Positions 1 to 64,000 of a stretch of DNA of 64,000 nt are shown in pieces. The notes under the pieces were generated by a model. It had not been told where the DNA came from and ran no database searches. It worked only from the letters and a program-made list of their open reading frames with translations. How positions within the stretch are numbered: position 1 is the first letter of the stretch; each line of letters starts with the position of its first letter. The translations under genes and the position numbers were made by a program. The stretch spans positions 124,001 through 188,000 of the IMG/VR virus record IMGVR_UViG_3300022744_000022. One strand, given 5' to 3'.

Positions 1-60
1 TAAAAAGCAAGAGGCTGTGGGACGGATCCCACAGCCTCTTGGCTCAACCGTTGAGACGTT

Positions 61-399
61 TCAATCGTCGCTGGGCTCGTCCTCGTCATCACCGGCGTCA
101 TCGGAATCGTCGTCCTTCTTGGACTTCTTTTTCCGAGACTTCGGCGCTTCTTTGACGACCGGCGGAGCAACGGCGACCGGGGCAGCCTTCGCTTCGCCCG
201 AACGCACACGCAGCACCTTGTCCACGAGAGCGATCAGGTGATCCGTCGAGTGCTTGGCAGCACCCTCCGGAATAGCAACGGGGCCTGCTTCTGCTTCCAG
301 CTCAGCACAATACCCTGCCGCATTGGCGATCTGTCTGCCGTACTGCTTGGCAGTCTGGCATCGGGCCCGGAACTCAGTCAACGCTTGTGGTGTCATCAT
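61..399 (-). CDS. Hypothetical protein with Lys-rich then acidic C-terminal tail
   Basis: Start moved to ATG 399 (AAGAGG upstream); 3' end of next gene overlaps it; GC-rich phage-like codon usage. Confidence 0.7.
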   Translation of the reverse strand: MMTPQALTEFRARCQTAKQYGRQIANAAGYCAELEAEAGPVAIPEGAAKHSTDHLIALVDKVLRVRSGEAKAAPVAVAPPVVKEAPKSRKKKSKKDDDSDDAGDDEDEPSDD

Positions 400-1252
400 C
401 CGCCTCTTGCTTCTGTTGGGGGATAAGAGAATTCTCGCCCAAGAGCTGCGGGATCCTGTGACGGCGCTGAGCCCTACCCCCTGCAATTGCAGCAGAGAGC
501 AACTTGCTCTTGGTGACCTTCGTCTCGTCAATGGGAAGACACGCCCCTGCGTTAGCGAGATCCCGGGGATCCGCCCAGTATGTGTTTCGCATAGGGCCGC
601 CCACGTTCAGAGGACAGAAGTTACGAGCCTCACCACGCCAGTAATCCATGTCCCCGCCCCACTGGATCGGTTTGCCTGGAAGGGTCTGAGGGACAACACC
701 ACTAAAGTAGAGTTCGCGAGCTTGACTGCGAAAGGCCGTCCACCCCTTGACCGTGGATGCCCAGTTGCCTGTGCAACCCTCTGGCGTCGGCCTCTTAGTT
801 GTCGGGTCTTTACCCGTACACTCTACCCAACCCTTCTCAGGCGGCTCTGTGCCTTGCATAGGCAGGTAGCTGACCCAGATTTGGCGGGTGTCCGTGAAGG
901 GTTCACGTCGCGTAATCTTCGAGGACTGCGCGTACATGGCATTGAGCAGAGACTTGTCGCTCCGCATCTCTCGCATGTTCTCCAACGTCTGGAGCAACTT
1001 CTGGGCTTCTTCAATACTGAATCCGCCCTCGCTCACGCAGATCTTGGTGAACCACTCACTCTCAAGGCGGCTTGTCCGAATAGCCTTCCTAGGTTCGGGA
1101 ACCTTGGGCTGCGCTTCGGCTACCACTACCGTGCTAATGGTCTGAACGACCGCTTGAGGGGCAGCCGTCAAATTAGGTACGCTATCTTGCGCCACCGAAG
1201 TTGAGCAGGCCACCATCGCGAAAGAGATGCTTACGAGCTTCAAACTTTTCAT
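374..1252 (-). CDS. Secreted/lipoprotein, possibly SleB-like (Hydrolase_2) cell-wall hydrolase
   Basis: Signal peptide MKSLKLVSISFAMVAC; AGGAG RBS; 'KICVSEGG' and C-terminal 'WGGDMD...NTYW' loosely recall SleB; product is weak inference. Confidence 0.45.
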   Translation of the reverse strand: MKSLKLVSISFAMVACSTSVAQDSVPNLTAAPQAVVQTISTVVVAEAQPKVPEPRKAIRTSRLESEWFTKICVSEGGFSIEEAQKLLQTLENMREMRSDKSLLNAMYAQSSKITRREPFTDTRQIWVSYLPMQGTEPPEKGWVECTGKDPTTKRPTPEGCTGNWASTVKGWTAFRSQARELYFSGVVPQTLPGKPIQWGGDMDYWRGEARNFCPLNVGGPMRNTYWADPRDLANAGACLPIDETKVTKSKLLSAAIAGGRAQRRHRIPQLLGENSLIPQQKQEADDDTTSVD

Positions 1253-1478
1253 TTCCTGTCTCCTAGTTAGATCGCATCACTCTGAGTGCATGAGCCGTGG
1301 GCATGCCTTTCTTCGGACTCAGATCAGCCACGCTGGTTGGCGTTGTGATTAACGCCTGGACCTGTTGACTACGTTTCTGAGTTCATTGGCTCAAGTTAGA
1401 GATCTTTACACTCATCTGGATGCTGTGAAGTTGACCTTGTAACACTGTGACAAGAGAACTATCGTTTAGGGGTTGAAG

Positions 1479-1495
1479 TTGGCACAGCATTTGCA
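1479..1495 (+). promoter_or_regulatory. Sigma-54-type -24/-12 promoter
   Basis: TTGGCAC-AGCAT-TTGCA matches TGGCAC-N5-TTGC in a 320-bp intergenic region. Confidence 0.55.
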
Positions 1496-1556
1496 AGACA
1501 GCACTTAGAAGTGCGCCCACTCTATTACACCAGCCGCACAGGTTTTTGTTGGGCCC

Positions 1557-1562
1557 GGTGTA
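1557..1562 (+). promoter_or_regulatory. GGTGTA promoter-like element
   Basis: 9 nt before ATG 1572; back-to-back copy on minus strand at 1526-1531. Confidence 0.65.
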
Positions 1563-1571
1563 TGTACCCCC

Positions 1572-2030
1572 ATGGCATCGACTCCCACGATTTCTACTTC
1601 ACAGAATGTTGAGCGTCACCGGACCTTGTTGGGCAAGGAGCCCACTGGGATTCAGGTCCGCCTGTACGAAAACTTCCCTACGTTCCGAGGCTTCTCGGAT
1701 AAGACCCTAAACCCCGAGGTCTTGGAGGCCGTGATCGTTTTGGGTCTGACCTTCGGTACGGCGCAGGATCGAGTCTTTGTGCTAGCCCCTGTAGCGCATG
1801 AGGACTGGGTGCTCGAAGAGTTCAACAAGGTCACGGACCTTGTGTTCAACGAGTGCAAGAAGCACCCGCACCGAGCCCGAGTCGCCAAAGCTTACGGCAC
1901 GCTGTTCAAGAAGATGGCCATCATGGGTCGGCTGTTGCAGTTCAAGGAGGAGCCTGTTCGTTGGGTTTCGTTCGGTTTCTCCGCAGAAGATCCGATCCCT
2001 GAGTGGATGCCGCAACGCTTGCTCAAGTAG
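1572..2030 (+). CDS. Hypothetical protein
   Basis: 152 aa ORF, motif-linked start, convergent overlap with next gene. Confidence 0.75.
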   Translation: MASTPTISTSQNVERHRTLLGKEPTGIQVRLYENFPTFRGFSDKTLNPEVLEAVIVLGLTFGTAQDRVFVLAPVAHEDWVLEEFNKVTDLVFNECKKHPHRARVAKAYGTLFKKMAIMGRLLQFKEEPVRWVSFGFSAEDPIPEWMPQRLLK

Positions 2031-2457
2031 GCTCGTCCTCTTTGGCCAAGTGATCAAACAACGTGACCGGCGGTTGAACTGCTGTTGGGACGGGGACCGG
2101 CGGTTGAACTGTCGGGACGGCTTCGGGAGCTGCAACGGGCGTCCTGGTAACTGTTACGGTTCTGGTTTGGAACAGACCCCCGTCCGTTCGCTGCCGACGG
2201 CTTGTTGGCCGCTCACCGAGGAAGCCGTCGAAAACGTCGTCCATCCTGGTGAACACCTCATCCATTCGGTCAAAAGCCTCCGAGGAGATGTCCCTTCGAT
2301 ACAGACGCCGGGGCTGCTCTAGGGGGCGTTCGACCCGAGGTTGAGGGTCAGGGACAGGCTCTTGTCGAGGGGCAGGTTTGGGTCGGGTCCAGAGGTAGAT
2401 CAGGAGCGCCCCCAAAAGGACGCCTGTAATCAACATGCCGATTCCGATCAGGATCAT
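2023..2457 (-). CDS. N-terminal TM protein with C-terminal TLFDHL-acidic tail
   Basis: Hydrophobic N-terminus; GGTGTA 9 nt upstream; 17-nt repeat at 2065/2095 encodes VQPPV twice. Confidence 0.8.
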   Translation of the reverse strand: MILIGIGMLITGVLLGALLIYLWTRPKPAPRQEPVPDPQPRVERPLEQPRRLYRRDISSEAFDRMDEVFTRMDDVFDGFLGERPTSRRQRTDGGLFQTRTVTVTRTPVAAPEAVPTVQPPVPVPTAVQPPVTLFDHLAKEDEPT

Positions 2458-2513
2458 CCTCTAGGGTACACCGGACGAAAGCTCTTGTGCGCTCTGTACC
2501 TGTAGGAGAGTAG

Positions 2514-3110
2514 ATGGCCGCCCTCATGCTTCAAGTCCCTGCCGAGACTGCTCGTGTTCTGCACGAGCTTCCGGTCCCGGGCAATCGAGAACGTCACGAC
2601 CCTCATGTGACGGTCATGTACCTGGGTAAGGATCTGCCGATCGAACGTATTGGCGAGATGCTGCCCGTAATCTACAACGTGACTTCCAAGACGCTACCCT
2701 TTTCAGTGTCCACGAGCCACGTCACCTGCTTCCCTGGGGGCGATGACGGGGTGCCGGTGATTGCACAGATTGACTCACCGGCGTTGCACCGCTTCCGAGA
2801 GAAACTGGTGCAGGCGTTCGAGGCTGCCGACCTTCCCTACGACAACAAGTTCCCCGAGTACAAGCCGCACACCACTCTCGCGTACGATCCTGATCTCGAT
2901 ACGGAAGTGGACCTCGACATCCCCGAAGTCTCATGGGGGGCCCACGAGCTGGTTCTCTGGGGCGCTGATCGGGGGACGGGCCGTCTAGTGGTCAAGTTCC
3001 CGCTGAGCCTACCTGCGGGGAAGGTAGCGAGCACCGGGTCCCACGATGCGCTGTATCGAGCAGCCGTACGACTCTCACTCTGGGGTCAACGCGATAGGCT
3101 CGTGGGCTGA
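2514..3110 (+). CDS. 2H phosphoesterase (2'-5' RNA ligase/ThpR-like)
   Basis: Two HxT motifs (PHVTV, PHTTL) with typical spacing; AGGAG RBS. Confidence 0.85.
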   Translation: MAALMLQVPAETARVLHELPVPGNRERHDPHVTVMYLGKDLPIERIGEMLPVIYNVTSKTLPFSVSTSHVTCFPGGDDGVPVIAQIDSPALHRFREKLVQAFEAADLPYDNKFPEYKPHTTLAYDPDLDTEVDLDIPEVSWGAHELVLWGADRGTGRLVVKFPLSLPAGKVASTGSHDALYRAAVRLSLWGQRDRLVG

Positions 3111-3323
3111 ACTCTTTGGGGCAGGCTCTTTTTTGAGCATAACTAGGCAATGCGTGCATTTGGGGATGTGCCGGTCGTGAGACGGGTGTCGCCAAACGAA
3201 GCCGTCAGCCCGTGGTTTGAGTCGGCCACATAGCGGCCCATTGCCCGCGTGGAAGATCCAATGGGCCACAGGTTTACGGGACCCTCGGTAGAACCAAGCC
3301 CCTATACTGCCGATTCCTTGCAC
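3075..3323 (-). CDS. Small Cys/His protein
   Basis: AHW...LCG...CTHC pattern; start uncertain (GTG 3323 or 3359). Confidence 0.5.
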   Translation of the reverse strand: MQGIGSIGAWFYRGSRKPVAHWIFHAGNGPLCGRLKPRADGFVWRHPSHDRHIPKCTHCLVMLKKEPAPKSSAHEPIALTPE

Positions 3324-3393
3324 ACCCTTGAATTCCCACAAGAAAAATCCACCTACCACAAAATCTCACGTTGTAGGTGAAGCGCTCTAGCCC

Positions 3394-4074
3394 CTATTCG
3401 TCATCTGCCATGAGCAGGTGATCGAACAACGTGAGGGGTTTGGGGCCGGTGATTGCAGTGAATGCCCCAGGCACCACGGTGATCTGAAAGGCCACAGCTT
3501 CTCGCAGGCTATCGATCTGGTGCGTCTGACTCTTGAGCCGGTAACCCTCAGGCACCGCTTGCTGTGCCACGGCGTTGAGATCTTGCCCCACGATCAACCT
3601 ACGGTCCCGGCTAGCGTGGACGCAGTACGTACCGCATCTGGGGCAGAGCCAAAATGTCGTATTCGAGGGGAGCACCTCATTCAGGACTTCGTTGGTCTCA
3701 ACCCCGGAGCAGGAAGCGGGGTTCCAGCAGAGCTTTCCCAGGAAGGAAGCGGCGGCCACTTTCTGGGTAAGCACTTGGGATTGCACGCCTCTTGGGGCAT
3801 GGTTCGGACACACAACCTCGGGTTCCGCCTGACGGGGACGCTCATATCGCAAGAAGGCATGGTCTGAGCAAAACCGTCTAGAGCACTCTTGCCAGCACTC
3901 AGGGGCGGCCCGCTTGAACTGCCACGTGGTGTACTGCCGGTTGAACCCGACGGCTGCCCGTACCCCCGTCAGACTCACGAACGTTACGGTAGTCCCGTCC
4001 ACCCAAGCCACGATCCCCTCGACTCCCGAATGAGTGTCGGTCCAGGTTTCTCCAACTTTAGGTAAGGGCAGCAT
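3394..4074 (-). CDS. Hypothetical Cys-rich (zinc-binding) protein with TLFDHL-acidic tail
   Basis: 226 aa, several CxxC-like pairs, ends PLTLFDHLLMADDE. Confidence 0.8.
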   Translation of the reverse strand: MLPLPKVGETWTDTHSGVEGIVAWVDGTTVTFVSLTGVRAAVGFNRQYTTWQFKRAAPECWQECSRRFCSDHAFLRYERPRQAEPEVVCPNHAPRGVQSQVLTQKVAAASFLGKLCWNPASCSGVETNEVLNEVLPSNTTFWLCPRCGTYCVHASRDRRLIVGQDLNAVAQQAVPEGYRLKSQTHQIDSLREAVAFQITVVPGAFTAITGPKPLTLFDHLLMADDE

Positions 4075-4091
4075 CTTCTTTTGTTGCGTTT

Positions 4092-4110
4092 GGTGTAGAA
4101 GGGCTACACC
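4092..4110. promoter_or_regulatory. Face-to-face pair of GGTGTAG elements between divergent genes
   Basis: GGTGTAG-AAGGG-CTACACC inverted repeat. Confidence 0.55.
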
Positions 4111-4123
4111 GAGTCCCGTAACG

Positions 4124-4558
4124 ATGCCTTCCCCGATTCCCCCGCAGGATGTTCAGCGAGCCCTCATGGCTCTCGGTGTGTCCCAGCAAGACTTTGATGC
4201 CATCCGACGGGTTCCGTTTCCGCAAGCTCAGACGCTACTGCAAGAGTTGAAGACGAAAGCTCGCCGCAACTACAAGCGACTGGCTCTTGAGCTGCACCCG
4301 GACCGGACACAAGGCGATGAAATCAAGGCTCAGTTGTTCGTGTTGCTCGGCCAAGTGCTGGGGGAACTCGACAAGACCACGGTGCATCCGCCTCCGCCGC
4401 CCCCACCTATGCCCTTCGTCAACTTCACCGCTGTGAATGTCTCGACATGGCAAGCATGGCAGGCACACGGCGTCCCTATGTCGTCAGCCACTACAGCCAG
4501 CACCGCTGGGTTTAGCCCAGCACAAGTGATCCGCATCGTGAGGATGCGGCCCCGATAA
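4124..4558 (+). CDS. J-domain (DnaJ-type) protein
   Basis: YKRLALELHPDR with HPD motif; start moved to ATG 4124. Confidence 0.8.
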   Translation: MPSPIPPQDVQRALMALGVSQQDFDAIRRVPFPQAQTLLQELKTKARRNYKRLALELHPDRTQGDEIKAQLFVLLGQVLGELDKTTVHPPPPPPPMPFVNFTAVNVSTWQAWQAHGVPMSSATTASTAGFSPAQVIRIVRMRPR

Positions 4559-4577
4559 CACAGAAGGAGAAAGTACG

Positions 4578-4943
4578 TTGTCAGCATTAGTCGATGAGGA
4601 GAAGGTCTGCCGTGATTGCACGCAGCCCTTCGTGTTTACCGTTCGTGACCAAGAGTTCTTCGCCAAGATGAACTTCACGCCCCCGAATCGCTGCAAGCCT
4701 TGCCGGGATAAGCGTAAAGCCGAGAAGAACGGTGCAGGTGCCTCACCGGGCCGTCCCCCTATGGGCAGGGCTCCGCTTGGTGTGTCCCCCTCGAATCCGA
4801 TCACGGAGTACCGCCAGCGTTTCGAGGGATCAGGTCCGCGTGCCCCGAACCCAGCCACGGTGCCATCGAGAGACGACAAGAACGACGGTCGTCGCCGTCG
4901 GGGCAAGTGGCGCGAGGATTCAGGGGACGGCGCTGATTGGTGA
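4578..4943 (+). CDS. Zinc-ribbon protein (CxxC...CxxC, zf-trcl-like) with basic disordered tail
   Basis: CRDCTQPFVFTVRDQEFF...PPNRCKPCR; AAGGAG RBS before TTG. Confidence 0.8.
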   Translation: MSALVDEEKVCRDCTQPFVFTVRDQEFFAKMNFTPPNRCKPCRDKRKAEKNGAGASPGRPPMGRAPLGVSPSNPITEYRQRFEGSGPRAPNPATVPSRDDKNDGRRRRGKWREDSGDGADW

Positions 4944-5018
4944 GGCTGGTGTAGGGTGTAGAACTGCTCGATACGTCGAGACACGAACGCCTGGATCGCT
5001 CGTCAACCCGTTGCAAAC

Positions 5019-5231
5019 ATGACGTGGCGGCCCATCAAGACAGCACCCAAGGACACTCGGGTTTTGCTGTACGATCCGACTCGGGCGGAGGGCTTCCGGG
5101 TAGCTTCTGGATGGTGGACGCCGAGTACGAAGTCGTGGCGGGACGATTCGGACCTCGTGTGGCACCCGACTCACTGGCAACCGTTGCCTGAGGAACCCCC
5201 AAGAGTGATCAGGACGCAAGGTTTACTATGA
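5019..5231 (+). CDS. DUF551-like phage protein
   Basis: WRPIKTAPKD...PTHWQPLPEEP signature. Confidence 0.75.
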   Translation: MTWRPIKTAPKDTRVLLYDPTRAEGFRVASGWWTPSTKSWRDDSDLVWHPTHWQPLPEEPPRVIRTQGLL

Positions 5232-5440
5232 GCAAGAAAGTCGTTGAGTTCCCAAGGCAGATCCTCAAGGTGGACCTCACCCCGATAGAGCTACGAATGC
5301 TGGCGGACCTCAAGAAGCTGCACGGCTGCAAAACGAACTCGGGCCTCCTGCGCCGTCTACTTCAAGACATCGCCAAGAAGGAAGGGATCAAAGTGCCTCG
5401 GAAGAAAAAGCCGAAGCCCACCGTTGACAGCCCTGCTTAG
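5228..5440 (+). CDS. Small basic protein, possible ribbon-helix-helix DNA binder
   Basis: ATGA overlap; strand-helix-helix pattern. Confidence 0.6.
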   Translation: MSKKVVEFPRQILKVDLTPIELRMLADLKKLHGCKTNSGLLRRLLQDIAKKEGIKVPRKKKPKPTVDSPA

Positions 5441-5520
5441 CGGATTTACCTTCCCCACAGATGCAGATCTTCGGCCACCTCTGGTAGATTCGCGGTCTTG
5501 CTCGCGGCCCACCCTGTGAC

Positions 5521-5916
5521 GTGTTCCCCAACCCGGTCGAACACCCAGTCACAGGAGCATTTATCGTGAGCAAGAAGAACAAGTTTCCGGAAATTAAAGC
5601 AGAATTGCGGGTTCGAGAGCAAGAGAGCCGCTCGATCCGTAAGCAGATCAACGAGTCCGCAGGCATGGAGCGTTGGGGCTTCTGGGCGGACAAGCGTAGG
5701 TACGGGTCCGAGACCCGTGACCTGCTGCTGGCGTACGGCTTCCTTCGTGGGATGCCGTACCGCGTCATCGAGCCCAAGACGCAGCCGAACAGTGGGCCCT
5801 ACGCAACCTGTATCCAGCGCTGCTTGGCAGCCCGTGGGCACGAGGTGCCGCCAGAAGACATCAAGGCGTGGCTTGAAGCCCAGTTACCGGCTGCTGATGA
5901 GCAGGAGGCGGCATGA
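5521..5916 (+). CDS. Hypothetical phage protein
   Basis: 131 aa; LLAYGFLRGMPY segment; start may be GTG 5566. Confidence 0.7.
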   Translation: MFPNPVEHPVTGAFIVSKKNKFPEIKAELRVREQESRSIRKQINESAGMERWGFWADKRRYGSETRDLLLAYGFLRGMPYRVIEPKTQPNSGPYATCIQRCLAARGHEVPPEDIKAWLEAQLPAADEQEAA

Positions 5917-6530
5917 GGCCCGAGCCAGTATGTACTTGCGGCTCTGGGGCACACCCACGTGCCTGCAAGTTGCACCCCGAACTATACCGCCTCCACGTTG
6001 CGGAGCTAAACGTGGAGGGCTACCTGCCCGAAGATGAGCCCGCCGCCATGAAGGCGATGGACGAGTTGAACGCAGCAACGCAAGAAGCCTTGAAGAAGCG
6101 GGGAGATGCGATCGAACGACTCACTCGACTCGTGTTCCAAGCCAACCCGAATCTCAAGAGCTACAGCCTGCTCAAGTTCTGGAAGAAACCGCAAGGTGGC
6201 TTTGGGGGCGCTACCGATTACGAGGTGTGGTTGAGATCGCTCGATCATACGCAGCTGGCTAAGCGTTGGCGGGTCCCCTTCCGCTGCCCGGCTCATGCGA
6301 ATGGACATGCTGGTCCACACCATGAAAGCCGAAGACGTGATCGGTTTTTGTTCCCAGCAAGAGGCCCCGACTTTACTCCTGACCGGACTGGCCGAGATCC
6401 ATGCCAACGCGGGGATGTTCGGTGGGGTCGCCTCGGTGTCCTTCAAAATCAAATGGAAGCAACTAGACCGCCGTGGACAGGCGATCTGTCGCCGTCTGTT
6501 TGGAGACTGCCGTGGATAAGCTCTACCTGA
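5913..6530 (+). CDS. Hypothetical protein; 3' half likely runs over a second gene remnant
   Basis: ATGA overlap; codon bias good to about 6230, then the +1 frame looks coding. Confidence 0.5.
   Translation: MRPEPVCTCGSGAHPRACKLHPELYRLHVAELNVEGYLPEDEPAAMKAMDELNAATQEALKKRGDAIERLTRLVFQANPNLKSYSLLKFWKKPQGGFGGATDYEVWLRSLDHTQLAKRWRVPFRCPAHANGHAGPHHESRRRDRFLFPARGPDFTPDRTGRDPCQRGDVRWGRLGVLQNQMEATRPPWTGDLSPSVWRLPWISST
6235..6519 (+). pseudogene. C-terminal fragment of an HD-domain-like phage protein
   Basis: Open frame ...RLMRMDMLVH...LAEIHANAGMFGG...SFKIKWKQL; stop overlaps next start; no HD-GKP N-terminal half in frame. Confidence 0.45.
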
Positions 6531-6886
6531 TCGTCCGTGAGGATCTGCCGCCTGGGCAACAAGCGGTCCAGGCGGCCCACGCTTTGCGCCTTTTTGTGGC
6601 GCTCCACCCCGAAATTGACCGGGCCTGGTACGAGGAATCGAACACTCTGGCCCTTCTGGGGCTTCCAAACGAGGTCGCGCTCGGTGTAATAGTAGAGAAG
6701 GCTCAGCGCCTTGGTGTCCCGGTGGCCTGCTTCCGGGAACCCGACCGCAACAACGAACTGACCGCAATCGCTCTTGGCCCTCGGGGTAATAACCTGACGC
6801 GGAACCTACCCCTCGCATTACAATGGCCTTCTTCTTCCTTCTCGCAATCCCCCTCGTCCTCGGTGTCCTCGGGTTCATCGTCCTAA
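6512..6886 (+). CDS. Peptidyl-tRNA hydrolase 2 (Pth2)-like protein
   Basis: KLYLIVREDLPPGQQAVQAAHA...FREPD...TAIALGP; start GTG 6512. Confidence 0.75.
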   Translation: MDKLYLIVREDLPPGQQAVQAAHALRLFVALHPEIDRAWYEESNTLALLGLPNEVALGVIVEKAQRLGVPVACFREPDRNNELTAIALGPRGNNLTRNLPLALQWPSSSFSQSPSSSVSSGSSS

Positions 6887-7932
6887 AGACGATCACCTGG
6901 AAGGAGTTCATGGTTCAGGTTGGGGTGCAGCTCGTGATCGCTGCGGCCTCCGCTGGAATCATCTACTCGTCCAACACCTGGGATACCGAGATCTGGAACG
7001 GCTACGTCACGGGCAAGAAGAAGGAGTGGGTTTCGTGCTCGCATTCGTACCGCTGTCACTGCCGTAACGTCGAGAGCTGCTCGGGATCAGGTAAAGATCG
7101 TAGCTGCTCTACACACGAGGAATGCGACACCTGTTACGAGCACCCCAACGATTGGGACTGGGAGGTCTACACTTCCCTGTCTGAGACGATCGACATCGCC
7201 CGCATCGATCGGCGTGGATCCGATGAGCCCCCCCGTTGGACTGCCGTACAGTTGAACGAGCCCACCAGCAGCGAGCACAGCTACACGAACTACATCAAGG
7301 CAGCACCCGATACCTTGTTCCGGCATCAAGGCCTGACCGAGAAGTACCGGAAGGTGCTACCCCAATACCCAGATCAGGTTTACGACTACTACCGGATCAA
7401 CCGCCTTGTGCTCGTGAACGGGACTCAGGTTGAAGATCCTGCGGCCTGGAACCAGAAGCTCTCTGAGATCAACGCGAGGCTTGGCCACGTCAAGCAGGCG
7501 AACATGATCGTCGTGCTGGCTCAAGATGTGCCGGACGACTTCTACTACGCTCTCGAAGAAGCGTGGGTTGGCGGTAAGAAGAACGACATCGTGCTCGTGG
7601 TTGGAGTTGATGGTCAGCTCGCCCCGAAGTGGTCCGCTGTGATGGCCTGGACCACGCAGGAGCTGTTCAAGGTTCAGCTTCGGGACAGCATCATGGACCT
7701 ACCCAAGTTGACCCCCGATGCTGTGGTTGGGGTCATGGGCCGATCAGTCCAGCAAGCTTACAAGCGTAAACCGATGGCGGAGTTCGAGTACCTCCAGGCC
7801 AGCATCACGCCTACGACTACGCAATGGGTCGTGTCGATGCTTTTCGGGCTCATGGCGGCTCTTGGCCTCATTTACGCCATGCACAAGCATGACCTGTTCG
7901 ATGAGGAACACTCCTGGCGGAGGCGTAGATGA
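6823..7932 (+). CDS. Membrane protein with Cys-rich segment and TPM-like domain
   Basis: Two N-terminal TMs, CSHSYRCHC..CDTC, 'AWVGGKKNDIVLVVG', C-terminal TM. Confidence 0.75.
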   Translation: MAFFFLLAIPLVLGVLGFIVLKTITWKEFMVQVGVQLVIAAASAGIIYSSNTWDTEIWNGYVTGKKKEWVSCSHSYRCHCRNVESCSGSGKDRSCSTHEECDTCYEHPNDWDWEVYTSLSETIDIARIDRRGSDEPPRWTAVQLNEPTSSEHSYTNYIKAAPDTLFRHQGLTEKYRKVLPQYPDQVYDYYRINRLVLVNGTQVEDPAAWNQKLSEINARLGHVKQANMIVVLAQDVPDDFYYALEEAWVGGKKNDIVLVVGVDGQLAPKWSAVMAWTTQELFKVQLRDSIMDLPKLTPDAVVGVMGRSVQQAYKRKPMAEFEYLQASITPTTTQWVVSMLFGLMAALGLIYAMHKHDLFDEEHSWRRRR

Positions 7933-8138
7933 CAGACGCACTAGATAGCGGTGGCCTGCACCCGATCAGGGAAAACCTTGCCGATGCTAAGCGCTGCTGC
8001 GAAACCGGCACGTTGAGCACAGAAGATCGAGGCGATTCCTCGCTGTACGGTCGGACCTACCGGCGGATCGTGTGTTCTTGCGGACGTACTGGCCCGTGGA
8101 GCACAGCTCCAGTGCTCCGGTGGAATCAAGAGGTATGA
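7929..8138 (+). CDS. Small zinc-ribbon protein (Lar-like, tentative)
   Basis: CC...CSCGRTGP...RWN; ATGA overlaps. Confidence 0.55.
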   Translation: MTDALDSGGLHPIRENLADAKRCCETGTLSTEDRGDSSLYGRTYRRIVCSCGRTGPWSTAPVLRWNQEV

Positions 8139-8296
8139 CTCGTCCCCGGCATGTAGCGTTGGGCCTCGTGGTCCTTGGTGTAGGTGGCTTTGCACTCGTG
8201 CTAGCCGCGAAGATGTTGCTTCGACTCGTAGTCGGGGTGGCCGTCCTAGGGGCGGTAGGTTGGGTCGGCTACAAGCTGACCCGGAAAGCGGAGTGA
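8135..8296 (+). CDS. Small two-TM membrane protein
   Basis: GAGG RBS, ATG 8135, 53 aa mostly hydrophobic. Confidence 0.7.
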   Translation: MTRPRHVALGLVVLGVGGFALVLAAKMLLRLVVGVAVLGAVGWVGYKLTRKAE

Positions 8297-8297
8297 T

Positions 8298-8861
8298 ATG
8301 AGTACGACAGTTAAGATTCTCTTGGGCTTGAGTGTGGTGTTCTTCCTGATCGGCGGGTCGTTCGTCATGTTCGTCTTCGGGGTGAAGAACACCTGTGTCC
8401 GCATGGAGAACGGAATCGACGCCCAGTACGATCAGAACCAGGCTAATCTCGCGGGCTACACGAACAAGATCATGGACATGGTGCAGGTCCCCGCGATGGC
8501 GAAGAACGCCATCAAAGAGATCGCTCAAGCAGCGATCCAAGGACGGTACGGAGAGAAGGGCTCGCAGGCACTGTTTCAAGCCATCCAAGAACAGAACCCG
8601 ACGGTGGATGCCTCCCTTTACCGCACGCTCATGCAAGGGATGGAGGCCGGACGTAATTCGTTCGATGCGGATCAGAAGACCATTATCGACAAGTGCAACG
8701 TCTACAAGAATTACTACGAAAGCGAACCGCAGGCGTCCTTCGCGGGGTTCTTCGGTTACCCGAAGTACGACAAGACCAAGTGCAAGCCCGTGATCACCGA
8801 GCAGACCGCACAGGACTTCAAGACCAAGCGTACCGGCCCGCTCCAACTCCAAACGCAATGA
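8298..8861 (+). CDS. LemA-like membrane-anchored protein
   Basis: N-terminal TM then helical region; EAGRNSF...YKNY..FAGFFGYP resembles the LemA C-terminus. Confidence 0.6.
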   Translation: MSTTVKILLGLSVVFFLIGGSFVMFVFGVKNTCVRMENGIDAQYDQNQANLAGYTNKIMDMVQVPAMAKNAIKEIAQAAIQGRYGEKGSQALFQAIQEQNPTVDASLYRTLMQGMEAGRNSFDADQKTIIDKCNVYKNYYESEPQASFAGFFGYPKYDKTKCKPVITEQTAQDFKTKRTGPLQLQTQ

Positions 8862-9043
8862 ACCGGCCCGAGCCCACACCGGAGCAATTGAGGGCCCTCT
8901 GGGACCGCGTGGTCACCTACGTGGACGAGGTTCACCTCTCGTGCGAGGAAGCGTACTCGCAAAGTGATACGCCTCAAGAGAAGGCGTACGACCTGATTCC
9001 GGACATCGCTGCAATCGTGGGCTTCTACACCTGGGAAGACTGA
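8858..9043 (+). CDS. Hypothetical protein
   Basis: ATGA overlap, 61 aa. Confidence 0.65.
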   Translation: MNRPEPTPEQLRALWDRVVTYVDEVHLSCEEAYSQSDTPQEKAYDLIPDIAAIVGFYTWED

Positions 9044-17884: not shown

Positions 17885-18811
17885 ATGATGAAGACACGCC
17901 GAATCGATTCTCGGGACGAAAACGTTTCTAAGTACGTTTTCGATTTCGACTCAGCCGTAGCTGAGTCGGTGCTGTACAAGTACCCGACCTACGAAGCTCG
18001 TACGGTCATCTGCTGCTCCACGCAGAGCGGTTGCCCAGTGGGCTGCCGTTTCTGCGGGGCAGGAGATGCCTTCGTCCGCTCTCTGACAGCAGACGAAATC
18101 GTGGGACAGGTCCAGCACTTGTTTGCGGACCGCAACATCGACCCCACCAAGGTCGAACGCTGCCAGATCATGTTCATGAGCATGGGCGAGCCGCTCTTGA
18201 ATCTCGCGGGGCTCGCACCTGCAATTCGACGGCTGAACCAACTCTACCCTAAGGCTGCTCTGCTTATCAGCACCTCAGCCCCCAAGGTGGACTACGCTCA
18301 GGTGCGTGACCTCTCGGTAGAGGTTGACAAGGTGGGGCTCCAGTTCTCAGTGCATGAGAGTCTGGATGAGCGCCGTAACGCTCTTGTCCCGTTCAAGGCG
18401 AAGCTGACGCTTGCCGAGATTGCGGTTGAAGGTGAGGCCTGGTTCGAGGCCACGGGCCGTCAGCCCTTCTTCAACTACTGTGCGCATTCCGAGAACGTGT
18501 CGGATCAAGATGCCGACCGGCTCATGGCGCTCTACAAGCCGGGGATCTGGCAAGCCACGATCAGTGTTGTGTGTGAACGCGACGAATCGGTGGCGGCAGC
18601 CAACCAACGGCAACGAGAACTCGCTGCAAACTTCATGACGAAGTTGAGTGAACGAGGCTTCTCCACGCGGTGCTTTGACCCGGCGGGTCAAGACGATATC
18701 GGGGGCGGGTGCGGCCAACTTTGGTTCGTCCAAGATTGGATGCGCCGTCACCCCAAGCTTGCCAAACGCAGTGTGGGTCACGGCCTGCCTGTGATCCACA
18801 CCCCAACCTAA
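17885..18811 (+). CDS. RlmN/Cfr-family radical SAM RNA methyltransferase-like
   Basis: CSTQSGCPVGCRFC, MSMGEPLLN, DIGGGCGQL. Confidence 0.85.
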   Translation: MMKTRRIDSRDENVSKYVFDFDSAVAESVLYKYPTYEARTVICCSTQSGCPVGCRFCGAGDAFVRSLTADEIVGQVQHLFADRNIDPTKVERCQIMFMSMGEPLLNLAGLAPAIRRLNQLYPKAALLISTSAPKVDYAQVRDLSVEVDKVGLQFSVHESLDERRNALVPFKAKLTLAEIAVEGEAWFEATGRQPFFNYCAHSENVSDQDADRLMALYKPGIWQATISVVCERDESVAAANQRQRELAANFMTKLSERGFSTRCFDPAGQDDIGGGCGQLWFVQDWMRRHPKLAKRSVGHGLPVIHTPT

Positions 18812-18825
18812 CAACGGAGAACACC

Positions 18826-18963
18826 ATGGGCGGAGATACGTACCTCGACAAGATTGCAGAAGGCGAAGCAGCGCCGGAACCTCAAACCCCCGAACCCGAG
18901 CCCCAGCCGGTCGGGACGGCGGCACCCCTCGAAACCCCCGAGGCTGAGACCCCTCAGCCGTAA
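18826..18963 (+). CDS. 45-aa acidic Pro/Glu-rich peptide
   Basis: GGAG RBS, MGGDTY start. Confidence 0.55.
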   Translation: MGGDTYLDKIAEGEAAPEPQTPEPEPQPVGTAAPLETPEAETPQP

Positions 18964-18992
18964 GTCAACAACCAACCTGAAAGGCAACTACC

Positions 18993-19970
18993 ATGGGCGG
19001 CACAATGTGGAGCAGTGAGCTGTACGAAGATCGTGCAGCAACCAGAGCAAAGACGGGGACCCCGACGTTTGCTCATGACGCAGCAGTGCGTACGGGCCGA
19101 ACGGCCAAGAAGGCTCACGCCTCGCTTGAGCCGCACGGAGTCAAGGTGCGGGAGTCCAGGGACTCGGACGCACACCCGAATTCGTTGGCTATCGGCGTCG
19201 TCTTTGACGAGACGGGTTCGATGCACACGATTCCGGGCATCGTGCAGAAGAAGCTGACCAAGCTCATGGAGATCCTGCTCGACAAGAAATACTGCGAGGA
19301 CCCTCAGATCCTCGTGGGCGCTGTCGGTGATGCACGCTCGGACAGCGTGTCGTTGCAGATGGGGCAGTTTGAGTCGGGCATCGAGATCGATGAGCAGCTC
19401 GGGCACATCTACCTCGAAGCCAACGGTGGTGGCGGGGAACCCCAGGAAAGCTACCAGAACGCGCTGTACTTCTTCGCCAACAAGACCAGCATCGATTGCT
19501 GGGAGAAGCGGGGCAAGAAGGGCTTCCTGTTCATCATCGGAGACGAGAAGCCCTACGGGGCATCCACGCCGGAGGAGATCAACCGGATCTTCGGCGACGT
19601 GGTGCAAGAGAACGTGCTGACCACGGACTTGGTTCGCAAGGTCAAGGAGCGCTACCACGTCTTCTACCTGATGCCCAGCGGCACCATGCACTACAAGGAG
19701 CCGGGCATCGTCAACGCCTGGAACAGCCTTCTGGGTGCTGAGAACGTGATCATGCTCGATGACCCCAACCTCGTGGCTGAGACCATCGGGGCTACCGTGG
19801 GTATGGTTGAGAATGCGATCTCGCTCGATGCGATGACCACCGATCTCGGTGGCGGCAAGGATGCCCTGGTGGTCCGTGCAGCTCTGGATCGTCTCGCCCC
19901 GGCCGCTGCATCGGCCAAGGGTGGCGTCCCGGCGGCAACGACCAAGGGCGGCTCGAACGTTCGTCTGTGA
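18993..19970 (+). CDS. von Willebrand A (MIDAS) domain protein
   Basis: VVFDETGSM MIDAS; GGGGEPQESY; FIIGDE. Confidence 0.85.
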   Translation: MGGTMWSSELYEDRAATRAKTGTPTFAHDAAVRTGRTAKKAHASLEPHGVKVRESRDSDAHPNSLAIGVVFDETGSMHTIPGIVQKKLTKLMEILLDKKYCEDPQILVGAVGDARSDSVSLQMGQFESGIEIDEQLGHIYLEANGGGGEPQESYQNALYFFANKTSIDCWEKRGKKGFLFIIGDEKPYGASTPEEINRIFGDVVQENVLTTDLVRKVKERYHVFYLMPSGTMHYKEPGIVNAWNSLLGAENVIMLDDPNLVAETIGATVGMVENAISLDAMTTDLGGGKDALVVRAALDRLAPAAASAKGGVPAATTKGGSNVRL

Positions 19971-19975
19971 TCCCT

Positions 19976-20005
19976 AGGGGCCGGGGGCAAGCACCTCCGG
20001 CCCCT
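19976..20005 (+). terminator. GC-rich hairpin after the vWA gene
   Basis: GGGGCCGGGGG-CAAGCA-CCTCCGGCCCC, weak T tail. Confidence 0.45.
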
Positions 20006-20014
20006 TCAAACCCT

Positions 20015-20200
20015 ATGCCAAAACGCAAGTTCAAGAACCCGAAAGCTAAAGCCTGGGACGTTGCCGCTCATGGCCTAGCGGTGTGGCTGGGTGAACGTTG
20101 TTTGGCGAACGACGAAACGGTCCAGCACATCAAAGACCACATCCTCCCGTCCATGAGGCGACGGGCTGAGATCATCGAGAGGAACACCAAACATGGGTAA
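20015..20200 (+). CDS. Small basic protein
   Basis: Start ATG 20015; overlaps next start. Confidence 0.6.
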   Translation: MPKRKFKNPKAKAWDVAAHGLAVWLGERCLANDETVQHIKDHILPSMRRRAEIIERNTKHG

Positions 20201-21521
20201 CGCGATTCTTCTGGCTGGTCTTGGCTTCGGGGATGAGGGCAAGGGCTCCGTCATCGACCACCTTACGCACACCACCGGCGCTACCCTGGTCGTTCGCTAC
20301 AACGGCGGGGCACAAGCGGCCCACAACGTGATTACGAACCGAGGCTTCCACCACACGTTCGCTCAATTTGGATCCGGCACCTTCGCAGGGGCCAAGACTC
20401 ATCTGAGTCGGCACATGCTCGTGAACCCCAACAACCTCTTGAACGAGGCCAAGGCTCTTGAGGGGCTCGGGTTCGACCCCCTGGACCTGATCACTCTTGA
20501 ACGAGACGCCCTCGTCACGAACATGTTCCAGGTAACCGCGAACCGTCTTCGTGAGGCTCACCGTGGGAAAGGGCGTCACGGGTCCTGTGGCCTTGGAATC
20601 GGGGAAACGGTGGCGGATGCTCTCCAGCACCCGGATCAAGCGTTGCGTATCGGTGACCTCCAGGATCGCGAGCTGACCCGCAAGAAGCTCACGTTTTCCC
20701 GTGACCTAAAGTTCGCCGAGTTCGGTGGACGAGGACCTTCTGTAGATCACCCCTTCAGCGATCAGCGTCTTGAATTCTACCTAGACCTCTACGCGGACTT
20801 CGCCAAACGCTATCAAATCGTGGACCGGCAGTACCTTGAGCAGCAGCTCAAGCAAGAAGGCACCGTGATCTTCGAGGGGGCTCAGGGCGTCCTATTGGAT
20901 CAGGACTACGGATTCCACCCGTACACAACGTGGTCCGACACGACCTTCGGCAATGCCCACGACCTGCTCCAAGGGTTCGATGGGCCGGTACGTAAGATTG
21001 GCGTGCTCCGGGGCTACATGACCCGGCACGGTGCGGGACCTTTCCCGACCGAGCTACCTGACGACGTTCGATTGGACTGCGACATCCAAACGGACCTGCA
21101 CAACAAGTGGGGTGAATTTCAACGGCACTTCAGGGTCGGGCATTTCGATGCCGTGTTGGCCCGTTACGCCTTGGAAGTCATTGGGGGTGTGGACGAGTTG
21201 GCGATCACCAACCTCGATAAGCTCGGGGCAAAGCCGCAGATCTGCCCAAGCTACCGTGACGACTTCGGTCGCAAAGTTCACCGCATCGCGCCCAAGAAGC
21301 TCGATGACTTCATGTTGGAACAAGGTGCCCACCACTGGACGCGGATCTTACCCACCTTGAAGCCCAACTACGTGACGCTGCCTGATCGAGTCAGCATCGT
21401 AGACTGCATCGCCGAAGAACTTAGAACCTCTGTGACGCTGTGCTCAGTCGGACCCAAGACCCAGCATAAGTGGCCAACCCGTTACCTCCGAGACCTACAG
21501 GCGAGCCAATGGAACTCCTGA
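20193..21521 (+). CDS. Adenylosuccinate synthetase-like (divergent PurA family)
   Basis: GFGDEGKG, RYNGGAQAAH, FEGAQGVLLD, HPYTTWS. Confidence 0.88.
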   Translation: MGNAILLAGLGFGDEGKGSVIDHLTHTTGATLVVRYNGGAQAAHNVITNRGFHHTFAQFGSGTFAGAKTHLSRHMLVNPNNLLNEAKALEGLGFDPLDLITLERDALVTNMFQVTANRLREAHRGKGRHGSCGLGIGETVADALQHPDQALRIGDLQDRELTRKKLTFSRDLKFAEFGGRGPSVDHPFSDQRLEFYLDLYADFAKRYQIVDRQYLEQQLKQEGTVIFEGAQGVLLDQDYGFHPYTTWSDTTFGNAHDLLQGFDGPVRKIGVLRGYMTRHGAGPFPTELPDDVRLDCDIQTDLHNKWGEFQRHFRVGHFDAVLARYALEVIGGVDELAITNLDKLGAKPQICPSYRDDFGRKVHRIAPKKLDDFMLEQGAHHWTRILPTLKPNYVTLPDRVSIVDCIAEELRTSVTLCSVGPKTQHKWPTRYLRDLQASQWNS

Positions 21522-22705
21522 CCATCGCCACCAACATCAAGGCTGCCAAGTGCCCTGAGGACATCTTCGGTGGCCCTCCGGATGGCAGCACCGTTACGCC
21601 GGTCTACCGCCAGCTCATCCTCGTGATCCACCCTGATCACTTCGATGGAAAGCCCACAGAGCTGGCCACTGCCACGGAAGCATTCCGGCTCCTGGCTCAG
21701 CTCCGGGGTGAGGCCGAACGCAAGATCAAGGCGGGCAAGTACGGCCAGAAGAAGGTCAAGGCACCGCCACCCAAAGAGCCCTTCCGCCCCTCAGTGGTTG
21801 AGGCCAACGGCAAGCGCTACATCTTGACGGATCAGGTTGCCTCGGGGGACCTGTGCGACATCTTCCTGTGTACGATCTCCAACGGATCTGCCGACCACAA
21901 AGCCATTTTTAAGATCGTCAAGAACGGGGCTGACAACGATCTCGTTGAAAACGAGATCAAGGTACTTGCGAAGCTCCACGCGCCTGGGGTCAAGTTCGAC
22001 GAACGCTTTTTCCCGAAAACGAACGACTCGTTCGTCATCCGGGGACCCGGGTTTCAACGTCAAGTCAACGTCCTGTCGTGGTTTCCAGAGCACCGAGGAC
22101 TTGACGAGGTGCTGAGAGTCTTCCCGGACGGCATCGACTACCGTGACATGGTGTGGATGTTCAAACGCATCCTGCACGGCGTAGGGTTCGCCCACGAGAA
22201 CCAGATCGTACACGGGGCCCTGATCCCGCCTCACATCCTGATCCACCCGGTGGACCACGGGGCCAAAATCATCGATTGGTCGTATGCGGTGGACATTACG
22301 CCTAAAGTCAAGGCGGTCAAACCCAAGACTCACCGCAGCCTTTACGACCTCTTGGACGCGGACGACATCCTTACTCCAGACCCGCACGTCAAGGCAATCA
22401 GCGCCGACTACAAGTTGTATTACCCGCCGGAGATCCTTAAGAAAGAGATCCCGACGCCCGCCAGCGACATTTACATGGCAGCCAAGTGTGCGGTAGCCTT
22501 GGTGGGTGGTGACTTGAAAACGAACGCAATGCCCAACGAGATCCCTGGAACTGTCCGGGCCTTCTTTGAGCGTTGCCTTCATGCGGTTCCGGCCAAGCGT
22601 CCGCAGAACATGTGGGACGCCCATGAGGAGCTGGACCGAATCTTGAAAGCAGCCGTGGGCAAACGAACTTACCGACCCTTCCCCATGCCTGAGGTACGCC
22701 CGTGA
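21509..22705 (+). CDS. J-domain-like N-terminus fused to Ser/Thr kinase-like domain
   Basis: YRQLILVIHPD; IFKI...NE; IVHGAL..HILI...IIDWSYA...YYPPE. Confidence 0.8.
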   Translation: MELLTIATNIKAAKCPEDIFGGPPDGSTVTPVYRQLILVIHPDHFDGKPTELATATEAFRLLAQLRGEAERKIKAGKYGQKKVKAPPPKEPFRPSVVEANGKRYILTDQVASGDLCDIFLCTISNGSADHKAIFKIVKNGADNDLVENEIKVLAKLHAPGVKFDERFFPKTNDSFVIRGPGFQRQVNVLSWFPEHRGLDEVLRVFPDGIDYRDMVWMFKRILHGVGFAHENQIVHGALIPPHILIHPVDHGAKIIDWSYAVDITPKVKAVKPKTHRSLYDLLDADDILTPDPHVKAISADYKLYYPPEILKKEIPTPASDIYMAAKCAVALVGGDLKTNAMPNEIPGTVRAFFERCLHAVPAKRPQNMWDAHEELDRILKAAVGKRTYRPFPMPEVRP

Positions 22706-23904
22706 TGATCCGTTATGAAGACCGCCTCGCACAGCTCCGAGAGCTGCCCGTACGGATCTACTGTGCGGCAGCCGGGGCAGGAGCTGGGATTCAACAGATC
22801 CTCTGGAACCCCGTCGGAGCATCGGCCTATCTGGCTGGGGCTGCCTTCCCGTACTCCAAGGAGTTGTCCACAGACTTCTTGGGTTTCCAGCCCCCGAGCT
22901 TTGTGTGCCTTGATGAAGCCATCGACCTCGCGATCTCGTCCTATCTCAAGGCCGACAACGGGGATCCGACCAAGCAGCCCATCGGCCTAGGTTTGACCGC
23001 TGCGGTCGCCACGGCAGTGCAGCACCGTGGGGATCACCGAGTTCACGCGGTCGTGATCACGAGGGATCGTGTGCTTGCCTCGGAGATGACGCTCCCCAAA
23101 GAGGGTCCGCACGTTCGTAACCGAGACGGCAGCATCGCGGACACGCTCGGGATCGAATTGATTTTGGCGGCAGCCAACCTGATCCCCGAGCCCGTCCGAG
23201 AGGCATACTTGGAAGCCACCGACGGACAGTGCCTCAAAGACATCACGCAGAGGGCCCGCCAGCACTTCCTGAGCCGACCGCTGTTTACCCGGTACGGTCA
23301 ACGCCTTGAGGCACCTGCGGGGAACCTGACGCTGTTCCCGGGCAACTTCGACCCGCCTCACGAGGGGCACTTCGCCAACGCGGGCGAAGAAGTGACGTTC
23401 CAGATCACCGCGAGCCCGCCGCACAAGCCGGGTTTGAGCCTCACGGACATGTTGGGCCGCGTTCGCCACTTCCGGCACAAGCGGGACGTGCTGTTCATGG
23501 AAGGCGGGGCACTCTACCTGGAGAAGGCCCGGAGGTTCCCTGGTTCGACTATCATCCTGGGGAGCGATGCCCTCGAACGGATGCTTGATCCCAAGTGGGG
23601 CGTGGAAGTGCTGCCGTTGCTGACCGAGTTCCGCGAGCTGGGGACCAGGTTCAGGGTTGCGACACGTGAGGGGGACGAGTTCGCACGGCTCCCGATCCCA
23701 GGGACCTTCCGAGACATGTTCACTGAGCTGCCCAAAACCCCGTACGCGGGCTTGAGTTCGACGCAGATCAGAGAGGGCGTATTGGCCCCCACCTCTCACG
23801 CGCCCCCCGGCACGGGCCAAGTGTGTGGTGCCGCTAATGATTGCACCCGGTTCAAAGGACACACAGGGCAGCACGCCAATCTCTACAACCAGCGTGTTTG
23901 GTAA
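22702..23904 (+). CDS. CinA/PncC-like domain fused to NMN/NaMN adenylyltransferase-like domain
   Basis: GASAYLAGAAFPYS CinA-C pattern; PGNFDPPHEGH (HxGH) and LSSTQIR. Confidence 0.75.
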   Translation: MMIRYEDRLAQLRELPVRIYCAAAGAGAGIQQILWNPVGASAYLAGAAFPYSKELSTDFLGFQPPSFVCLDEAIDLAISSYLKADNGDPTKQPIGLGLTAAVATAVQHRGDHRVHAVVITRDRVLASEMTLPKEGPHVRNRDGSIADTLGIELILAAANLIPEPVREAYLEATDGQCLKDITQRARQHFLSRPLFTRYGQRLEAPAGNLTLFPGNFDPPHEGHFANAGEEVTFQITASPPHKPGLSLTDMLGRVRHFRHKRDVLFMEGGALYLEKARRFPGSTIILGSDALERMLDPKWGVEVLPLLTEFRELGTRFRVATREGDEFARLPIPGTFRDMFTELPKTPYAGLSSTQIREGVLAPTSHAPPGTGQVCGAANDCTRFKGHTGQHANLYNQRVW

Positions 23905-24531
23905 TCACAAGTCGTCTTCGTCCTCTAGAGCAGCCCACAAGCCGCCGCCGCTGCCCCGGAGTTGGTTCTGCATCACACGTTGAAGTGGTGTGACGGCTTT
24001 GAACATGGCCTCCCGTCCAGAGTCATCGGGGACGGTCAGCGTAAAGAGCATCACGGAGTGCGTTTCATCGAGTAGCGTCAGAAGCCGGGTGCCTTCTTTG
24101 GGGCCAGGATCGAAGATGAAGTGGAGCCGCCAAACCCCACCGCCCGCACCCTGCTGGTTCTGGAACCCAGTCACCACGTGGTAGGGCTCGTCCGAGAGGG
24201 GCTCTGCTTGATACTGCGTCCCAATGGCTCGCAACCGAACGGCGAGATCCGACGAGTTTGCCAGCCCGAGGTTCCGCTCTCTAGTTTCTTGTATCACCTG
24301 CTCGGGGGTCTTCTTCACGGGGACGTGCAGGATCGTCTCCATGTATTCGTGGACACCCTGCGTCACTTTCGCTTTTGGGGTGGCCGTGTAGCTGATCGTC
24401 CGATTCCGTGGGTGCTCTTGGTGTAGTAACCCATTAGCCTTGCCCTGGACCCCCATGGTCCGGATCACGATCACCGTCGGACATTCCTCAGGGTTCAACC
24501 GAATCGGCCTACGTGTGACATCGATGAGCAC
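23905..24531 (-). CDS. Hypothetical protein ending LWAALEDEDDL
   Basis: GGTGTA 9 nt before GTG 24531. Confidence 0.75.
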   Translation of the reverse strand: MLIDVTRRPIRLNPEECPTVIVIRTMGVQGKANGLLHQEHPRNRTISYTATPKAKVTQGVHEYMETILHVPVKKTPEQVIQETRERNLGLANSSDLAVRLRAIGTQYQAEPLSDEPYHVVTGFQNQQGAGGGVWRLHFIFDPGPKEGTRLLTLLDETHSVMLFTLTVPDDSGREAMFKAVTPLQRVMQNQLRGSGGGLWAALEDEDDL

Positions 24532-24555
24532 CCCCTGTACTACACCGAACGGACT

Positions 24556-25110
24556 ATGAAAGACCTCCGGACAACCGAATTTGTGCGCGCCTGGGGCGTC
24601 AAGGATGTGCCCACGGCGTCAGTCTCCCACGGGGCTGTACGTCCAGGCAGTTACCCGGCGTTCGCCTTGCTGGGCTGGGTGGAGCAGCGGAAAGCGGGCT
24701 GGCCCGTCGTGGGGCTCCGCCTGACCTTGCTCCAGAACGAGCTAGACGAGCCTGCTGGCGGGCTCACGATGGGCCTACCGCTCACGCCAAAGAGCGAGCG
24801 GCACGTCTGCTGCTTCTTGCAGGACCTAGGCTGGGATGGCCGCGTGTGGCCGTACAAGGACCATGGGTGGCCCGAGGGTACGCCCGATGAGGACGGCTTG
24901 CTACTCCTACTCAAGGCATCCAAGCTCGGGGCCACCCTGACGTTCCCCTCGGACCCCGAGAAGGGTACCCCGACAGTCAGGATCCCAGTGCTGCAACGAA
25001 CCGGGACCTTCTCGGTGGCACCCTTCGGCGAAGAAATCGTGCCCCGGTACCTCGATGCTCTCAGGACCCTTGCGGCAAACCCCACACCATTCAAATCGGA
25101 TTGGGCATGA
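24556..25110 (+). CDS. Hypothetical protein
   Basis: 184 aa, ATGA coupling to NADAR. Confidence 0.75.
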   Translation: MKDLRTTEFVRAWGVKDVPTASVSHGAVRPGSYPAFALLGWVEQRKAGWPVVGLRLTLLQNELDEPAGGLTMGLPLTPKSERHVCCFLQDLGWDGRVWPYKDHGWPEGTPDEDGLLLLLKASKLGATLTFPSDPEKGTPTVRIPVLQRTGTFSVAPFGEEIVPRYLDALRTLAANPTPFKSDWA

Positions 25111-25613
25111 CCATCAGCTTCTATGGGGAGACCAACGAGCGGTACAGTTGGCTCTCGAACTTCCACGTGGCGATCTTCACACTCCAAGGGCACCAATGGG
25201 CTTCGACGGAACACTTCTACCAAGCCATGAAGTCTGAGGACCCCGAGGTTCAGCTCCAGATCAGGAGCGCCGCGACCCCGGGACAGGCTAAGCGGTTGGG
25301 TTCCAAGTGTGAACGGCGTGCTGATTGGGAAGAACCCGTAGGTACCCCTGCGTTGCACGACATTTTTCGAGATGACCGGGGGATCGTGGTGGAACTCGTG
25401 AAGGACCACTTCATGTACCAAGCGCTCACCGCGAAGTTCACGCAACGTCCCGAGCTACGTGAGGCGTTGATCTTGACGGGCACTGAGGAGCTGCAAGAAG
25501 CCTCACCCAAGGACTACTACTGGGGCGTGGGAGCCGACGGTTCGGGGCAGAACAAGCTCGGTCGAATGCTCCAGCTCGTGCGGGCTCAACTACCGAACCG
25601 CTGGTCACCGTAG
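25107..25613 (+). CDS. NADAR (YbiA-like) family N-glycosidase
   Basis: WLSNF...STEHFYQAMK...AKF.Q...L..TG...E.SP.D.YWG.G..G.GQNKLGRML. Confidence 0.92.
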   Translation: MTISFYGETNERYSWLSNFHVAIFTLQGHQWASTEHFYQAMKSEDPEVQLQIRSAATPGQAKRLGSKCERRADWEEPVGTPALHDIFRDDRGIVVELVKDHFMYQALTAKFTQRPELREALILTGTEELQEASPKDYYWGVGADGSGQNKLGRMLQLVRAQLPNRWSP

Positions 25614-25880
25614 GCGTTGAGCCGTGAAACCGTTCAGGTAGACTTTCGCCTGAGCCCCGCCAAGTGTCCCGATTTGAATGTACGCCTTGCAGCAAGGGAC
25701 CGCGACGATCTCTGCTTCGCGCAAAATCCCGCGAGACGCCACATCGATCAAAACCTCTACGGGTTGAGTGAACCCCGAGGGCCATCGGATGTAGAGGCGA
25801 TCCCCGGCCTTGAGTGTTACCCCATCGAGGCTGTCATGGTACCCATCGTCCTGTTGGACAGTCACGACCTTGCTCGCCAA
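25605..25880 (-). CDS. Hypothetical protein
   Basis: 91 aa, coherent codon bias. Confidence 0.6.
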   Translation of the reverse strand: MASKVVTVQQDDGYHDSLDGVTLKAGDRLYIRWPSGFTQPVEVLIDVASRGILREAEIVAVPCCKAYIQIGTLGGAQAKVYLNGFTAQRLR

Positions 25881-25882
25881 AA

Positions 25883-26281
25883 CTAGCCCTCGTCATCATC
25901 TCGCCGCCGGTCTTTGACACGGGGCATTGGCGTAGTGCTACGGGGTCTGGGTTGTGGGGTTGGGATCCGTTGCGTGGGCTGGGACGGGGTGCGAGGCCGA
26001 ACAACAGGCATCGGCCCGGCCGGTGTCGGGGTTCTGACTGCCTGCATACCACGTGGGGGTGTCAACGAGCGTACTGGGGGTTCGGTGGGGCGATCATGCT
26101 CGTGTTCACCCCCACGCTTGAACGCCTCCAGCAAACCCCGGGTGACGACGGACTCGACCTCAACCGACAGATGCTCCTGCGTGGTGCGCGCCTCTTGAGC
26201 CACCGCGTTGAGCACGATCTCGATCAGGTCTGCGATGTGACTGTGGGCAGTCATAGCCGGTCTTTCCCGGCGGTCAGGCAC
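25883..26281 (-). CDS. Hypothetical protein with Pro/Thr-rich tail
   Basis: Start GTG 26281 or ATG 26254. Confidence 0.65.
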   Translation of the reverse strand: MPDRRERPAMTAHSHIADLIEIVLNAVAQEARTTQEHLSVEVESVVTRGLLEAFKRGGEHEHDRPTEPPVRSLTPPRGMQAVRTPTPAGPMPVVRPRTPSQPTQRIPTPQPRPRSTTPMPRVKDRRRDDDEG

Positions 26282-26344
26282 GGACTTGAGTCGTCGGTAT
26301 GGCCGCTCGACTTACCAGACGCGACCGTGCCAGGGGCGTGCTGG

Positions 26345-27529
26345 TTACGCTTTGCCTCCGAACCGTGCTTTGGCTTGTTCTTCAACTTGCGACTCCAACT
26401 CACGGGGATTCAGGGCTAACTCAGGGTTTTGCAGAAGCAGCGACCGGGCCATGGGTACAAGCGCTCCGCGATCTTGCCCCTTAAGCTGATACACCTCAAA
26501 CAGACGCACCTGATCGATCTCCGGCTTCTTTAGCATCTCAAGAAAACGCTTCTCGAAGGCGGGATCATCTGCGTGGGACAACAGAACTTCCCTGAGTCGC
26601 GCAAGCCCGTCCTGCGACAAGAATGACACAGGCGTGCGAACGGTCCACCCCAGATCCAGCAGGTCCAGTAGTAGGTGGATTTCTTGTTCGGGCAGCCCAC
26701 GGCTGAGCGCTGTGGCGAACCCGGGTTCTTCCGCGAGCATTTCCTTGAGCACTTCTCCGAGCCCCAAGTCATGTAGCAGCTCTACTGAGCGGCGAGGCTG
26801 TGGCGACTCCAAGATGTCCTCGACAAGGATTTTGCGAACCGCATCCCAAGGCATCTGTTTAAGCTTGTGCGCGTTCTGCTGAATGCTCGTCCGCACATCG
26901 GGCGAGATTTTGAACCCGTACTTCGCCACGAACTTGACAGCACGAAGCATCCGGGTCGGGTCATCCGAGAACGTCTTGTCGGGGTCCACCGGCGTGGTGA
27001 GCAGGCGATCCTCAAGGTGCTGTCGGCCGTTGCCGAGAAGGTCCAGCACTTCGGCACGATCAGGTCCGTGCTCCAGGTCTAGAAGCCGCCAGAGTAGCGT
27101 GTTGAACGTGAACTCGCGACGCTGCAAGTCTTCTTGGATGGTCGCAGGTTCGACCATGTGCGGCTTGTAACCTTTGCCCGAGGGATCGCCGTAGCTCTCT
27201 TTGCGAGCGTTGGCGATCTCCAGGACTTCACCCTTGAGATCATGCCCGTCAAGGACCCACGAGTCCGCGACGGTGAGGATCGCCACCCCATATTGGTTAG
27301 TCGTCAAATTCGTGCGGGTCGGAATGATCCGTTGGAGCTGCTCCGCGAACCACGCAGAGTCCTTCCTACCCCCGAGAGCTACGGAATCGACCACTACGTC
27401 CACGTCTTTAGGCGCAAGGCCCATCAAGTGGTTTCGTACTGCGCCACCGACGATGTAGACGTGTTCTCCAACGCCAAGGCGCTTGGTGGCCAAGGACAAG
27501 AAACGTAGGAGTGCCGTTATTTTTGTCAT
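26345..27529 (-). CDS. CCA-adding enzyme/poly(A) polymerase family nucleotidyltransferase (no HD domain)
   Basis: VGGAVRN...DVDV, EDLQRREFTFN, DDPTRMLRAVKF. Confidence 0.9.
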   Translation of the reverse strand: MTKITALLRFLSLATKRLGVGEHVYIVGGAVRNHLMGLAPKDVDVVVDSVALGGRKDSAWFAEQLQRIIPTRTNLTTNQYGVAILTVADSWVLDGHDLKGEVLEIANARKESYGDPSGKGYKPHMVEPATIQEDLQRREFTFNTLLWRLLDLEHGPDRAEVLDLLGNGRQHLEDRLLTTPVDPDKTFSDDPTRMLRAVKFVAKYGFKISPDVRTSIQQNAHKLKQMPWDAVRKILVEDILESPQPRRSVELLHDLGLGEVLKEMLAEEPGFATALSRGLPEQEIHLLLDLLDLGWTVRTPVSFLSQDGLARLREVLLSHADDPAFEKRFLEMLKKPEIDQVRLFEVYQLKGQDRGALVPMARSLLLQNPELALNPRELESQVEEQAKARFGGKA

Positions 27530-27557
27530 GCTAGCGCTTTACTGAAAAGGAAACGAC

Positions 27558-27755
27558 ATGCCCCCAAAGCCACCGCCGATACCGCTACAAGCCGTTGCTT
27601 GGGAGTACAAGGCCTTGTCCTTGGATCCTAAGTACGTGGCAGACTACGAGCGTACCCTAAACAATCTGGGCGAACAAGGCTGGGAACTGGTTTCAATGGT
27701 CCCTGATTCGGGGAAAGCCATCGCGACCCTGAAGCGTAGGAAGCGAGTTACTTGA
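27558..27755 (+). CDS. DUF4177-like protein
   Basis: WEYK...LNNLGEQGWELV...LKR. Confidence 0.75.
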   Translation: MPPKPPPIPLQAVAWEYKALSLDPKYVADYERTLNNLGEQGWELVSMVPDSGKAIATLKRRKRVT

Positions 27756-28464
27756 CCTTTGCCTCAAGCTGCTGAAACGCTTTCCCGAGAGCCCCGTTGC
27801 CGCCCTTGTCCCCCATCGCGTAAGGGACATCCTTGACTTTGCAGGCGGCTGAGATCTTCCGAAAATCCTTGTGGGTCATGAGCCCTTCGAGGATGATCAC
27901 CGCCCCGACTTTGCCGTTCTTGATTCGAGCCTCAATGGAGTCGATGATGCGAGGACTCCCCTTCTCGAAGACCACCCAATCCAGGTGGATCCCGTAGTTT
28001 GCGACGATAGACTCCAACTTGCCCGGGACCTTGAAGCCACCGACCATCATGATTCCCTTGGTTGGGAAAGCCTTTTGAAGTCTGGGGTAGGGGGAAGACT
28101 TGGGGACCACCACCGGCTTGGGGGCTTCCACCTTGGGAGCCGCCTCCGGTTTAGGGTTAGGCGGGGTGGGGTCCAGAATCCGGGGCTCGGTTCTTTCAAC
28201 CCGTTCCGCTGCCTCCGTCTGATCCAACAGGCCCAAAGCCCGTGTCAGAGCTTGCTTGAACGCTTGCCGTTCAAAACTCAGGTCCACGACGGGATCAGGC
28301 CCCAGGCCCAGGCGGACCGCCATCGGGGCCTCTACGACCTGCTGGCACTGCGCCAGGAATGCACCTTCGTAGTCCTGGAGCGTTCTGCGCAGCGCCTCCA
28401 GGACCTCCCGGGTTGGACGTGACGCCGTTTCAACTTTGCCTTGAATTACCGCCGAAATGCTCAT
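27748..28464 (-). CDS. Protein with C-terminal DUF2325-like domain
   Basis: Start ATG 28464 (AAGGAG, GGTGTA); MMVGG...VII...MTH...CK..DVPY. Confidence 0.7.
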   Translation of the reverse strand: MSISAVIQGKVETASRPTREVLEALRRTLQDYEGAFLAQCQQVVEAPMAVRLGLGPDPVVDLSFERQAFKQALTRALGLLDQTEAAERVERTEPRILDPTPPNPKPEAAPKVEAPKPVVVPKSSPYPRLQKAFPTKGIMMVGGFKVPGKLESIVANYGIHLDWVVFEKGSPRIIDSIEARIKNGKVGAVIILEGLMTHKDFRKISAACKVKDVPYAMGDKGGNGALGKAFQQLEAKVK

Positions 28465-28600
28465 GTCTCCTTGTACTACACCGACAAGCCAAGGGCTAGG
28501 GGCAAACGGGCAAGAAACGATTCCCTGGACGCCACAGGACGATCCGGTGTAAAGCAGAAACAGGGAACCCATCGCTAGCTGTGGGTGAGGTGCGTACAGA

Positions 28601-29029
28601 GTGGCCCGGACCAGACAACGATTCACGAGCAAGGTGACGGTTAGGACAACGCTGCCGTTAGGTCGTAGTGAAACGCTCGGTTCGGTGCAGAACAAGCAAA
28701 TCCGGCGTCCCGATGCCCCCGGGTACATCACGGGGATGCTGGGTAAGTGGTTCCTCGTGTTGCATGAGGGGGAAACGACCCCCGCTATCTACAACCCAGA
28801 GGAACTCAGGCTTGAGCCGCACGCCTACTGGCGGGTCACCCACACCCTGGCAGGACAGCCCTACTTCAAGGAATTCGGAACCTACCGCGAGGTCGAGAAG
28901 CATTTGAAAGCGCTGGGCAAGTTGGGCGGTGTAGCCCTTGGTATCGAAGGCCCTTTCTACTCCGCAAAGGAGTTGGAAGAGGGGCCTGTCCCCACCCGAA
29001 ATCTTTTTGATCATTTGAACGACGCATGA
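28601..29029 (+). CDS. Hypothetical protein ending RNLFDHLNDA
   Basis: Coupled to next gene by ATGA; start uncertain. Confidence 0.7.
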   Translation: MARTRQRFTSKVTVRTTLPLGRSETLGSVQNKQIRRPDAPGYITGMLGKWFLVLHEGETTPAIYNPEELRLEPHAYWRVTHTLAGQPYFKEFGTYREVEKHLKALGKLGGVALGIEGPFYSAKELEEGPVPTRNLFDHLNDA

Positions 29030-29409
29030 CCCAACCCTCAACGAATTGTGCCTTTCATTGTGGGCGTCCAGCCTATCGAGGAAAGCGCTTGTGCAAGACG
29101 CATCTGGAGCACCAGCGCCAAAAAATGGCGGAGTACCGCCTCAAGCGAAAGCAAGAGGGGCTTTGTTCGAGATGCGATAACCCGGCTCGCGTCATGCCCA
29201 ACGGGACCGTCAGTACGTTGTGCGAGAGGTGCCGAACTCGTGTCCGTACGTTGGAGCAGCTTGAGCGTAACAAGGTAAGTCGCTTGGTACGGTCTATCCT
29301 CAAGGCCAAGGCTGAGGGCAAGACGCTCAAAGAAATCGGAGCCCGCAAGAAGCTCACCGTCGAGCAGATACGGCAACTGCTTGCAGACGCAAAAGCTAAG
29401 ACCGACTGA
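29026..29409 (+). CDS. Zinc-finger protein with C-terminal sigma-4-like HTH
   Basis: Multiple CxxC/CxxH; GKTLKEIGARKKLTVEQIRQL. Confidence 0.7.
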   Translation: MTQPSTNCAFHCGRPAYRGKRLCKTHLEHQRQKMAEYRLKRKQEGLCSRCDNPARVMPNGTVSTLCERCRTRVRTLEQLERNKVSRLVRSILKAKAEGKTLKEIGARKKLTVEQIRQLLADAKAKTD

Positions 29410-29441
29410 TCCCGTACGCACGCCCGGTGTACTGGCCCGGG

Positions 29442-29837
29442 ATGCCGCACAACAAAGGGATGGATTGGGTACGGCTGCCGAAAAGGATGTCGGTCTATTT
29501 TCGCGACTCCTTTGACTGCGTATGGTGCCGGGGTGTGTTCCCCTTGGACCATCTCGGGTATGGCTTGACCCTGGATCACGTGGACCCTACCCAAGGGCAT
29601 GACGCGGCCAATCTCGTGACCTGCTGTGGGCCTTGCAACAGCGCCAAAAAAGATCTGTCGCCCGACGAGTGGTACAAACGTCTGGCTGAGCGGGGCTACA
29701 ACACTCGACGCATCAAAGAACGGGTGGCTCGGCTAACACGCAAAACCCTGAACCTGCATGCCGGTGCTTGGCTCGCAAGTCTTCGCCGTCCGAACTACAA
29801 GAACTACGCCACCCCTAAGAAAAACCGTAAGCCATGA
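29442..29837 (+). CDS. HNH endonuclease
   Basis: RD...CVWC...LTLDHV...NLVTCCGPCNSAK; GGTGTA 10 nt before ATG 29442. Confidence 0.85.
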   Translation: MPHNKGMDWVRLPKRMSVYFRDSFDCVWCRGVFPLDHLGYGLTLDHVDPTQGHDAANLVTCCGPCNSAKKDLSPDEWYKRLAERGYNTRRIKERVARLTRKTLNLHAGAWLASLRRPNYKNYATPKKNRKP

Positions 29838-30217
29838 ACGATGATTACGTTGATGACGACCCTGAGGGGGTACTGGACGAGGCCGACCTACTGCTTGAGG
29901 TAGTCCGATCTATCGTGCGTAACCCTCAGAAGGTTGAGGTCTCAGCCAAACGCGGCCCCACCACCACCGTGCTCACAATCACCGTGGATCCTTCGGATCG
30001 CGGTCATGTGATCGGCCGAGATCGCAAGACGATGGACGCGCTCATTCACCTTTTCTGTAAATCTGCTACTATTGAAGGCCGCCGAACCCTCATCCATCTG
30101 GGCGGTGCCGACCTTCGACCCCGGCATCCGCAGCAGCGCGGCCCCCAACAGCGCTCTCAACGTGATGGCCGTCCAGACCAAACCAGGCCGCCCCAGCAGC
30201 CCAGACACCGACGATAG
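29834..30217 (+). CDS. KH-domain RNA-binding protein (KhpA-like)
   Basis: VRSIVRNPQKVEV...ITVDPSDRGHVIGR; the GxxG loop is degenerate. Confidence 0.8.
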   Translation: MNDDYVDDDPEGVLDEADLLLEVVRSIVRNPQKVEVSAKRGPTTTVLTITVDPSDRGHVIGRDRKTMDALIHLFCKSATIEGRRTLIHLGGADLRPRHPQQRGPQQRSQRDGRPDQTRPPQQPRHRR

Positions 30218-30220
30218 AAC

Positions 30221-31198
30221 ATGCGACTCCTTTGGGCCACAGACATCCATCTGAACTTCTTGAAGGCCCCCGGAGCTGCTCAAACCTTCGGAGCGTATCT
30301 CGGGGTTGAGCAAGAGTTCGACGCTGTGGTGGTCACAGGGGACATCGCGGAAGCCCCTTCGGTCCGGGTGCTCCTGGAGAGCTTCGCTCGCGGGGTGGGT
30401 AAACCGATCTACTTCGTGCTGGGCAACCACGACTTCTACTTCGGCAGCATCGCGGGTGTCGAGAAAGAGCTGAGCGAGATTCTGTTGCCCAACCTCGTGT
30501 GGTTGGACCAGGCCCCCGATCCCATTCTGCTTGATCCTGACACGGCACTTGTTGGGCAGGGCGGGTGGTACGACGGCCTTTTGGGTGACGCTGAAAAGTC
30601 TAGGGTCTTGCTGTCGGACTTCGAGCTGATCCGAGACTTCAAGCCGCTGTTTCACGAGCAGACCTGGCTCTTTGAGTACGGGGGCCGTGCGGACCTGTTG
30701 GACAAGATCAGGACGCTGAGCAAGCAGCACGCCGGGGCAGCCAGAGCCAAGCTGCTTGAGGCCGTGAAGCTCCGCAAACACGTGATCCTAGCCACCCACT
30801 ACCCACCGTTCGCGGGGGCGTGCTGGCACGAGGGCAAAATCTCGGACCAACACTGGATGCCCTGGTTCACCTCGGGGGCCATGGGGGCGATGCTTGGGGA
30901 GGTGGCGGCAGAGCACCCGGACCATCGCTTCCTGGTTCTCTGCGGGCACACGCACAGCCCTGGGGTCTACGAGCACCTGCCCAACCTGCTTGTATTGACC
31001 GGCAAAGCGGTCTACGGGGCTCCCGATGTGGCTGGCCTACTGGAACTGCCCCTAGACCCCCTCTGGGCTAGACCTGAGCGTTGTGATCGCTGCGACACCG
31101 CTGACTTCCGAAGCTCGGCAACGATCATGGAATGCAAGCTCTGCACCAGGGTCTGGGAGCGGGTCGGTGGGGCTTGGGTCCTTGACCCCAAGTCATGA
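30221..31198 (+). CDS. Calcineurin-like metallophosphoesterase
   Basis: TDIH, TGD, LGNHD, HYPP, GHTH. Confidence 0.88.
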   Translation: MRLLWATDIHLNFLKAPGAAQTFGAYLGVEQEFDAVVVTGDIAEAPSVRVLLESFARGVGKPIYFVLGNHDFYFGSIAGVEKELSEILLPNLVWLDQAPDPILLDPDTALVGQGGWYDGLLGDAEKSRVLLSDFELIRDFKPLFHEQTWLFEYGGRADLLDKIRTLSKQHAGAARAKLLEAVKLRKHVILATHYPPFAGACWHEGKISDQHWMPWFTSGAMGAMLGEVAAEHPDHRFLVLCGHTHSPGVYEHLPNLLVLTGKAVYGAPDVAGLLELPLDPLWARPERCDRCDTADFRSSATIMECKLCTRVWERVGGAWVLDPKS

Positions 31199-31437
31199 GC
31201 TACCAGGCTCAGTACCGCTGCGTTCGCTGCCAGCAGCGGTTCGAGGTCACACAGGGCGTCTTCGGGTGCCCTCCGGGGCACCAAGCAGACCCTGATAGCC
31301 CGTGCGGGCGTAGCCAGCGCCAGTACCGTTGTGCGAGCTGCGCCAAAGCCCAGAGGTGCCCCCAATGCGAACACCTCTGGGTCGAGTGGCTCAACTACCA
31401 GACCCTCGTGGCAACGCATAAACTTCCTGTGCTGTAG
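31195..31437 (+). CDS. Zinc-ribbon protein
   Basis: CVRC, CASC, CPQC; ATGA overlap. Confidence 0.65.
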   Translation: MSYQAQYRCVRCQQRFEVTQGVFGCPPGHQADPDSPCGRSQRQYRCASCAKAQRCPQCEHLWVEWLNYQTLVATHKLPVL

Positions 31438-31444
31438 CCAAGGT

Positions 31445-33163
31445 ATGCTCCCCGAACGAGTGCTTCGCAGGTACCTGCGAGCGAAAAGCACCAAGAAGCG
31501 CATGGTCGTCATGATGGGCCCACCCGCAGCGGGTAAAGGCTTCTTCTTGGGCGAGCCGCCGCCGAAGTTCGGCTGGAAACTCCCCAAGATGCTCGTGGAC
31601 GACAAGGGCAACCCGCTCTTGACCGAGGACGACATCCCGGAACGTCCGCACTCAGAGGAATCCGACAACCACCTGCGAGCTATCCAGTTCGAGGAAGCAA
31701 AGAAGCACTTCGACACGCTCAAGGCGGCACACGAAGAAGGTCCGGAAGCCTTCAAGAAGGCGCTCTCCGACCACTGGTACGCGACCAAGGATGGGGATCG
31801 CGTAGACCTCAGCAAGACGGTCAACTACGACGATTTCCCTGAGACCTTGAAGGACTACCACGCCAAGACGAACAAGGATTTCTACGTCTCGATGCGGGGT
31901 TGGCACGACGACGCGAAAGAAAAGAACGAGGTTACGGGTAAGCCCAAGGAGCGCTTCAAGGACGAGGCGAGGCACCGCTTCGAGGAGACGCTGCACAAGA
32001 AGATCGAAGAAATCGAGGACATGTTGATCGTGGACTCGGCAGGCGAGGACATCGACGCCCAAGACTACAAGGGCCAGATCGCTGCCGCCAAAGAGGCTGG
32101 ATACGAAGTTACGGTCATCTTCCTGCATCCTGAGCAAGCCGACACCGAGCTGTCCAACCTGGCTCGCGGTAAGGTGCAGGGCAAGCGCATGGTGGACCAG
32201 TCGGATATCTCGAACTGGTACGAGAAGAACGCTGAGGCTCTCAAGGACATCCAAGAAGCAGCCCCCGACAACTTCGTGCATTACCGGAAAGGGCCGCCTG
32301 ACGCGGACCCCAAGAAGGCGGCTGAGTTGCGGGCCAAGGCTCGCGACATGATGAACAAGCTCTCGGGCCTAGAGGGCGAAGAAAAAGAGAAGGCCAAGCA
32401 GGAGATCAATCAAGTCTTGTACGGGGCTGCTTCGTACAAGCTGCACAAGCCTACGTCGTACGGCTCGGCTGTGAGCGGGCTTCCTGAGAAGCCCGAGGAA
32501 AGTAGCATCGCCGACGCCGTAGAGGCCATGAACACCGAGGCTGAGAAGCGATCAGGTTCAGGCCAGCCCAAGAAGGTCAAGCCTGAGGGTGAGCAGACTC
32601 CGGAGAAGCAGACTCCGGAGAAGCAGCCTCCGGAGAAGCCCGAGGGTAAAGCCAAACCGGAGGCCGGGTCGGAGAAAACCCGGATGAACTTCCTACGGGA
32701 GCTGGGGGATCAGAAGGTCAAGAACCCCAACCCGGAGTCGCGGGATCGCTTCCCTCAAATTAAGATCAGGTCGCTACCCTGGACATACCAGAAGCCCTAC
32801 TACGAAAAGTGGCGGGGCAAACAGGCAGCGCAACGTGTGGCAAAACGCTACCTGGAGGCAACGATGGCTGGTAAGGGATGGCTCGCAGGTTGGATGCATG
32901 AGCTTGCGGACGAGCTTGGGAAGACCAAGGTCGAGGGCTACAAAGTTTCTGCTGAGGCCGGTAAAGGTCCGCTGGTCCTGGTGACCATCAAGGGTGCTAC
33001 CGAGGACTCAACGACTGCCCGCAAGGCCAAACAATCGATCGAGAAGGTGATGGAGCACTCCATCAAGAAGCACTCAGAGGGTGTCCCCGGGTTCAAGCAC
33101 CGCGTCAAGAGCTTCAACAAAGGTGCGGATCTCATACTTGAGTGCGAGGTCTTGTTTCCTTGA
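31445..33163 (+). CDS. Large protein with Zeta-toxin/AAA_33-like P-loop kinase domain and RVxxRY motifs
   Basis: GPPAAGKG Walker A, LIVDSAG Walker B, AGYEVTVIFL; start ATG 31445. Confidence 0.75.
   Translation: MLPERVLRRYLRAKSTKKRMVVMMGPPAAGKGFFLGEPPPKFGWKLPKMLVDDKGNPLLTEDDIPERPHSEESDNHLRAIQFEEAKKHFDTLKAAHEEGPEAFKKALSDHWYATKDGDRVDLSKTVNYDDFPETLKDYHAKTNKDFYVSMRGWHDDAKEKNEVTGKPKERFKDEARHRFEETLHKKIEEIEDMLIVDSAGEDIDAQDYKGQIAAAKEAGYEVTVIFLHPEQADTELSNLARGKVQGKRMVDQSDISNWYEKNAEALKDIQEAAPDNFVHYRKGPPDADPKKAAELRAKARDMMNKLSGLEGEEKEKAKQEINQVLYGAASYKLHKPTSYGSAVSGLPEKPEESSIADAVEAMNTEAEKRSGSGQPKKVKPEGEQTPEKQTPEKQPPEKPEGKAKPEAGSEKTRMNFLRELGDQKVKNPNPESRDRFPQIKIRSLPWTYQKPYYEKWRGKQAAQRVAKRYLEATMAGKGWLAGWMHELADELGKTKVEGYKVSAEAGKGPLVLVTIKGATEDSTTARKAKQSIEKVMEHSIKKHSEGVPGFKHRVKSFNKGADLILECEVLFP
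32594..32638 (+). repeat. 3 x 15-nt coding tandem repeat (QTPEK)
   Basis: CAGACTCCGGAGAAG x2 then CAGCCTCCGGAGAAG. Confidence 0.9.
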
Positions 33164-33168
33164 AATGA

Positions 33169-33198
33169 ACAGGGGCCCTGGTTGCCCAAGGCCCCTGT
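33169..33198. terminator. Hairpin between convergent genes
   Basis: ACAGGGGCC/GGCCCCTGT 9-bp stem. Confidence 0.6.
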
Positions 33199-33205
33199 CG
33201 CTCAC

Positions 33206-33373
33206 CTAGTTCTTGGAACGCTTACGTTCGAGCGCTACGAGGTAGCGTTCGTTGCGTTCAACGAGGCCCGGGAGCTTCTGGATTACGGCCAGCACCACAG
33301 CAAGCTGGCCGTTCAAGGCGTGGTTGTGCTTGGCCCAAGTCTGAGCCAAACCGTTCGATTTTACCCCAGGCAT
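33206..33373 (-). CDS. Small protein (55 aa), absent from the ORF track
   Basis: MPGVKSNGLAQTWPK...ERKRSKN; ATG 3 nt after upstream stop. Confidence 0.55.
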   Translation of the reverse strand: MPGVKSNGLAQTWAKHNHALNGQLAVVLAVIQKLPGLVERNERYLVALERKRSKN

Positions 33374-33376
33374 GGT

Positions 33377-34222
33377 TCACCCGGAAACCGTGCAGCCGTG
33401 GGGCAAGGAAGGATCGAACATGACGCGCCGCTGGTTGATCTGCTTCCACGACCTCGGGTCCTTCGGGTCCATCAACTCCGAAATGAAGAGACGGACCGTG
33501 GTCCCCAGCGTGAGGTGGAAGGCACGGACGTAGTAGGTACGCCCGTCACCAACGTGATCGTAGCTCTCCACGACCACGCTATCGTTCTCGAACAACAAGT
33601 GATCAGGACCGAGCTTGTTGAGCGTGATGCTGCCAATAGCGCAGTTGAGGTTGGTCTTCTCGCCCGTAGCCTTGGCGGTACCCACACTGGTGGGGATCAA
33701 CATGACCGTAGGGTTAGCGACTGACCGACGAACGAAAAACGGCTTGTCCTTCGTCCACTTCGAGGCAACGTCTCGCACGTAAGCGTGCATCTCAGCACGA
33801 AGTGGGGACGGGGCGGCCGTAGGCTTTTCCGCCGCAGACGGAGGGGCCTCGTTGAGATCCAGGTCATCCAAGAACCCGAAGTCGATCTCAGCCGCCGCTT
33901 GCTGCGTCACGTTGGGCTCAGCAGCCACCTGCGTAGTCTCTTGACGAGCAGCCGCTTGAAGCGAAAGCGCCTTGCTAAGCTGCTTGCACGCTGCGATCAC
34001 TTCCGGTTTAGCGCCGGACAAGGTAAGCACCTGGTCCACCGTCTCTCGGAACTCGCTCATCCCAATCTGGGGCTTGTCGTAGTAGTGCAGGGAGTAGTCC
34101 CCGTGCATCCGGGTAATCTCCGCAGGCCAAGCATCGGGGCCCAACAGTTGAAAGTGCCGCAAATGGCTCGGCATCAGACTCTGGGCGTACTTGGACCGCG
34201 AACCCACAGGTTCTCTGGGCAT
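33377..34222 (-). CDS. Hypothetical protein (281 aa)
   Basis: AAGGAG RBS. Confidence 0.8.
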   Translation of the reverse strand: MPREPVGSRSKYAQSLMPSHLRHFQLLGPDAWPAEITRMHGDYSLHYYDKPQIGMSEFRETVDQVLTLSGAKPEVIAACKQLSKALSLQAAARQETTQVAAEPNVTQQAAAEIDFGFLDDLDLNEAPPSAAEKPTAAPSPLRAEMHAYVRDVASKWTKDKPFFVRRSVANPTVMLIPTSVGTAKATGEKTNLNCAIGSITLNKLGPDHLLFENDSVVVESYDHVGDGRTYYVRAFHLTLGTTVRLFISELMDPKDPRSWKQINQRRVMFDPSLPHGCTVSG

Positions 34223-34387
34223 TGTCAGCTCTCCTTCGCGCTAGAACGCGCTTTCGTTTTCAGTTCGCTTCGTTCGCATTGGCGGGGGTTACCCCTCGCC
34301 AACAACCCCCCGTACACCAACGAAATGCGAATCTCGGACGAAAACGACCAAGCCCGTACGAATTCGGAAAGCCTTTGTACCAGCCCT

Positions 34388-34609
34388 TCAAGCCTTTAAG
34401 GTTGAAGGGAATCCGTTGACGCTGATCCGGAAAGCCGCAGTCAAGATGGCGGCTTGCACCGCCTGGGGAACCGCGATATCTAGGGCCCGCATGGCTTGGT
34501 CCAAGGCATCCCCGTAACGAAGTCCGGGGTCCTTTGAGACCAGATCAACCACCCGCTCCAGGACGGGCGCATAGCGCTGCATGTCAGCATCAGACATCGA
34601 GGTCTCCAC
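34388..34609 (-). CDS. Small helical protein
   Basis: Start uncertain. Confidence 0.6.
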   Translation of the reverse strand: METSMSDADMQRYAPVLERVVDLVSKDPGLRYGDALDQAMRALDIAVPQAVQAAILTAAFRISVNGFPSTLKA

Positions 34610-34629
34610 CTTGAAAGGGTAGGGCTAGC

Positions 34630-34908
34630 ATGAAACTTACAGGACGTATCCCCGCACTCCAGACTTGCATAACCCAACAATGGACCGCTGGGCAACAGTT
34701 GGGTAGCAAGAGCTGGAAGACGCCTCGCAAATTGATGGGGTCCATCACATTCGATGCGAAGGCCGCCAAGGACTCGACTCAAGCCGTACGGGTCGTGGTT
34801 TTGAAACCTGACGGGACCATGCTGCGAGAAGAATTCCTCTATACCCTCCCTGAGGATGTCTACCCTCTCCCACTAAAGGGAACCAATGGCATCGGCTCAA
34901 TGGCGTGA
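34630..34908 (+). CDS. Hypothetical protein
   Basis: 92 aa. Confidence 0.6.
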   Translation: MKLTGRIPALQTCITQQWTAGQQLGSKSWKTPRKLMGSITFDAKAAKDSTQAVRVVVLKPDGTMLREEFLYTLPEDVYPLPLKGTNGIGSMA

Positions 34909-35194
34909 AGTCCTCAAGGATAAAGTGTACGCGCTCTATGTGTACGAGCATCATCGCGTAGCGATTGCGCAACTCCTGGATCAGAATTGGGTCGTCACAC
35001 TACCCGACGATCCCACAACCAAGCATTCGGCTAAAGATCAAGAGGACGCCTTCAAAATCGGGCGTCGGATCTCGGTCGCTTGGTTGCAGGGTGCCCTCAA
35101 ACAGCTCGCCCCCGAGGTTGTCCCCCGACGCGACCTAACCCCAACCGAGGCCCAGGCCGAAATCAAGCGGCGGCAGAGGCGTTCAAAAAACTAG
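34886..35194 (+). CDS. Hypothetical protein
   Basis: 102 aa, AAGGGA RBS. Confidence 0.7.
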   Translation: MASAQWREVLKDKVYALYVYEHHRVAIAQLLDQNWVVTLPDDPTTKHSAKDQEDAFKIGRRISVAWLQGALKQLAPEVVPRRDLTPTEAQAEIKRRQRRSKN

Positions 35195-35231
35195 CGTTTC
35201 CGGCGATTTACCTGGGGCAGATCAGAGACTC

Positions 35232-35272
35232 TTGACGTTCTGCGGTCATCCGGTGTAATAGTGGACGGTGTA
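35232..35272 (+). promoter_or_regulatory. TTGACG -35 box plus tandem GGTGTA elements
   Basis: TTGACG-N16-TGTAAT; second GGTGTAGTA at 35267. Confidence 0.55.
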
Positions 35273-35307
35273 GTAGTAACCGTTCACCTAACTCGAAGGG
35301 ACCGCCT

Positions 35308-35793
35308 GTGACCGTCAAAGCCACTCTTGCTACGAAGCTGAAAGACATCCGTGACCTCAAGTCCAAAGGGGCGGGCTTTGAGGTTCAGGCCATGTACGAG
35401 GTCCTCGCCCTGGAGAAAGCCTCGGTGTTGTGGCGTCGAGACGGTACCGAGACGTTCACCACCGTGCTCAAGGAAGAGGTCGGGGTCTGCACCCCGACAC
35501 GGTTCAAGGCCTTCAAGAAGGCCGCCGAATACTTCACGCAGGACACCATCGAGAAGCTCGGTGTTCCGTGCGTGTGCCTGATCGCCACGCAGAACCAAAG
35601 CGTCCGGCAACGGATGCTCAAGGACGCGCTCACGTACCGGAAGGATCACGGGTCTGAGCCCACCTACCAATACTTCTCGCGCTTCTTGCGCAAGCCTGGA
35701 AAGGCCGTGTCACGGACCCGGCTTCTCAAGTACGTCGAAGTGCTCAAGGCCGAGATCAAGAGCCTCGGTGGGCGCGTTCCGGTGATGGAGTAA
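35308..35793 (+). CDS. Hypothetical basic protein
   Basis: 161 aa, strong codon bias. Confidence 0.8.
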   Translation: MTVKATLATKLKDIRDLKSKGAGFEVQAMYEVLALEKASVLWRRDGTETFTTVLKEEVGVCTPTRFKAFKKAAEYFTQDTIEKLGVPCVCLIATQNQSVRQRMLKDALTYRKDHGSEPTYQYFSRFLRKPGKAVSRTRLLKYVEVLKAEIKSLGGRVPVME

Positions 35794-35831
35794 CCGACCC
35801 GATCTCGGGTCCCAGATGAAAGACAGATCAG

Positions 35832-36380
35832 ATGAAAAAGAGCAAGCTACGGTTCCTGTTGAGTCTGCACGAGAACATCAATCAAGGCTGCGAGATCCTC
35901 GCCGTCGATCGTGCCACCTTCATGCCGACTCTGGATCGCTTCTTCGAGACCGTCAGTCTCGGCATCGAGATGGGACTCAAGATGAAGGGCTCGAAGTCCT
36001 CACTGGCCGCCAAGAAGCCGGTGGCCGCCAAGGGGAAGGCCAAGAAGTCGGTGGCCGCCAAGGGGGAGGCCAAGGCCAAGAAGTCAGGGAAGGGCGGCAG
36101 CAGGAAGCACGACCCTCAACGAACCCTCAACGTGCTGACGGCCGTCAAGACCCACCTGGGGAAGACTTCCCCGATGCGTTTGAAGGACATCATCGAGGCG
36201 GTCAAGCCGCTCTTGAAGGGGATCAAGGACCCGCAGCAAGCCGTCTGGAAGATGCTCACGGACTGCCCTGAGATCGAGAGCGTCCCCAAGCAGCGTGGCT
36301 TCTACCGTTTGAAGCCCTCGAAGAAGGTCTTGAACGGCAAAGCCAATGGCAAGGCGACGCACGCCGTTGCCTTGAACTAG
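35832..36380 (+). CDS. Lys/Ala-rich (histone H1-like) protein with C-terminal wHTH-like domain
   Basis: AAKKPVAAKGK repeats; LKDII...AV..ML...RGFYRL. Confidence 0.7.
   Translation: MKKSKLRFLLSLHENINQGCEILAVDRATFMPTLDRFFETVSLGIEMGLKMKGSKSSLAAKKPVAAKGKAKKSVAAKGEAKAKKSGKGGSRKHDPQRTLNVLTAVKTHLGKTSPMRLKDIIEAVKPLLKGIKDPQQAVWKMLTDCPEIESVPKQRGFYRLKPSKKVLNGKANGKATHAVALN
36009..36068 (+). repeat. 2 x 30-nt coding repeat
   Basis: GCCAAGAAG(C/T)CGGTGGCCGCCAAGGGG(A/G)AG. Confidence 0.85.
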
Positions 36381-37456
36381 GTTCGGGACGCGAGATAGCG
36401 GCTCACCACAGCGGCGGCAGTTTTCTTGTCCTTTGCTTCCGCTCCCATGGAGTTGAGGACTTCTTGGAAGTCCTCATCGGTGAGCTGCTCGATCTCTTTG
36501 GCCACCGCTGCCATCATGAACTTGGCCATTGCGTCCTCGGCAGAGTCGCCTTTTGCGTCCTTGTCCTCGGAAGCGATGTGCTGAATCAGGTGGGCCACGC
36601 CATGTCCAACGTGCCCCAGCTCTTCTAGCATGTGCAGGTCCCCAAGGTGTTTAGACACCGACTTCATCGCCACATGCCTAGCCAGATTTTTGGCGAACAC
36701 CCCAGCGGCCATCAACGGGCCTGACGCAGCAAACGCAGCGGCAGCTCCGCCAATCGCCATGTGGGTGGCTACTTCCTTGAAGGCGGATTTCTGCTTCTTG
36801 GTCATCTTGCCGCCCTGCATCACGGCCTTGACGCCCTCTGCGGCAGTTTTGAACTCGTGAACCTCGTGCTTGGCGGTAGTCACGAGGTTCGTGATCATCT
36901 TCTTGGGGGCGTTCACCAGGGCGTCTTTCGCTTCACCCAACGCCTTCTTGCGGAACTCATCGTCCCCGAAGAAGTGCTTGACCGCTTTCGGGGCTGCCTC
37001 CACGAACTTCGTGGCTGACTCAGAGAGGCCTTTGAACCGGGCCTTCCAAGCGTCGAACTTGCCCGCAGGCTTGGCGGTCTCCTTGGGGGCCTCGGGAGCC
37101 TTGGCTTTGGCGGGCGGGGCCTTGGGCTGAGGCTTGGCCTCTGGCTTGGACTCAGGCTTCTTCTTGGCCTTGTCCGGGATGGGCGGCGGGGTGCTCTTAG
37201 GAGCCTTAGGCGGAGTGCTCTTGGGGCCAGCCGGGGGCGGGGGCTTGGGGGGCGTCTTACCGCCCGCTGGCGGGGGTGCTTTGGGCTTCTTGACCCCGGG
37301 CTTCTCAGCCGGGCCGCCTTTGGCCTTGTTCTCGTTGACCGAGTGCTGGGTCCTGTCGGCGTCCGGGTGTTCCTTGAGGTACTCGTTCAAGGCCTTCTCG
37401 GAGGGGAACTCCTTGGCTTGACGGTACCTGGACGCGACTCGTGCTGCTAGACCCAT
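36377..37456 (-). CDS. Pro/Lys-rich protein with RVASRY and VVSRY termini, possibly virion-associated
   Basis: MGLAARVASRY start; hydrophobic hairpin; ends AVVSRYLASRT. Confidence 0.8.
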   Translation of the reverse strand: MGLAARVASRYRQAKEFPSEKALNEYLKEHPDADRTQHSVNENKAKGGPAEKPGVKKPKAPPPAGGKTPPKPPPPAGPKSTPPKAPKSTPPPIPDKAKKKPESKPEAKPQPKAPPAKAKAPEAPKETAKPAGKFDAWKARFKGLSESATKFVEAAPKAVKHFFGDDEFRKKALGEAKDALVNAPKKMITNLVTTAKHEVHEFKTAAEGVKAVMQGGKMTKKQKSAFKEVATHMAIGGAAAAFAASGPLMAAGVFAKNLARHVAMKSVSKHLGDLHMLEELGHVGHGVAHLIQHIASEDKDAKGDSAEDAMAKFMMAAVAKEIEQLTDEDFQEVLNSMGAEAKDKKTAAAVVSRYLASRT

Positions 37457-37488
37457 GCAGACGCGAGATCATCGAAGGATCTTTTGGA

Positions 37489-37767
37489 TCAGTCCCGGAT
37501 CACGCTCAGCGTCAAGTCCGCCGGGGCCTTGCAATGCACGGCCCGCTCCACCTTCCGGATCGCCACCACCGCCTCCCCTGACCACCCCCGAGGCAACACC
37601 TGCCCTCGACCGCACAGGTTGAAGCGAGTGTCCTGACGAGACGATGTGGCCCAAGAGCCTGGCGCGAGGTTCCCTAATTCGGATTCAGGGGGCCGTGGGA
37701 CAGGGTACGCCACCATCATAAACAGCTCACCCGTAGGCAAAACAGGAAGTTCATCGCTTTCAGACAT
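37489..37767 (-). CDS. Hypothetical protein
   Basis: GGTGTA 12 nt before ATG 37767. Confidence 0.6.
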   Translation of the reverse strand: MSESDELPVLPTGELFMMVAYPVPRPPESELGNLAPGSWATSSRQDTRFNLCGRGQVLPRGWSGEAVVAIRKVERAVHCKAPADLTLSVIRD

Positions 37768-37787
37768 GATGGACCAGATTACACCAG

Positions 37788-38219
37788 TCACGCCGCAACG
37801 TGTCGCACACCCTCGGCAATAGCCCGCTCAATGTCTTCTTCGGTCAACTCCCACCCATCGTAGGGTAGCCGGGCCACCACTCTGGTCTTGAACTTCTGGA
37901 AGTAACGGATCGCTAGGTACTCATGAAGTTGGAGCCCCAGCCACTCATCTTCGGGCGGCAGCACACTGATCCCCAGAGCGGCCAGCACGATCCGATGGTT
38001 CTCGGGATCGATCAGGTGCGAGACCAAGATGGCCAACGCGGTTTGTCCGGGACCCGATCCATGATACCCCCACTCGAAACCCGTCGGACTTTTGGTCAAG
38101 AGGTCGAGCCTGGGATTCAGAGCCCACCCACTGCCCGAGTTCAGATCCTCGACAGTAATCGAACAGACCTTCGTCTCGGGGTCACGGCGACCCGTGTACT
38201 TGAAGTAAGCTCTAGACAT
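37788..38219 (-). CDS. DUF6166-like protein
   Basis: SPTGFEWGYHGSGPGQTALAIL...FKTRVVARL. Confidence 0.75.
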   Translation of the reverse strand: MSRAYFKYTGRRDPETKVCSITVEDLNSGSGWALNPRLDLLTKSPTGFEWGYHGSGPGQTALAILVSHLIDPENHRIVLAALGISVLPPEDEWLGLQLHEYLAIRYFQKFKTRVVARLPYDGWELTEEDIERAIAEGVRHVAA

Positions 38220-38619
38220 TCTTCAACGTCCCTTCGATCAACTTGAGGCACCGTTTGCAGGTAACCTCCGCTTCGTTGGAGGTCAAATTCTTGTACGAGA
38301 CGTGCGGCGTCTCGCAGATCTGTGCTGACCTGCCGTTGACCTTATGGGCCATGTGAATCTTGCGAGGAAGGATCGAGAGCAGTTCCTCTTGCGTCATAGG
38401 CTTCACGAGCCCGGCCCGCATGTAGAGCTTGAAGCCCTCTTTCGCAAAACGCTTCTCCAGGTCCAGGATGGCCTTTTCGATGACTTGCTCCAAGACACCC
38501 GCCTCCGAGATCTTGGCACTCGTTGCAAACGACAGCTCAACCGACATTGGGACATTCAGGTCTTGAATGTCCTCATCGGGTTGAAGCCGTTTCAGCAAGG
38601 GTCGGGGCCGATCAGGCAT
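38212..38619 (-). CDS. Hypothetical protein with C-terminal H..C..CKRC zinc site
   Basis: Overlapping operon member. Confidence 0.7.
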   Translation of the reverse strand: MPDRPRPLLKRLQPDEDIQDLNVPMSVELSFATSAKISEAGVLEQVIEKAILDLEKRFAKEGFKLYMRAGLVKPMTQEELLSILPRKIHMAHKVNGRSAQICETPHVSYKNLTSNEAEVTCKRCLKLIEGTLKNV

Positions 38620-38854
38620 TCAGCAACTCACGCAGATGCGCTGCAAGAAAGCGCCCGGTGGGCTGGTTCTCCATGCTCGCCGCTGACTGCTCGATGCGTT
38701 CCTTCAGCGCTACGAACGCTCGCAGTTCCTCGATCGCAGCCTTGAACGCATCCCCGTCAACCTCAAAGTAGGTTGGGCTCATGTCCTCGGTTGCCGACCC
38801 GTCTTGAAGCTCAGTGACTTGTTCAAGACGATCCAGAAGTTGTTGCGTGGTCAT
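38612..38854 (-). CDS. Hypothetical protein
   Basis: 80 aa, coupled. Confidence 0.7.
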   Translation of the reverse strand: MTTQQLLDRLEQVTELQDGSATEDMSPTYFEVDGDAFKAAIEELRAFVALKERIEQSAASMENQPTGRFLAAHLRELLNA

Positions 38855-39042
38855 GTGCGCGTTGCTCCCGTGAACTTGCGATCCAAGTAGTCCCCATCAT
38901 CCTCGGGCTCGGGGGTCGGTTCCTCCGCCACCTTGGGCATCCGCTGCTTGAGCCAATCGGCGGCATCGTAGAGGCCGTTCTGGTTGGCCAACCCCAAAAG
39001 GGTCTGGAGTTGGTCGGTGACTGAACGTTGGTCGGGCATCAT
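38851..39042 (-). CDS. Hypothetical protein
   Basis: Bipartite promoter upstream. Confidence 0.7.
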   Translation of the reverse strand: MMPDQRSVTDQLQTLLGLANQNGLYDAADWLKQRMPKVAEEPTPEPEDDGDYLDRKFTGATRT

Positions 39043-39050
39043 GCGGGTAC

Positions 39051-39076
39051 TACACCGGGGCTTGGGAAAACTCTAG
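39051..39076 (-). promoter_or_regulatory. CTAGAGTT-N12-GGTGTA promoter
   Basis: 8 nt before ATG 39042. Confidence 0.7.
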
Positions 39077-39096
39077 AAACGGGTTACGCTTCTCAG

Positions 39097-39381
39097 GTGA
39101 AAACCTTACGCGAACGCCTTCAAGACTGGCACGATTGCGATGTTGCCGAATATGAACTCGGCGTAACTCTTGGGCTTTGGCCAGAATGGGGCGGCGGGCC
39201 TCCTGGGGAAGACCCTTGGCATGGGCACAAAGGCGTCTTTTGGACCGCCAACCCCCTGGGGACCATGCTTCACGAGACCTTGGTGAGCCTGACTACACTC
39301 GGGATGCTGGAATCGAGGGAAGACGGGTTGAGCTTCCGGTGGAACCCTGCTTGGGACTCGAATTCGTTGAAGGGTGCCTAG
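39097..39381 (+). CDS. Hypothetical protein
   Basis: Start GTG 39097. Confidence 0.7.
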   Translation: MKTLRERLQDWHDCDVAEYELGVTLGLWPEWGGGPPGEDPWHGHKGVFWTANPLGTMLHETLVSLTTLGMLESREDGLSFRWNPAWDSNSLKGA

Positions 39382-39403
39382 AGTTTCTCTGCTCTCCGGT
39401 GTA
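39378..39403 (+). promoter_or_regulatory. CTAGAGTT-N12-GGTGTA promoter
   Basis: 8 nt before ATG 39412. Confidence 0.7.
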
Positions 39404-39411
39404 GTACCAAC

Positions 39412-39696
39412 ATGTACCGCACCGTCGAAGAACTGGCAACAGACCTCGTGGACGACGACCGTACCTCTTTCACGTTCGCGGAAGCGGACGAGCTGGCGGA
39501 GACGCTTCAAGTCACGACCGCCAAGGTGATCCGTGACCTCAAGGCGTATGGGCTGACTTACGAAGGCCGTCCGAACGAGAAGTCGGTTCGCGGGTTCACC
39601 TCAAACCCGCATGACCGTTGGTACGGTCCGGGCTCAAGTCCCACGCATGGCGGCTCGGGCTGGGAACAGATCGCTGGTTTCGGAGGTCGGGAATGA
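39412..39696 (+). CDS. Hypothetical protein (HTH-like N-terminus, Gly-rich C-terminus)
   Basis: 94 aa. Confidence 0.75.
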   Translation: MYRTVEELATDLVDDDRTSFTFAEADELAETLQVTTAKVIRDLKAYGLTYEGRPNEKSVRGFTSNPHDRWYGPGSSPTHGGSGWEQIAGFGGRE

Positions 39697-40022
39697 AACT
39701 CCGGATGTTCACTCGGGTTGGGGTCATCAGTGCGACCGGGAAGCGCCGAAGCCGCAATGTGAGCGCTCGCAAGTGCGTCTCGATCGAAGACCTCGTTCGA
39801 TGCTTTGAGCACAACCTCCGGTTCGTGACGGACCCTACGATTCAATCCATCCGTATCGATGTTCGCCGTCCGAGCAGCAACCCCGAACTGAAAGAGTTCG
39901 AGAACGACCCGGACGGGGACTTCTCCTGGCAGCACGACGCAAAGCTTTCGGCAGAAGTGGCCGGTGTGCTCAAGAACAAGTACCCCGAGCTGCCCGTGAC
40001 CATCGGGTACATTTTCGTATGA
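39693..40022 (+). CDS. Hypothetical protein
   Basis: ATGA overlap at 39693. Confidence 0.7.
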   Translation: MKLRMFTRVGVISATGKRRSRNVSARKCVSIEDLVRCFEHNLRFVTDPTIQSIRIDVRRPSSNPELKEFENDPDGDFSWQHDAKLSAEVAGVLKNKYPELPVTIGYIFV

Positions 40023-41590
40023 AGCGCAAACCTAAAGAGACCAAGAAAGAGCGCAAGCAGCGCCTGGTCCAAGGGATCAAGGCGGCTCGCAACGCCCAGC
40101 CCGCAGCACCCCTGCACTTGGCCGATTCCGCCTACGTGGAAGCGATGCTGGACGGTTCCACTCGTCTGAATGTGGCTGCCGAAGTGGCGGCCGATCCCCG
40201 AGTCTCGATCTGGCTGCAACAGCTCGACAAGCGCATGGACCTGATCGCGAGTCGGGGCAGCGTTACCCGCAAGCAGTGTGACGTGATCCTGAGCATCGTC
40301 CAAGAGTGGGAGAACGCCAACGCCACCAATCGGTTCAAGTCCAAGGCGGAGGCCTCTGTCTCGGTGGCCCGGATGCTCGATAGCGTGATCAAAGCGCTCC
40401 CGAAATCCAAAGTCCCGCTCACCCCTGAGCAGATACGACGCGAGGCCGAAGACATCGGAGAGCTGTCTGACGCGATCCTAGACACCAAGTCCAACTTCGT
40501 GAAGACCGCCGGTCGGGTTGTACTCCCCGAGGGTCAAGCTGCCGTTGAAACTTACCTCTACTGCATGCAGAAGCTCATGGAGGGGGCCAACGGCATCGTC
40601 AAGGACTTGGACGACAAGGGTAAGCGTGCAGGTATCGAGGCAGCCCGGCAGATTTGGGCTCAAGCTCGGGACGCGAGGGTGTTCGAGATCCCCGCTCAGA
40701 TCTGGCAGAGCCAGCACCGCATTCACGAACAGCACTTCATGATGGCGATTGCCAAGCAACAGATCCCCCAAGAGGAAGCGCTGGAATTCCTGCGTGTGAA
40801 CGCACAGGTCCAACCCTTCCCGGAGAAGCTCCCGTTCGACTACTGCTACATCGGGCTCGGGGCTGGGGTCATGCTCGACTTGGCGCTGGCGAAGATGCGG
40901 ATCTCCGGTTCGGACAAGAAAGAGAACGTGGTGGGGGTGTGCTTACTCGGGTACCTGATCTGCGGTCCGAACAAGCAAGTCTACGAGATGCTCCACGTCA
41001 TCTTGGAGGACACCGACTTCTTTCTGCCGTTGGCCCAGCGCTACGATGGTTCATGGCCTTTCGGTGAGACTCTCGCGGCATGGCTCGTGGCTCAGATGGT
41101 GGACCTGATCAACGAGCACAACACCGTGGTAATCAACCACGAGCCCTCGCAGAAGATGAAGGCCGCTTACCGTAAGACCGGCAAAGGCGCTCCAGGCTTC
41201 CTCCCCCGGCCCTACTACACACTGCACCTGAAGCACTCGATCATTGACGAGTCCGAGCTTGAGCCCCGGAGCGAGAACGGTTTTGGCCGGACCCTGGCGT
41301 ACCGCTACGACCGACGGGGGCATGAACGCTGCTACGTGGCACGCGGCCCTCTACCCATTGACGAGAAGACCGAGAAGAAGCTGCTCAAGTACGGGTACCG
41401 CTTCATCGTGGGCAAGCCTGACGCTGAGGATGCCGCTCGGCTGGCCTACCGCAACTTCCCACCCAAACGCTCGGACGAGTGGATGGCGGTCAAGGTTCGC
41501 TGGATCGAAGACGTAGTGGTGGGAGACGAGAAGCTACCGTACATCCCGGCGGTCAGAGTTCCCGAGAAGCCTCAGGTGCTAGCCCCATGA
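40019..41590 (+). CDS. Hypothetical phage protein (523 aa)
   Basis: Long ORF with strong codon bias; no family recognised. Confidence 0.85.
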   Translation: MKRKPKETKKERKQRLVQGIKAARNAQPAAPLHLADSAYVEAMLDGSTRLNVAAEVAADPRVSIWLQQLDKRMDLIASRGSVTRKQCDVILSIVQEWENANATNRFKSKAEASVSVARMLDSVIKALPKSKVPLTPEQIRREAEDIGELSDAILDTKSNFVKTAGRVVLPEGQAAVETYLYCMQKLMEGANGIVKDLDDKGKRAGIEAARQIWAQARDARVFEIPAQIWQSQHRIHEQHFMMAIAKQQIPQEEALEFLRVNAQVQPFPEKLPFDYCYIGLGAGVMLDLALAKMRISGSDKKENVVGVCLLGYLICGPNKQVYEMLHVILEDTDFFLPLAQRYDGSWPFGETLAAWLVAQMVDLINEHNTVVINHEPSQKMKAAYRKTGKGAPGFLPRPYYTLHLKHSIIDESELEPRSENGFGRTLAYRYDRRGHERCYVARGPLPIDEKTEKKLLKYGYRFIVGKPDAEDAARLAYRNFPPKRSDEWMAVKVRWIEDVVVGDEKLPYIPAVRVPEKPQVLAP

Positions 41591-41874
41591 TCTCTCATGC
41601 CCGCAAGCTTCATATCAACGGAGAGACCTACCACTGGACGGGCTCCAAAAACGGGATTGTGCTCGATCTCGGGGCACACGGTCGGTTCGAGGTCGGGCTC
41701 GAAGTGATCAATCCCGAGAATTACTGCTGGAGCGGCTGTTGCGATCCGGCCCCTCATCCGACACCTGGCCTCGCAAGTCACATCGCACGCATTCAACTGG
41801 CAACGGATCTCGTGTTGGAACCTGGTGTCGAGATTGACCACGTGTGGAAAGTCACATCCGTGAGGAAGCTGTGA
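41587..41874 (+). CDS. Hypothetical protein
   Basis: ATGA overlap. Confidence 0.65.
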   Translation: MISHARKLHINGETYHWTGSKNGIVLDLGAHGRFEVGLEVINPENYCWSGCCDPAPHPTPGLASHIARIQLATDLVLEPGVEIDHVWKVTSVRKL

Positions 41875-42323
41875 CGGTACGGATCCTCACGAACTTCCTG
41901 ACTCAAGTGGACATTGAGCAGCTCTTGCTCTTTGCTGAACAAGGTAACTTCGAGCCCGGCCGTCAAGGCACTGGCTACGTCAAGGCGTGCATCCCGCCCC
42001 AACTCTTTCCCGAGCTACGCAAAGACTCGCTCAAGCAGCTCGGGGCAACCCTGGACGTTGGGCACGACTGCTATCTCGTACGGTACGGGGTGAACACCTG
42101 GATCCCGTCTCACAAGGATGATGCCCCGCTTGCTCAAGAGCACCACCGCCTCAATGCCATGGTCACGATGCCCGAACGAGGTGGCCAGCTCATCGTGGAA
42201 GGCCAGTCCATCGAGCTTGCAGTCCGCGATGCCTACGTTTTCCGACCGGACCTTCAGGAGCACGAGGTGCAACGTGTCGAAGCCGGTGTACGGCTCATTT
42301 GGTCCGTTGGCGTTCTGGTCTAA
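41871..42323 (+). CDS. 2OG-Fe(II) oxygenase superfamily protein
   Basis: HKD...GGQL...H.V..V..G.R. Confidence 0.8.
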   Translation: MTVRILTNFLTQVDIEQLLLFAEQGNFEPGRQGTGYVKACIPPQLFPELRKDSLKQLGATLDVGHDCYLVRYGVNTWIPSHKDDAPLAQEHHRLNAMVTMPERGGQLIVEGQSIELAVRDAYVFRPDLQEHEVQRVEAGVRLIWSVGVLV

Positions 42324-42337
42324 CCCCTGAGCCCTTC

Positions 42338-42727
42338 ATGAAACCCAACCAACTCTTGGTTCACCGTCTCTGGTCCCTCTGGAACCCCGTGGCAGCCCTG
42401 GGCTTACGCCCCAAGGACGTAGGGCGCTTTGGCCAAGTAGAGCCTCTGACGACCTTCCGAGAAGACCGCCGGGGCATCAAGTACCATCAGGGCCGGATCC
42501 ACTACTTCGTGCAGTGTCTCCGAGACGGCATCGAGTTGGATCCGATTTCCATCGACAACGATTGTGGGCACAACCTGATCCTGCCTATCCCCGTTGTGCT
42601 CGACGGCAACCACAGATTCATCGCGCACATCCTCCTGGGGATCCCCCGGATCCCCGCCCATTACGGAGGTCGAGTGGACCTTCTGCGCTACCTGGAGGGG
42701 AAGCGGATGACGCCCCCGAAAGACTAG
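42338..42727 (+). CDS. ParB/sulfiredoxin-like domain protein
   Basis: LDPI...VLDGNHRF. Confidence 0.6.
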   Translation: MKPNQLLVHRLWSLWNPVAALGLRPKDVGRFGQVEPLTTFREDRRGIKYHQGRIHYFVQCLRDGIELDPISIDNDCGHNLILPIPVVLDGNHRFIAHILLGIPRIPAHYGGRVDLLRYLEGKRMTPPKD

Positions 42728-42951
42728 CCAGCGTGGCAGTCGTAAGCGCCCGAGAATGTGGCGAGAATTCGTTCCGTGAATGTGGTGGGACGCCCTTCGG
42801 GGCACTGTGCCAAGGGGATGGGCAGGCTTTTCACTTGCTCGGCATCGAGCCCAACAGAGCTACCGCATGCCTCACAACGATACATTGACCAGCGGTAACC
42901 CTCGGTCTGAATCTGCGAATCTAGCTTGAACAGGTGTACTCGTTTGGCCAC
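42724..42951 (-). CDS. Small Cys-containing protein
   Basis: GGTGTA 9 nt before GTG 42951; CEAC. Confidence 0.6.
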   Translation of the reverse strand: MAKRVHLFKLDSQIQTEGYRWSMYRCEACGSSVGLDAEQVKSLPIPLAQCPEGRPTTFTERILATFSGAYDCHAG

Positions 42952-43012
42952 AGACAAGACTACACCAAAAGCGCTTGGATCTGGTGCTGCCGTGCGCTAC
43001 AGAGCACAGAAG

Positions 43013-43091
43013 GTGGGTTTGAGGCGGGATAGCGCCCCACGGTCGAGACTCCCCAGTCCTTGGCCCGGCCGCTATTCCGCCTCAAACCCAT
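43013..43091 (+). other. 22-bp intergenic inverted repeat with 35-nt loop
   Basis: GTGGGTTTGAGGCGGGATAGCG / CGCTATTCCGCCTCAAACCCAT; mismatches are G-U on the + strand. Confidence 0.8.
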
Positions 43092-43182
43092 CTAGACGCT
43101 TGACGCCTCGTTCTGGACCGTGTTAGGCAGGGAACACGGATCGCGCCCTACGGGCCCCGTCCGCACAACCTAAGGACACCAG

Positions 43183-43734
43183 ATGGGCCACCCCGCAGGT
43201 AGCTTCTGTTCCCTTTGTCTCAAATCTGAGTCAGAGGTCCCCCGCTTGATTGTGAGCGGCACGATGGCAGCGGTTTGCACCGAGTGCATTCAGCTCTGCA
43301 ACGAGATTTTGGAGGGGGACGACGAGCCTTTCACAGAGGAACCCCCGCCCCGCTACGTGGGTGGCGAGAGACCCCCTGTGCTCCCCGATACGCTCTCGAT
43401 CGAGCTGTTCTACCACGCCACCGAGGTGATGCTGAACACGTTGGTGCTCTCGGGAGAACCCCAGCCCTATAGTACGGTGGCCCCCATCGTGGGCTACCAC
43501 CACCGGGACCGGAACTTCTATCGCATGCTCGGGCGGTCCCTACGTGAGGACCACGCCGCTGGACGCCCCCTCAGGGCCTCCATGGTCATCAACAAGGCTC
43601 TGGGGATGCCTGGGCAGGCCTACTTCATGGTCTGCCGTGAGCTGGGCCTGGAAGTCCCCAAGGGCGGTGAAGCGGCCTTCTGGACTGCCCAGCTCGACCG
43701 CCTCGCCCTAGAGTTTTCCGAAGTCCAAGTGTAG
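43183..43734 (+). CDS. ClpX C4-type zinc-binding domain fused to an unknown domain
   Basis: FCSLCLKSESEVPRLIVSG...VCTECIQLCNEIL. Confidence 0.8.
   Translation: MGHPAGSFCSLCLKSESEVPRLIVSGTMAAVCTECIQLCNEILEGDDEPFTEEPPPRYVGGERPPVLPDTLSIELFYHATEVMLNTLVLSGEPQPYSTVAPIVGYHHRDRNFYRMLGRSLREDHAAGRPLRASMVINKALGMPGQAYFMVCRELGLEVPKGGEAAFWTAQLDRLALEFSEVQV
43708..43733 (+). promoter_or_regulatory. CTAGAGTT-N12-AGTGTA promoter embedded in a CDS end
   Basis: 9 nt before ATG 43743. Confidence 0.6.
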
Positions 43735-43742
43735 TACCCTCC

Positions 43743-43961
43743 ATGAAAGCCCTCTTGAACACGGTCTTTGCAGACGCCGCCAAGTGCCTGCACCCCAAGG
43801 CTCAGACCAAGAAGTACGTGGGCTCCACCGAGACCTACCACTACTGTCCGGACTGCATGACGACCTGGGGCGGCGAAGAGGGCCCCCGGAAGGTTGCGTT
43901 GATCGCGGCGGCGGCCCGGTACGAAGAAAGCCTTCCGATCTGGGAGTCGAGTCTGCTCTAG
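43743..43961 (+). CDS. Small zinc-ribbon protein
   Basis: CLH...YCPDC. Confidence 0.7.
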   Translation: MKALLNTVFADAAKCLHPKAQTKKYVGSTETYHYCPDCMTTWGGEEGPRKVALIAAAARYEESLPIWESSLL

Positions 43962-43997
43962 GTGCGGATTTAGGGCGGCGGCGGTGTAGCCTAAAGG

Positions 43998-44399
43998 ATG
44001 AGCACAGGCGTCAAACAAGTGATCGTGGTCCGTAAAGACCTCAACATGCGCAAGGGTAAAATTGCTGCCCAGGTTGCGCACGCGGCCATGATGTTCCTGA
44101 TCAAGCCCGCCGAGGTCTACTGGGCTACAGACACTGTGGCTTCGTTCAAGACCCTGGTGACCCCACACCAACACGCTTGGCTCACCGGGTCCTTCACGAA
44201 GGTCGTGCCTTACTGCAACTCCGAGGCCGAGTTACGCGACCTAATCCAGAAAGCCCGAGATGCAGGAGTTGTGGTTCACGAGTGTACAGACAACGGTCTC
44301 ACCGAGTTCCACGGGGTCAAGACGCTCACCTGTGCCGCTTTTGGTCCCGATCTACCGGCAGTTCTCGACCCGATCACCGGCCACCTGTCCTTGTTGTGA
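43998..44399 (+). CDS. pth2: Peptidyl-tRNA hydrolase 2
   Basis: KQVIVVRKDLNMRKGKIAAQVAHA...DNGLTEF...T.TC..FGP...TGHLSLL. Confidence 0.92.
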   Translation: MSTGVKQVIVVRKDLNMRKGKIAAQVAHAAMMFLIKPAEVYWATDTVASFKTLVTPHQHAWLTGSFTKVVPYCNSEAELRDLIQKARDAGVVVHECTDNGLTEFHGVKTLTCAAFGPDLPAVLDPITGHLSLL

Positions 44400-44409
44400 T
44401 CAGAAACCC

Positions 44410-44435
44410 CTAGAGTTCTACCCTTCCCATGTGTA
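44410..44435 (+). promoter_or_regulatory. CTAGAGTT-N12-TGTGTA promoter followed by a leader with SD
   Basis: GGAGAGG before ATG 44457. Confidence 0.6.
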
Positions 44436-44456
44436 GTACCGGGAGAGGTTACGGCC

Positions 44457-45104
44457 ATGTCTCCCAAGTACCCCCGCACCTTTCATCTCCCGTACAGCCC
44501 TGGCGGCACGTCGGATGACCGTCGCCTGACGGACACCCGGTCGCTGATCGGTCGTCCGTTGGTCATCACTGAGAAAATGGACGGATCCAACGTGTCGATG
44601 GAGCGCCAAGGGTGCTTCGCTCGAAGCCACGCTTCGGCTCCGAACCACCCGAGCTTCGATGCCTTCAAGGCGTCCCATGCAGCGGTCAAACACCTGATCC
44701 CGGAAGGGGTCCAGGTGTTCGGTGAGTGGCTGTACGCCCTGCACAGCATCGGCTACCAGGCTCTCCCGAGCTACTTCCAGGTGTTCGGAGTGCGGGCCAA
44801 CGGGCTGTGGGCCTCGTGGGCGGAAGTCGAGCTGTGGGCTCAAGAGCTGGGCACCGTGACGGCCCCGCTGCTAGTCGGTCCCCGCTGCTTCGAGAACCAG
44901 AACGACCTTCAGGACTGCGTAGAGCAGTTGGTCCGCAAGCCCTCGGCCTGCGGGGGCGAGCGGGAAGGCTGTGTGGTTCGCCTGGCTGGCGAGTTCGCGG
45001 ATCAGGACTTCGGTACCTCGGTAGCGAAGTGGGTCCGAAAAGATCACGTCAACACGGACGACCACTGGAGCACCCAAGAGATCGTCAAGAACCGCTTGGG
45101 GTAA
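44457..45104 (+). CDS. ATP-dependent RNA ligase (Rnl2-like)
   Basis: TEKMDGSN motif I, VFGEW, EGCVVR, AKWV. Confidence 0.85.
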   Translation: MSPKYPRTFHLPYSPGGTSDDRRLTDTRSLIGRPLVITEKMDGSNVSMERQGCFARSHASAPNHPSFDAFKASHAAVKHLIPEGVQVFGEWLYALHSIGYQALPSYFQVFGVRANGLWASWAEVELWAQELGTVTAPLLVGPRCFENQNDLQDCVEQLVRKPSACGGEREGCVVRLAGEFADQDFGTSVAKWVRKDHVNTDDHWSTQEIVKNRLG

Positions 45105-45129
45105 AAACAACGAAACACCGGAGAGGGGG

Positions 45130-45155
45130 CTAGAGTTTAGCCTCTCTCCGGTGTA
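45130..45155 (+). promoter_or_regulatory. CTAGAGTT-N12-GGTGTA promoter overlapping a hairpin (45118-45151)
   Basis: 9 nt before ATG 45165. Confidence 0.7.
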
Positions 45156-45164
45156 GTAGTAATC

Positions 45165-45563
45165 ATGGGCCTGCCGCAACACCGCGTCGTTCACATTCTG
45201 CACCAAGGGCTTGCGCTCTGCGGCGCTGGACTGCCCAACAGTTGGCCCACAGCTCACCGCTGGGTGTCGATTGCGGACTACCCGAACGAGATCGGCAAGA
45301 ACAGCTTCTGTCACGAGTGTGAGGCGGTCATGACCATCCCGATCAAACAGCAAGAAGACCCTGAGCCCCCTTTCGAGGAGTGCTGCTTCTGCTTCAAATC
45401 CACACGGTTCTGGACCGTGCTGCCGGACCGCAAGGGCGGGGAGCAGGTAGCGTGCTGCCAACCGTGTTCCAAGCTCCACATCCCGTCGCAGGTGCCCTCA
45501 AAGCCCGACTGGTGTGCGGAAGCGCGTAAGAGGCGTCCCAGACTCTACCCGGGGCAACCATGA
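45165..45563 (+). CDS. Two-zinc-finger protein
   Basis: H..LC...CHEC and CCFC...CCQPC. Confidence 0.75.
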   Translation: MGLPQHRVVHILHQGLALCGAGLPNSWPTAHRWVSIADYPNEIGKNSFCHECEAVMTIPIKQQEDPEPPFEECCFCFKSTRFWTVLPDRKGGEQVACCQPCSKLHIPSQVPSKPDWCAEARKRRPRLYPGQP

Positions 45564-45853
45564 CCCGCCGTTCCGCAGTCATGCAGATCAGCTCGCAAGA
45601 GGTCTTCTGGGTCCCTGAGTCCAAGTGTGTGGACCTACCGGGGAAGCCGCTCAGGGTGTGGACCCTGGCGTCCCACTCGGACCCCAACACGAAGCCGAAG
45701 TTACCCATCACCCCACAGCACGGGTTCAACGCCTTCCTCGAAGACGAGAGGCATGACTGGACCTACCACATGCTCGGGGGAGAGCCTTGGCTCAGGTACA
45801 ACAGCCGAGTGCGAGATCACTCGGTCTGGATCCTCTGCGAGTTCAAGCCGTGA
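45560..45853 (+). CDS. Hypothetical protein
   Basis: ATGA overlap. Confidence 0.65.
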   Translation: MTRRSAVMQISSQEVFWVPESKCVDLPGKPLRVWTLASHSDPNTKPKLPITPQHGFNAFLEDERHDWTYHMLGGEPWLRYNSRVRDHSVWILCEFKP

Positions 45854-46275
45854 CCCCACAAGCCATCGATCAGGAACTCCGCCACCTTCGCTTGAAGTTC
45901 GAGCGCGAGCCCTCGGAGTTTCTCAAAGGACGCATCGCCCTCATGGAGCGGGTCCAAGAGGCGTGCCGAGCAGTCCAACCCGCTTCGATTCTAGAGGGGA
46001 GTTTGGCTGAGTGCCGTGATTGCAAAGGTTATGTGCCTGGCTTCATGGTCTTTGATTGGGTGTGGTTGGAGGGGTGGCCCTCGTACCCAGCCGAAAAGAA
46101 CGCTTTGGAGGAACGCTTTGGGAGTGGGGATCTCAGGGCAATTCTAGAGTTGTGTGTGCCTTGCCTAGAGGCTCGTTTGAAGCGCCCCCTCAGGACAGAG
46201 GATGTCTTGGCGATCCCTTTCAACGCTTGGCTTCTTACTCGACTTTATATCGCGAAATTGGGGCAAAATGATTGA
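45850..46275 (+). CDS. Hypothetical protein with CxxC...W..C motif
   Basis: GTGA overlap at 45850. Confidence 0.65.
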   Translation: MTPQAIDQELRHLRLKFEREPSEFLKGRIALMERVQEACRAVQPASILEGSLAECRDCKGYVPGFMVFDWVWLEGWPSYPAEKNALEERFGSGDLRAILELCVPCLEARLKRPLRTEDVLAIPFNAWLLTRLYIAKLGQND

Positions 46276-46588
46276 CCCTCACCTGTTCACGGTCGAGAGC
46301 TTGCTCAAAGCGTTGCTTGACGACGCATACGGCAACCGCGACATGTGGCGGCAGTTGGCAGAGATCATTCCGAACTACTTCCCGCCAAGCCCAAGACCTG
46401 AGGTCGAGGTTCAGCAAGTCCTACCTGAGTTGCAACCTAAATGCGTGGTGCGGGTAGGATCGTCGTTCTTGCGTTACTCAAAAGGGCCCCGCCAGGGTTT
46501 CTTTTGGGACCTATACGGGGACGACTTCCAGACTCCTGAACTGGCATTGCTTGCCCTTCTACAAGCGCCCGTTCCACCTATGCCTTAG
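46268..46588 (+). CDS. Hypothetical protein
   Basis: Start ATG 46268. Confidence 0.65.
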   Translation: MIDPHLFTVESLLKALLDDAYGNRDMWRQLAEIIPNYFPPSPRPEVEVQQVLPELQPKCVVRVGSSFLRYSKGPRQGFFWDLYGDDFQTPELALLALLQAPVPPMP

Positions 46589-46619
46589 AGATTCGTGAGG
46601 CGCGAGCCAGAGCCCTACG

Positions 46620-46979
46620 ATGAGCTACTCGTACACAGAACCACCCCCGTGTAACGAGTGCGGGATCTGTTGCACCACCAACCTGGAGTTTGGGCGAGGG
46701 GGCTACGTCCAGCTCACCGAAGCAGACTACGCACGGTTGCCTGAGAAGTATCGGCTCAAGGTCGTTCTTGAATCCGACCTCAATGTGGACCGGCTAGGGA
46801 TCAAAGGAACGCCTGAGACGGGGTACCGTTGCACGGCCCTCAAAGGGATCCCTAATCACAAGACTTCGTGCGACATTTACGAACAGCGCCCTACGGTTTG
46901 CCGGACCTTCGAGCGAGGATCACCGGATTGCCGTAAAGAACGTGCCAACTGGCTCTTCAACGATCGGAATCGTCCATGA
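46620..46979 (+). CDS. YkgJ-family CxxCxxCC zinc/iron-chelating protein
   Basis: CNECGICC...RCTAL...CDIYEQRPTVCRTF. Confidence 0.88.
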   Translation: MSYSYTEPPPCNECGICCTTNLEFGRGGYVQLTEADYARLPEKYRLKVVLESDLNVDRLGIKGTPETGYRCTALKGIPNHKTSCDIYEQRPTVCRTFERGSPDCRKERANWLFNDRNRP

Positions 46980-47467
46980 CCACTGACACCAAACCTCGGA
47001 TCAACACCATCCACAATCTCGGGCCCATCGACCCCGTGGAGCCCGGACACACGTACGAGTTCCTGTTTGGCATGAGCACACGAGCCGGTCACGTACACGA
47101 GCGGGGCTCGCTCCTGCACGTCGAAGACCGCACCACCCGAACCCCGCATGGGGAGATCAGTGAATCCGGAAGCAACTGGGTGTGCCGAACCCAGCACGGC
47201 ACGTCCGTGTGGGCTACTCTTGAGCAGTGCCTGTCCCGGGGCATGCTCAAACGCCTGAGGGACTACACGGTTTACTTCTGGAACGGGGAGCTGGGGGCAG
47301 ACCCCAAGGACCGTCGGGGACGCCCTCTCGTACACAACACCGTCATGGGCTTCACAGCCGACGACCTCGAAAATCTGACGGGCCACTACGACGTGATGAT
47401 CACGACGAGCACTTGCCCGCCCGTCCTATACCTCAACAAGGTCGGTGGGAAATTCGGCCAGCGCTAG
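46976..47467 (+). CDS. Hypothetical protein
   Basis: 163 aa. Confidence 0.75.
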   Translation: MTTDTKPRINTIHNLGPIDPVEPGHTYEFLFGMSTRAGHVHERGSLLHVEDRTTRTPHGEISESGSNWVCRTQHGTSVWATLEQCLSRGMLKRLRDYTVYFWNGELGADPKDRRGRPLVHNTVMGFTADDLENLTGHYDVMITTSTCPPVLYLNKVGGKFGQR

Positions 47468-47946
47468 TCGTCTGCCAGATGATCCCAAAGGGTCACTGGC
47501 TTAGCAGCGGTCTCCGGCGTAGGGGTGTCTCGCCTGTAGAGACGACGCTGATACAGGGGTTGCAGATCAGGCTCAACCCGTTCCCCAAACCGGGTGAGCG
47601 CTTCGATCATCCCACGTGAGATCCTGGCATCCGAACGTATACGGATCCTGACCCTGGAGGGGTGGACTTCCACACCGTGAAATCCGATCTCGGCGGCGAG
47701 CGCTTGGATCGTTTGAACGAGGTGCCGATCCAGATCCCGTTCACCGGCCACGTGATCCTCGACCTCAAGCCACCCTTCACGATCTCGGGAGCGTGCAGGG
47801 TTCACGATGAGCCGACGCAGGTAGCTTAGCGCCAAGACCGTGGAACGCCCTGTACGGCGGTAGTCCTCGGTCCCATCATGGAGCCAGTCCAAGGCTTCCA
47901 GAGCCCTGCGTTGAGGCGGCGTGAGCGAGAAGACGGGTGGGGGCAC
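47464..47946 (-). CDS. Hypothetical protein ending PVTLWDHLADD
   Basis: GGTGTA 9 nt before GTG. Confidence 0.75.
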   Translation of the reverse strand: MPPPVFSLTPPQRRALEALDWLHDGTEDYRRTGRSTVLALSYLRRLIVNPARSRDREGWLEVEDHVAGERDLDRHLVQTIQALAAEIGFHGVEVHPSRVRIRIRSDARISRGMIEALTRFGERVEPDLQPLYQRRLYRRDTPTPETAAKPVTLWDHLADD

Positions 47947-47965
47947 TCTGTAGAGTACACCGGGT

Positions 47966-48199
47966 TCAGTCGAGCAGCCGGTGGGCGCTCAGCACCGATC
48001 CATCCGGCTTGAAGACAACGAGCACGGGGGTCCCATTCTCAATCGCCCGTTTGGAGTGCCCGTTTGCGTACACGACCAACGGGAAACGAACCGAGGTATC
48101 GTCGTCCAGCCGCACCTGTATCGAGAGCGACCTCGGGTAGACGTTGAGGATCACGCCTCGCTGGGTCTTGACCTCAGGGGTTTTCGGCTTCTTTGCCAC
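47966..48199 (-). CDS. Small beta-rich (OB/S1-like?) protein
   Basis: RGVILNV...VRL...G..V.V; fold tentative. Confidence 0.6.
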   Translation of the reverse strand: MAKKPKTPEVKTQRGVILNVYPRSLSIQVRLDDDTSVRFPLVVYANGHSKRAIENGTPVLVVFKPDGSVLSAHRLLD

Positions 48200-48239
48200 C
48201 CCTACGCCTGTGCCTTATGAAGTGTGTCCACCAAAGGGC

Positions 48240-48425
48240 CTACACCACCAAAAGCCAGTAGGCGATCCCTGCGAAGACCGCGACGGTGATTCCAAACAAC
48301 GCCCCCACAACCAGCCGATCCCCAAGCTGCAAGCTACGCCCCACAGGACAGACGCAGTAGCGGTACCGATCATCATCTGGTCCCACAGGAAGCGAGCCCG
48401 AATCTTGGCACCAGCGGCATGTCAT
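48240..48425 (-). CDS. Small zinc-finger membrane protein
   Basis: CRWC..CVC plus C-terminal TM. Confidence 0.65.
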   Translation of the reverse strand: MTCRWCQDSGSLPVGPDDDRYRYCVCPVGRSLQLGDRLVVGALFGITVAVFAGIAYWLLVV

Positions 48426-48775
48426 GTGTGCCTGGTCTTGATATCCGTAGCCACAACCTGCACGAACCGCTGGTACGCCTCAGGGTCCTTTTCTTTGAAG
48501 AGTTCCAGGGCGCGATAGAGATTCATGTACGCGGGGTTGAACACGGGGACCCCCTGCACCTCAACCAAGATAGCGGCCATCACCGTGTGGTTCCCGAGGA
48601 TGCGAATGTCTGTCGCATCCTCAAGAACTTGACGACTTGTCCACACTCTTGTGTCCCCAGGGAGGGCTTCAACCCGAGTGGCGGGGTACCGCTCTGCGAT
48701 AGCTTCCTCGGCCTGTACTTGCTCTCTGGAGTGTTGGAGCCCCTCTTGGATCGTGGTCATGACGCAACCGCCCAC
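48422..48775 (-). CDS. Hypothetical protein
   Basis: Start likely ATG 48760. Confidence 0.7.
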   Translation of the reverse strand: MGGCVMTTIQEGLQHSREQVQAEEAIAERYPATRVEALPGDTRVWTSRQVLEDATDIRILGNHTVMAAILVEVQGVPVFNPAYMNLYRALELFKEKDPEAYQRFVQVVATDIKTRHT

Positions 48776-49113
48776 TTGAGGTTGCTGAATCGAACCTCGA
48801 TAGACGAGGTAAGGTGATGCCGCAACACCTTATCCTCACTGACCTGGAGTTCCCGGTTGGACATCTTCGATAGGTACTCGAAGATGTTACCGTCCTGATC
48901 AAGAAGCTTGAGCACCGTTCCAGGGTCGGGATCCGCAGGCAAGTCCACCGTGATCTCATCGTGCGTCATCATCACGATACGGGGCTCTTGGAGCGAGAAC
49001 CCGAGCGGTGCAACAGGGGCCTTTGCGGAAATCTTGCGACGGGGCGCTTGGCCCACAACAAGGCCAACAGCCACTGCGCCCAAGGCGGTCAAGAATCGTC
49101 TTCGCGTGGTCAT
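48757..49113 (-). CDS. Protein with twin-arginine-like leader
   Basis: MTTRRRFLTALGAVAVGLVV. Confidence 0.65.
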   Translation of the reverse strand: MTTRRRFLTALGAVAVGLVVGQAPRRKISAKAPVAPLGFSLQEPRIVMMTHDEITVDLPADPDPGTVLKLLDQDGNIFEYLSKMSNRELQVSEDKVLRHHLTSSIEVRFSNLKWAVAS

Positions 49114-49637
49114 AGGGTGTCCCTTTTCATGTCAGGCCCACGCGGGGTTTCGACTGCTTTCAACCACGGGGTAATGCACTGCCCCTCAGCAAGATCTTCT
49201 GTGTCTGGGGGGACCCAACAAGCCCAAAAGCTGTCTAGGGTAGCGGCACCGCCCACCCCCTCGGTGATGCAGCTCGTCTCCCACTCTTTACCGCAGCAGG
49301 CATACGCGAAGAGCGTTGTTCTTTGTTCCGCAGCTAGAATGCGAAGGGGGCGACACGGTTTTTGACAACTAGGGCAAAATCGACAGTATTGGTTCCAAGC
49401 ACGACGTACATACAGGTAAGCACGTCGTAGGATCCCCCAGTTGTCCTCCATCCGTCCGATCGTTTGATTGCACCGGCCACAAAGCAAACCCCGCACCTGC
49501 CCCGTTTGATGATCGTGATCTACAGCGAGCGAACGGTTTTCAACCCGTTCTGGTTTCAAACAGATCCAACAGCGATCACCGCTGATCTCAACCATTTGAG
49601 CACGATCATCCTTGGACACTTTAGCCTGTACCCTCAC
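49110..49637 (-). CDS. Endonuclease VII-family nuclease
   Basis: CWIC...LAVDHDHQTGQVRGLLCGRCN. Confidence 0.88.
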   Translation of the reverse strand: MRVQAKVSKDDRAQMVEISGDRCWICLKPERVENRSLAVDHDHQTGQVRGLLCGRCNQTIGRMEDNWGILRRAYLYVRRAWNQYCRFCPSCQKPCRPLRILAAEQRTTLFAYACCGKEWETSCITEGVGGAATLDSFWACWVPPDTEDLAEGQCITPWLKAVETPRGPDMKRDTL

Positions 49638-50443
49638 AGCGACACCTCGTGAAAGCCGTTGGGGAAGATCCGCTTAGGCTTGGATCCCTGACGAACCCAG
49701 AAGTCGCCGTTCGGTTGCTGTCCGTTGGGACGTAGCGCACTCAACCTCGGAACGATCAAGGGCAAGATAGTCGGGGGCAACGGTTGACGCTGGCTCGGGG
49801 CTTGGTTCATCGGGCCCACAAGGTTCGACTCGAACTCGCCCGCTGGGTCGCCCCAGATCAACGTGTGGTCTACTCGAACATCACCGGGGACAGGCGGCCG
49901 ACCATCATGGGCATCGACCGTCGGGAAGAACAACCACTTCGGGAACCGGGGCCGGTACCACCAAAGCAAGGGTTCAGCCTTGATCGTGCCCGACCAGCAG
50001 CACACCGCGATGGGCCACCCCGGGTAAAGCTTCTGGTACTCCGTGAAGAAGCCGGGGGCCACCGTCGGGCGCTTGTGCTCCGCCACGTACCCGAGGGCCT
50101 GCGGGATCGCTTCAGCGTCGGTCGCGAGCACCACTGTGTACGAACCTGAATCGAAGATCTGGACCCCAGCCCCAATGAGCGGGCCACCCTTGGTCATCGA
50201 CCGGGACCGCATCCGGCACATCATGTCCATGTCTTCGAGAAGCCAAGGGGTCGCCCGAGTGTCCACGAGGTTGTGGGGCCCCATGGCCTCAAGAGTCGGG
50301 ATCGGGAGGATCATCGCGTTGGGTCCGCGAGAGTTGGCCCGGTTCTGGTACCCGAGCACATGGGCCTCAGCCCCCTCGTGCTGGACAGAGGCCGTGTAGA
50401 TGATGGTGCCGGAGAGGGTGGCTTGGCCGAGCGTGACGCACAT
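49634..50443 (-). CDS. Hypothetical protein (269 aa)
   Basis: GGTGTA 10 nt before ATG. Confidence 0.8.
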   Translation of the reverse strand: MCVTLGQATLSGTIIYTASVQHEGAEAHVLGYQNRANSRGPNAMILPIPTLEAMGPHNLVDTRATPWLLEDMDMMCRMRSRSMTKGGPLIGAGVQIFDSGSYTVVLATDAEAIPQALGYVAEHKRPTVAPGFFTEYQKLYPGWPIAVCCWSGTIKAEPLLWWYRPRFPKWLFFPTVDAHDGRPPVPGDVRVDHTLIWGDPAGEFESNLVGPMNQAPSQRQPLPPTILPLIVPRLSALRPNGQQPNGDFWVRQGSKPKRIFPNGFHEVSL

Positions 50444-50533
50444 GGCTCTTATCTACACCGGCTGGCTCTGTTGAAAAAGGCTCTTGACGCCCCACTAGGT
50501 CTTCTGTCAGTCTCCTGCCTGTAGTGGGCTCAG

Positions 50534-50652
50534 TGGCTGCTGGCCCGGTACGCAACGAAAAGTGGTCTCCGTTCGGCCTCCCGAACTGGATCTGACCGCT
50601 CGCCCTGTCGTGCGTCCTGAAACTGCCGGTGAACCCGGCTTGCCAGTAGCCA
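50534..50652 (+). ncRNA. Structured 119-nt RNA (Y-RNA-like candidate) directly upstream of rtcB
   Basis: 11-bp terminal stem TGGCTGCTGGC/GCCAGTAGCCA with nested inner helices; TGTAGT 8 nt upstream. Confidence 0.55.
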
Positions 50653-50655
50653 AAA

Positions 50656-52074
50656 ATGTCCAAGACCCTTGGGGCCCTGCGTGCCCTGTTGCGTGAGGGG
50701 TTGTCCGTCGAACAAGACGGCAACCTCGTGTGTGTTCGGCCTCTAAACCACCCTGACGGCCTCCCGGCGGAAGTGCTGCTTCCCCGGGATCACCCGCTCG
50801 AACCGAAGGCTCTCAAACAGCTCTCGGATTTCGCACAGGTGCGTCACCCGGCAGGCGGGGAGGTCCTGCAAGCGTTCGCCACCCCGGACTTCCACCCGGG
50901 ATCCGTGGTGCCGATCGGGTGCGTCTTGGCCACCAGCCAAGACATCGTGATCCCCGATGCCATTGGGACCGATATCAACTGCGGAATGCGTATGCATATT
51001 GCGGACTTGACGGTCGATCAGCTCATGGCCAAAAAGCCCGAGTGGCTCAAGGCCATGAAGGGCGACCTGTTGATGAGCACTCGGGACCTTCCGATGTCGG
51101 TGGCTCAGATCAGGGCGATGTTCCGCACAGGACCGTTTGGGTGGCTCGAAGAAGTCGGGAAGCGGCCCTTGGGTATGCTGGGGCGCTCGGACCTCAGGCA
51201 GCTCCAGGGGGAGCTAGACCAGAGCTTCGGGCTCGGGAGCCTCGATGGGGATGACCGTTACGCCCCACAGGAAATGATGCCGGAGGACCGGGACACCATC
51301 CGGGACTGCTTCATCGGCACCATTGGGGGCGGCAACCACTTCGTGGAACTCCAGGTTGTCGAGGAGATCTTGGACAAGGGTTGGGCGTTCCGGTGGGGGA
51401 TCAGGAAGAACCAGATCGCCGTGATGGCCCACTCAGGGTCCCGTCGAGTTGGCATCATCGTGGGGCAGTCCTGGATGCAGCATGCCCGGGAGCGGTGGCC
51501 CCAAGGAGTCCCGCACCCTGAGAACGACATCTTCGCCCTGCACGGCAAGGATGCCTTGGCCTACGTGACCGCGATGAACACGGCAGCCAATTACGCGGCG
51601 GTGAACCGGCTCTTGCTTGTGGAGATGGTCCGGGACCGGCTCCGCCAGAGCTTCCCCGGGCTTGAGCTACCGCTGGTGTTCGACGCCCCGCACAACATCG
51701 TGACCCAAGAGAACGGGTTCATGATCCACCGGAAGGGCGCTACGCCTGCCCACCTGAATCAGCCGGTCCTGATCCCGGGCTCCATGGGACAACCGAGCTT
51801 CTTGATGGTCGGGCACGGCAACCAACGCTTTCTACAGTCAGCCTCGCACGGGGCGGGTCGGAAACTGTCCAGGCGAGACATGCACCGGCTCGACAAGCAA
51901 GGCCTGGACCTTGGGCTCGATGCCGTGGAGTGCATCACGCTCAAGAATGAGCGGCTCGTGCAAGAAGCGCCCGCTGCCTACAAGGACATCGGTCCCGTGG
52001 TGCAGGTGCAGGCTGAGGCGGGGATTGCTTCGCCGGTAGCGAGGATGCGGCCGTTGCTGACGTTCAAGGGGTAA
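50656..52074 (+). CDS. rtcB: RtcB RNA ligase
   Basis: PDFH, DINCG, GGGNHF.E, HSGSR, HRKGA, PGSMG, SHGAGR, EAPAAYK. Confidence 0.93.
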   Translation: MSKTLGALRALLREGLSVEQDGNLVCVRPLNHPDGLPAEVLLPRDHPLEPKALKQLSDFAQVRHPAGGEVLQAFATPDFHPGSVVPIGCVLATSQDIVIPDAIGTDINCGMRMHIADLTVDQLMAKKPEWLKAMKGDLLMSTRDLPMSVAQIRAMFRTGPFGWLEEVGKRPLGMLGRSDLRQLQGELDQSFGLGSLDGDDRYAPQEMMPEDRDTIRDCFIGTIGGGNHFVELQVVEEILDKGWAFRWGIRKNQIAVMAHSGSRRVGIIVGQSWMQHARERWPQGVPHPENDIFALHGKDALAYVTAMNTAANYAAVNRLLLVEMVRDRLRQSFPGLELPLVFDAPHNIVTQENGFMIHRKGATPAHLNQPVLIPGSMGQPSFLMVGHGNQRFLQSASHGAGRKLSRRDMHRLDKQGLDLGLDAVECITLKNERLVQEAPAAYKDIGPVVQVQAEAGIASPVARMRPLLTFKG

Positions 52075-52078
52075 GCAC

Positions 52079-52300
52079 ATGAACTGCATTGTTAAATGGA
52101 CTGGCTGGGTCATGAACGAAGAAAAACGGTGGCTTCGTGTTGAGTACCGCCACACGCAAGTGAGCGTACGCTTGGTGTCGCAACAGGAGGCCACCGTCTT
52201 TCCCATGCGCCGCGATGCTACGGCATTCTGCAAAAAGCACATACGCAAAGGGCGGTTCGGCGGTGATCTCAAGGGGCTAGAGTTTCTCCCGGCCGGGTGA
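52079..52300 (+). CDS. Hypothetical protein
   Basis: 73 aa. Confidence 0.6.
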   Translation: MNCIVKWTGWVMNEEKRWLRVEYRHTQVSVRLVSQQEATVFPMRRDATAFCKKHIRKGRFGGDLKGLEFLPAG

Positions 52301-52527
52301 TCGGGATTGCTTCTATCGGGAACCCTCAGTGGAGGTCCCCGATGGTGAACCTGTTCAACTTCAACCCCGCTCAACCCGCGACCCCGCCATCTGCGCCCCA
52401 ACCCGCAGCCCCTGGGGACACGCCCCCACTCATGGCTCAGGACGAGAACGGGAAGTGGAAGTTCCACCGTAACCCTGTGAGCGCTTTGTTCTGGGATCGC
52501 CTCCCCGCCTCTTTGAAACACGAGTGA
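52297..52527 (+). CDS. Small Pro-rich protein
   Basis: GGAGG precedes internal ATG (MVNLF); ends LFWDRLPASLKHE. Confidence 0.6.
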   Translation: MIGIASIGNPQWRSPMVNLFNFNPAQPATPPSAPQPAAPGDTPPLMAQDENGKWKFHRNPVSALFWDRLPASLKHE

Positions 52528-52570
52528 ATCTCGCCAGACAGCAGCAGCGCCTTACGCCGGAGAAAGCCTC

Positions 52571-54505
52571 ATGGGACTTAAAAAGTACGTTGTTGAGAAC
52601 CTGATCAGCAACACCACGGAATTTCACCTCTACATCCATGAGGCACACGCTAACGCGAGTGACAGCAACTCAGGTCTAGATCCTAACTTCCCGTTAGCCT
52701 CCTGGGCGGCGGCAGAAGCCAAGACCCCGCTCGACACCAAAGCCCATTTGTTCTGGCACATGGGCCCCCACTCGGGAAGCGGCTACACCCTGACCCCGTG
52801 CCGACAGCGCATCCTACGCAACTGCAACTGGTACATCCTGGGTGACGGCGGCGGAAACGATGCACTGGCCCGTAACGTCTTGACCAGCGGCTCCGTAGCC
52901 AGTTCGGCAGACAATGCAATCTTCATCCCCGTCAGTGTTCCGGCGGCCCACGCTTGGAAGGGTAAGTCGCTGCGTTGGACCTCAGGCGCTAACTCGGGGG
53001 CCGGGTTCGATCAAGAACTGCGAACCATCACATCACAGACGGGTGGCATCATTTTGGCCAACCCGGTCGCGAATACGATCCAACCGGGCGACACCTTCGA
53101 GGTCTTCATCGGGACCACGAACCTGTTGCTGCTCGATAGTAGCGCAAACCCGCCGAGCGCCGACCTAGAACCTATATTCAACGCAACAGGGCTCATCCCG
53201 TCTCAAGCTCCCCGAGATATCAGTGCCCCGCCAACCCCCAACTACGTTTCGCAAGACAACTCTACGGGACGTATCGTTCTAGTGAACGTCAATTTGCTGG
53301 GCACCCTGGCGCTACCCAGCTCGCACTTCTTGGTCATCCGCGAGAGCGCTCTTGTCATGTACGGCGTCACCAACATGACAGGGCTTGGGGACGATACTGG
53401 AGGTTCGTACCAAGGCTTCTATCAAGGGGCGGACATCTTGATGGGGTACGATACGGTGCTCACTTACGTCGGAGCAACATTCTCCGCCAAAAACGGACCC
53501 TTTACAGGTTTGGCCTCAACGGACTCACAGTGGGTGGGCTGGGGACGTGGCCACGGTCACGGAAATCAAGCGGTCAGCCAAGATACCCCTTTCCTACTGT
53601 GTCTCGGTGGAAACCACCGGGGCTTCGTATCCTCACCTTCCTTTGTCATCACCAACGGTAGATTGGGTCTCTATGGGAACTCGATCGTTGAGCCCGGAAG
53701 CATCATGGGCTTTGGGGTATCCGGTTTGGGTGGGGTGCTTGAACTCGGCCTGTTTGCCGGAGGGATTTGGGACTACACAACGATCACTGGCGACGGCCCC
53801 TTGGCGTTGGACCTCAGCTCTGCTGTTAACGCAGGGTTTGATTTGGTGAGCAACTTATCTGGTTCCCCTGCGTTGGAGCTGGGAAGTGGGAGCCACGTCC
53901 TTTGGTTGGGAGGCGACATCACTTGTACCCCCGCCACGGCCAACACCGAAGTAGTGCGCCTCTTAGAGGGGTCGAGCTTCACCACTAGCGCCAATCTTAG
54001 CATCACCGACGGTAATGGAGCGCAAGACGTGATGACCATCGGGGGTATCACCAGGTTGACTCAAATCCCGGGCATAAATTATGCCGATGCAGGGTGCAGG
54101 TGGACCACAGAAGTGGGTACACCTGCTGGGGGTACAATCGCGGACTACTCAGACTCCCGTACCGTCCAGACCACGGACGCCACGGTCACCACTATCCTGA
54201 CCTACACAACCCGTTCAGATCTCAGCGTGATCTCAATTCACGCAACCGTCTGGGGCATCGCAACTGGAACAGGGGACGCCGCCAAGTACGTGATCGAAGC
54301 CACGTTCTACCGCGATGGGTCCAGTGTGGTAACCCAGAAAAACGTGGCCTTCCTCTCGACCTACGAATCGCAAGCCGCTTGGAACGCGAGTTTCACCATC
54401 TCGGGGCAAGACATTTGGATGCAAGTGCAAGGCGACGTTGGAACAGTCGTTGACTGGCGCTGCAAAGCCACCATCGATGAGAGCGTCGGCACGGGTGGTG
54501 CCTAA
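52571..54505 (+). CDS. Tail-fibre/structural-like protein (644 aa)
   Basis: Gly/Ser/Thr-rich, beta-helix-like middle, C-terminal beta-sandwich TTDAT...DWRC. Confidence 0.6.
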   Translation: MGLKKYVVENLISNTTEFHLYIHEAHANASDSNSGLDPNFPLASWAAAEAKTPLDTKAHLFWHMGPHSGSGYTLTPCRQRILRNCNWYILGDGGGNDALARNVLTSGSVASSADNAIFIPVSVPAAHAWKGKSLRWTSGANSGAGFDQELRTITSQTGGIILANPVANTIQPGDTFEVFIGTTNLLLLDSSANPPSADLEPIFNATGLIPSQAPRDISAPPTPNYVSQDNSTGRIVLVNVNLLGTLALPSSHFLVIRESALVMYGVTNMTGLGDDTGGSYQGFYQGADILMGYDTVLTYVGATFSAKNGPFTGLASTDSQWVGWGRGHGHGNQAVSQDTPFLLCLGGNHRGFVSSPSFVITNGRLGLYGNSIVEPGSIMGFGVSGLGGVLELGLFAGGIWDYTTITGDGPLALDLSSAVNAGFDLVSNLSGSPALELGSGSHVLWLGGDITCTPATANTEVVRLLEGSSFTTSANLSITDGNGAQDVMTIGGITRLTQIPGINYADAGCRWTTEVGTPAGGTIADYSDSRTVQTTDATVTTILTYTTRSDLSVISIHATVWGIATGTGDAAKYVIEATFYRDGSSVVTQKNVAFLSTYESQAAWNASFTISGQDIWMQVQGDVGTVVDWRCKATIDESVGTGGA

Positions 54506-54834
54506 TGCAGTAGGCGCTGGACCTCGGTGAAACGCACCGTACCCTCGTGGGTACGGTGCAGGTCCAGGATCACTTTCACGTTGGGCCGTTCGTAGATAGA
54601 AGCGAGGAACGTGGCCTCGTCTTGGATCTGCTTGATCGTCTCCCACGTAATGTTCCCCGCCTCCAGCACTTCCCTGAGCTTCTCAGCGGATGAAAAGCAC
54701 GGGAGGTACAGGTCAGGGCTACCCGGCAGCTTGAGAAAAACGGGCTCTGTCCCGGCCCAAGGAAAGACAGCGCCCGTAAGTGTGATAACACTGGGCTCTC
54801 TACCTGTGGGCTGTGGGCCATCGCCTTCGTTCAC
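54502..54834 (-). CDS. Hypothetical protein (SseB-like?)
   Basis: LPCFSSAEKL pattern; start uncertain. Confidence 0.6.
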   Translation of the reverse strand: MNEGDGPQPTGREPSVITLTGAVFPWAGTEPVFLKLPGSPDLYLPCFSSAEKLREVLEAGNITWETIKQIQDEATFLASIYERPNVKVILDLHRTHEGTVRFTEVQRLLH

Positions 54835-54849
54835 ACTTGCCGCCTTCTC

Positions 54850-55035
54850 GTGATAGCCGTGGATCAAAAAGTTCGCGATCGTAAGACGCTATATCGTAAA
54901 GCCCGCTCATGGGCGCGTCACCATAAAAGCGCTGCAAGCTTCGAGGATTTCATCCGCAGCCGCTGGCCCACAGTAATCGAACGGCTTGGCGAGGTTGAGT
55001 TCCAGCACCTGATCGCCTACGTGTGGAAGCTCTAA
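54850..55035 (+). CDS. Small hypothetical protein
   Basis: 61 aa; start GTG 54850 or 54859. Confidence 0.55.
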   Translation: MIAVDQKVRDRKTLYRKARSWARHHKSAASFEDFIRSRWPTVIERLGEVEFQHLIAYVWKL

Positions 55036-55427
55036 CGTTTGGGGAGCGCTGCAACAAGAACCCGAAGGGCCTCACGGGCCCGCTTCCCGGGCTTGAGCCC
55101 CAGCTCGGTATCCTCGAAGTCTTCGATGAACTCCCCGCAAGGACGATCTGGGAAGAACCCGATCGCCACATAGGACTCGGGATCCGCGTAGAACTGAACC
55201 GCGTGGATCAGGAGCCCTTGTTGATCCGCCACGATCGTGTGGACCAACGCTGCATCGAGCGCCCTGATTTCGCTCAACAGGCCTTTGCACAAGGTTCTGA
55301 GCCCGCTGGTCCGAACCCCTGCGGTCCTCAGCCCTAAAGCGTCCTGGAGGGCCTTGTACCGTTGATCACGCAACGCCTGAAGCACCTGAACGTGCTTCGA
55401 TTGCGGACCGGCAGTCGTGTCCCCCAT
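55032..55427 (-). CDS. Hypothetical protein
   Basis: Start ATG 55427 after GAGG. Confidence 0.7.
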   Translation of the reverse strand: MGDTTAGPQSKHVQVLQALRDQRYKALQDALGLRTAGVRTSGLRTLCKGLLSEIRALDAALVHTIVADQQGLLIHAVQFYADPESYVAIGFFPDRPCGEFIEDFEDTELGLKPGKRAREALRVLVAALPKR

Positions 55428-55440
55428 GGCGGTACCTCGC

Positions 55441-55731
55441 TTATGCTTTTGGAATGAAGCTTTCCACGTCAAGCATTTGGATGTCTTCCACTGAGGCCAA
55501 ACCGAGCTGAACCAGTGAGCCTTCGATGAACCCAAGCCAACGTGCGGCTCGCTCCAAACGACCTTGCTCCAGCACGCTTCGCGTTTCAGCGATCATCCAC
55601 CGCAGGTGGCTCGCTTCTCCCAAGATAGGGATCACGGCATCGGGCTTCCGAGAAACAGTGGCGCTAGGGAACGTCGCGATTAACCGCGAGTCGTAGTGGT
55701 CCAGAAGGCGGCGGATGTGAGGGGCGTTCAT
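55441..55731 (-). CDS. Hypothetical protein
   Basis: HLRWM...KAARWLGFI-like phage family pattern; GGTGTA 10 nt upstream. Confidence 0.7.
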   Translation of the reverse strand: MNAPHIRRLLDHYDSRLIATFPSATVSRKPDAVIPILGEASHLRWMIAETRSVLEQGRLERAARWLGFIEGSLVQLGLASVEDIQMLDVESFIPKA

Positions 55732-55964
55732 GGTTTGCCCTTACACCGTCGCAGCCACTGATCGACCCAGAGTGTCCACCGTGTCAGGCGCGAGAGATCC
55801 CCGTGGGCTTGCAGCCACTTGGCATTCTCGACGTGGTACACCCACACCCAGGGCAACCAGATCGTGAAGAAAAAAGCCACGACGCCCAGGCAACCAAGCA
55901 GGATAAGGGCACCGCCGAACGCTTCCATCAACTTAGCTCTGTCCACCGGCGGCCCTCCAGGCAT
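55728..55964 (-). CDS. Small membrane protein
   Basis: One TM; start ATG 55964. Confidence 0.6.
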   Translation of the reverse strand: MPGGPPVDRAKLMEAFGGALILLGCLGVVAFFFTIWLPWVWVYHVENAKWLQAHGDLSRLTRWTLWVDQWLRRCKGKP

Positions 55965-56118
55965 CCCGAGCCATCGCGACGAAGCCTTCGGCAGTGATGT
56001 CCGCTTCGGTTTCAGCGAACCGGACGATACCGCGAAGCGCTTCAAGGACTGCCTCAGCAGGCGGGCATTCCGAATTGAGCAACGCGGCCTCGACCTCTTG
56101 GTACACGGGATGCGCCAT
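55933..56118 (-). CDS. Small helical protein
   Basis: GGTGTA 9 nt before ATG 56118. Confidence 0.65.
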   Translation of the reverse strand: MAHPVYQEVEAALLNSECPPAEAVLEALRGIVRFAETEADITAEGFVAMARDAWRAAGGQS

Positions 56119-56142
56119 CCCCTGCACTACACCAACCCGTAA

Positions 56143-56688
56143 TCAGTCCCCGCTGGATCCGCCACTGCCCCCGTCGTAACCCCCACCGCCGCTATCGTGA
56201 GACGAATAGGACGACGAATCGTGGGAGTGGCTTGGGGTGTCGTGGTGATAGGACGGTTCATGATGATGCACCGCCGGAGTATGCGGCGCAGGCTCGTAAT
56301 GGTGGTGCGTCGCGACAGGGTGCTGCCGCACAGGTTCAGGGTCGTTAGAGAAGGCACTGAGGGGCACCAAATCCACCGCATCGGGCAGCGAATAGGGCAA
56401 CGGATCCTCGACTGGTTGTGCCAGAGGCCGCGCCGACGAGTACAAGGGCTTTGAGGGTCTCGCCCTCTGTACACTCAAAGCTAGCGTAAGAGCTTGCGGA
56501 GTCCCCGAAGGCCGAACTGCGAAAGAGCTGCCCTGATCTTCGTCCTGATCCTCGTCCCCCTCCGCAGGATCTTCCGTGAAGGGTTGCTCAAGGTTGCGTC
56601 GGCGAGTCCGCTGATACAGCGCAAACCCGCCAAAGATTACGGTCACTAGAGTTACGAGTAGAACGACGTTTTCCATCAAGCCCCTCAA
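56143..56688 (-). CDS. TM protein with His-rich and Ser/Gly/Asp-rich tail
   Basis: N-terminal TM; HHHYEP..SSHDSGGGGYDGGSGGSSGD. Confidence 0.75.
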   Translation of the reverse strand: MRGLMENVVLLVTLVTVIFGGFALYQRTRRRNLEQPFTEDPAEGDEDQDEDQGSSFAVRPSGTPQALTLALSVQRARPSKPLYSSARPLAQPVEDPLPYSLPDAVDLVPLSAFSNDPEPVRQHPVATHHHYEPAPHTPAVHHHEPSYHHDTPSHSHDSSSYSSHDSGGGGYDGGSGGSSGD

Positions 56689-56870
56689 TCAAGATCAATG
56701 TCGATATCTGAGACTGCATCCGCGACGGCTTCGATTACAGCCACCGCACCATCCGCCACAACGTCCGCCCCCAGGTCAGCGGCCACGGAATTCTTGGACG
56801 AACGCCTGGTACTGGCGATCAAGATCCAGGTCACTACGCCAATGCCGAGAAGCCACCACACCCACGCCAT
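56685..56870 (-). CDS. Small TM protein with acidic tail
   Basis: 61 aa. Confidence 0.7.
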   Translation of the reverse strand: MAWVWWLLGIGVVTWILIASTRRSSKNSVAADLGADVVADGAVAVIEAVADAVSDIDIDLD

Positions 56871-56879
56871 AGCCTAACC

Positions 56880-57569
56880 TCAACGTTGCAAGAACGGTTG
56901 CAGTGCTGCGAGGCGCTGGAACATCTCAGCCTCACGTTTCTCAATCCCATGGTAGTGCTCACGCCACTTCTTGGACAGAGCCTCATACAGCTCTTGGTCA
57001 CGAGCATCGCCAGCCTTCCGCATCTCGGCGGACATCAAGTTGTCAGCCTCGTGCTCAGCTTTCCGCTCTACCGTCCAGTAGCGATAGAGCGCTTGAGCTT
57101 CATCGTAACGAGCCTTGTCCTCTGCGTACCAGGGCTCCGCCTTATCCTCATCGGTGAAACCCCTGAGTGCCGGATCCTTGGGCTTTTCCTGCTCGATGTA
57201 GAGCATGAGCGCTTTCCAGGATGCGAGCCACATGACAGCGGAAGGGAGCAAGTGATCGTACTCGTACGGCCACAGGTTATCCACACCCCTCAGGTCCACC
57301 AAATGGTCCCGGTAGATCCAACGCGACTTGAACCGACGAAACCGATGCCCCGCGAAGCTGGCTTGAAGGGAGAGCCACTTCCCGACTCGCTCAGACAGGA
57401 AGTAACGGACCGGGTACTCTCGCTTCACCCGTTCATCCCAGTCTTCCCACGTCGGACCTTCTTGGAACGGCGTCAGTCTGCGACACCCGAGGGCGTCACA
57501 ATCGGACATCCCGAGCGCTTGAGGGCCCGGGACTTCGAGCAGCTTGCGAATCTTGAGGCGAAGACTCAT
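56880..57569 (-). CDS. Hypothetical protein
   Basis: Start moved to ATG 57569 (GGTGTA 11 nt upstream). Confidence 0.75.
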   Translation of the reverse strand: MSLRLKIRKLLEVPGPQALGMSDCDALGCRRLTPFQEGPTWEDWDERVKREYPVRYFLSERVGKWLSLQASFAGHRFRRFKSRWIYRDHLVDLRGVDNLWPYEYDHLLPSAVMWLASWKALMLYIEQEKPKDPALRGFTDEDKAEPWYAEDKARYDEAQALYRYWTVERKAEHEADNLMSAEMRKAGDARDQELYEALSKKWREHYHGIEKREAEMFQRLAALQPFLQR

Positions 57570-57591
57570 TGGCCCCTTTGTACACCGAAAG

Positions 57592-57617
57592 CTAGAAGTT
57601 TTCTGCCAGTTGGTGTA
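57592..57617 (+). promoter_or_regulatory. CTAGAAGT-N12-GGTGTA promoter, back-to-back with a minus-strand copy at 57581-57586
   Basis: Divergent intergenic region of 62 nt. Confidence 0.6.
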
Positions 57618-57631
57618 ATGTTTATTCAGCC

Positions 57632-58408
57632 ATGACTTTGACTCGCCACGACTGGGACATGCTCTTGATTGCTCAAGATGCCGACGTGCGTCTTGAGGCG
57701 ATTCAGCAAGAGGGCCTTCTCCAGGCCACATTCCCGGCATTACAGACTCTTGTGGGCTTTGGGGGCCAGGATTCCGGGCATAAAGACCTCTGGGCACACA
57801 CCAAGCAAGTGGTGATCCAAACGGTCCCTCAGGTGTTGTGTCGGTGGGCAGCCCTGTTTCACGATGTAGGGAAGCCACAGTCGTTCACTCGCGTGGACGG
57901 TAAGATCGCCTTCCACCATCACGAGGAAACGTCGGCTCGCATTTTCAAGCGGGTTGCACGTGAAACCGCGCTATTTCAGCCCGGAGAGCTTGACGAGATC
58001 ACGTTCGTGATCCGGCATTTGGGGCATGTAGAGGCCTACGAGTCTGATTGGACCGATTCGGCGATCCGGCGGCTCACCCGCGAACTCGGTACCCACCTTG
58101 ATTCTGTGTTTGCGGTGGCAAGGGCGGACTGCACAACTGCCCGACCTGAGAAGCGGCAACGGCAGCTCAAGCGAGTTCACGAGCTTCGGACGCGCATCGA
58201 CACTCTTGCGGCCTTGGACGCAGTGCCACCGGCGCTCCCCACGGGGCTTGGGGACGTGCTGATGCAGCGGTTGGGCATGCAGCCCGGCCCCGAGTTTGGA
58301 GCCGTCATGCGGGGGCTCAAGGCCCGTGTCGAGGCTGGGGAACTGCCCCGCAACGCGGACTTTGAAGTTTACCTCGCGACCTTGGACAAGCAACGTGGCG
58401 GACTCTAG
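57632..58408 (+). CDS. HD-domain protein resembling the C-terminal half of class II CCA enzymes
   Basis: GHKDLWAHT, AALFHDVGK, FHHHE, G..PGP.FG. Confidence 0.85.
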   Translation: MTLTRHDWDMLLIAQDADVRLEAIQQEGLLQATFPALQTLVGFGGQDSGHKDLWAHTKQVVIQTVPQVLCRWAALFHDVGKPQSFTRVDGKIAFHHHEETSARIFKRVARETALFQPGELDEITFVIRHLGHVEAYESDWTDSAIRRLTRELGTHLDSVFAVARADCTTARPEKRQRQLKRVHELRTRIDTLAALDAVPPALPTGLGDVLMQRLGMQPGPEFGAVMRGLKARVEAGELPRNADFEVYLATLDKQRGGL

Positions 58409-58733
58409 GCACTGGCGTCGTATTGGACGCAACCTGATCTTCCGCGTGATCCTTGATCGACGGGACTTCGCGTGGGAGTCCCGCATGACTGTCCGGGGCT
58501 GGCTCCGCACGTGGGCGGCCCCGGACATCACGCTCTTGGGCTGGCCCGGGAAACGGTTCTGGCACGCCCACCTACGGTACCGGCTTCTCTACGGTGATGC
58601 AGATTGGCAGCACCACCGAGAGTACGCTCAGAAGCGTCACGCCGAGTGGGTTCAGAAGGCCAAGCCTCTGGAGCTACGGCGCAACGGCCTGGGATCGCTC
58701 TACGTGCATGCCCCTCAAGACGACGCCCGCTAA
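58395..58733 (+). CDS. Hypothetical Trp/Arg-rich protein
   Basis: Start GTG 58395 or ATG 58485. Confidence 0.5.
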   Translation: MADSRHWRRIGRNLIFRVILDRRDFAWESRMTVRGWLRTWAAPDITLLGWPGKRFWHAHLRYRLLYGDADWQHHREYAQKRHAEWVQKAKPLELRRNGLGSLYVHAPQDDAR

Positions 58734-58918
58734 CCGTTCGTGAAGCGCTTCCAGAGTGTCTGGGGCTGTACGCCGACCGCTTCGGCGTCGTTTGGTCCTG
58801 GGGTTGGGATCAAACGCCCGTGCTCGATGGCGAGGTAGACCACCTTACCGCTGGGATCCAGGGTGCAGAGGCGATCTTCCTCATCGACGTACAGGTTCAA
58901 CACTCGTAGCTCGGGCAT
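58730..58918 (-). CDS. Small hypothetical protein
   Basis: 62 aa. Confidence 0.6.
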   Translation of the reverse strand: MPELRVLNLYVDEEDRLCTLDPSGKVVYLAIEHGRLIPTPGPNDAEAVGVQPQTLWKRFTNG

Positions 58919-59522
58919 GCTCTTGCGCTACACCATCGGCCATGGCCTGCGCTTGGAAGAAAGCCCGCTTCTTAGCACAAGAGGTGCCTTCCAAGGGACA
59001 TGTAGGTCCCGTTCGCTTAGCCCAATTACAATTTGCGCACAAAGTCTGAAAGCCTGGGGGAAATTTCTGCGCCACCAACCAAGAAAAAATCTGCGTGACT
59101 TTCTTACGGTGCTCTCTACCCCCACCGGCTACATGATCAATTTGCAGTAACCTCTCTTCTGGCTCTCCACAACAAGCACAAGCCTTCCCGTAATGTGCAA
59201 AGCATGCTAAACGGTCACGTTCGTAACGAGCTGTGGCCCAACGTCGAGCAGCAAATCGGTGATCCGCGTAATACCTGTTGTTGTAGTCAAAACACCTAGG
59301 GCATTTCCGATACCCCTCTTTGACTGGACGCCCGCACTCGCAAATCCCGCGATCCCGTAGTTTCTTCTTGCGGTTAGCCCGGTATTCATTCTGGACCAGA
59401 TTACAAGGGTCACAATGATTCTTGGATACGCCCGGCTGAAATGGCTGGCGGCACTTCATACAGAGCCCCGCCTCTTTGAAGCGTTTTCTACGTGCCTTCT
59501 CTGCTTCAGATGCGGCTGACAT
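58881..59522 (-). CDS. HNH endonuclease with N-terminal zinc fingers (homing-type)
   Basis: CACCGE...LQIDH..GGG...FQTLCANCN; more A/T-rich than its neighbours. Confidence 0.85.
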
Positions 59523-60063
59523 TCTCCTGAAGCATCTTTATAAATAGTTCCCCCTGTTCCTGTGCATCGGACAGGGCGACATGGGTATGGGGGTTCTTGG
59601 AAAACCAACGCTTGGGCATGTTCCGCTTAGTAGCCTTTCGGAAGTCGCTCTTGAGCATGCACATGGCGAACGTCTTGATGTCTAGGCCGGAGAACGAGAA
59701 GGGGCTCTCGCCCGCGAACCTGATCAAGTACCAGTACACGAACATGAAGTCGTACGTGGCGGGGTACCCGACGAACACAGGCTTGCCAGGAAGGCCCTTG
59801 AGCCACTCTAGGTAGCCCTTCATGGCATCCACGGGGGTCACAAGGCCTTGACGGCACGCTGCCCAAGCCTCGGGCTGCCCCGCCCACCATTCGGCGGTTT
59901 TGGGGTCTGCGGAGGCCCCTGGTAGCGTTTCTAGATTCCGCGTGAAGGTGTCGAGCAACGTGCCCTCTGACGAGAAGGCAGCGGATCCGAAGCTCAGCAT
60001 CGAGTTGGGGCCGGGGATTGGGCCGTCGGATTTAATGTCTGTGGAGACGTAGATTTCTTGCAT
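59506..60063 (-). CDS. DEDDh 3'-5' exoribonuclease-like protein; first motif reads DIK
   Basis: [27 protein letters not shown]. Confidence 0.85.
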
Positions 60064-60072
60064 CCTGGCCGC

Positions 60073-60089
60073 TACACCAAGCCGGTGTA
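60073..60089. promoter_or_regulatory. Back-to-back GGTGTA pair between divergent genes
   Basis: TACACC-AAGCC-GGTGTA; 9 and 10 nt from the two starts. Confidence 0.7.
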
Positions 60090-60099
60090 CTCTGCCCGG

Positions 60100-60522
60100 G
60101 TGCTCATCAACCTACTCGGCCCGATCATCCTTGCACCGTACGCGGATCGGGATGAACTCAGCTTCTTGACCAAGGACACGCGCCCTAAGGGCCTCGTGAC
60201 TGTGATCCACGACGGCCTTGTGTACAAACAGCAAGGGGGCGAGCGGCAGGTCTTGGTTGAGGCGTACTGGCAAGTCCAAGAAGGTGTGATCCGAACCGCA
60301 ATCCCGCTCAACCAAGCCTGTGGGCATAAGTTCTACTGTGGACACGTCTGGACCTCAGAACACGGCGAGTTCAACGTCAACAACCGCATCGTCTCAGTGT
60401 GCCTCAATGACGACATCTTGATCGTTACCCCTACGGGCGGGCAACCGCTGATGCTTGACCTTGGGCTAAAGATGGAAATCACGCAGGAAAAGCGAACCCT
60501 CTGGGATCTCTTGGCTGACTAG
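60100..60522 (+). CDS. Hypothetical protein ending [10 protein letters not shown]
   Basis: Start moved to GTG 60100. Confidence 0.7.
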
Positions 60523-60544
60523 GACGCCTGGTGTATAGAGCGCC

Positions 60545-60925
60545 ATGCCAGATATCAATCCAGGGATCCGCCTTACCGTCGGGATGTTGAACGCAGCCGG
60601 ACACAAAACCACTGACTCGGGGGATGGCGAAACCCGCGACTTCACGTGCGATCGTGAAAAACCCTACGTGGTCGTGGTTTCGACCCCCGAGCGCCTCGTT
60701 CAAGAAGCTCAAGAGATCGTCCAACTCTTGAAGGCCAACGGGATCTTGGTTTCGCCCATCGGGGACGACGAAGCCGGTGGCGTACAAATCCAAGCTACCT
60801 ACGACCCCAGCATGGGGCAGGAACACGGCGCAGCACTGATCGATCTTTCCGGGATTCACGACCGGATGCTGCCGCCGGTCATCATTTTCATGGGGCCCTG
60901 CGTGCCCTTTTGCACAGGCAGTTGA
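60545..60925 (+). CDS. Hypothetical protein
   Basis: TTDSGDG..PYV; GGTGTA 9 nt upstream. Confidence 0.75.
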   Translation: MPDINPGIRLTVGMLNAAGHKTTDSGDGETRDFTCDREKPYVVVVSTPERLVQEAQEIVQLLKANGILVSPIGDDEAGGVQIQATYDPSMGQEHGAALIDLSGIHDRMLPPVIIFMGPCVPFCTGS

Positions 60926-61023
60926 AAACAAGCCTTGCGCCCTTCTCGGTCGGTGTAGTAGAACCGGGTGTCCTTGAATCGGTGTAGTAAGGGGACCCGG
61001 ACTACCCGGCGAGAAAGAGTCGA

Positions 61024-64000: not shown

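What the first reader, a model, noticed from the sequence alone, without database searches (positions are those of the whole stretch)
1557..60986. Recurrent GGTGTA element fixed 8-10 nt before start codons: probable leaderless-transcript promoter
GGTGTA (or NGTGTA) lies 8-10 nt before the starts at 1572, 2457(-), 13848(-), 13901, 15244, 24531(-), 29442, 39042(-), 39412, 42951(-), 43743, 43998, 45165, 47946(-), 50443(-), 55731(-), 56118(-), 60063(-), 60100 and 60545. It lies 11-14 nt before 28464(-), 37767(-), 57569(-) and 57632. It marks mainly operon heads and divergent junctions, often as back-to-back pairs, and most of these genes lack an SD. The spacing places the TSS on or near the start codon. 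It is not a standard TANNNT -10 box, which suggests a phage-encoded or alternative sigma factor (inference). It also corrects several ORF-track starts.
Basis: partly seen in the sequence, partly recalled or inferred. Interest (0 to 1): 0.7.

Follow-up and report, generated by a model that had tools for sequence, protein, structure and literature searches.

The report
Phage promoter motif driving leaderless genes
An uncultured giant freshwater phage carries a short DNA signal with a GGTGT core 8-10 bases before about a quarter of its gene starts. It is most likely a compact phage-specific promoter that makes messenger RNAs beginning at the start codon; which enzyme or factor reads it is unknown.

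Summary
GGTGTA occurs 51 times in the window, against 16±4 expected. Twenty-three copies lie 8-11 nt before an ATG or GTG that opens an ORF.

The window is part of a 208-kb IMG/VR phage contig, which an ENA assembly joins to a second contig (291 kb in total). GTGTA at a gap of 9-10 nt is the top position-specific 5-mer before starts in this phage and in two relatives, one with only 49% PolA identity. It is not enriched in a 485-kb phage or in 20 bacterial genomes.

The consensus is Y-GGTGTA-R, with no -35 element and no conserved T at the -7 position. Motif genes lack an SD. They are enriched at divergent junctions and rare at tightly coupled internal genes. The motif is invariant in orthologous upstream regions whose flanks have diverged.

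I found a second, composite class: CTAGAGTTY-N11-GGTGTnGTAC-N4-ATG, with invariant spacing. When either class lies further from the start codon, an SD usually appears. Two composite copies flank a non-coding hairpin. This argues for a promoter rather than a translation signal.

No transcript 5' ends could be obtained. No sigma factor or RNA polymerase is recognisable in the 291 kb. I rate it a new variant of a known kind.

The parts
1557..1562 (+). class II motif (C-GGTGTA-T), gap 9 to ATG 1572 (152 aa)
   Evidence: G001 homologue 84% identical over residues 8-152; GTGTA lies upstream of it.
2467..2472 (-). class II motif, gap 9 to ATG 2457 (144 aa)
   Evidence: G001 has the identical GGTGTACCCTAGAGG-ATG.
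13859..13864 (-). class II motif, gap 10 to ATG 13848 (92 aa). Back-to-back with 13886(+), 21 nt between the two motifs.
13886..13891 (+). class II motif, gap 9 to ATG 13901 (63 aa)
   Evidence: G001 homologue aligns from residue 1 with the motif in front.
14845..14850 (+). class II motif, gap 10 to GTG 14861 (125 aa).
15228..15233 (+). class II motif, gap 10 to ATG 15244 (Nudix plus NrtR-type winged helix, 388 aa). Heads the NAD-salvage genes.
24541..24546 (-). class II motif (GGTGTAGTAC), gap 9 to GTG 24531 (208 aa). Lies in a 24-nt divergent junction with ATG 24556.
28477..28482 (-). class II motif, gap 12 to ATG 28464 (238 aa). AAGGAG lies within the gap.
29426..29431 (+). class II motif, gap 10 to ATG 29442 (HNH-like, 131 aa)
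35267..35272 (+). class II motif (GGTGTAGTAGTA) 35 nt before GTG 35308. The leader contains GAAGGGA. A second copy lies at 35252.
37780..37785 (-). class II motif, gap 12 to ATG 37767 (92 aa)
39051..39076 (-). class I composite promoter: CTAGAGTTT (39068-39076), N11, GGTGTAGTAC, N4, ATG 39042 (63 aa)
39378..39407 (+). class I composite promoter: CTAGAGTTT, N11, GGTGTAGTAC, N4, ATG 39412 (94 aa)
   Evidence: The promoter is conserved in G001.
42961..42966 (-). class II motif, gap 9 to GTG 42951 (75 aa)
43708..43737 (+). class I composite promoter: CTAGAGTTT, N11, AGTGTAGTAC, N5, ATG 43743 (72 aa)
43983..43988 (+). class II motif, gap 9 to ATG 43998 (PTH2 peptidyl-tRNA hydrolase, 133 aa)
44410..44439 (+). 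class I composite promoter (CTAGAGTTC, N11, TGTGTAGTAC) with a 17-nt leader that carries GGGAGAGG before ATG 44457 (215 aa)
45130..45159 (+). class I composite promoter: CTAGAGTTT, N11, GGTGTAGTAG, N5, ATG 45165 (132 aa)
47956..47961 (-). class II motif, gap 9 to GTG 47946 (160 aa)
50454..50459 (-). class II motif, gap 10 to ATG 50443 (269 aa). Divergent from the RtcB gene.
55742..55747 (-). class II motif, gap 10 to ATG 55731 (96 aa)
56128..56133 (-). class II motif, gap 9 to ATG 56118 (61 aa)
57581..57586 (-). class II motif, gap 11 to ATG 57569 (229 aa). Back-to-back with 57612(+).
57612..57617 (+). class II motif, gap 14 to ATG 57632 (HD-domain protein, 258 aa)
   Evidence: G001 has GATGTA here.
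58929..58934 (-). class II motif, gap 10 to ATG 58918 (62 aa).
60073..60078 (-). class II motif, gap 9 to ATG 60063 (185 aa). Only 5 nt separate it from the divergent motif at 60084.
60084..60089 (+). class II motif, gap 10 to GTG 60100 (140 aa)
60530..60535 (+). class II motif, gap 9 to ATG 60545 (126 aa)
60981..60986 (+). class II motif (GGTGTAGTAAGG) 37 nt before ATG 61024. The leader contains GAGAAAGAG. A second copy lies at 60952.

Best explanation
The GGTGT-core element is the core, '-10-like' promoter of the non-structural genes of this phage family. It is placed so that RNA synthesis starts on, or 1-2 nt before, the A or G of the start codon. The resulting mRNAs have no leader and no Shine-Dalgarno sequence.

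There are two classes:
No upstream element is conserved. It can sit back-to-back with a divergent copy only 5-25 nt away.
- Class I, new here: CTAGAGTTY-N11-GGTGTnGTAC-N4/5-ATG. This is a rigid two-part element spanning about -34 to -5. It is often arrayed before successive small ORFs, which looks like an early-gene region.

When either class lies more than about 10 nt from the start codon, the gene usually has an ordinary SD-bearing leader.

What is shown: the positions, the spacing, conservation of the motif in relatives, depletion of SD, and the operon-head bias. What is inferred: the transcription start site itself and the temporal class of the genes.

The reading machinery is unknown. My rough odds are:
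- host RNA polymerase redirected by an unrecognised phage sigma-like or appropriator protein: 0.4
- a phage RNA polymerase encoded in the unsampled part of the genome, or too divergent to detect: 0.25
- the unknown host's own sigma: 0.25
For: 1. The spacing is fixed. GGTGTA shows gap peaks at 9 and 10 nt in three phage contigs, while the control word is flat. GTGTA at those gaps is the top 5-mer-by-gap signal in all three.
2. The element is compact and asymmetric. The consensus is Y-GGTGTA-R, with a pyrimidine before the motif in 91/98 sites, and upstream positions carry no information. Start-associated copies have the Y...R flanks in 75/98 cases, against 60/154 for other copies.
3. The motif is under selection. 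In 17 orthologous G000/G001 upstream regions, 101 of 102 motif cells are identical, while flanking columns are 53-82% identical. The motif persists in G002, whose PolA is 49% identical: 15 pattern matches against 1 for the control.
4. It marks transcription-unit boundaries. It precedes 33/92 divergent heads but only 13/145 genes with a same-strand gap of 15 nt or less. Divergent intergenic regions of 24-62 nt leave no room for another promoter plus a leader.
5. SD-like sequences are depleted before motif genes.
6. It acts independently of the start codon. Sense-oriented GGTGTA occurs in 30 of 203 longer upstream regions, against 3 for the control; leaders are 12-130 nt and many carry an SD. 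Among class I sites, 34 of 54 have ATG 4-5 nt after GTAC with no SD. Nine have leaders of 10-50 nt, and 7 of those carry an SD-like sequence. Two convergent class I copies flank a 165-nt non-coding hairpin.
7. The geometry fits a bacterial start site. With a gap of 10, TA falls at -12/-11. C is enriched at -1 (49/87) before the purine of the start codon.
8. Canonical sigma-70 promoters are absent from a 16-kb stretch full of divergent units: 0 found against 2.8 expected.
9. The class I spacer is invariant: 11 nt in all 52 sites when 6-18 nt was allowed.
Against: No transcript 5' ends are available. The only RNA run gave unrelated scraps.

No sigma factor or RNA polymerase was found that could read the motif.

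The motif lacks the T at -7, and in class I also the A at -11, that sigma-70-family -10 elements need.

GGTGTA is not depleted inside coding regions: 38 copies against roughly 44 expected. So the hexamer alone may not be sufficient for promoter activity.

Thirteen motif sites lie at tightly packed internal genes.

My gene calls are home-made, and the later set gave a bonus to SD-bearing and motif-bearing starts. The SD contrast from that set is therefore inflated. The neutral set still shows it.
Confidence: 0.75

Rival explanations
1. The motif is an operator or activator box for a phage DNA-binding protein, comparable to a MotA box. It overlaps promoters whose real core elements are too weak to see, so it regulates transcription rather than constituting the promoter.
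For: No polymerase or sigma has been identified. HTH proteins are present, including a 127-aa protein with a sigma region-4-like helix-turn-helix at window 29026-29409 and an XRE-type protein at 10176-10700. The hexamer is not depleted in coding DNA.
Against: No other conserved element exists around class II sites. There are no sigma-70-like promoters in the region. The element sits exactly where a -10 element must sit relative to the start codon, with a tolerance of only 1-2 nt. It is asymmetric and present as a single copy. Divergent pairs 5 nt apart leave no space for separate core promoters.
Confidence: 0.1
2. The motif acts in the RNA as a translation-initiation element inside a short 5' UTR. 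It would be an alternative ribosome-binding site, or a start-associated sequence like those of Cluster K mycobacteriophages.
For: The motif lies at a fixed distance from start codons and replaces the SD. GGUG can pair with the CACC of the 16S rRNA tail (established knowledge).
Against: Only 4 of the 6 invariant bases could pair with the anti-SD. GGAG in this phage ends 5-8 nt before starts, so in-register GGUG should end 2-5 nt before them; it actually ends 11-12 nt before. The motif also occurs 12-130 nt upstream of genes that carry their own SD, and before a non-coding hairpin. Divergent junctions of 24-62 nt would require promoters buried inside the neighbouring gene. Class I has a second conserved element at about -30, with invariant spacing.
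Confidence: 0.06
3. The motif is an RNA-processing signal. A phage or host endonuclease cuts polycistronic RNA a fixed distance downstream of GGUGUA and so creates leaderless mRNAs.
For: The spacing is fixed, SD is absent, and some sites lie inside tightly packed operons.
Against: The motif is enriched at divergent heads, where no upstream same-strand transcript is expected. The class I upstream element at about -30 and its rigid spacing look like DNA recognition. I know of no nuclease that cuts at a 9-10-nt ruler distance from such a site (own knowledge).
Confidence: 0.04

Closest known systems
Leaderless-gene promoters of Actinobacteria and Deinococcus: a -10 TANNNT element a few nt before the start codon, with the transcription start on the AUG/GUG (PMC4007540; PMC4633059, cited there)
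   Same: A -10-position element lies at a fixed short distance from the start codon. There is no SD. TA can be placed at -12/-11. ATG and GTG starts are both used.
   Different: The sequence is GGTGTA, with four invariant bases upstream of TA, and there is no conserved T at -7. In class I even the A varies. The signal is specific to one phage family and is absent from 20 diverse bacterial genomes.
Phage '-10-only' promoters read by phage-modified host polymerase: T4 late TATAAATA with gp55/gp33; phiEco32 gp36 promoters (own knowledge); Thermus phage P23-45 extended -10 middle and late promoters (PMC7403470; that they are leaderless is my own knowledge)
   Same: A single compact element of about 8 bp at -10 with no -35 element, phage-specific and present in many copies. 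P23-45 transcripts are largely leaderless.
   Different: The consensus is different, and TG abuts TA instead of the TGn-TA arrangement. No phage sigma or appropriator could be identified. Class I has a second rigid upstream element.
Promoters of the non-virion RNA polymerases of jumbo phages: AR9 AACA-N6-TA/G and phiKZ TATG (PMC5312081)
   Same: Very short motifs within about 11 nt of the start site, in a giant phage, with no resemblance to host promoters.
   Different: AR9 leaders are 26-491 nt, and no leaderless phiKZ transcript was detected. No split beta or beta-prime genes and no catalytic NADFDGD motif were found here.
Start-associated sequences of Cluster K mycobacteriophages (own knowledge)
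   Same: A conserved short motif lies at a fixed place before a subset of phage start codons.
   Different: The start-associated sequence contains the SD and is thought to act in translation. The motif here excludes an SD and also works at a distance from start codons.

Membership tests
sigma-70-type -10 element (TANNNT / TATAAT) | Conserved A at -11 and T at -7 of a hexamer | tested here: not met
   TA is invariant in class II, but T at the -7-equivalent position is 10/46. In class I the A itself varies: A 30, G 15, T 9.
sigma-70-type -10 element (TANNNT / TATAAT) | The hexamer ends about 5-8 nt before the transcription start | tested here: inconclusive
   If the start is the A/G of the start codon, TA falls at -12/-11 (gap 10) or -11/-10 (gap 9). 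The start site itself has not been measured.
extended -10 promoter (TGnTATAAT) | TG at -15/-14, separated by one base from the hexamer | tested here: not met
   In GGTGTA the TG abuts TA directly, and the GG further upstream is also invariant.
two-element sigma-70 promoter (-35 TTGACA, spacer 17 +/- 1, -10) | A TTGACA-like -35 element with a 16-18 nt spacer | tested here: not met
   Class II has no upstream information. The class I upstream element is CTAGAGTTY with an invariant 11-nt spacer. The consensus scan found 0 sites in 16 kb.
Shine-Dalgarno / ribosome-binding site | Complementarity to the 16S 3' tail, and a spacing like that of the other SDs in the genome | tested here: not met
   Only GGUG can pair. 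It ends 11-12 nt before the start, while GGAG ends 5-8 nt before. The motif also co-occurs with separate SDs in leaders.
leaderless mRNA | The primary 5' end lies at the start codon, or within about 5 nt of it | not testable with these tools
   No run holds RNA of this phage. Leaderless status is inferred from spacing, absence of SD and junction size.
phage-encoded sigma-dependent promoter (T4 gp55-like, phiEco32 gp36-like) | A sigma-family gene in the phage | tested here: inconclusive
   There is no Sigma70_r2 or sigma70-ECF match in G000, G001 or G002, nor in the Pfam-annotated neighbouring contig. The only hit is a sub-threshold region-4-like HTH at window 29290-29400. The genome is incomplete, and gp55-like proteins are too divergent for these models.
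jumbo-phage non-virion / virion multisubunit RNAP promoters | Phage beta/beta-prime-like genes with the DFDGD catalytic loop | tested here: not met
   There is no Rpb1 domain 2 match and no NADFDGD-type motif in six frames. A conserved DSDGD lies in a 1448-aa protein that looks like a DUF4815 virion protein. The unsampled genome part remains open.
T7-type single-subunit RNAP promoter | A phage T7-like RNAP gene | tested here: inconclusive
   PF00940 found nothing, but the control search also found nothing anywhere.

The most novel reading that the evidence does not exclude
A clade of giant freshwater phages expresses more than 80 genes per genome as leaderless mRNAs. It does so from its own promoter grammar: a GGTGT core, either alone or with a rigid CTAGAGTTY element 11 nt upstream. 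This grammar would be read by a transcription factor or polymerase of a kind not yet recognisable by sequence.

The phage also encodes many tRNA- and translation-related enzymes: PTH2, RtcB, a CCA-adding enzyme, Thg1, an RF-1-domain protein and an amber-suppressor tRNA. Taken together, this would amount to a phage programme that separates its early and middle gene expression from SD-dependent host translation.
Probability: 0.25. Interest if true: 0.75.

Novelty: new variant of a known kind. Interest (0 to 1): 0.55.

Why it matters
Phage-specific promoters and leaderless transcripts are both known. A giant phage in which roughly a quarter of genes appear to be leaderless, behind a conserved motif that breaks the rules of sigma-70 -10 recognition, is unusual.

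It matters for three reasons:
- It gives a concrete handle on an unknown transcription specificity, whether a new sigma-like factor, an appropriator or a cryptic polymerase.
- It gives a practical rule for correcting gene starts and operon maps in this uncultured phage family.
- The compact promoters, especially the 30-bp class I element, could be tested as orthogonal expression parts once the reader protein is found.

Tried and rejected
- RNA evidence. No RNA run holds this DNA. The one 'related protein' metatranscriptome gave only scraps of 30-150 nt at under 90% identity, so it says nothing about 5' ends.
- Host identification. ClpX is 42-50% identical to homologues from many phyla, which is uninformative. 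Relatives cannot be drawn for a virus record. The host remains unknown; the sample is a freshwater metagenome.
- Host-promoter idea. Twenty genomes (Myxococcota, Bacillota, Cyanobacteria, Bacteroidota, Alpha- and Gammaproteobacteria, Fibrobacteria) show GGTGTA-N9-ATG at control frequency. This does not cover the true host.
- Polymerase and sigma search. See the membership table. A conserved DSDGD in the 1448-aa protein was followed up and dropped: it has DUF4815-like virion protein features, a weak tail-fibre PHROG hit and no PDB relative.
- More relatives through the composite pattern in IMG/VR. Large contigs with single matches were chance hits without the motif signal. The 485-kb phage LR745208.1, the best PolA hit among named phages at 31%, does not share the motif.
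- Intrinsic terminators are not enriched in window 36-52 kb: 14 found against 13.5 expected. They give no help in defining transcription units.
- Literature. No paper in the library links GGTGTA to a phage promoter. Berdygulova 2011 on P23-45 is not held.
- Late promoter. Inspection of the few intergenic regions of the structural module (1-60 kb) showed no shared motif.

Full report
**What the DNA is.** The window is bases 124001-188000 of a 208,486-bp IMG/VR virus contig with 58.7% G+C. CheckV rates it 44% complete. It encodes the following:
- a Baseplate-J protein and other tail proteins;
- family-A DNA polymerase, DnaB with an intein, an SNF2 helicase and ClpX;
- NAMPT with a Nudix/NrtR protein, and adenylosuccinate synthetase;
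- a CCA-adding enzyme, RtcB, PTH2 and an OmpA-domain protein.

So it is a very large tailed phage from a freshwater metagenome. An ENA assembly joins the right end of this contig to a second JGI contig of the same sample, Ga0228700_1000112 (82,756 bp). I verified 5,101 of 5,101 identical bases across the joint. That gives 291 kb of contiguous sequence.

**Checking the observation.** GGTGTA occurs 51 times in the window, against 16.0 ± 3.8 in shuffles. Two more sites were missed: the motif at 14845 before GTG 14861, and the motif at 58929(-) before ATG 58918.

Genome-wide there are 117 copies. The gap to an ATG/GTG that opens at least 50 codons is 9 nt in 21 cases and 10 nt in 20. The reversed control word never exceeds 2 at any gap. 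A scan of all 5-mers at all gaps from 0 to 29 nt before every possible start ranks GTGTA at gaps 9 and 10 first.

**Relatives.** The polymerase finds two related IMG/VR contigs: G001 (116 kb, 85% identity) and G002 (107 kb, 49% identity). Both show the same signal. Pattern matches are 12 against 1 for the control in G001, and 15 against 1 in G002. Both have the same 9/10 spacing, and GTGTA is again the top positional word.

The 485-kb phage LR745208.1 (PolA 31%) does not share the signal: 19 matches against 20 for the control. Nor do five complete large phages, five further partial virus contigs or 20 diverse bacterial genomes. The motif is a trait of one phage family.

**Anatomy.** In 98 start-associated sites the consensus is Y-GGTGTA-R. 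There is no information upstream and no T at the position corresponding to -7. C is enriched at -1 before the purine of the start codon (49/87), which fits the usual pyrimidine-purine preference at start sites.

In 17 orthologous upstream regions of G000 and G001, 101 of 102 motif cells are identical, while neighbouring columns are 53-82% identical. One ortholog pair switches the gap from 10 to 9 nt. In 8 of these the start there is preceded by GTGTA at a similar gap.

**Context.** I used my own gene calls: a frame-specific Markov model, with no SD or motif term in the first version. In that set, SD-like words precede 2 of 36 motif genes and 59 of 165 other genes.

I then pooled three contigs, using a caller that does reward SD-bearing and motif-bearing starts. 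In that set the motif precedes:
- 33 of 92 divergent heads;
- 24 of 77 genes with a same-strand gap of 16-60 nt;
- 13 of 145 genes with a same-strand gap of 15 nt or less (Fisher p = 1.8e-5).

Divergent start pairs lie only 24-62 nt apart, and the two motifs can be as close as 5 nt (60073/60084). That leaves no room for another promoter plus a leader. A consensus scan finds no sigma-70-type promoter in 16 kb of this region, against 2.8 expected.

**A second class.** Searching metagenome contigs with the composite pattern returned the window's own contig, its 82.7-kb neighbour and a dozen contigs from other samples. These represent new regions of the same phage family.

There are 54 distinct sites, and their consensus is CTAGAGTTY-N11-GGTGTnGTAC-N4/5-ATG. 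The spacer is 11 nt in all 52 sites found when 6-18 nt was allowed. The sixth base of 'GGTGTA' is free in this class (A 30, G 15, T 9), so the shared core is GGTGT.

The neighbouring contig holds 13 class I and 27 class II sites with a start codon 8-11 nt downstream in 78 kb. It includes eleven class I sites on the + strand within 6.3 kb, most directly before a small ORF. That looks like an early-gene array.

**Promoter or translation signal?** Four findings favour a promoter.
- Of the 54 class I sites, 34 have the start codon 4-5 nt after GTAC and no SD. Nine have leaders of 10-50 nt, and 7 of those carry an SD-like stretch.
- Sense-oriented GGTGTA also lies 12-130 nt before 30 of 203 other genes, against 3 for the control word, and often with an SD. 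Window examples are 35267, 44430 and 60981.
- Two convergent class I copies flank a 165-nt non-coding hairpin (z = -7 to -8.5) at the switch between leftward and rightward gene arrays.
- GGAG in this phage ends 5-8 nt before starts. GGUG in the same anti-SD register should therefore end 2-5 nt before them, not the observed 11-12 nt.

Together these argue that the element works on DNA, upstream of a fixed start point. The gene is leaderless simply when its start codon sits at that point.

**What reads it.** This is unknown. I found no Sigma70_r2, sigma70-ECF, T7-type or Rpb1-domain match, and no catalytic NADFDGD motif, in G000, G001 or G002. None appears in the other family fragments or in the Pfam annotation of the neighbouring contig.

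The only hit is a sub-threshold sigma region-4-like helix-turn-helix in a 127-aa protein at window 29026-29409. A conserved DSDGD in a 1448-aa protein was followed up; the protein looks like a DUF4815 virion protein.

Capsid, portal and terminase genes were not identified among the proteins I scanned, so part of the genome is probably missing. The element lacks the T at -7, and in class I also the A at -11, that sigma-70-family factors read. That fits a non-standard reader, but this is inference.

**Comparison with known systems.**
- The closest functional analogue is the -10 element placed just before the start codon of leaderless genes in Deinococcus and mycobacteria (PMC4007540). The sequence rules differ.
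- As a compact, phage-specific, -35-less element it resembles T4 late promoters, phiEco32 promoters and P23-45 extended -10 promoters (PMC7403470; the rest is my own knowledge).
- As a short motif next to the start site in a giant phage it resembles the AR9 and phiKZ non-virion polymerase promoters (PMC5312081). Those transcripts, however, have leaders of 26-491 nt or were never seen to be leaderless.
- No paper in the library links GGTGTA to a phage promoter.

**Verdict.**
- Observation: confirmed.
- Promoter-for-leaderless-mRNA reading: well supported by position, conservation, context and the behaviour of displaced copies. It is unproven without 5'-end data.
- Sigma-factor inference: open.
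- Novelty: a new variant of a known kind.

Noticed in passing
window 10711-10783 (+): A tRNA with anticodon CTA (an amber suppressor; ARAGORN calls it tRNA-Pyl) lies just after an XRE-type HTH gene. It is the only tRNA found in any of the three family contigs. TAG is still used as a stop in 15 of 72 long ORFs, and the structural genes are uninterrupted under code 11, so general recoding is not evident.
   Followed up: partly
L172:5042-5270 (contig Ga0228700_1000112, adjoining the right end of the window's contig): Two convergent class I promoters flank a 165-nt near-perfect hairpin (-94 to -97 kcal/mol, z = -7 to -8.5). It lies in a 1.26-kb non-coding gap where leftward and rightward arrays of small genes diverge. 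A relative (L179) keeps the same conserved sequence (GGAAAGCAGACGG) downstream of one class I promoter. It could be an antisense or double-stranded RNA locus, or an origin-like cruciform. It has no Rfam family.
   Followed up: partly
window 4092-4110: GGTGTA and its reverse complement face each other with 7 nt between them (GGTGTA-N7-TACACC). No start codon follows either copy. G001 has the same arrangement with a longer spacer. A similar facing pair lies at 42933/42961.
   Followed up: no
window 29026-29409 (+): A 127-aa protein whose C-terminus gives a sub-threshold match to sigma-70 region 4 (21.8 bits; cut-off 24.1). It lies directly upstream of a motif-led HNH-like gene. It is a candidate DNA-binding or polymerase-binding factor, but untested.
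   Followed up: partly
window 15244-23904, 26345-27529, 43998-44399 and 50656-52074; L191/L192 on the neighbouring contig: There is an unusual load of nucleotide, NAD, tRNA and translation genes: Nudix-NrtR plus NAMPT, a radical-SAM-like protein, adenylosuccinate synthetase, a protein kinase, a cytidylyltransferase-like protein, a CCA-adding enzyme, PTH2 and RtcB. The adjoining contig adds Thg1, an RF-1-domain protein and dCTP deaminase.
   Followed up: no
L012:15866-18637 (G000 69165-71936): The DnaB-like helicase is interrupted by an intein with a LAGLIDADG endonuclease domain.
   Followed up: no
G000 1-60000 (outside the window): The structural module consists of very large proteins of 1000-2065 aa, mostly without any family match. 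It has no start-associated GGTGTA, so late genes must use another promoter, which I did not find.
   Followed up: partly
G000 right end and Ga0228700_1000112: ENA contig k141_631761 (291,219 bp) joins the two JGI contigs, with 5,101 of 5,101 identical bases across the joint. The IMG/VR record therefore understates what has been assembled for this phage.
   Followed up: yes

What the first reader, a model, noticed from the sequence alone, without database searches (positions are those of the whole stretch)
2023..60522. Shared C-terminal (T/S/N)L(F/W)D(H/L)L-acidic tail on unrelated proteins
Non-homologous proteins end with the same short motif: 2023(-) PVTLFDHLAKEDEPT; 3394(-) PLTLFDHLLMADDE; 28601 TRNLFDHLNDA; 47464(-) PVTLWDHLADD; 60100 [10 protein letters not shown]; variant 23905(-) GLWAALEDEDDL. 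Weaker cases are 52297 (LFWDRL) and 61704 (TLFDKLDK). Each clear case follows a Pro/Gly/Lys linker, and all six genes have GGTGTA upstream. The codons differ, so this is protein-level conservation, not a DNA repeat. It suggests a genome-wide docking, localisation or degradation tag read by one hub (protease, chaperone, clamp or compartment). I know of no description of such a system.
Basis: partly seen in the sequence, partly recalled or inferred. Interest (0 to 1): 0.82.

Follow-up and report, generated by a model that had tools for sequence, protein, structure and literature searches.

The report
Shared docking tail on huge-phage proteins
Unrelated proteins of an uncultured huge phage, and of its distant relatives, end in the same short acidic helix on a floppy linker, which looks like an address tag read by one partner protein that I could not identify.

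Summary
In my 99-gene call of the window, L[FW]D[HLK]L occurs six times, and every copy lies within the last 12 residues of a protein. Shuffling predicts 0.007 such C-terminal hits. The codons differ, so this is protein-level conservation.

The window is part of a 208-kb huge-phage contig. The tail survives in orthologues that share only 33-39% identity and sit in a 38%-GC lineage. The linker in front of it varies freely in length and sequence. The same tail class ends the phage-type RNase HII in at least 58 of 102 long-tailed homologues. A related acidic motif opens the family-A DNA polymerase across the clade.

The tail therefore behaves as a tethered short linear motif: an N-capped amphipathic mini-helix with an acidic flank. 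The closest sequence look-alikes are the T4 and RB69 sliding-clamp-binding tails (SLDFLYEDDN, SLFDMFDF). I found no clamp gene in the 174 kb that I read.

Other candidate receptors:
- a phage ClpX and a second protein with a ClpX-type zinc finger;
- a conserved cassette of an AAA ATPase followed by an HK97-fold protein;
- a kinase fused to a J domain.

The receptor is unresolved. GGTGTA is a genome-wide, leaderless-type promoter-like element and is not specific to these genes.

The parts
2023..2457 (-). 144-aa protein with an N-terminal membrane anchor, a long Pro-rich linker, the core TLFDHL (2047-2064) and the acidic end AKEDEPT
   Evidence: No Pfam or PHROGs hit. GGTGTA lies 15 nt upstream of the start.
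3394..4074 (-). Cys-rich protein of up to 226 aa, possibly a zinc ribbon, with the core TLFDHL (3415-3432) and the end LMADDE
   Evidence: No family hit. The only IMG/VR match is its own contig.
23905..24531 (-). 208-aa protein with the variant tail GLWAALEDEDDL (core 23926-23943)
   Evidence: The orthologue in the 38%-GC lineage ends GFWGAVLEDDFELF at 37% identity.
28601..29029 (+). Small protein of 114-142 aa (start uncertain) with the core NLFDHL (29000-29017) and the end NDA
   Evidence: Orthologues end TIFDHLMEENSF and TIFDHLTEDDII.
47464..47946 (-). 160-aa protein with a folded core, a linker of about 30 aa, the core TLWDHL (47476-47493) and the end ADD
   Evidence: Orthologue alignment A1. 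The AlphaFold2 model has residues 122-160 below pLDDT 50 and a helix at 153-158.
60058..60522 (+). 140-aa protein, probable start at 60100, with the core TLWDLL (60496-60513) and the end AD
   Evidence: The orthologue ends NLWDIVRRDNL. GGTGTA lies 16 nt upstream of 60100.
61704..62768 (+). 354-aa protein with two membrane helices and a coiled coil, the core TLFDKL (62742-62759) and the end DK. It is the second gene of a run of same-strand genes that continues with an OmpA-domain protein and an ABC ATPase.
   Evidence: Its TAG stop is in frame with the next ORF at 62793.
52342..52527 (+). Weak case: 61-aa ORF ending ALFWDRLPASLKHE
   Evidence: It does not fit the core pattern, and I found no orthologue evidence.
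58730..58918 (-). Weak case: 62-aa ORF ending QTLWKRFTNG, with a basic rather than acidic flank
   Evidence: GGTGTA lies 16 nt upstream.
21509..22705 (+). Ser/Thr kinase with an N-terminal J-domain-like HPD segment and an internal, conserved motif-like insert RSLYDLLDADD (22337-22354). It is a candidate reader or pseudo-ligand.
   Evidence: It is 62% identical to the kinase of the 38%-GC lineage, and the insert is conserved there.
43183..43734 (+). 183-aa protein with a ClpX-type C4 zinc finger at its N-terminus. It is a candidate reader or competitor, together with the phage ClpX outside the window.
2467..2472 (-). One example of the GGTGTA element that lies 13-18 nt upstream of 17 start codons in the window. 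It looks like a leaderless-type promoter.

Best explanation
Layer 1, about 0.85, mostly shown. The tail is a tethered short linear docking motif. A helix N-cap residue (T, S, N or D) is followed by hydrophobic, F/W, D/E/A, any residue, hydrophobic. Two to twelve mostly acidic residues follow. The whole sits at the end of a Pro-rich disordered linker. It folds into about one and a half turns of amphipathic helix, which should insert into a hydrophobic and basic groove of one shared receptor. Soluble orphan proteins, a Cys-rich protein, two membrane-anchored proteins and RNase HII are thereby brought to the same place.

The motif is the same in phage lineages of 38% and 59% GC. The receptor should therefore be phage-encoded and conserved in the clade, or be a universally conserved host protein.

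Layer 2, my commitment, about 0.3, inferred. The receptor is a component of the phage replisome and is used the way T4 uses its sliding clamp gp45. Enzymes and regulators that must act at replicating DNA each carry the tail. The membrane-anchored carriers tether that assembly to the membrane. The two clade-wide carriers are replication enzymes: RNase HII at its C-terminus and the family-A DNA polymerase at its N-terminus.
For: Shown.
- Position-specific enrichment.
- Different codons.
- The tail is retained in four of four orthologue pairs at 33-39% identity and across a GC shift from 59% to 38%.
- The linker length varies from about 10 to 40 aa within one family.
- AlphaFold2 gives a low-confidence linker and a helix exactly on LWDHLA.
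- RNase HII homologues mostly carry a linker and then a tail. At least 58 of the 102 tails of 14 aa or more fit [DE]-hydrophobic-[FW/LM]-x-x-L-acidic. The mean charge of the last 12 residues is -3.2.
- At least 72 of 120 polymerase homologues open with an acidic run followed by hydrophobic-x-x-F-L-x-x-hydrophobic.
- More distant relatives carry TLWDKLGDDL and SLYDHVMDDDDE.

Look-alikes read from the records themselves: T4 gp43 SLDFLFG, T4 gp55 SLDFLYEAND, RB69 gp43 SLFDMFDF, RB69 gp55 SLDFLYEDDN.

From established knowledge, not tested here: archaeal and eukaryotic RNase H2 bind PCNA through a C-terminal peptide.
Against: - Pfam and PHROGs recognise no clamp and no clamp loader in the 174 kb read (contig 22.5-196.8 kb). 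None appears among the conserved families of 54 relatives' replication modules either.
- The replicase is a family-A polymerase, and such polymerases normally work without a clamp.
- The polymerase motif has F-L rather than L-F and sits at the other terminus, so equating it with the tail is an inference.
- Most carriers are orphans with no link to DNA.
- No binding test was possible, because no multimer modelling tool was available.
Confidence: 0.35

Rival explanations
1. The tail is a tag for proteostasis. [quoted passage not shown] The carriers are then unfolded, remodelled or degraded on schedule.
For: - The phage encodes a full ClpX with a GYVG pore loop and an LGF ClpP-docking loop.
- It also encodes a second ClpX-type zinc-finger protein, a Ycf46-like AAA ATPase and three J-domain proteins.
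- Every copy of the motif is close to a C-terminus.
- The layout of domain, flexible linker and terminal peptide is that of SspB and its ClpX-binding tail (PMC7226468).
Against: - The core lies a variable 2-12 residues from the end, and the end is acidic. To my knowledge, C-terminal Asp-Asp blocks E. coli ClpXP.
- The E. coli zinc-binding domain prefers the basic motif LKxh (PMC7226468).
- The phage ClpX is an ordinary ClpX, about 45% identical to those of other large phages such as phage G, Atu_ph07 and the Lak phages. I did not look for this motif in those phages.
- A clade-wide tail on RNase HII fits recruitment better than disposal.
Confidence: 0.2
2. The tail is a cargo-loading (targeting) peptide for an HK97-fold shell. 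The shell would be either the phage capsid, which packages internal or ejected proteins, or a separate encapsulin-like compartment built by the conserved cassette of AAA ATPase followed by HK97-fold protein.
For: - The 388-aa orphan next to the AAA ATPase, outside the window, models at pLDDT 88.7. Its best PDB matches are encapsulins and HK97-type capsids, and its best viral matches are major capsid proteins.
- The AAA gene and the HK97-fold gene are adjacent and co-oriented in 19 of the 25 loci that hold both.
- Encapsulin cargo is addressed by short C-terminal peptides, and sometimes N-terminal ones, on unrelated proteins (PMC8346489). That matches C-terminal tails plus an N-terminal polymerase motif.
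Against: - The protein may simply be the phage's major capsid protein. About 34 kb of the contig was not read.
- Nothing links it to the tails.
- Two carriers have membrane anchors, and a DNA polymerase or RNase HII would be unusual cargo.
- The motif is unlike TVGSL-type targeting peptides.
- Carrier genes are scattered rather than next to the shell gene.
Confidence: 0.15
3. The tail binds a universally conserved host hub, above all the beta sliding clamp. It would hijack or block the host machinery.
For: - The same motif in phages of very different GC content fits a receptor that is conserved in all bacteria.
- Ligands of the beta clamp have acidic flanks and often sit at C-termini (PMC11139829).
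- Many RNase HII tails, such as LFDLL, LLDLL and IMELL, fit positions 2-5 of the clamp-binding motif.
Against: - The main motif has H, K or R where the clamp-binding motif requires Leu or Met. That review calls this position 4 a key contact.
- The motif also lacks the leading Gln (PMC11139829).
Confidence: 0.08
4. The tail is a docking site for the J-domain kinase, which carries a pseudo-ligand copy of the motif inside its own kinase domain.
For: - The kinase is conserved at 62% identity in the 38%-GC lineage, and its internal RSLYDLLDADD is conserved there too.
- T-x-x-D resembles acidophilic kinase sites. This last point is from memory only.
Against: - The first position can be N or D, which cannot be phosphorylated.
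- The internal segment may simply be part of the kinase fold.
- There is no evidence of binding.
Confidence: 0.05
5. The pattern is a chance or compositional artefact, or comes from recent duplication of one 3' gene end.
For: The regular expression was chosen after the tails had been seen.
Against: - Six C-terminal hits stand against 0.007 expected.
- The codons differ.
- The tail is conserved in orthologues from a lineage of different GC content.
- An independent family, RNase HII, carries at least 58 tails of the same class.
Confidence: 0.01

Closest known systems
C-terminal tails that bind the T4-family sliding clamp gp45 (on gp43 polymerase and gp55 late sigma; also gp33, from memory)
   Same: A short hydrophobic and acidic peptide sits at the extreme C-terminus of non-homologous proteins, after Ser/Pro/Lys-rich residues. 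The sequences are close: RB69 gp43 SLFDMFDF and T4/RB69 gp55 SLDFLYE(A/D)(N/D)(D/N) compare with TLFDHLADD-type tails here and with SIFDLMEGLE and PDLFDLLAEVD on RNase HII. Replication enzymes are among the carriers.
   Different: No gp45-like clamp or gp44/62-like loader was found in the 174 kb read. The polymerase is family A and carries its motif at the N-terminus. The final aromatic residue is replaced by Leu. Membrane proteins are among the carriers. The share of genes carrying the tail is much larger, about 9 in 100 in the window.
SspB-type adaptor tail that docks on the zinc-binding domain of ClpX
   Same: The architecture of folded domain, long flexible linker and terminal docking peptide is the same. 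The phage encodes a ClpX and an additional ClpX-type zinc-finger protein.
   Different: The known ClpX-binding motifs are basic and hydrophobic (LKxh; PMC7226468), whereas this one is acidic. Here many proteins carry the tail, not one adaptor.
Encapsulin targeting (cargo-loading) peptides
   Same: Unrelated proteins are addressed by one short terminal peptide behind a flexible linker. N-terminal versions exist as well (PMC8346489). An HK97-fold protein that matches no known sequence family is conserved in the clade.
   Different: The consensus is different. Cargo genes are not next to the shell gene. Some carriers are membrane proteins. The shell protein may just be the capsid protein.
Clamp-binding motif of the bacterial beta clamp, Q-aliphatic-x-[L/M]-[F/L]
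   Same: It is a terminal or loop short linear motif with acidic flanks, read by one hub (PMC11139829).
   Different: The leading Gln is absent, and position 4 is polar or basic in the main motif.
Acidic C-terminal tails of T7 gp2.5 and gp4, which bind the T7 family-A polymerase
   Same: They are acidic tails with an aromatic residue on unrelated replisome proteins of a phage with a family-A polymerase. The ends DEDGDF and NDTDF were read.
   Different: In T7 the aromatic residue is the very last one and there is no amphipathic helix core. There are two carriers only.

Membership tests
T4-type gp45 clamp-binding tails | A short peptide at the extreme C-terminus of unrelated proteins | tested here: met
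   Six of six core hits lie within 12 residues of the end. The carriers match no Pfam or PHROGs family.
T4-type gp45 clamp-binding tails | Consensus S-L-(D-F or F-D)-(L/M)-(F/Y) | tested here: inconclusive
   [TS]-L-[FW]-D-x-L matches RB69 gp43 at four of six positions. The last aromatic residue is Leu, and position 5 is H, K or R.
T4-type gp45 clamp-binding tails | The genome encodes a gp45-like clamp and a gp44/62-like loader | tested here: not met
   Pfam and PHROGs recognise none in contig 22.5-196.8 kb, nor in the conserved families of 54 relatives' replication modules. About 34 kb was not read, and a divergent clamp could escape these searches.
T4-type gp45 clamp-binding tails | The replicative polymerase carries the tail at its C-terminus | tested here: not met
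   The family-A polymerase ends ...KLRKHNLLCAE. It has an acidic motif at its N-terminus instead.
Beta-clamp binding motif | Q-aliphatic-x-[L/M]-[F/L] or the six-residue form | tested here: not met
   There is no Gln, and position 4 is H, K, R or L (PMC11139829).
ClpX recognition (C-terminal degron or zinc-binding-domain docking tail) | A non-polar LAA-like end, or a basic docking motif (LRVVK, LKxh) | tested here: not met
   The ends are acidic (ADD, DDE, EDEPT) and the core is not basic (PMC7226468).
ClpX recognition (C-terminal degron or zinc-binding-domain docking tail) | A ClpX is available in the system | tested here: met
   A phage ClpX of 424 aa has the zinc finger, the AAA_2 domain, a GYVG loop and an LGF loop. 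A second zinc-finger protein lies at window 43183-43734.
Encapsulin cargo-loading peptides | An HK97-fold shell protein is encoded | tested here: inconclusive
   The fold is present at pLDDT 88.7, with Foldseek probability 1.0 to encapsulins and capsids. It may simply be the major capsid protein.
Encapsulin cargo-loading peptides | Cargo genes lie beside the shell gene and carry a TVGSL-like consensus | tested here: not met
   The carriers lie 14-116 kb from that gene, and the motif is different (PMC8346489).
Encapsulin cargo-loading peptides | Physical encapsulation of tagged proteins | not testable with these tools
   This needs expression and particle analysis.

The most novel reading that the evidence does not exclude
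The conserved cassette of AAA ATPase followed by HK97-fold protein builds a phage-encoded shell that is separate from the virion capsid. The acidic mini-helix would be its cargo-loading peptide, and the shell would concentrate RNase HII, the polymerase and a set of orphan proteins. That would be an encapsulin-like compartment made by a virus during infection.
Probability: 0.08. Interest if true: 0.92.

Novelty: new variant of a known kind. Interest (0 to 1): 0.66.

Why it matters
Phage short linear motifs with a clade-wide reach are rarely mapped. This one marks about a dozen proteins of one huge phage, most of them with no known function. It also marks the RNase HII, and probably the polymerase, of a clade of huge phages found in many environmental metagenomes (54 IMG/VR contigs of 5 to 529 kb).

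Finding the receptor would give all those orphans a common context in one step. It would show how these phages organise replication, protein turnover or a compartment. It would also provide a small portable tag for recruiting proteins in infected cells.

The question is directly testable with a 12-residue peptide.

Tried and rejected
- A megablast of 25 kb against cultured phages found nothing. tblastn of a relative's RNase HII (P0018) against the same collection found nothing at E 1e-30. There is therefore no cultured, annotated relative to lean on.
- Recoding of TAG. An amber-suppressor tRNA is present, but the standard code gives the best gene model.
- I scanned IMG/VR with the promoter pattern CTAGAGTTT-N11-GGTGTA in order to jump around the contig. 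It returned only sites near the window and one close relative; the rest looked like chance hits.
- I used an alignment of the tails as a query to fetch every tail-coding locus. In the second, 48 stretches matched the pattern but only the query's own locus passed the tblastn filter.
- The metagenome scan with the kinase returned only four loci.
- Candidate clamps. Ten orphans of 226-265 aa have no informative PHROGs hit. The 388-aa and 210-aa replication-module proteins and three family profiles have no relative among PDB sequences. The 388-aa protein turned out to have an HK97 fold, not a clamp fold.
- The Ycf46-like AAA ATPase showed no recognisable peptide-binding N-domain.
- The ESM Atlas and a PDB profile search for the 47464 family gave only weak leads, to terminase-like proteins and to RpoD at E = 0.013. 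I did not rely on them.
- One look-up failed on a wrong start codon.
- Literature searches for a phage ClpX degron or for phage encapsulin-like targeting found nothing relevant.
- I left out a fold search of the 47464 model because its pLDDT is only 58.7.

Full report
WHAT THE WINDOW IS. The window is bases 124001-188000 of IMG/VR contig IMGVR_UViG_3300022744_000022 (the same record as JGI Ga0228700_1000016), which is 208,486 bp long. Another assembly holds a 291-kb version. The window has 59% GC, genes on both strands, and no close relative among cultured phages. It carries auxiliary genes:
- an NAD-salvage set (NAMPT, Nudix/NrtR, a cytidylyltransferase-like protein);
- an adenylosuccinate-synthetase-like gene;
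- a Ser/Thr kinase;
- an RNA-repair set (RtcB, RNA ligase, PTH2, a CCA/poly(A) polymerase);
- a zeta-toxin-like protein.
The standard genetic code fits best, although an amber-suppressor tRNA sits at 10711-10783.

All quoted C-termini are there. In my 99-gene set the core L[FW]D[HLK]L occurs six times, always within the last 12 residues. Residue shuffles give 0.08 hits anywhere and 0.007 near a C-terminus. The codons differ between copies. Pro is enriched in the 25 residues before the motif, 16% against 6%.

The protein from 61704-62768 is a full member. The ORFs at 52342-52527 and 58730-58918 remain weak.

GGTGTA is over-represented, with 51 sites against 16 expected. It sits at a fixed 13-18 nt before 17 start codons, which leaves 9-10 nt between the hexamer and the ATG or GTG. 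Some copies have CTAGAGTTT 11 nt further upstream. This looks like a promoter for leaderless or nearly leaderless transcripts used all over the region. Motif genes are enriched for it (5 of 9 against 12 of 91, p = 0.007), which suggests a shared expression class. It is not a private signal of these genes.

BEYOND THE WINDOW. I walked along the contig and read 22.5-196.8 kb.

More carriers appeared:
- a 166-aa protein ending PPPTSLWDKLNDS;
- a 169-aa protein ending PPPVSLLDRLLDEGDDE;
- RNase HII, ending KPRDAAPQDLFALFEAIDS;
- a 90-aa ORF with a perfect TLWDHLKEDEP followed by 25 extra residues.

The replication module at 59-94 kb holds no copy. That module comprises an SNF2 helicase, DnaB with an intein, a primase zinc ribbon, a family-A polymerase, an AAA ATPase, ThyX and ClpX. 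The block of large tail-like proteins at 22-59 kb holds none either. So "genome-wide" is too strong. The tails belong to the accessory part of the genome.

IT IS UNDER SELECTION.
- The 47464 family has orthologues at 51-60% identity that keep TLWDHL[K/E/A]DD, while the linker ranges from about 10 to 40 residues. More distant members read TLWEYLKDED.
- A lineage with only 38% GC (contig Ga0209777_10003227) keeps the tail in the orthologues of 60100 (NLWDIVRRDNL), 28685 (TIFDHLMEENSF), 23905 (GFWGAVLEDDFELF) and 47464, at 33-39% overall identity.
- A syntenic 283.5-kb genome deposited at NCBI (GCA_902725915.1) has SLYDHVMDDDDE on the orthologue of the 169-aa protein.
- Relatives at about 52-54% polymerase identity have TLWDKLGDDL on another family.

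AlphaFold2 on the 47464 family gives a moderately confident core. Residues 122-160 are below pLDDT 50, and a helix falls exactly on LWDHLA. The residue before the helix is always T, S, N or D, which are the classic helix N-cap residues (general knowledge). With the Asp three positions later it forms a capping-box pattern.

TWO CLADE-WIDE CARRIERS.
- RNase HII. Of the 120 best homologues, most lie on metagenomic contigs of up to 512 kb. Of these, 102 have 14 or more residues after the catalytic domain. At least 58 of the 102 fit [D/E]-[L/I/V/A]-[F/W/L/M]-x-x-[L/M]-acidic under a strict filter. Examples are PDLFDLLAEVD, SIFDLMEGLE, NVWDLLGNETE and RAWEHLEDES. The mean charge of the last 12 residues is -3.2.
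- The polymerase. At least 72 of 120 homologues begin with an acidic run and then hydrophobic-x-[D/A]-F-L-x-x-hydrophobic, followed by a Pro/Ala-rich linker. Examples are DDDDDLSAFLALAM, IDDFLATL and LEDFLSLL. In this phage it is the only protein with such an N-terminus. Whether this is the same motif read in the same pocket is an inference.

WHO READS IT. Not settled. No tool here could model or test a complex.

(a) A sliding clamp. T4 and RB69 tails, read directly from the records, are the closest sequence match. RNase H-type enzymes and polymerases are classical clamp clients. But I found no clamp or loader in the 174 kb read, nor among the conserved families of 54 relatives' replication modules. 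The polymerase is family A. The host beta-clamp motif is not met at its key fourth position (PMC11139829).

(b) Proteostasis machines. The phage has a complete ClpX, a second ClpX-type zinc-finger protein in the window, a Ycf46-like AAA ATPase and three J-domain proteins. Against this, the tail end is acidic and variably spaced, and the E. coli zinc-binding domain prefers basic motifs (PMC7226468).

(c) An HK97-fold shell. The 388-aa orphan just after the AAA ATPase models at pLDDT 88.7 and matches encapsulins and phage capsid proteins. None of its 25 members hits Pfam or PHROGs. AAA gene followed by HK97-fold gene is a fixed pair in 19 of 25 loci. Encapsulins load cargo through short terminal peptides (PMC8346489). 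But the protein may simply be the capsid protein, and membrane-anchored carriers fit poorly.

(d) The J-domain kinase, which carries a conserved internal RSLYDLLDADD.

MY RANKING OF THE RECEPTOR.
- Replisome-type hub: about 0.3.
- ClpX, zinc-finger protein or AAA ATPase: 0.2.
- HK97-fold shell: 0.15.
- Host beta clamp: 0.08.
- Kinase: 0.05.
- Something not considered: the remainder.

VERDICT. The tail is a real, selected, tethered docking motif shared by unrelated proteins of a huge-phage clade. The principle is known from the T4 clamp tails, the SspB tail and encapsulin targeting peptides. This motif, its breadth and its unknown receptor are new. It overstated "genome-wide" and the specificity of GGTGTA.

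Noticed in passing
window 10711-10783 (+): A tRNA with anticodon CUA, an amber suppressor that ARAGORN labels Pyl. The standard code still gives the best gene model. Five of the nine motif genes in the window end in TAG, against 26 of 99 genes overall.
   Followed up: partly
window 62766-62795: The TAG stop of the 61704-62768 gene is in frame with the next ORF, which starts at 62793 and encodes a 611-aa OmpA-domain protein. Eight codons separate them. Read-through would fuse the two proteins and bury the tail.
   Followed up: no
window, 51 sites, e.g. 39398-39403 (+), 45150-45155 (+), 39051-39056 (-): GGTGTA, often GGTGTAGTA, lies 9-10 nt before start codons. A subset has CTAGAGTTT 11 nt upstream. 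This looks like a phage promoter for leaderless transcripts.
   Followed up: partly
window 21509-22705 (+): A Ser/Thr kinase with a J-domain-like HPD segment at its N-terminus. Two further J-domain proteins lie at L080:5505-6632 and L080:671-1768(-).
   Followed up: partly
L072:7402-8676 (contig about 86.3-87.6 kb) and window 43183-43734: The phage encodes a full-length ClpX with a GYVG loop and an LGF loop but no RKH loop. It also encodes a separate 183-aa protein that carries only the ClpX-type zinc finger plus an unknown domain.
   Followed up: partly
L080:18279-20989 (contig about 77.4-80.2 kb): A Ycf46-like AAA ATPase is followed by a 388-aa protein with an HK97 (capsid or encapsulin) fold that matches no known sequence family. 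The pair is conserved next to the polymerase in many relatives.
   Followed up: yes
L080:16808-17440 and its family (alignment A9): The 210-aa protein after the polymerase has a Cys-rich N-domain, a Pro-rich linker and its own conserved basic C-terminal peptide, VVKPGAKVKLGG. This is a second, different tail motif.
   Followed up: no
window 2023-2457 (-) and 47464-47946 (-): Both proteins contain the heptapeptide RRLYRRD upstream of the tail.
   Followed up: no
L080:10001-12772: The DnaB-type helicase is interrupted by an intein with a LAGLIDADG endonuclease. Several relatives have inteins in the polymerase as well.
   Followed up: no
window 15244-23904: A cluster for NAD and nucleotide metabolism: Nudix/NrtR-like protein, NAMPT, a radical-SAM-like protein, an adenylosuccinate-synthetase-like protein and a cytidylyltransferase-like protein.
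   Followed up: no
window 61024-64000 and L066:11090-15681: A run of same-strand genes: a 227-aa protein, the tail-bearing membrane and coiled-coil protein, an OmpA-domain protein, a 259-aa protein, an ABC ATPase and a DUF4419 protein. It may form an envelope-spanning complex.
   Followed up: no
L066:16560-16832 (-): A 90-aa ORF with a perfect TLWDHLKEDEP that is not terminal. Twenty-five more residues follow and overlap the next gene, which may reflect a lost stop codon.
   Followed up: no

Follow-up and report, generated by a model that had tools for sequence, protein, structure and literature searches.

A peptide tag that ends many small proteins of huge bacteriophages also occurs inside a surface loop of their J-domain kinase-like protein

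A short peptide that ends dozens of unrelated small proteins in a lineage of huge bacteriophages is also present within a surface loop of the J-domain kinase-like protein of these phages. This distribution points to a docking-tag network that has not been described and whose receptor remains to be identified. The sequence analysed (the window) is a stretch of 64,000 nucleotides, bases 124001-188000 of the 208,486-bp IMG/VR virus record IMGVR_UViG_3300022744_000022, which is 59% G+C and is rated 44% complete by CheckV. The original prediction placed a copy of the tag, RSLYDLLDADD, between DWS and PPE in the kinase activation segment and stated that six other proteins end in the same motif. That observation is correct, and its coordinates and sequence are exact. 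The features concerned are as follows.

21470..22705 (+), gene for the J-domain plus kinase-like protein; the longest ORF is 411 aa, and the probable start is the ATG at 21509, giving 398 aa
21509..21739 (+), N-terminal J-like domain, with the HPD tripeptide at 21629-21637
22211..22234 (+), catalytic loop HGALIPPH, aligned with HRDxKxxN, with Ala for the catalytic Asp and His for the Asn
22274..22282 (+), DWS, the DFG equivalent that starts the activation segment
22295..22381 (+), insertion of about 30 residues in the activation segment, comprising a Lys/Pro-rich linker, the tag and a short linker
22334..22366 (+), RSLYDLLDADD, the internal copy of the tag (core SLYDLL at 22337-22354), read from CGC AGC CTT TAC GAC CTC TTG GAC GCG GAC GAC
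22424..22432 (+), PPE, the APE equivalent that ends the activation segment
2023..2457 (-), ORF ending in the tag, ..VTLFDHLAKEDEPT, with no Pfam or PHROG family
3394..4074 (-), ORF ending in the tag, ..LTLFDHLLMADDE
23905..24531 (-), ORF two genes downstream of the kinase, ending in a variant tag, ..GLWAALEDEDDL
28601..29029 (+), ORF ending in the tag, ..RNLFDHLNDA
47464..47946 (-), ORF ending in the tag, ..VTLWDHLADD
60058..60522 (+), ORF ending in the tag, ..RTLWDLLAD, the closest match to the kinase copy
61704..62768 (+), ORF with one predicted membrane helix, ending in the tag, ..ATLFDKLDK

RSLYDLLDADD occupies residues 289-299 of the 411-aa ORF. The database gene call (P0002) starts at Met14. 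The protein consists of an N-terminal J-like domain, a Lys/Pro-rich linker, and a kinase-like domain. The latter matches Pfam Pkinase (PF00069) at 1.1e-7 (32.0 bits against a cutoff of 31.7) and phrog_3043, annotated as kinase, at 6.6e-44. An AlphaFold2 model built on 119 homologues is confident (pLDDT 94.1), and its best Foldseek matches are M. tuberculosis PknB (E 1.4e-11, target TM-score 0.77) and AAK1. The DNAJB1-PKA chimera 4wb7 ranks fifth. The HPD tripeptide is at residues 54-56, between helices 42-53 and 62-87 of a modelled helical hairpin (42-87). The match of the protein under study (P0001) to the DnaJ profile is weak (E 0.098, 13.2 bits against a cutoff of 27.8), a scan of its own genome gives E 0.007, and homologues P0113-P0115 carry PF00226.

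DWS aligns with DFG of CDKL2, and PPE is the APE-type motif. Homologues without the tag motif have a short loop at this position, indicating that the segment is an insertion of about 30 residues. Conservation was assessed across 119 homologues. K148 (the VAIK Lys), H248, W270 and E321 are invariant, whereas E162 (the αC Glu), G249, A250, H255, D269 and P320 are at least 90% conserved. The ATP-anchoring Lys, αC Glu, DFG Asp and APE Glu are thus retained, but HGALIPPH aligns with HRDIKPEN of CDKL2 and lacks both the HRD Asp and the catalytic-loop Asn. The family therefore has a conserved nucleotide-binding pocket without the usual catalytic base. Phosphotransfer activity cannot be assumed, and the protein may be a pseudokinase or an atypical enzyme.

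Six ORFs in the window end with [TSN]L[FW]D[HKL]L followed by acidic residues, and a seventh ends with the variant GLWAALEDEDDL. Whole records of related huge phages were scanned for peptides enriched in the last 16 residues of ORFs. Each tag-bearing genome has its own flavour of the tag. Gene sets were crude ORF calls, so the counts below are approximate.

G000 (the window's genome; 208 kb, 44% complete): TL[FW]D[HKL]L, 9 observed against 1.8 expected within 12 residues of the C-terminus
G001 (416 kb): [TN]LWDHL, LWD. 26 observed against 0.41 expected, p 1e-37
G002 (437 kb, complete): PT[AVC]W[ED]R[LI], p 6e-13
G003 (512 kb, complete): PTRFERIL, RF.R 52 observed against 1.4 expected, p 2e-62
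G004 (407 kb, complete): [ST]RF[DE]RI, p 1.5e-11
G005 (350 kb): PTAWE[AV]L..DDDF, p 1e-6
G010 (156 kb): TVFDHLL type, five tags

Synonymous codons vary at the conserved residues, which indicates selection on the protein, and a DNA- or RNA-level explanation of the motif was rejected on this ground. The tagged proteins are mostly small, soluble and unrelated to each other, and orthologues keep a tag but take the flavour of their own genome. Orthologues of the 3394-4074 protein in G001, G005 and G010 do so. Those of the 47464-47946 protein end NLWDHLTDPQ in G001 and KTVWERLQEDIPED in G002, and the G001 orthologue of the 23905-24531 protein ends GLWGAVLDDDF. The 15 residues before the tag are enriched in Pro (2.2x) and Lys (2.0x), the same composition as the kinase insertion. 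Copies also occur at N-termini. The residue two before the aromatic is S, T, N or D, which is the pattern of a helix cap and not of a phospho-acceptor, so a phosphorylation-site or FHA-type reading was rejected. About 36 tagged proteins were scanned against Pfam, 8 of them also against PHROGs, and only one clear hit was found, an RlaP-type nucleotidyltransferase. An Atlas feature search of the 3394-4074 protein gave nothing above noise.

Within this genome alone the kinase copy cannot be distinguished from chance. A position matrix built from the C-terminal tags gives the kinase site only 5.8 bits, a score reached by shuffled proteomes in 197 of 200 trials. A chance resemblance within an unrelated low-complexity insertion is nevertheless contradicted by the comparative data and is very unlikely. 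The insertion and motif, as [TS][LF][FY]D[HY]L.DD, are present in 31 of 32 members of the 99%-supported clade that holds P0001, while the flanking linker varies. Among the 119 homologues, about 45 carry the motif in the activation segment, 26 in the N-lobe β2-β3 loop and 10 at the N-terminus, and 38 have none. On a tree built without the insert columns, well-supported branches force at least 4, 2 and 2 changes for these three sites, respectively. Each kinase motif scores best against the C-terminal tag matrix of its own genome in 5 of 5 genomes. In G004 the tags read TRFERI and the kinase TRFDRI, and in G002 the tags read PTAWERL and the kinase PTVWDRL.

All seven tag-bearing genomes (G000-G005 and G010) have a tagged kinase, and all three genomes without this tag (G006, G007 and G008) have a J-domain kinase that lacks the motif. 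Presence of the segment in homologues from genomes lacking tagged proteins had been set beforehand as grounds for rejecting the link, and the outcome favors the link. All the genomes compared were reached through the kinase, which biases this co-occurrence toward genomes that have it.

The interpretation offered in the original prediction, that the kinase may be regulated by the tag receptor or compete for it, is only partly supported. The segment is an insertion in the activation segment and is the same motif as the C-terminal tag. However, nothing shows that the motif regulates the activation segment, and its occurrence in the β2-β3 loop or at the N-terminus in other clades makes tethering a more likely shared function than gating of the active site. 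Competition for the receptor remains an inference.

The favored explanation, with a probability of roughly 0.58, is that RSLYDLLDADD is a genuine internal copy of a docking peptide used across the proteome. The tag has a small polar helix-cap residue (S/T/N/D), a variable residue, an aromatic residue (W/F/Y), an acidic residue, any residue, an aliphatic residue (L/I), and then an acidic run, and is presented on a flexible Pro/Lys-rich linker. It is appended to the C-terminus, and sometimes the N-terminus, of about 7 to 50 mostly small, unrelated proteins of unknown function per genome. In the kinase-like protein it is spliced into a surface loop with the same linker-plus-tag layout, where AlphaFold2 predicts a short helix over residues 291-296 (LYDLLD). 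In this view the peptide would tether the protein to the same receptor that binds the tagged proteins. The coordinated change of flavour across the tagged proteins of a genome argues that this receptor co-evolves with the tag and is probably phage-encoded. The J-domain, which would recruit host DnaK, would then sit next to the tagged proteins or at the same site. The activation segment would be one of three interchangeable insertion points, and any effect of receptor binding on the active-site cleft is a possible secondary consequence and not the core function. Both ends of the protein are occupied, by the J-domain and by a conserved C-terminal GK(R/P)xYRPFxMP tail, which would explain the use of a loop in this clade. 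The identity of the motif, its conservation, its co-variation with each genome's flavour, its co-occurrence with the tags and its independent insertion sites are demonstrated by these analyses, whereas the existence of a receptor, its being shared, binding of the tag to it, the tethering function and recruitment of DnaK by the J-domain are inferred.

The kinase-like domain could itself be the tag receptor, although this is considered unlikely. C-terminal tags would then be docking motifs for its clients or substrates, which the J-domain hands to DnaK or which become phosphorylated, and the internal copy would be an autoinhibitory pseudo-ligand or a handle for self-association. Domains with pseudokinase-like active sites often act as binding scaffolds, J-domain proteins are client adaptors (a phage example is Rki; PMC3486835), and all three insertion sites lie on or next to the N-lobe and cleft. 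Every tag-bearing genome examined has the kinase, subject to the bias noted above. The insertion is modelled with pLDDT 67-85 and not as disordered, which could mean that it packs against the kinase body, as this alternative expects. On the other hand, the family exists without tags in G006, G007, G008 and in cluster C mycobacteriophages, suggesting that its ancestral function does not need them, and three different insertion sites fit a free tether more simply. A complex prediction of the G005 kinase domain cut free of its own motif (P0097 residues 30-304) with a tagged G005 protein (P0122 residues 71-171) scored 0.00 without an answer and is not evidence either way.

A degron or timer signal, recognized by a host or phage protease or adaptor and limiting the lifetime of early proteins and of the kinase, is also unlikely. 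Many tagged genes are small ORFs in accessory, early-like clusters, and terminal peptide degrons are established in bacteria. However, deeply internal loop copies are poor substrates for terminus-dependent unfoldases, the acidic, amphipathic character differs from that of known ClpX or Lon tags, and co-variation of flavour with phage lineage suggests a co-evolving phage partner.

A sliding-clamp-binding motif of the T4 gp45 or PIP type is less likely still. The tag resembles the T4 motif SLDFLF, T4 ligase provides a precedent for a loop-inserted copy (PMC6212786), and G001-G005 encode a clamp candidate (phrog_947 at 4.8e-10), beside clamp-loader subunits in related genomes. No clamp was found in the incomplete 208-kb record of the window's genome. 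The replisome proteins identified in G002 and its relatives, namely FEN, NAD-dependent ligase (LigA), RecA, clamp loader and RecD2, carry no tag. FEN ends in a different, conserved PIP-like motif, [IM][LV]xxFF, and the tagged proteins scanned have no recognizable DNA-metabolism domains.

Searches for other receptors found no phage Hsp70, no DnaN by Pfam and no tubulin. The tag-bearing genomes scanned have up to 5 candidate J-domain matches each, several below the Pfam cutoff, and none in the 73%-complete G005. One conserved family, present in G000-G004 and not found in G005, G006 or G007, combines a J-domain with a C-terminal domain of about 270 residues. It folds confidently (pLDDT 92.6), but the C-terminal domain has no clear PDB match, and it is a candidate receptor without direct support. 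Subtraction of the gene content of the tagless genomes did not narrow the search, because G006, G007 and G008 are too distant and 71 of 83 core genes remained.

Huge phages are rich in proteins with no known function, and the tag would sort a large subset of them into one functional network: about 7 proteins in this genome fragment, about 45 in G001 and about 50 in G003. It also provides a direct experimental handle, because a tag peptide can be used to fish out the receptor. The kinase-like protein is the only recognizable enzyme family found carrying a deeply internal copy, which would link the network to host chaperone recruitment through its J-domain. The system is a clear natural example of one docking motif moved between three positions of the same fold and, if the inferred receptor exists, of a tag co-evolving with its receptor across a viral lineage. 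A more speculative and doubtful possibility is that the tag is an address label of a sorting or hand-over system not seen before in phages. Up to about 5-7% of a huge phage's proteins, nearly all of unknown function, would be routed by one co-evolving peptide to a common phage-built site or machine, such as a compartment, an assembly, or a J-protein/DnaK hand-over station, and the J-domain pseudokinase would be drawn there to remodel or regulate them.

A docking peptide read by a hub is a familiar element. What is new is this particular tag, its scale (up to about 5-7% of ORFs in G003), its lineage-specific flavours and its insertion into a possible pseudokinase. In the searchable literature, no paper containing the motif strings was found, and none linking short linear motifs to jumbo or huge phages.

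The kinase-like domain shares its fold with eukaryotic-like Ser/Thr kinases of the PknB type and with pseudokinases, but its activation segment carries a predicted docking peptide and not a known phospho-acceptor loop. Phage-encoded J-domain proteins, such as Rki of RB43 (PMC3486835) and those of jumbo phages (PMC7824862), have an HPD-bearing J-domain predicted to recruit host DnaK. Rki has neither the kinase-like domain nor the tag, and phage J-domain proteins fused to a tagged kinase-like domain are not known. In protein import into the chimallivirus phage nucleus (PicA/Imp; PMC11087766), a jumbo phage likewise sorts a subset of its own proteins, but no conserved linear signal was found there and recognition uses a surface patch. 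Here there is a clear linear tag, no PhuZ-type tubulin was found in searches that did not include chimallin, and no compartment is known.

Other hub-and-peptide systems include the PIP-box with PCNA, bacterial clamp-binding motifs, the SSB C-terminal tip, Hsp70 EEVD with TPR or class B J-proteins, and the encapsulation or cargo-loading peptides of microcompartments and encapsulins. In these a short motif on a flexible linker, placed at the N-terminus, at the C-terminus or internally, is shared by unrelated proteins and read by one folded receptor, and encapsulation peptides are likewise short amphipathic helices at either terminus. The sequence pattern of the tag differs, however, and no shell, encapsulin or TPR receptor was identified, shell families lying outside the searches made.

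The closest precedent is the phage T4 gp45 sliding-clamp interaction motif (LDFLF), which forms the C-terminal tail of the gp43 polymerase and also lies in a loop inserted in the NTase domain of T4 DNA ligase (PMC6212786). In both cases one short hydrophobic and acidic peptide, forming an amphipathic helix (a predicted one here), is at the extreme C-terminus of some proteins and in a flexible, lineage-specific and independently acquired loop within the catalytic domain of another enzyme, and it serves, here by inference, as a docking tag. The phage tag described here differs in marking roughly 7 to 50 proteins of unknown function per genome and none of the identified replisome proteins, in its unidentified receptor, in the separate PIP-like tail of FEN in related genomes, and in a flavour that changes between phage lineages.

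The gene for the J-domain kinase-like protein is directly preceded, in the window, by a gene for an adenylosuccinate synthetase (PurA-like, Pfam 3.9e-66), and the two genes overlap. This pair is conserved in every relative examined, and the PurA-like protein also has homologs in G006, G007 and G008, the three genomes that lack the tag. The family of the kinase-like protein shares a conserved extreme C-terminal tail, GK(R/P)xYRPFxMP, which could be a second docking element. Genes of an NAD salvage set, a CoaD-like nucleotidyltransferase, an RNA ligase and a protein with a zeta-toxin-like kinase domain are also present. The positions of these features in the window are as follows.

20193-21521 (+), adenylosuccinate synthetase (PurA-like), directly upstream of the kinase gene and overlapping it.
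22670-22705, C-terminus of the kinase-like protein, with the conserved tail.
15244-17866 and 22702-23904, NAD salvage set: an NrtR-like Nudix regulator, nicotinamide phosphoribosyltransferase, and a cytidylyltransferase-like protein that looks like an NMN adenylyltransferase.
11730-12281 (-), CoaD-like nucleotidyltransferase.
50656-52074 (+), RtcB RNA ligase (1.6e-94).
31331-33163 (+), 610-aa protein with a zeta-toxin-like kinase domain (7.6e-8).

The tag-bearing genomes scanned carry up to 5 candidate J-domain matches each, several of them below the Pfam cut-off. In the window, a small J-domain protein gene (4034-4558, +) sits divergently next to a conserved tagged gene (3394-4074, -). The same pairing recurs in two related genomes, G001 (about 269.8-270.9 kb) and G010 (about 123.9-125.6 kb). 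A conserved J-domain protein carries a C-terminal domain of about 270 residues that has no clear PDB fold match. It has 87 metagenomic homologs, and its AF2 model has a pLDDT of 92.6. Its gene is found at the following positions in the window's own genome (G000) and in four related huge-phage genomes.

G000, 64669-65796 (outside the window).
G001, 313479-314510.
G002, 21787-22965.
G003, 249465-250865.
G004, 252851-254149.

In G003, a complete 512-kb genome, 33 to 52 ORFs end in PTRFERIL plus acidic residues (for example 243801-244046, -), and one 81-aa ORF carries two copies. The kinase is the only sizeable protein of a recognizable family there with a deeply internal copy. In the window's genome, but outside the window, a 112-aa ORF at genome position 192263-192601 (-) has TLWDHLKEDE 21-25 residues before its stop, depending on how the motif is delimited, and this is either a tag with an unusually long tail or a mis-called stop.

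G006 lacks the W/F tag, but a different short motif, [LIVM]LExY, appears near 5 C-termini against 1 internal occurrence. The G006 kinase does not carry this motif, which may be an unrelated terminal motif. In G002 the 5'-3' exonuclease (FEN; 332606-334423) and its orthologs in G001, G004 and G005 end in a conserved motif, [IM][LV]xxFF, and a divergent clamp candidate (419 aa, phrog_947) and clamp-loader subunits lie in the same module. This conserved FEN terminus is PIP-like.

Follow-up and report, generated by a model that had tools for sequence, protein, structure and literature searches.

The window, a 64,000-nt stretch of DNA corresponding to positions 124001–188000 of an IMG/VR virus record (a phage record of 208 kb, assembled from a freshwater metagenome, with an estimated completeness of ~44%), carries an rtcB gene at 50656–52074 on the plus strand, the strand of all features described below. 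The gene encodes a 3'-phosphate/5'-hydroxyl RNA ligase of 472 aa (Pfam PF01139, 1.6e-94), with relatives at 54–82% identity in metagenomes and at ~55–58% in the Myxococcota; the same protein is also encoded on a 291 kb contig. The Pfam alignment begins at residue 71; the N-terminus is presumably that of an ordinary RtcB, going by a comparison, made without alignment, with RtcB from archaea and E. coli, and no clade-specific extra domain was identified in the protein. The rtcB genes of this clade stand alone: in five bacterial genomes the neighbours are unrelated genes, a conserved neighbour gene was searched for in the clade and not found, and at the loci examined none of RtcR, RtcA, archease, PrfH or Ro adjoins rtcB. 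RtcA, archease and Ro genes were likewise not found in the 208 kb record, and the statement in the original prediction that the window lacks a Ro gene thus extends to the absence of a TROVE gene from the whole record and from the surroundings of the clade rtcB in the five bacterial genomes. With none of these partners next to rtcB, a self-contained regulator is therefore plausible. A link with PrfH was considered and rejected, as the prfH-adjacent RtcB in the same genomes is a different paralogue (RtcB2, with an ORF of ~374 aa); a recoding of TAG, hinted at by a suppressor tRNA, was unsupported within the 64-kb window. A megablast search of a phage database gave zero matches.

The sequence directly upstream of rtcB, at 50534–50652, had been predicted to form a structured RNA, and this structure is confirmed as real: the minimum free energy (MFE) fold has −59.8 kcal/mol (z = −6.35), none of 200 dinucleotide shuffles folds as well, and it is a three-way structure matching the helices originally described. 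The two ends pair as had been proposed, the 5' strand of P1 (TGGCTGCTGGC, 50534–50544) forming an 11 bp terminal stem with GCCAGTAGCCA at 50642–50652, and the nested helices (ACGCA/TGCGT, CGA/TCG, AGTGGTC/GACCGCT and GTTCGG/CCGAAC) are all present in the sequence and reproduced by the fold. The P2 arm (50546–50619) is built from CGG/CTG, ACGCA/TGCGT and CGA/TCG, which close a variable apical hairpin at 50561–50600. The hairpin P3 (GCCGG-TGAAC-CCGGC, 50625–50639) had been likened to a T-arm; the hairpin does exist and its stem is conserved, but it is not a T-loop, because the sequence of its 5-nt loop is not conserved, with both sequence and length varying between the six leaders discussed below (UGAAC, UGCUU, CGCGUU, UGAAUC, GGAAU and UUAG). 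The start codon of rtcB (ATG, 50656) follows 3 nt after the stem and has no Shine-Dalgarno sequence, again as had been noted. A near-identical relative was found in one 151-nt DNA contig (sequencing run X5); its P3 loop carries the substitutions 50633 A>T and 50634 C>A, and a third change falls within the coding part of rtcB; the sequencing-run reads matched to the leader were DNA contigs only.

Homologous leaders lie upstream of rtcB at five related loci (L002, L085, L086, L087 and L190), which encode RtcB proteins 73–82% identical to that of the window, and since these loci repeat the architecture it is more than a product of chance. Folded with 12 nt of coding sequence, the six phage-type leaders have P0, P1, P2 and P3 in common. 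A helix equivalent to P1 is present in 6/6 leaders, built on GGCUGCUG, with shifted registers and G-C/G-U changes; P2 keeps its CGCAC/GUGCG core in 6/6 and has compensatory pairs at its base (RNAalifold, six leaders), while its apical part is variable. The additional helix P0 is formed by the 5'-terminal UGGGC (50525–50529), which pairs with GUCCA at 50658–50662 or alternatively, as H1, with GCCCG at 50543–50547. P0 appears in the MFE fold of 6/6 leaders when the 12 nt of coding sequence are added, UGGGC(A) pairing with the G of AUG and with codon 2 (UG(C/U)CCA). In this closed form (−56 to −68 kcal/mol), the initiation region of the window from about −14 to +7 is fully double-stranded, the masked segment at 50642–50662 comprising GCCAGTAGCCA (50642–50652), AAA, the ATG (50656–50658) and GTCCA (50658–50662).

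A sigma-70-type promoter is predicted at 50484–50513, with the −35 box TTGACG (50484–50489), an 18-nt spacer and the −10 box CAGTCT (50508–50513). A simple consensus promoter scan made no call at this position; the arrangement of TTGAC(A/G/C), a 17–18 nt spacer and a cAnnCT −10 box is common to the six phage-like loci, where it lies at a fixed distance 5' of a conserved GUGGGC, and at L087 it is the canonical TTGACA-17-TATTCT. From this conserved promoter it would follow that the RNA starts at around 50520 and includes the GUGGGC. The sequence TGTAGT, to which the original prediction had drawn attention, does lie 8 nt before position 50534 (50520–50525), and is probably not a −10 box; it is unconserved, with CTTCGT in L086 and GTAGAA in L085. 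We also considered TGGCTGCTG as a sigma-54 promoter, a reading which was rejected: the GG/GC spacing does not fit, and the pairing of the RNA covaries between lineages. No terminator was found on the plus strand between the element and the rtcB ATG, and because of this and the conserved promoter upstream, the element, as judged from its sequence context, forms the 5' untranslated leader of the rtcB mRNA in this phage, of ~136 nt (50520–50655), containing 50534–50652 and lying between the predicted promoter and the ATG.

The hallmark of this leader is the heptamer GCTGCTG at 50536–50542 (GCUGCUG in the RNA), which is invariant in a leader class that extends far beyond the phages. We compared about 100 upstream regions out of more than 7,800 RtcB homologues, and the heptamer is located 36–187 nt upstream of the start codon in 96/102 loci of the RtcB clade, in Myxococcota (Myxococcus, Corallococcus, Archangium, Hyalangium, Enhygromyxa and Kofleriaceae), Cyanobacteria (Chamaesiphon, Spirulina and MAGs), Gammaproteobacteria (Xenorhabdus, Gilliamella and a marine MAG), Betaproteobacteria (Snodgrassella) and phages. 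It is the most widely shared 7-mer upstream of the clade rtcB genes. A scan of species genomes with a clade-specific N-terminal pattern gave 80 loci, 79 of which have the heptamer within 200 nt upstream, and where at least 1 kb of upstream sequence was available, it was found on the sense strand between −200 and 0 in 74/75 loci, compared with 2–3/75 for other 200-nt upstream windows. The metagenome scan used generic RtcB peptide patterns and yielded mainly distant RtcBs, against which the clade could be checked as a negative control: metagenome RtcB loci with at least 35% identity have the heptamer 54–127 nt upstream of the start in 8/10 cases, whereas for the distant RtcBs (27–33% identity) it was present anywhere nearby in only 4/59 loci. 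The exceptions within the clade are L001, L003 and L004, phage operons in which rtcB directly follows another gene, and three others.

The leader class is apparently absent from Rfam and undescribed. Rfam 15 was searched at gathering and at permissive thresholds; the whole window gave only a tRNA, and the region 50400–50750 had zero matches even at E<=10; in the leaders of eight bacterial loci there was no match at E<=1, with T-box, ribosomal protein leaders and self-cleaving ribozymes included among the models. The only Rfam matches in these eight bacterial loci were three sub-threshold matches to microRNA models at L139 891–948, ~150 nt upstream of the heptamer. A full-text literature search found nothing relevant on an rtcB leader motif, on its heptamer or on a link with the 530 loop or helix 18 of 16S rRNA. 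Searching viral contigs with a pattern derived from the 5' block gave six matches, all attributable to chance and located within coding sequences of GC-rich phages, and no convincing further copies of the leader were seen in the phage record.

The heptamer takes part in two alternative pairings. In the majority of 93 distinct leaders the segment around it pairs more strongly with the initiation region (−25 to +12) than with shuffled versions of that region (median z −2.4), and for the window the duplex that the 5' segment forms with the initiation region has −28.3 kcal/mol (z −3.9 vs shuffles). The flanks of the heptamer are wholly different between lineages and are matched by the initiation region of each lineage: in Myxococcus CGGCUGC-UGACCC pairs with GGGUCA(U)GCAGCCG across the AUG, in Xenorhabdus and Gilliamella GCUGCU and AGGAAAA pair with UUUUCU-AGGU(A/G)GC over the Shine-Dalgarno region, in Chamaesiphon the partner is AUG-CAG-CAG-CC, in codons 2–4, in Spirulina-type leaders UGAACAA pairs with UUGUUCA, and in the phages the partner of the heptamer is at −22 to −3. 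In the lineages compared, the cis partner is always within the ribosome footprint. When each segment was paired with the initiation regions of its own and of other lineages (double-centred, 23 lineages), its own initiation region came first in 8 and among the top three in 14 lineages (permutation p<5e-5). A long-range helix between heptamer and initiation region was also found by RNAalifold in 48 Myxococcaceae and Archangiaceae leaders, with 12 invariant pairs, and independently in 11 gamma- and betaproteobacterial leaders. As to covariation among rtcB upstream regions, named at the outset as a check on the structure, the support for the helix comes from the comparison between lineages, whereas pair by pair within groups covariation is weak, because both strands are invariant within each group.

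The second pairing is a 5' hairpin that encloses the unpaired heptamer and can be formed in 20/24 lineages from unrelated stem sequences, among them UGGGC/GCCCG (window), GGGCA/UGCCC, CACGUG/CACGUG, GUGCACG/CGUGCAC, UUCCUG/CAGGAA, UUUCUUG/CAAGAAA, CCUCC/GGAGG and GACUG/CAGUC, with the heptamer usually abutting the 3' strand of the hairpin. In the phages this hairpin is H1, which RNAalifold gives as the consensus fold for the six leaders; one of its pairs is changed in a compensatory way in the window, from A-U to U-G. Both structures draw on the 3' flank of the heptamer and are therefore mutually exclusive, an arrangement typical of a switch. The closed form is computed to be 10–20 kcal/mol more stable than the open form, and the default state would therefore be off. 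On these folds and comparisons, masking of the rtcB initiation region by the leader is a well supported model.

The cis partners of the heptamer vary (CAGUAGC, GCAGCUAC, CAGCAGU, GGUAGC and, with a bulge, CAUGCAGC), and as the heptamer is invariant all the same, something constant must also read it. A candidate is 16S rRNA, whose helix 18 (h18, CAGCAGCCGCGG) carries in its universally conserved 530 loop the sequence CAGCAGC, exactly complementary to the heptamer; the reference 16S sequences were fetched from the Chamaesiphon, Myxococcus and Gilliamella genomes (L184–L186). In the window the complementary segment GTGGCTGCTGGCCCGG (50533–50548) has 12 contiguous pairs (GUGGCUGCUGGC), one mismatch and three further pairs, and its predicted duplex with the 16S fragment has −34.1 kcal/mol. 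The complementarity extends in lineage-specific directions, up to 23 contiguous pairs including G-U in a cyanobacterium (L126) and 22/23 in L137 and L141, with 13 pairs in the Myxococcaceae (ACCGCGGCUGCUG) and in Chamaesiphon; in Xenorhabdus, Gilliamella and several other lineages it comprises the 7-nt core only. For a 7-mer, a chance match at some position of 16S is not unusual, and the longer stretches of complementarity may have been inherited from an ancestor derived from rRNA. Sites with at most 3 mismatches to the leader 18-mer are numerous in the Myxococcus genome, 16S being only one of them, and a search of that genome for a better trans target did not find one. The 530 loop is buried in tertiary structure in intact 30S subunits, and we know of no nuclease that exposes it. 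With −67.7 kcal/mol for the closed leader and −34.1 kcal/mol for the duplex with the 16S fragment, co-folding at equilibrium leaves the leader shut, so that activation would have to be kinetic and co-transcriptional.

A translational switch that is closed by default and has exposed 16S h18 as its favoured trigger could accommodate all that is shown computationally, namely the conserved structure, the pairings between which the heptamer can choose and its complementarity to 16S, and on balance this is the model towards which we lean. In the closed form, P1 (50534–50544/50642–50652) and P0 (50525–50529/50658–50662) would bury the start codon and RtcB would remain untranslated, while in the open form the 5' end would fold into the short hairpin with the heptamer in its loop, leaving the initiation region free. 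During transcription the heptamer would emerge ~110 nt ahead of its cis partner, and h18 sequence from fragmented, unfolded or immature 16S could then capture it, in which case the initiation region would stay open and the repair ligase RtcB would be made. A cis switch sensing RNA damage was among the readings offered originally, and of these it is the one that we favour, the 5' element pairing with the initiation region as such a switch would; the damage sensing, like the promoter and transcript start, the translational repression and above all the trigger, is something we infer. Exposed 16S h18 may be the RNA-damage signal that acts on the leader, and this we favour without proof. That the whole leader class is a riboregulator sensing rRNA, in which GCUGCUG and its lineage-specific flanks pair with h18 exposed in damaged, fragmented or unassembled small subunits and so unmask the rtcB start, is put forward tentatively, as a possibility that we would not yet call probable.

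Other readings of the invariant heptamer were weighed against this one. Its loop could be the site of an endoribonuclease toxin (MqsR-type or HEPN-type), which would make the leader a sacrificial cleavage sensor as well as an RtcB substrate: a cut would sever the 5' strand from the initiation region and relieve repression, and RtcB would reseal the nicked hairpin and bring repression back. MqsR is specific for GCU, and GCUGCUG contains two such triplets; L190 has an MqsR_toxin gene (PF15723) just downstream of rtcB, and the position of the heptamer in a hairpin loop in 20/24 lineages has a geometry like that of the broken stem-loops that RtcB seals. This would account for the invariance of the heptamer without rRNA, but it leaves the extended 16S complementarity of up to 23 nt unexplained, the MqsR neighbour is found at one locus only, with different neighbourhoods elsewhere, and the heptamer, being double-stranded when the leader is in its stable closed form, is then a poor nuclease substrate; we consider cleavage unlikely. 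Somewhat less likely again is control by a protein, either RtcB itself (autoregulation) or another conserved protein, which would bind the GCUGCUG loop and shift the balance between open and closed forms; an invariant loop on variable stems is typical of protein-binding hairpins, and leader and RtcB clade have been inherited together across phyla and into phages, as in an autoregulatory pair. It too leaves the extended 16S complementarity unexplained, and the lack of an identifiable clade-specific domain in RtcB does not favour it. We rate as improbable a leader without any ligand, which would damp translation constitutively, stabilise the mRNA or open with temperature, and in which the heptamer would be kept only through common descent and its double duty in pairing. 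The great stability of the closed form and the invariance of both helix partners within groups agree with such a leader, but the cis partner differs in sequence and position while the heptamer is constant, where cis pairing alone would allow the two to co-vary, and the conserved alternative hairpin implies switching.

Much lower we place the reading as a YrlA-like Y RNA, of bacterial or phage origin, with a Ro60 orthologue as its binding partner and a place beside rtcB as in Salmonella, which the original prediction had put foremost. Bacterial Y RNAs (YrlA/Yrn1) are bound by Ro60/Rsr and encoded together with rsr and rtcB, in rsr-yrlBA-rtcBA loci; the Ro-binding motif of the 5' strand is GNCGAAN0-1G in bacteria and GGUCCGA in animals, and YrlA has a tRNA-like domain in which the T and D arms hardly vary (Chen et al. 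2014, PMC4201824). We took these defining features from that study and looked for them directly. The element resembles a Y RNA in being a structured RNA of ~120 nt next to rtcB, with paired ends that form a long stem from which internal arms branch, and GCUGGCCCGG/CUUGCCAG is superficially like the metazoan Ro-binding helix; this likeness holds for the window alone, where the sequence is GGCCCG, and is lost in the five related leaders, which have GUGCCCG. A pattern search of the six leaders found neither GNCGAAN0-1G nor a conserved T-loop (GTTCRA/TTCRAW), and ARAGORN reported no tRNA-like gene at the element. The Rfam Y RNA model (RF00019) gave no match at E<=10 or at E<=1, a negative of little weight, because the model is weak for bacterial Y RNAs and left even the D. 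radiodurans control below the cut-off. Since the record is incomplete, the phage might have a Ro gene outside it, but the RNA abuts the ATG without a terminator and its 5' end pairs with the start codon. It thus differs from Y RNAs in lacking a Ro gene, a Ro-binding motif and tRNA-like D and T arms, and in being, by all appearances, an rtcB mRNA leader with GCUGCUG as its hallmark that pairs with the start-codon region, instead of a discrete RNA. The least probable reading, and a largely refuted one, is a leader peptide, encoded by an upstream ORF in which the heptamer would supply Ala-Ala, Leu-Leu or Cys codons, with ribosome stalling as the means of sensing damage to the corresponding tRNA. 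Gilliamella and Xenorhabdus do have a GUG before CUG-CUG with an ORF ending at or near the rtcB start, and GUG-GCU-GCU is in frame in the phages, but the lineages have no frame or start codon in common, in Chamaesiphon and Corallococcus all frames lack a start codon, the frame is shifted in L087, and the nucleotide invariance without synonymous changes points to a constraint at the RNA level.

Several known systems can be compared with the favoured switch. T-box leaders (RF00230) base-pair with the tRNA that they sense and exchange one set of helices for another, and if the model is right the rtcB leader would similarly read a conserved housekeeping RNA by Watson-Crick pairing and toggle between exclusive structures; it differs in having no T-box sequence or structure match in Rfam, in its proposed partner, which is 16S h18 and not tRNA, and in its output, which would be masking of initiation and not a terminator. 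With RNA thermometers and translational riboswitch platforms it shares an upstream element that occludes the Shine-Dalgarno sequence or AUG and an anti-sequestor hairpin, whereas its sequestor is an invariant 7-mer across phyla and no aptamer-like conserved pocket was recognised. In the IRE1-XBP1/HAC1-RtcB splicing of eukaryotes, RtcB acts on CNGCNGN-like hairpin loops that a HEPN-type RNase has cut, and the leader hairpin loop also carries CUGCUG, which is a resemblance only; each leader has one motif, and we know of no bacterial IRE1. RtcR, a CARF-containing sigma-54 activator, controls rtcBA via tRNA fragments with 2',3'-cyclic phosphate ends (PMC7790460). Like RtcR, the leader would couple expression of the RtcB ligase to damaged stable RNA, but RtcR is a protein that acts on transcription and the leader an RNA that would act on translation, and the clade rtcB genes have no rtcR or rtcA neighbour and a predicted promoter of the sigma-70 type. 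The RtcB2-PrfH module functions in ribosome rescue and repair, with the colicin E3 cut at A1493 as its target (PMC9304027, PMC9223846). It likewise ties an RtcB paralogue to damaged 16S rRNA, but the paralogue beside prfH is another one, the target is not h18, and no such leader has been reported for it.

Should the 16S complementarity prove functional, no mRNA leader before this one would have been shown to read the status of rRNA by base pairing; ribosome damage would be linked to RNA repair, with a hint at the repair targets of this RtcB clade. The leader would then do for rRNA what the T-box does for tRNA, and would give several phyla and phages a means of switching on RNA repair that relies on RNA in place of RtcR. 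To our knowledge, the RtcR-controlled operon is the one case in which control of RtcB synthesis in bacteria and phages is understood. Many rtcB genes, those of this clade included, stand alone without a regulator, and a leader that masks the start codon would give the clade a self-contained control element. The leader family is a well-defined candidate for Rfam, and its occurrence in a large freshwater phage implies that phages may bring a regulated RNA-repair function into infection. The class also occurs in culturable hosts, namely Myxococcus xanthus, Xenorhabdus, Gilliamella and Snodgrassella.

Among the leaders of related rtcB loci, three from cyanobacteria (L126, at about 1115-1140, and the same region in L137 and L141) were found by sequence comparison to contain a 22-23 nt near-exact reverse complement of 16S rRNA positions 519-541, and L137 and L141 depart from the perfect 16S complement by two substitutions, which create a CCGCA-UUAY-UGCGG hairpin. 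The myxobacterial leaders (L097-L161) have an extra hairpin about 10-40 nt 5' of the invariant GCUGCUG heptamer (columns 10-35 of the myxobacterial leader alignment A5), which appears to covary between genera, for example GACGGC...GCCGUC vs GCGGACGC...GCGUCC; this hairpin is missing from the RNAalifold consensus. Both the leader and the RtcB N-terminus of locus L106 (BNCN01000002.1, entitled Comamonas sp. KCTC 72670) are of the Myxococcus type, and its organism label may be wrong. In run X5, from a lake-water metagenome, a near-identical relative shows two neighbouring base differences from the window, at 50633-50634; both fall in the loop of the P3 hairpin, and its stem is the same.

The leader-bearing rtcB of Xenorhabdus hominickii (G001:C1:398526-399896) contains a single in-frame TAG. 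The gene may be a pseudogene, or the TAG may reflect read-through or an error in sequencing, and despite this its leader (L164) is intact. The window holds a single tRNA (10711-10783, + strand; labelled tRNA-Pyl by ARAGORN), which is also the only one in the entire 208 kb record; its anticodon, CTA, is that of an amber suppressor. Genome-wide TAG recoding is not evident here, since 26/86 long ORFs end with TAG, and treating TAG as a sense codon did not extend the longest ORFs.

With regard to the genomic surroundings, the genes for endonuclease VII (49110-49637, − strand) and for a 269 aa protein of unknown function (49634-50443, − strand) are transcribed divergently from rtcB in the window. 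A 644 aa ORF (52571-54505) and two small ORFs 3' of rtcB had no Pfam or PHROG match. In L190, a single phage-like contig, the leader-bearing rtcB is directly followed by an MqsR-family toxin gene (2533-2856, + strand, PF15723). GCU is the cleavage site of MqsR-type RNases, and two such triplets occur in the leader heptamer.
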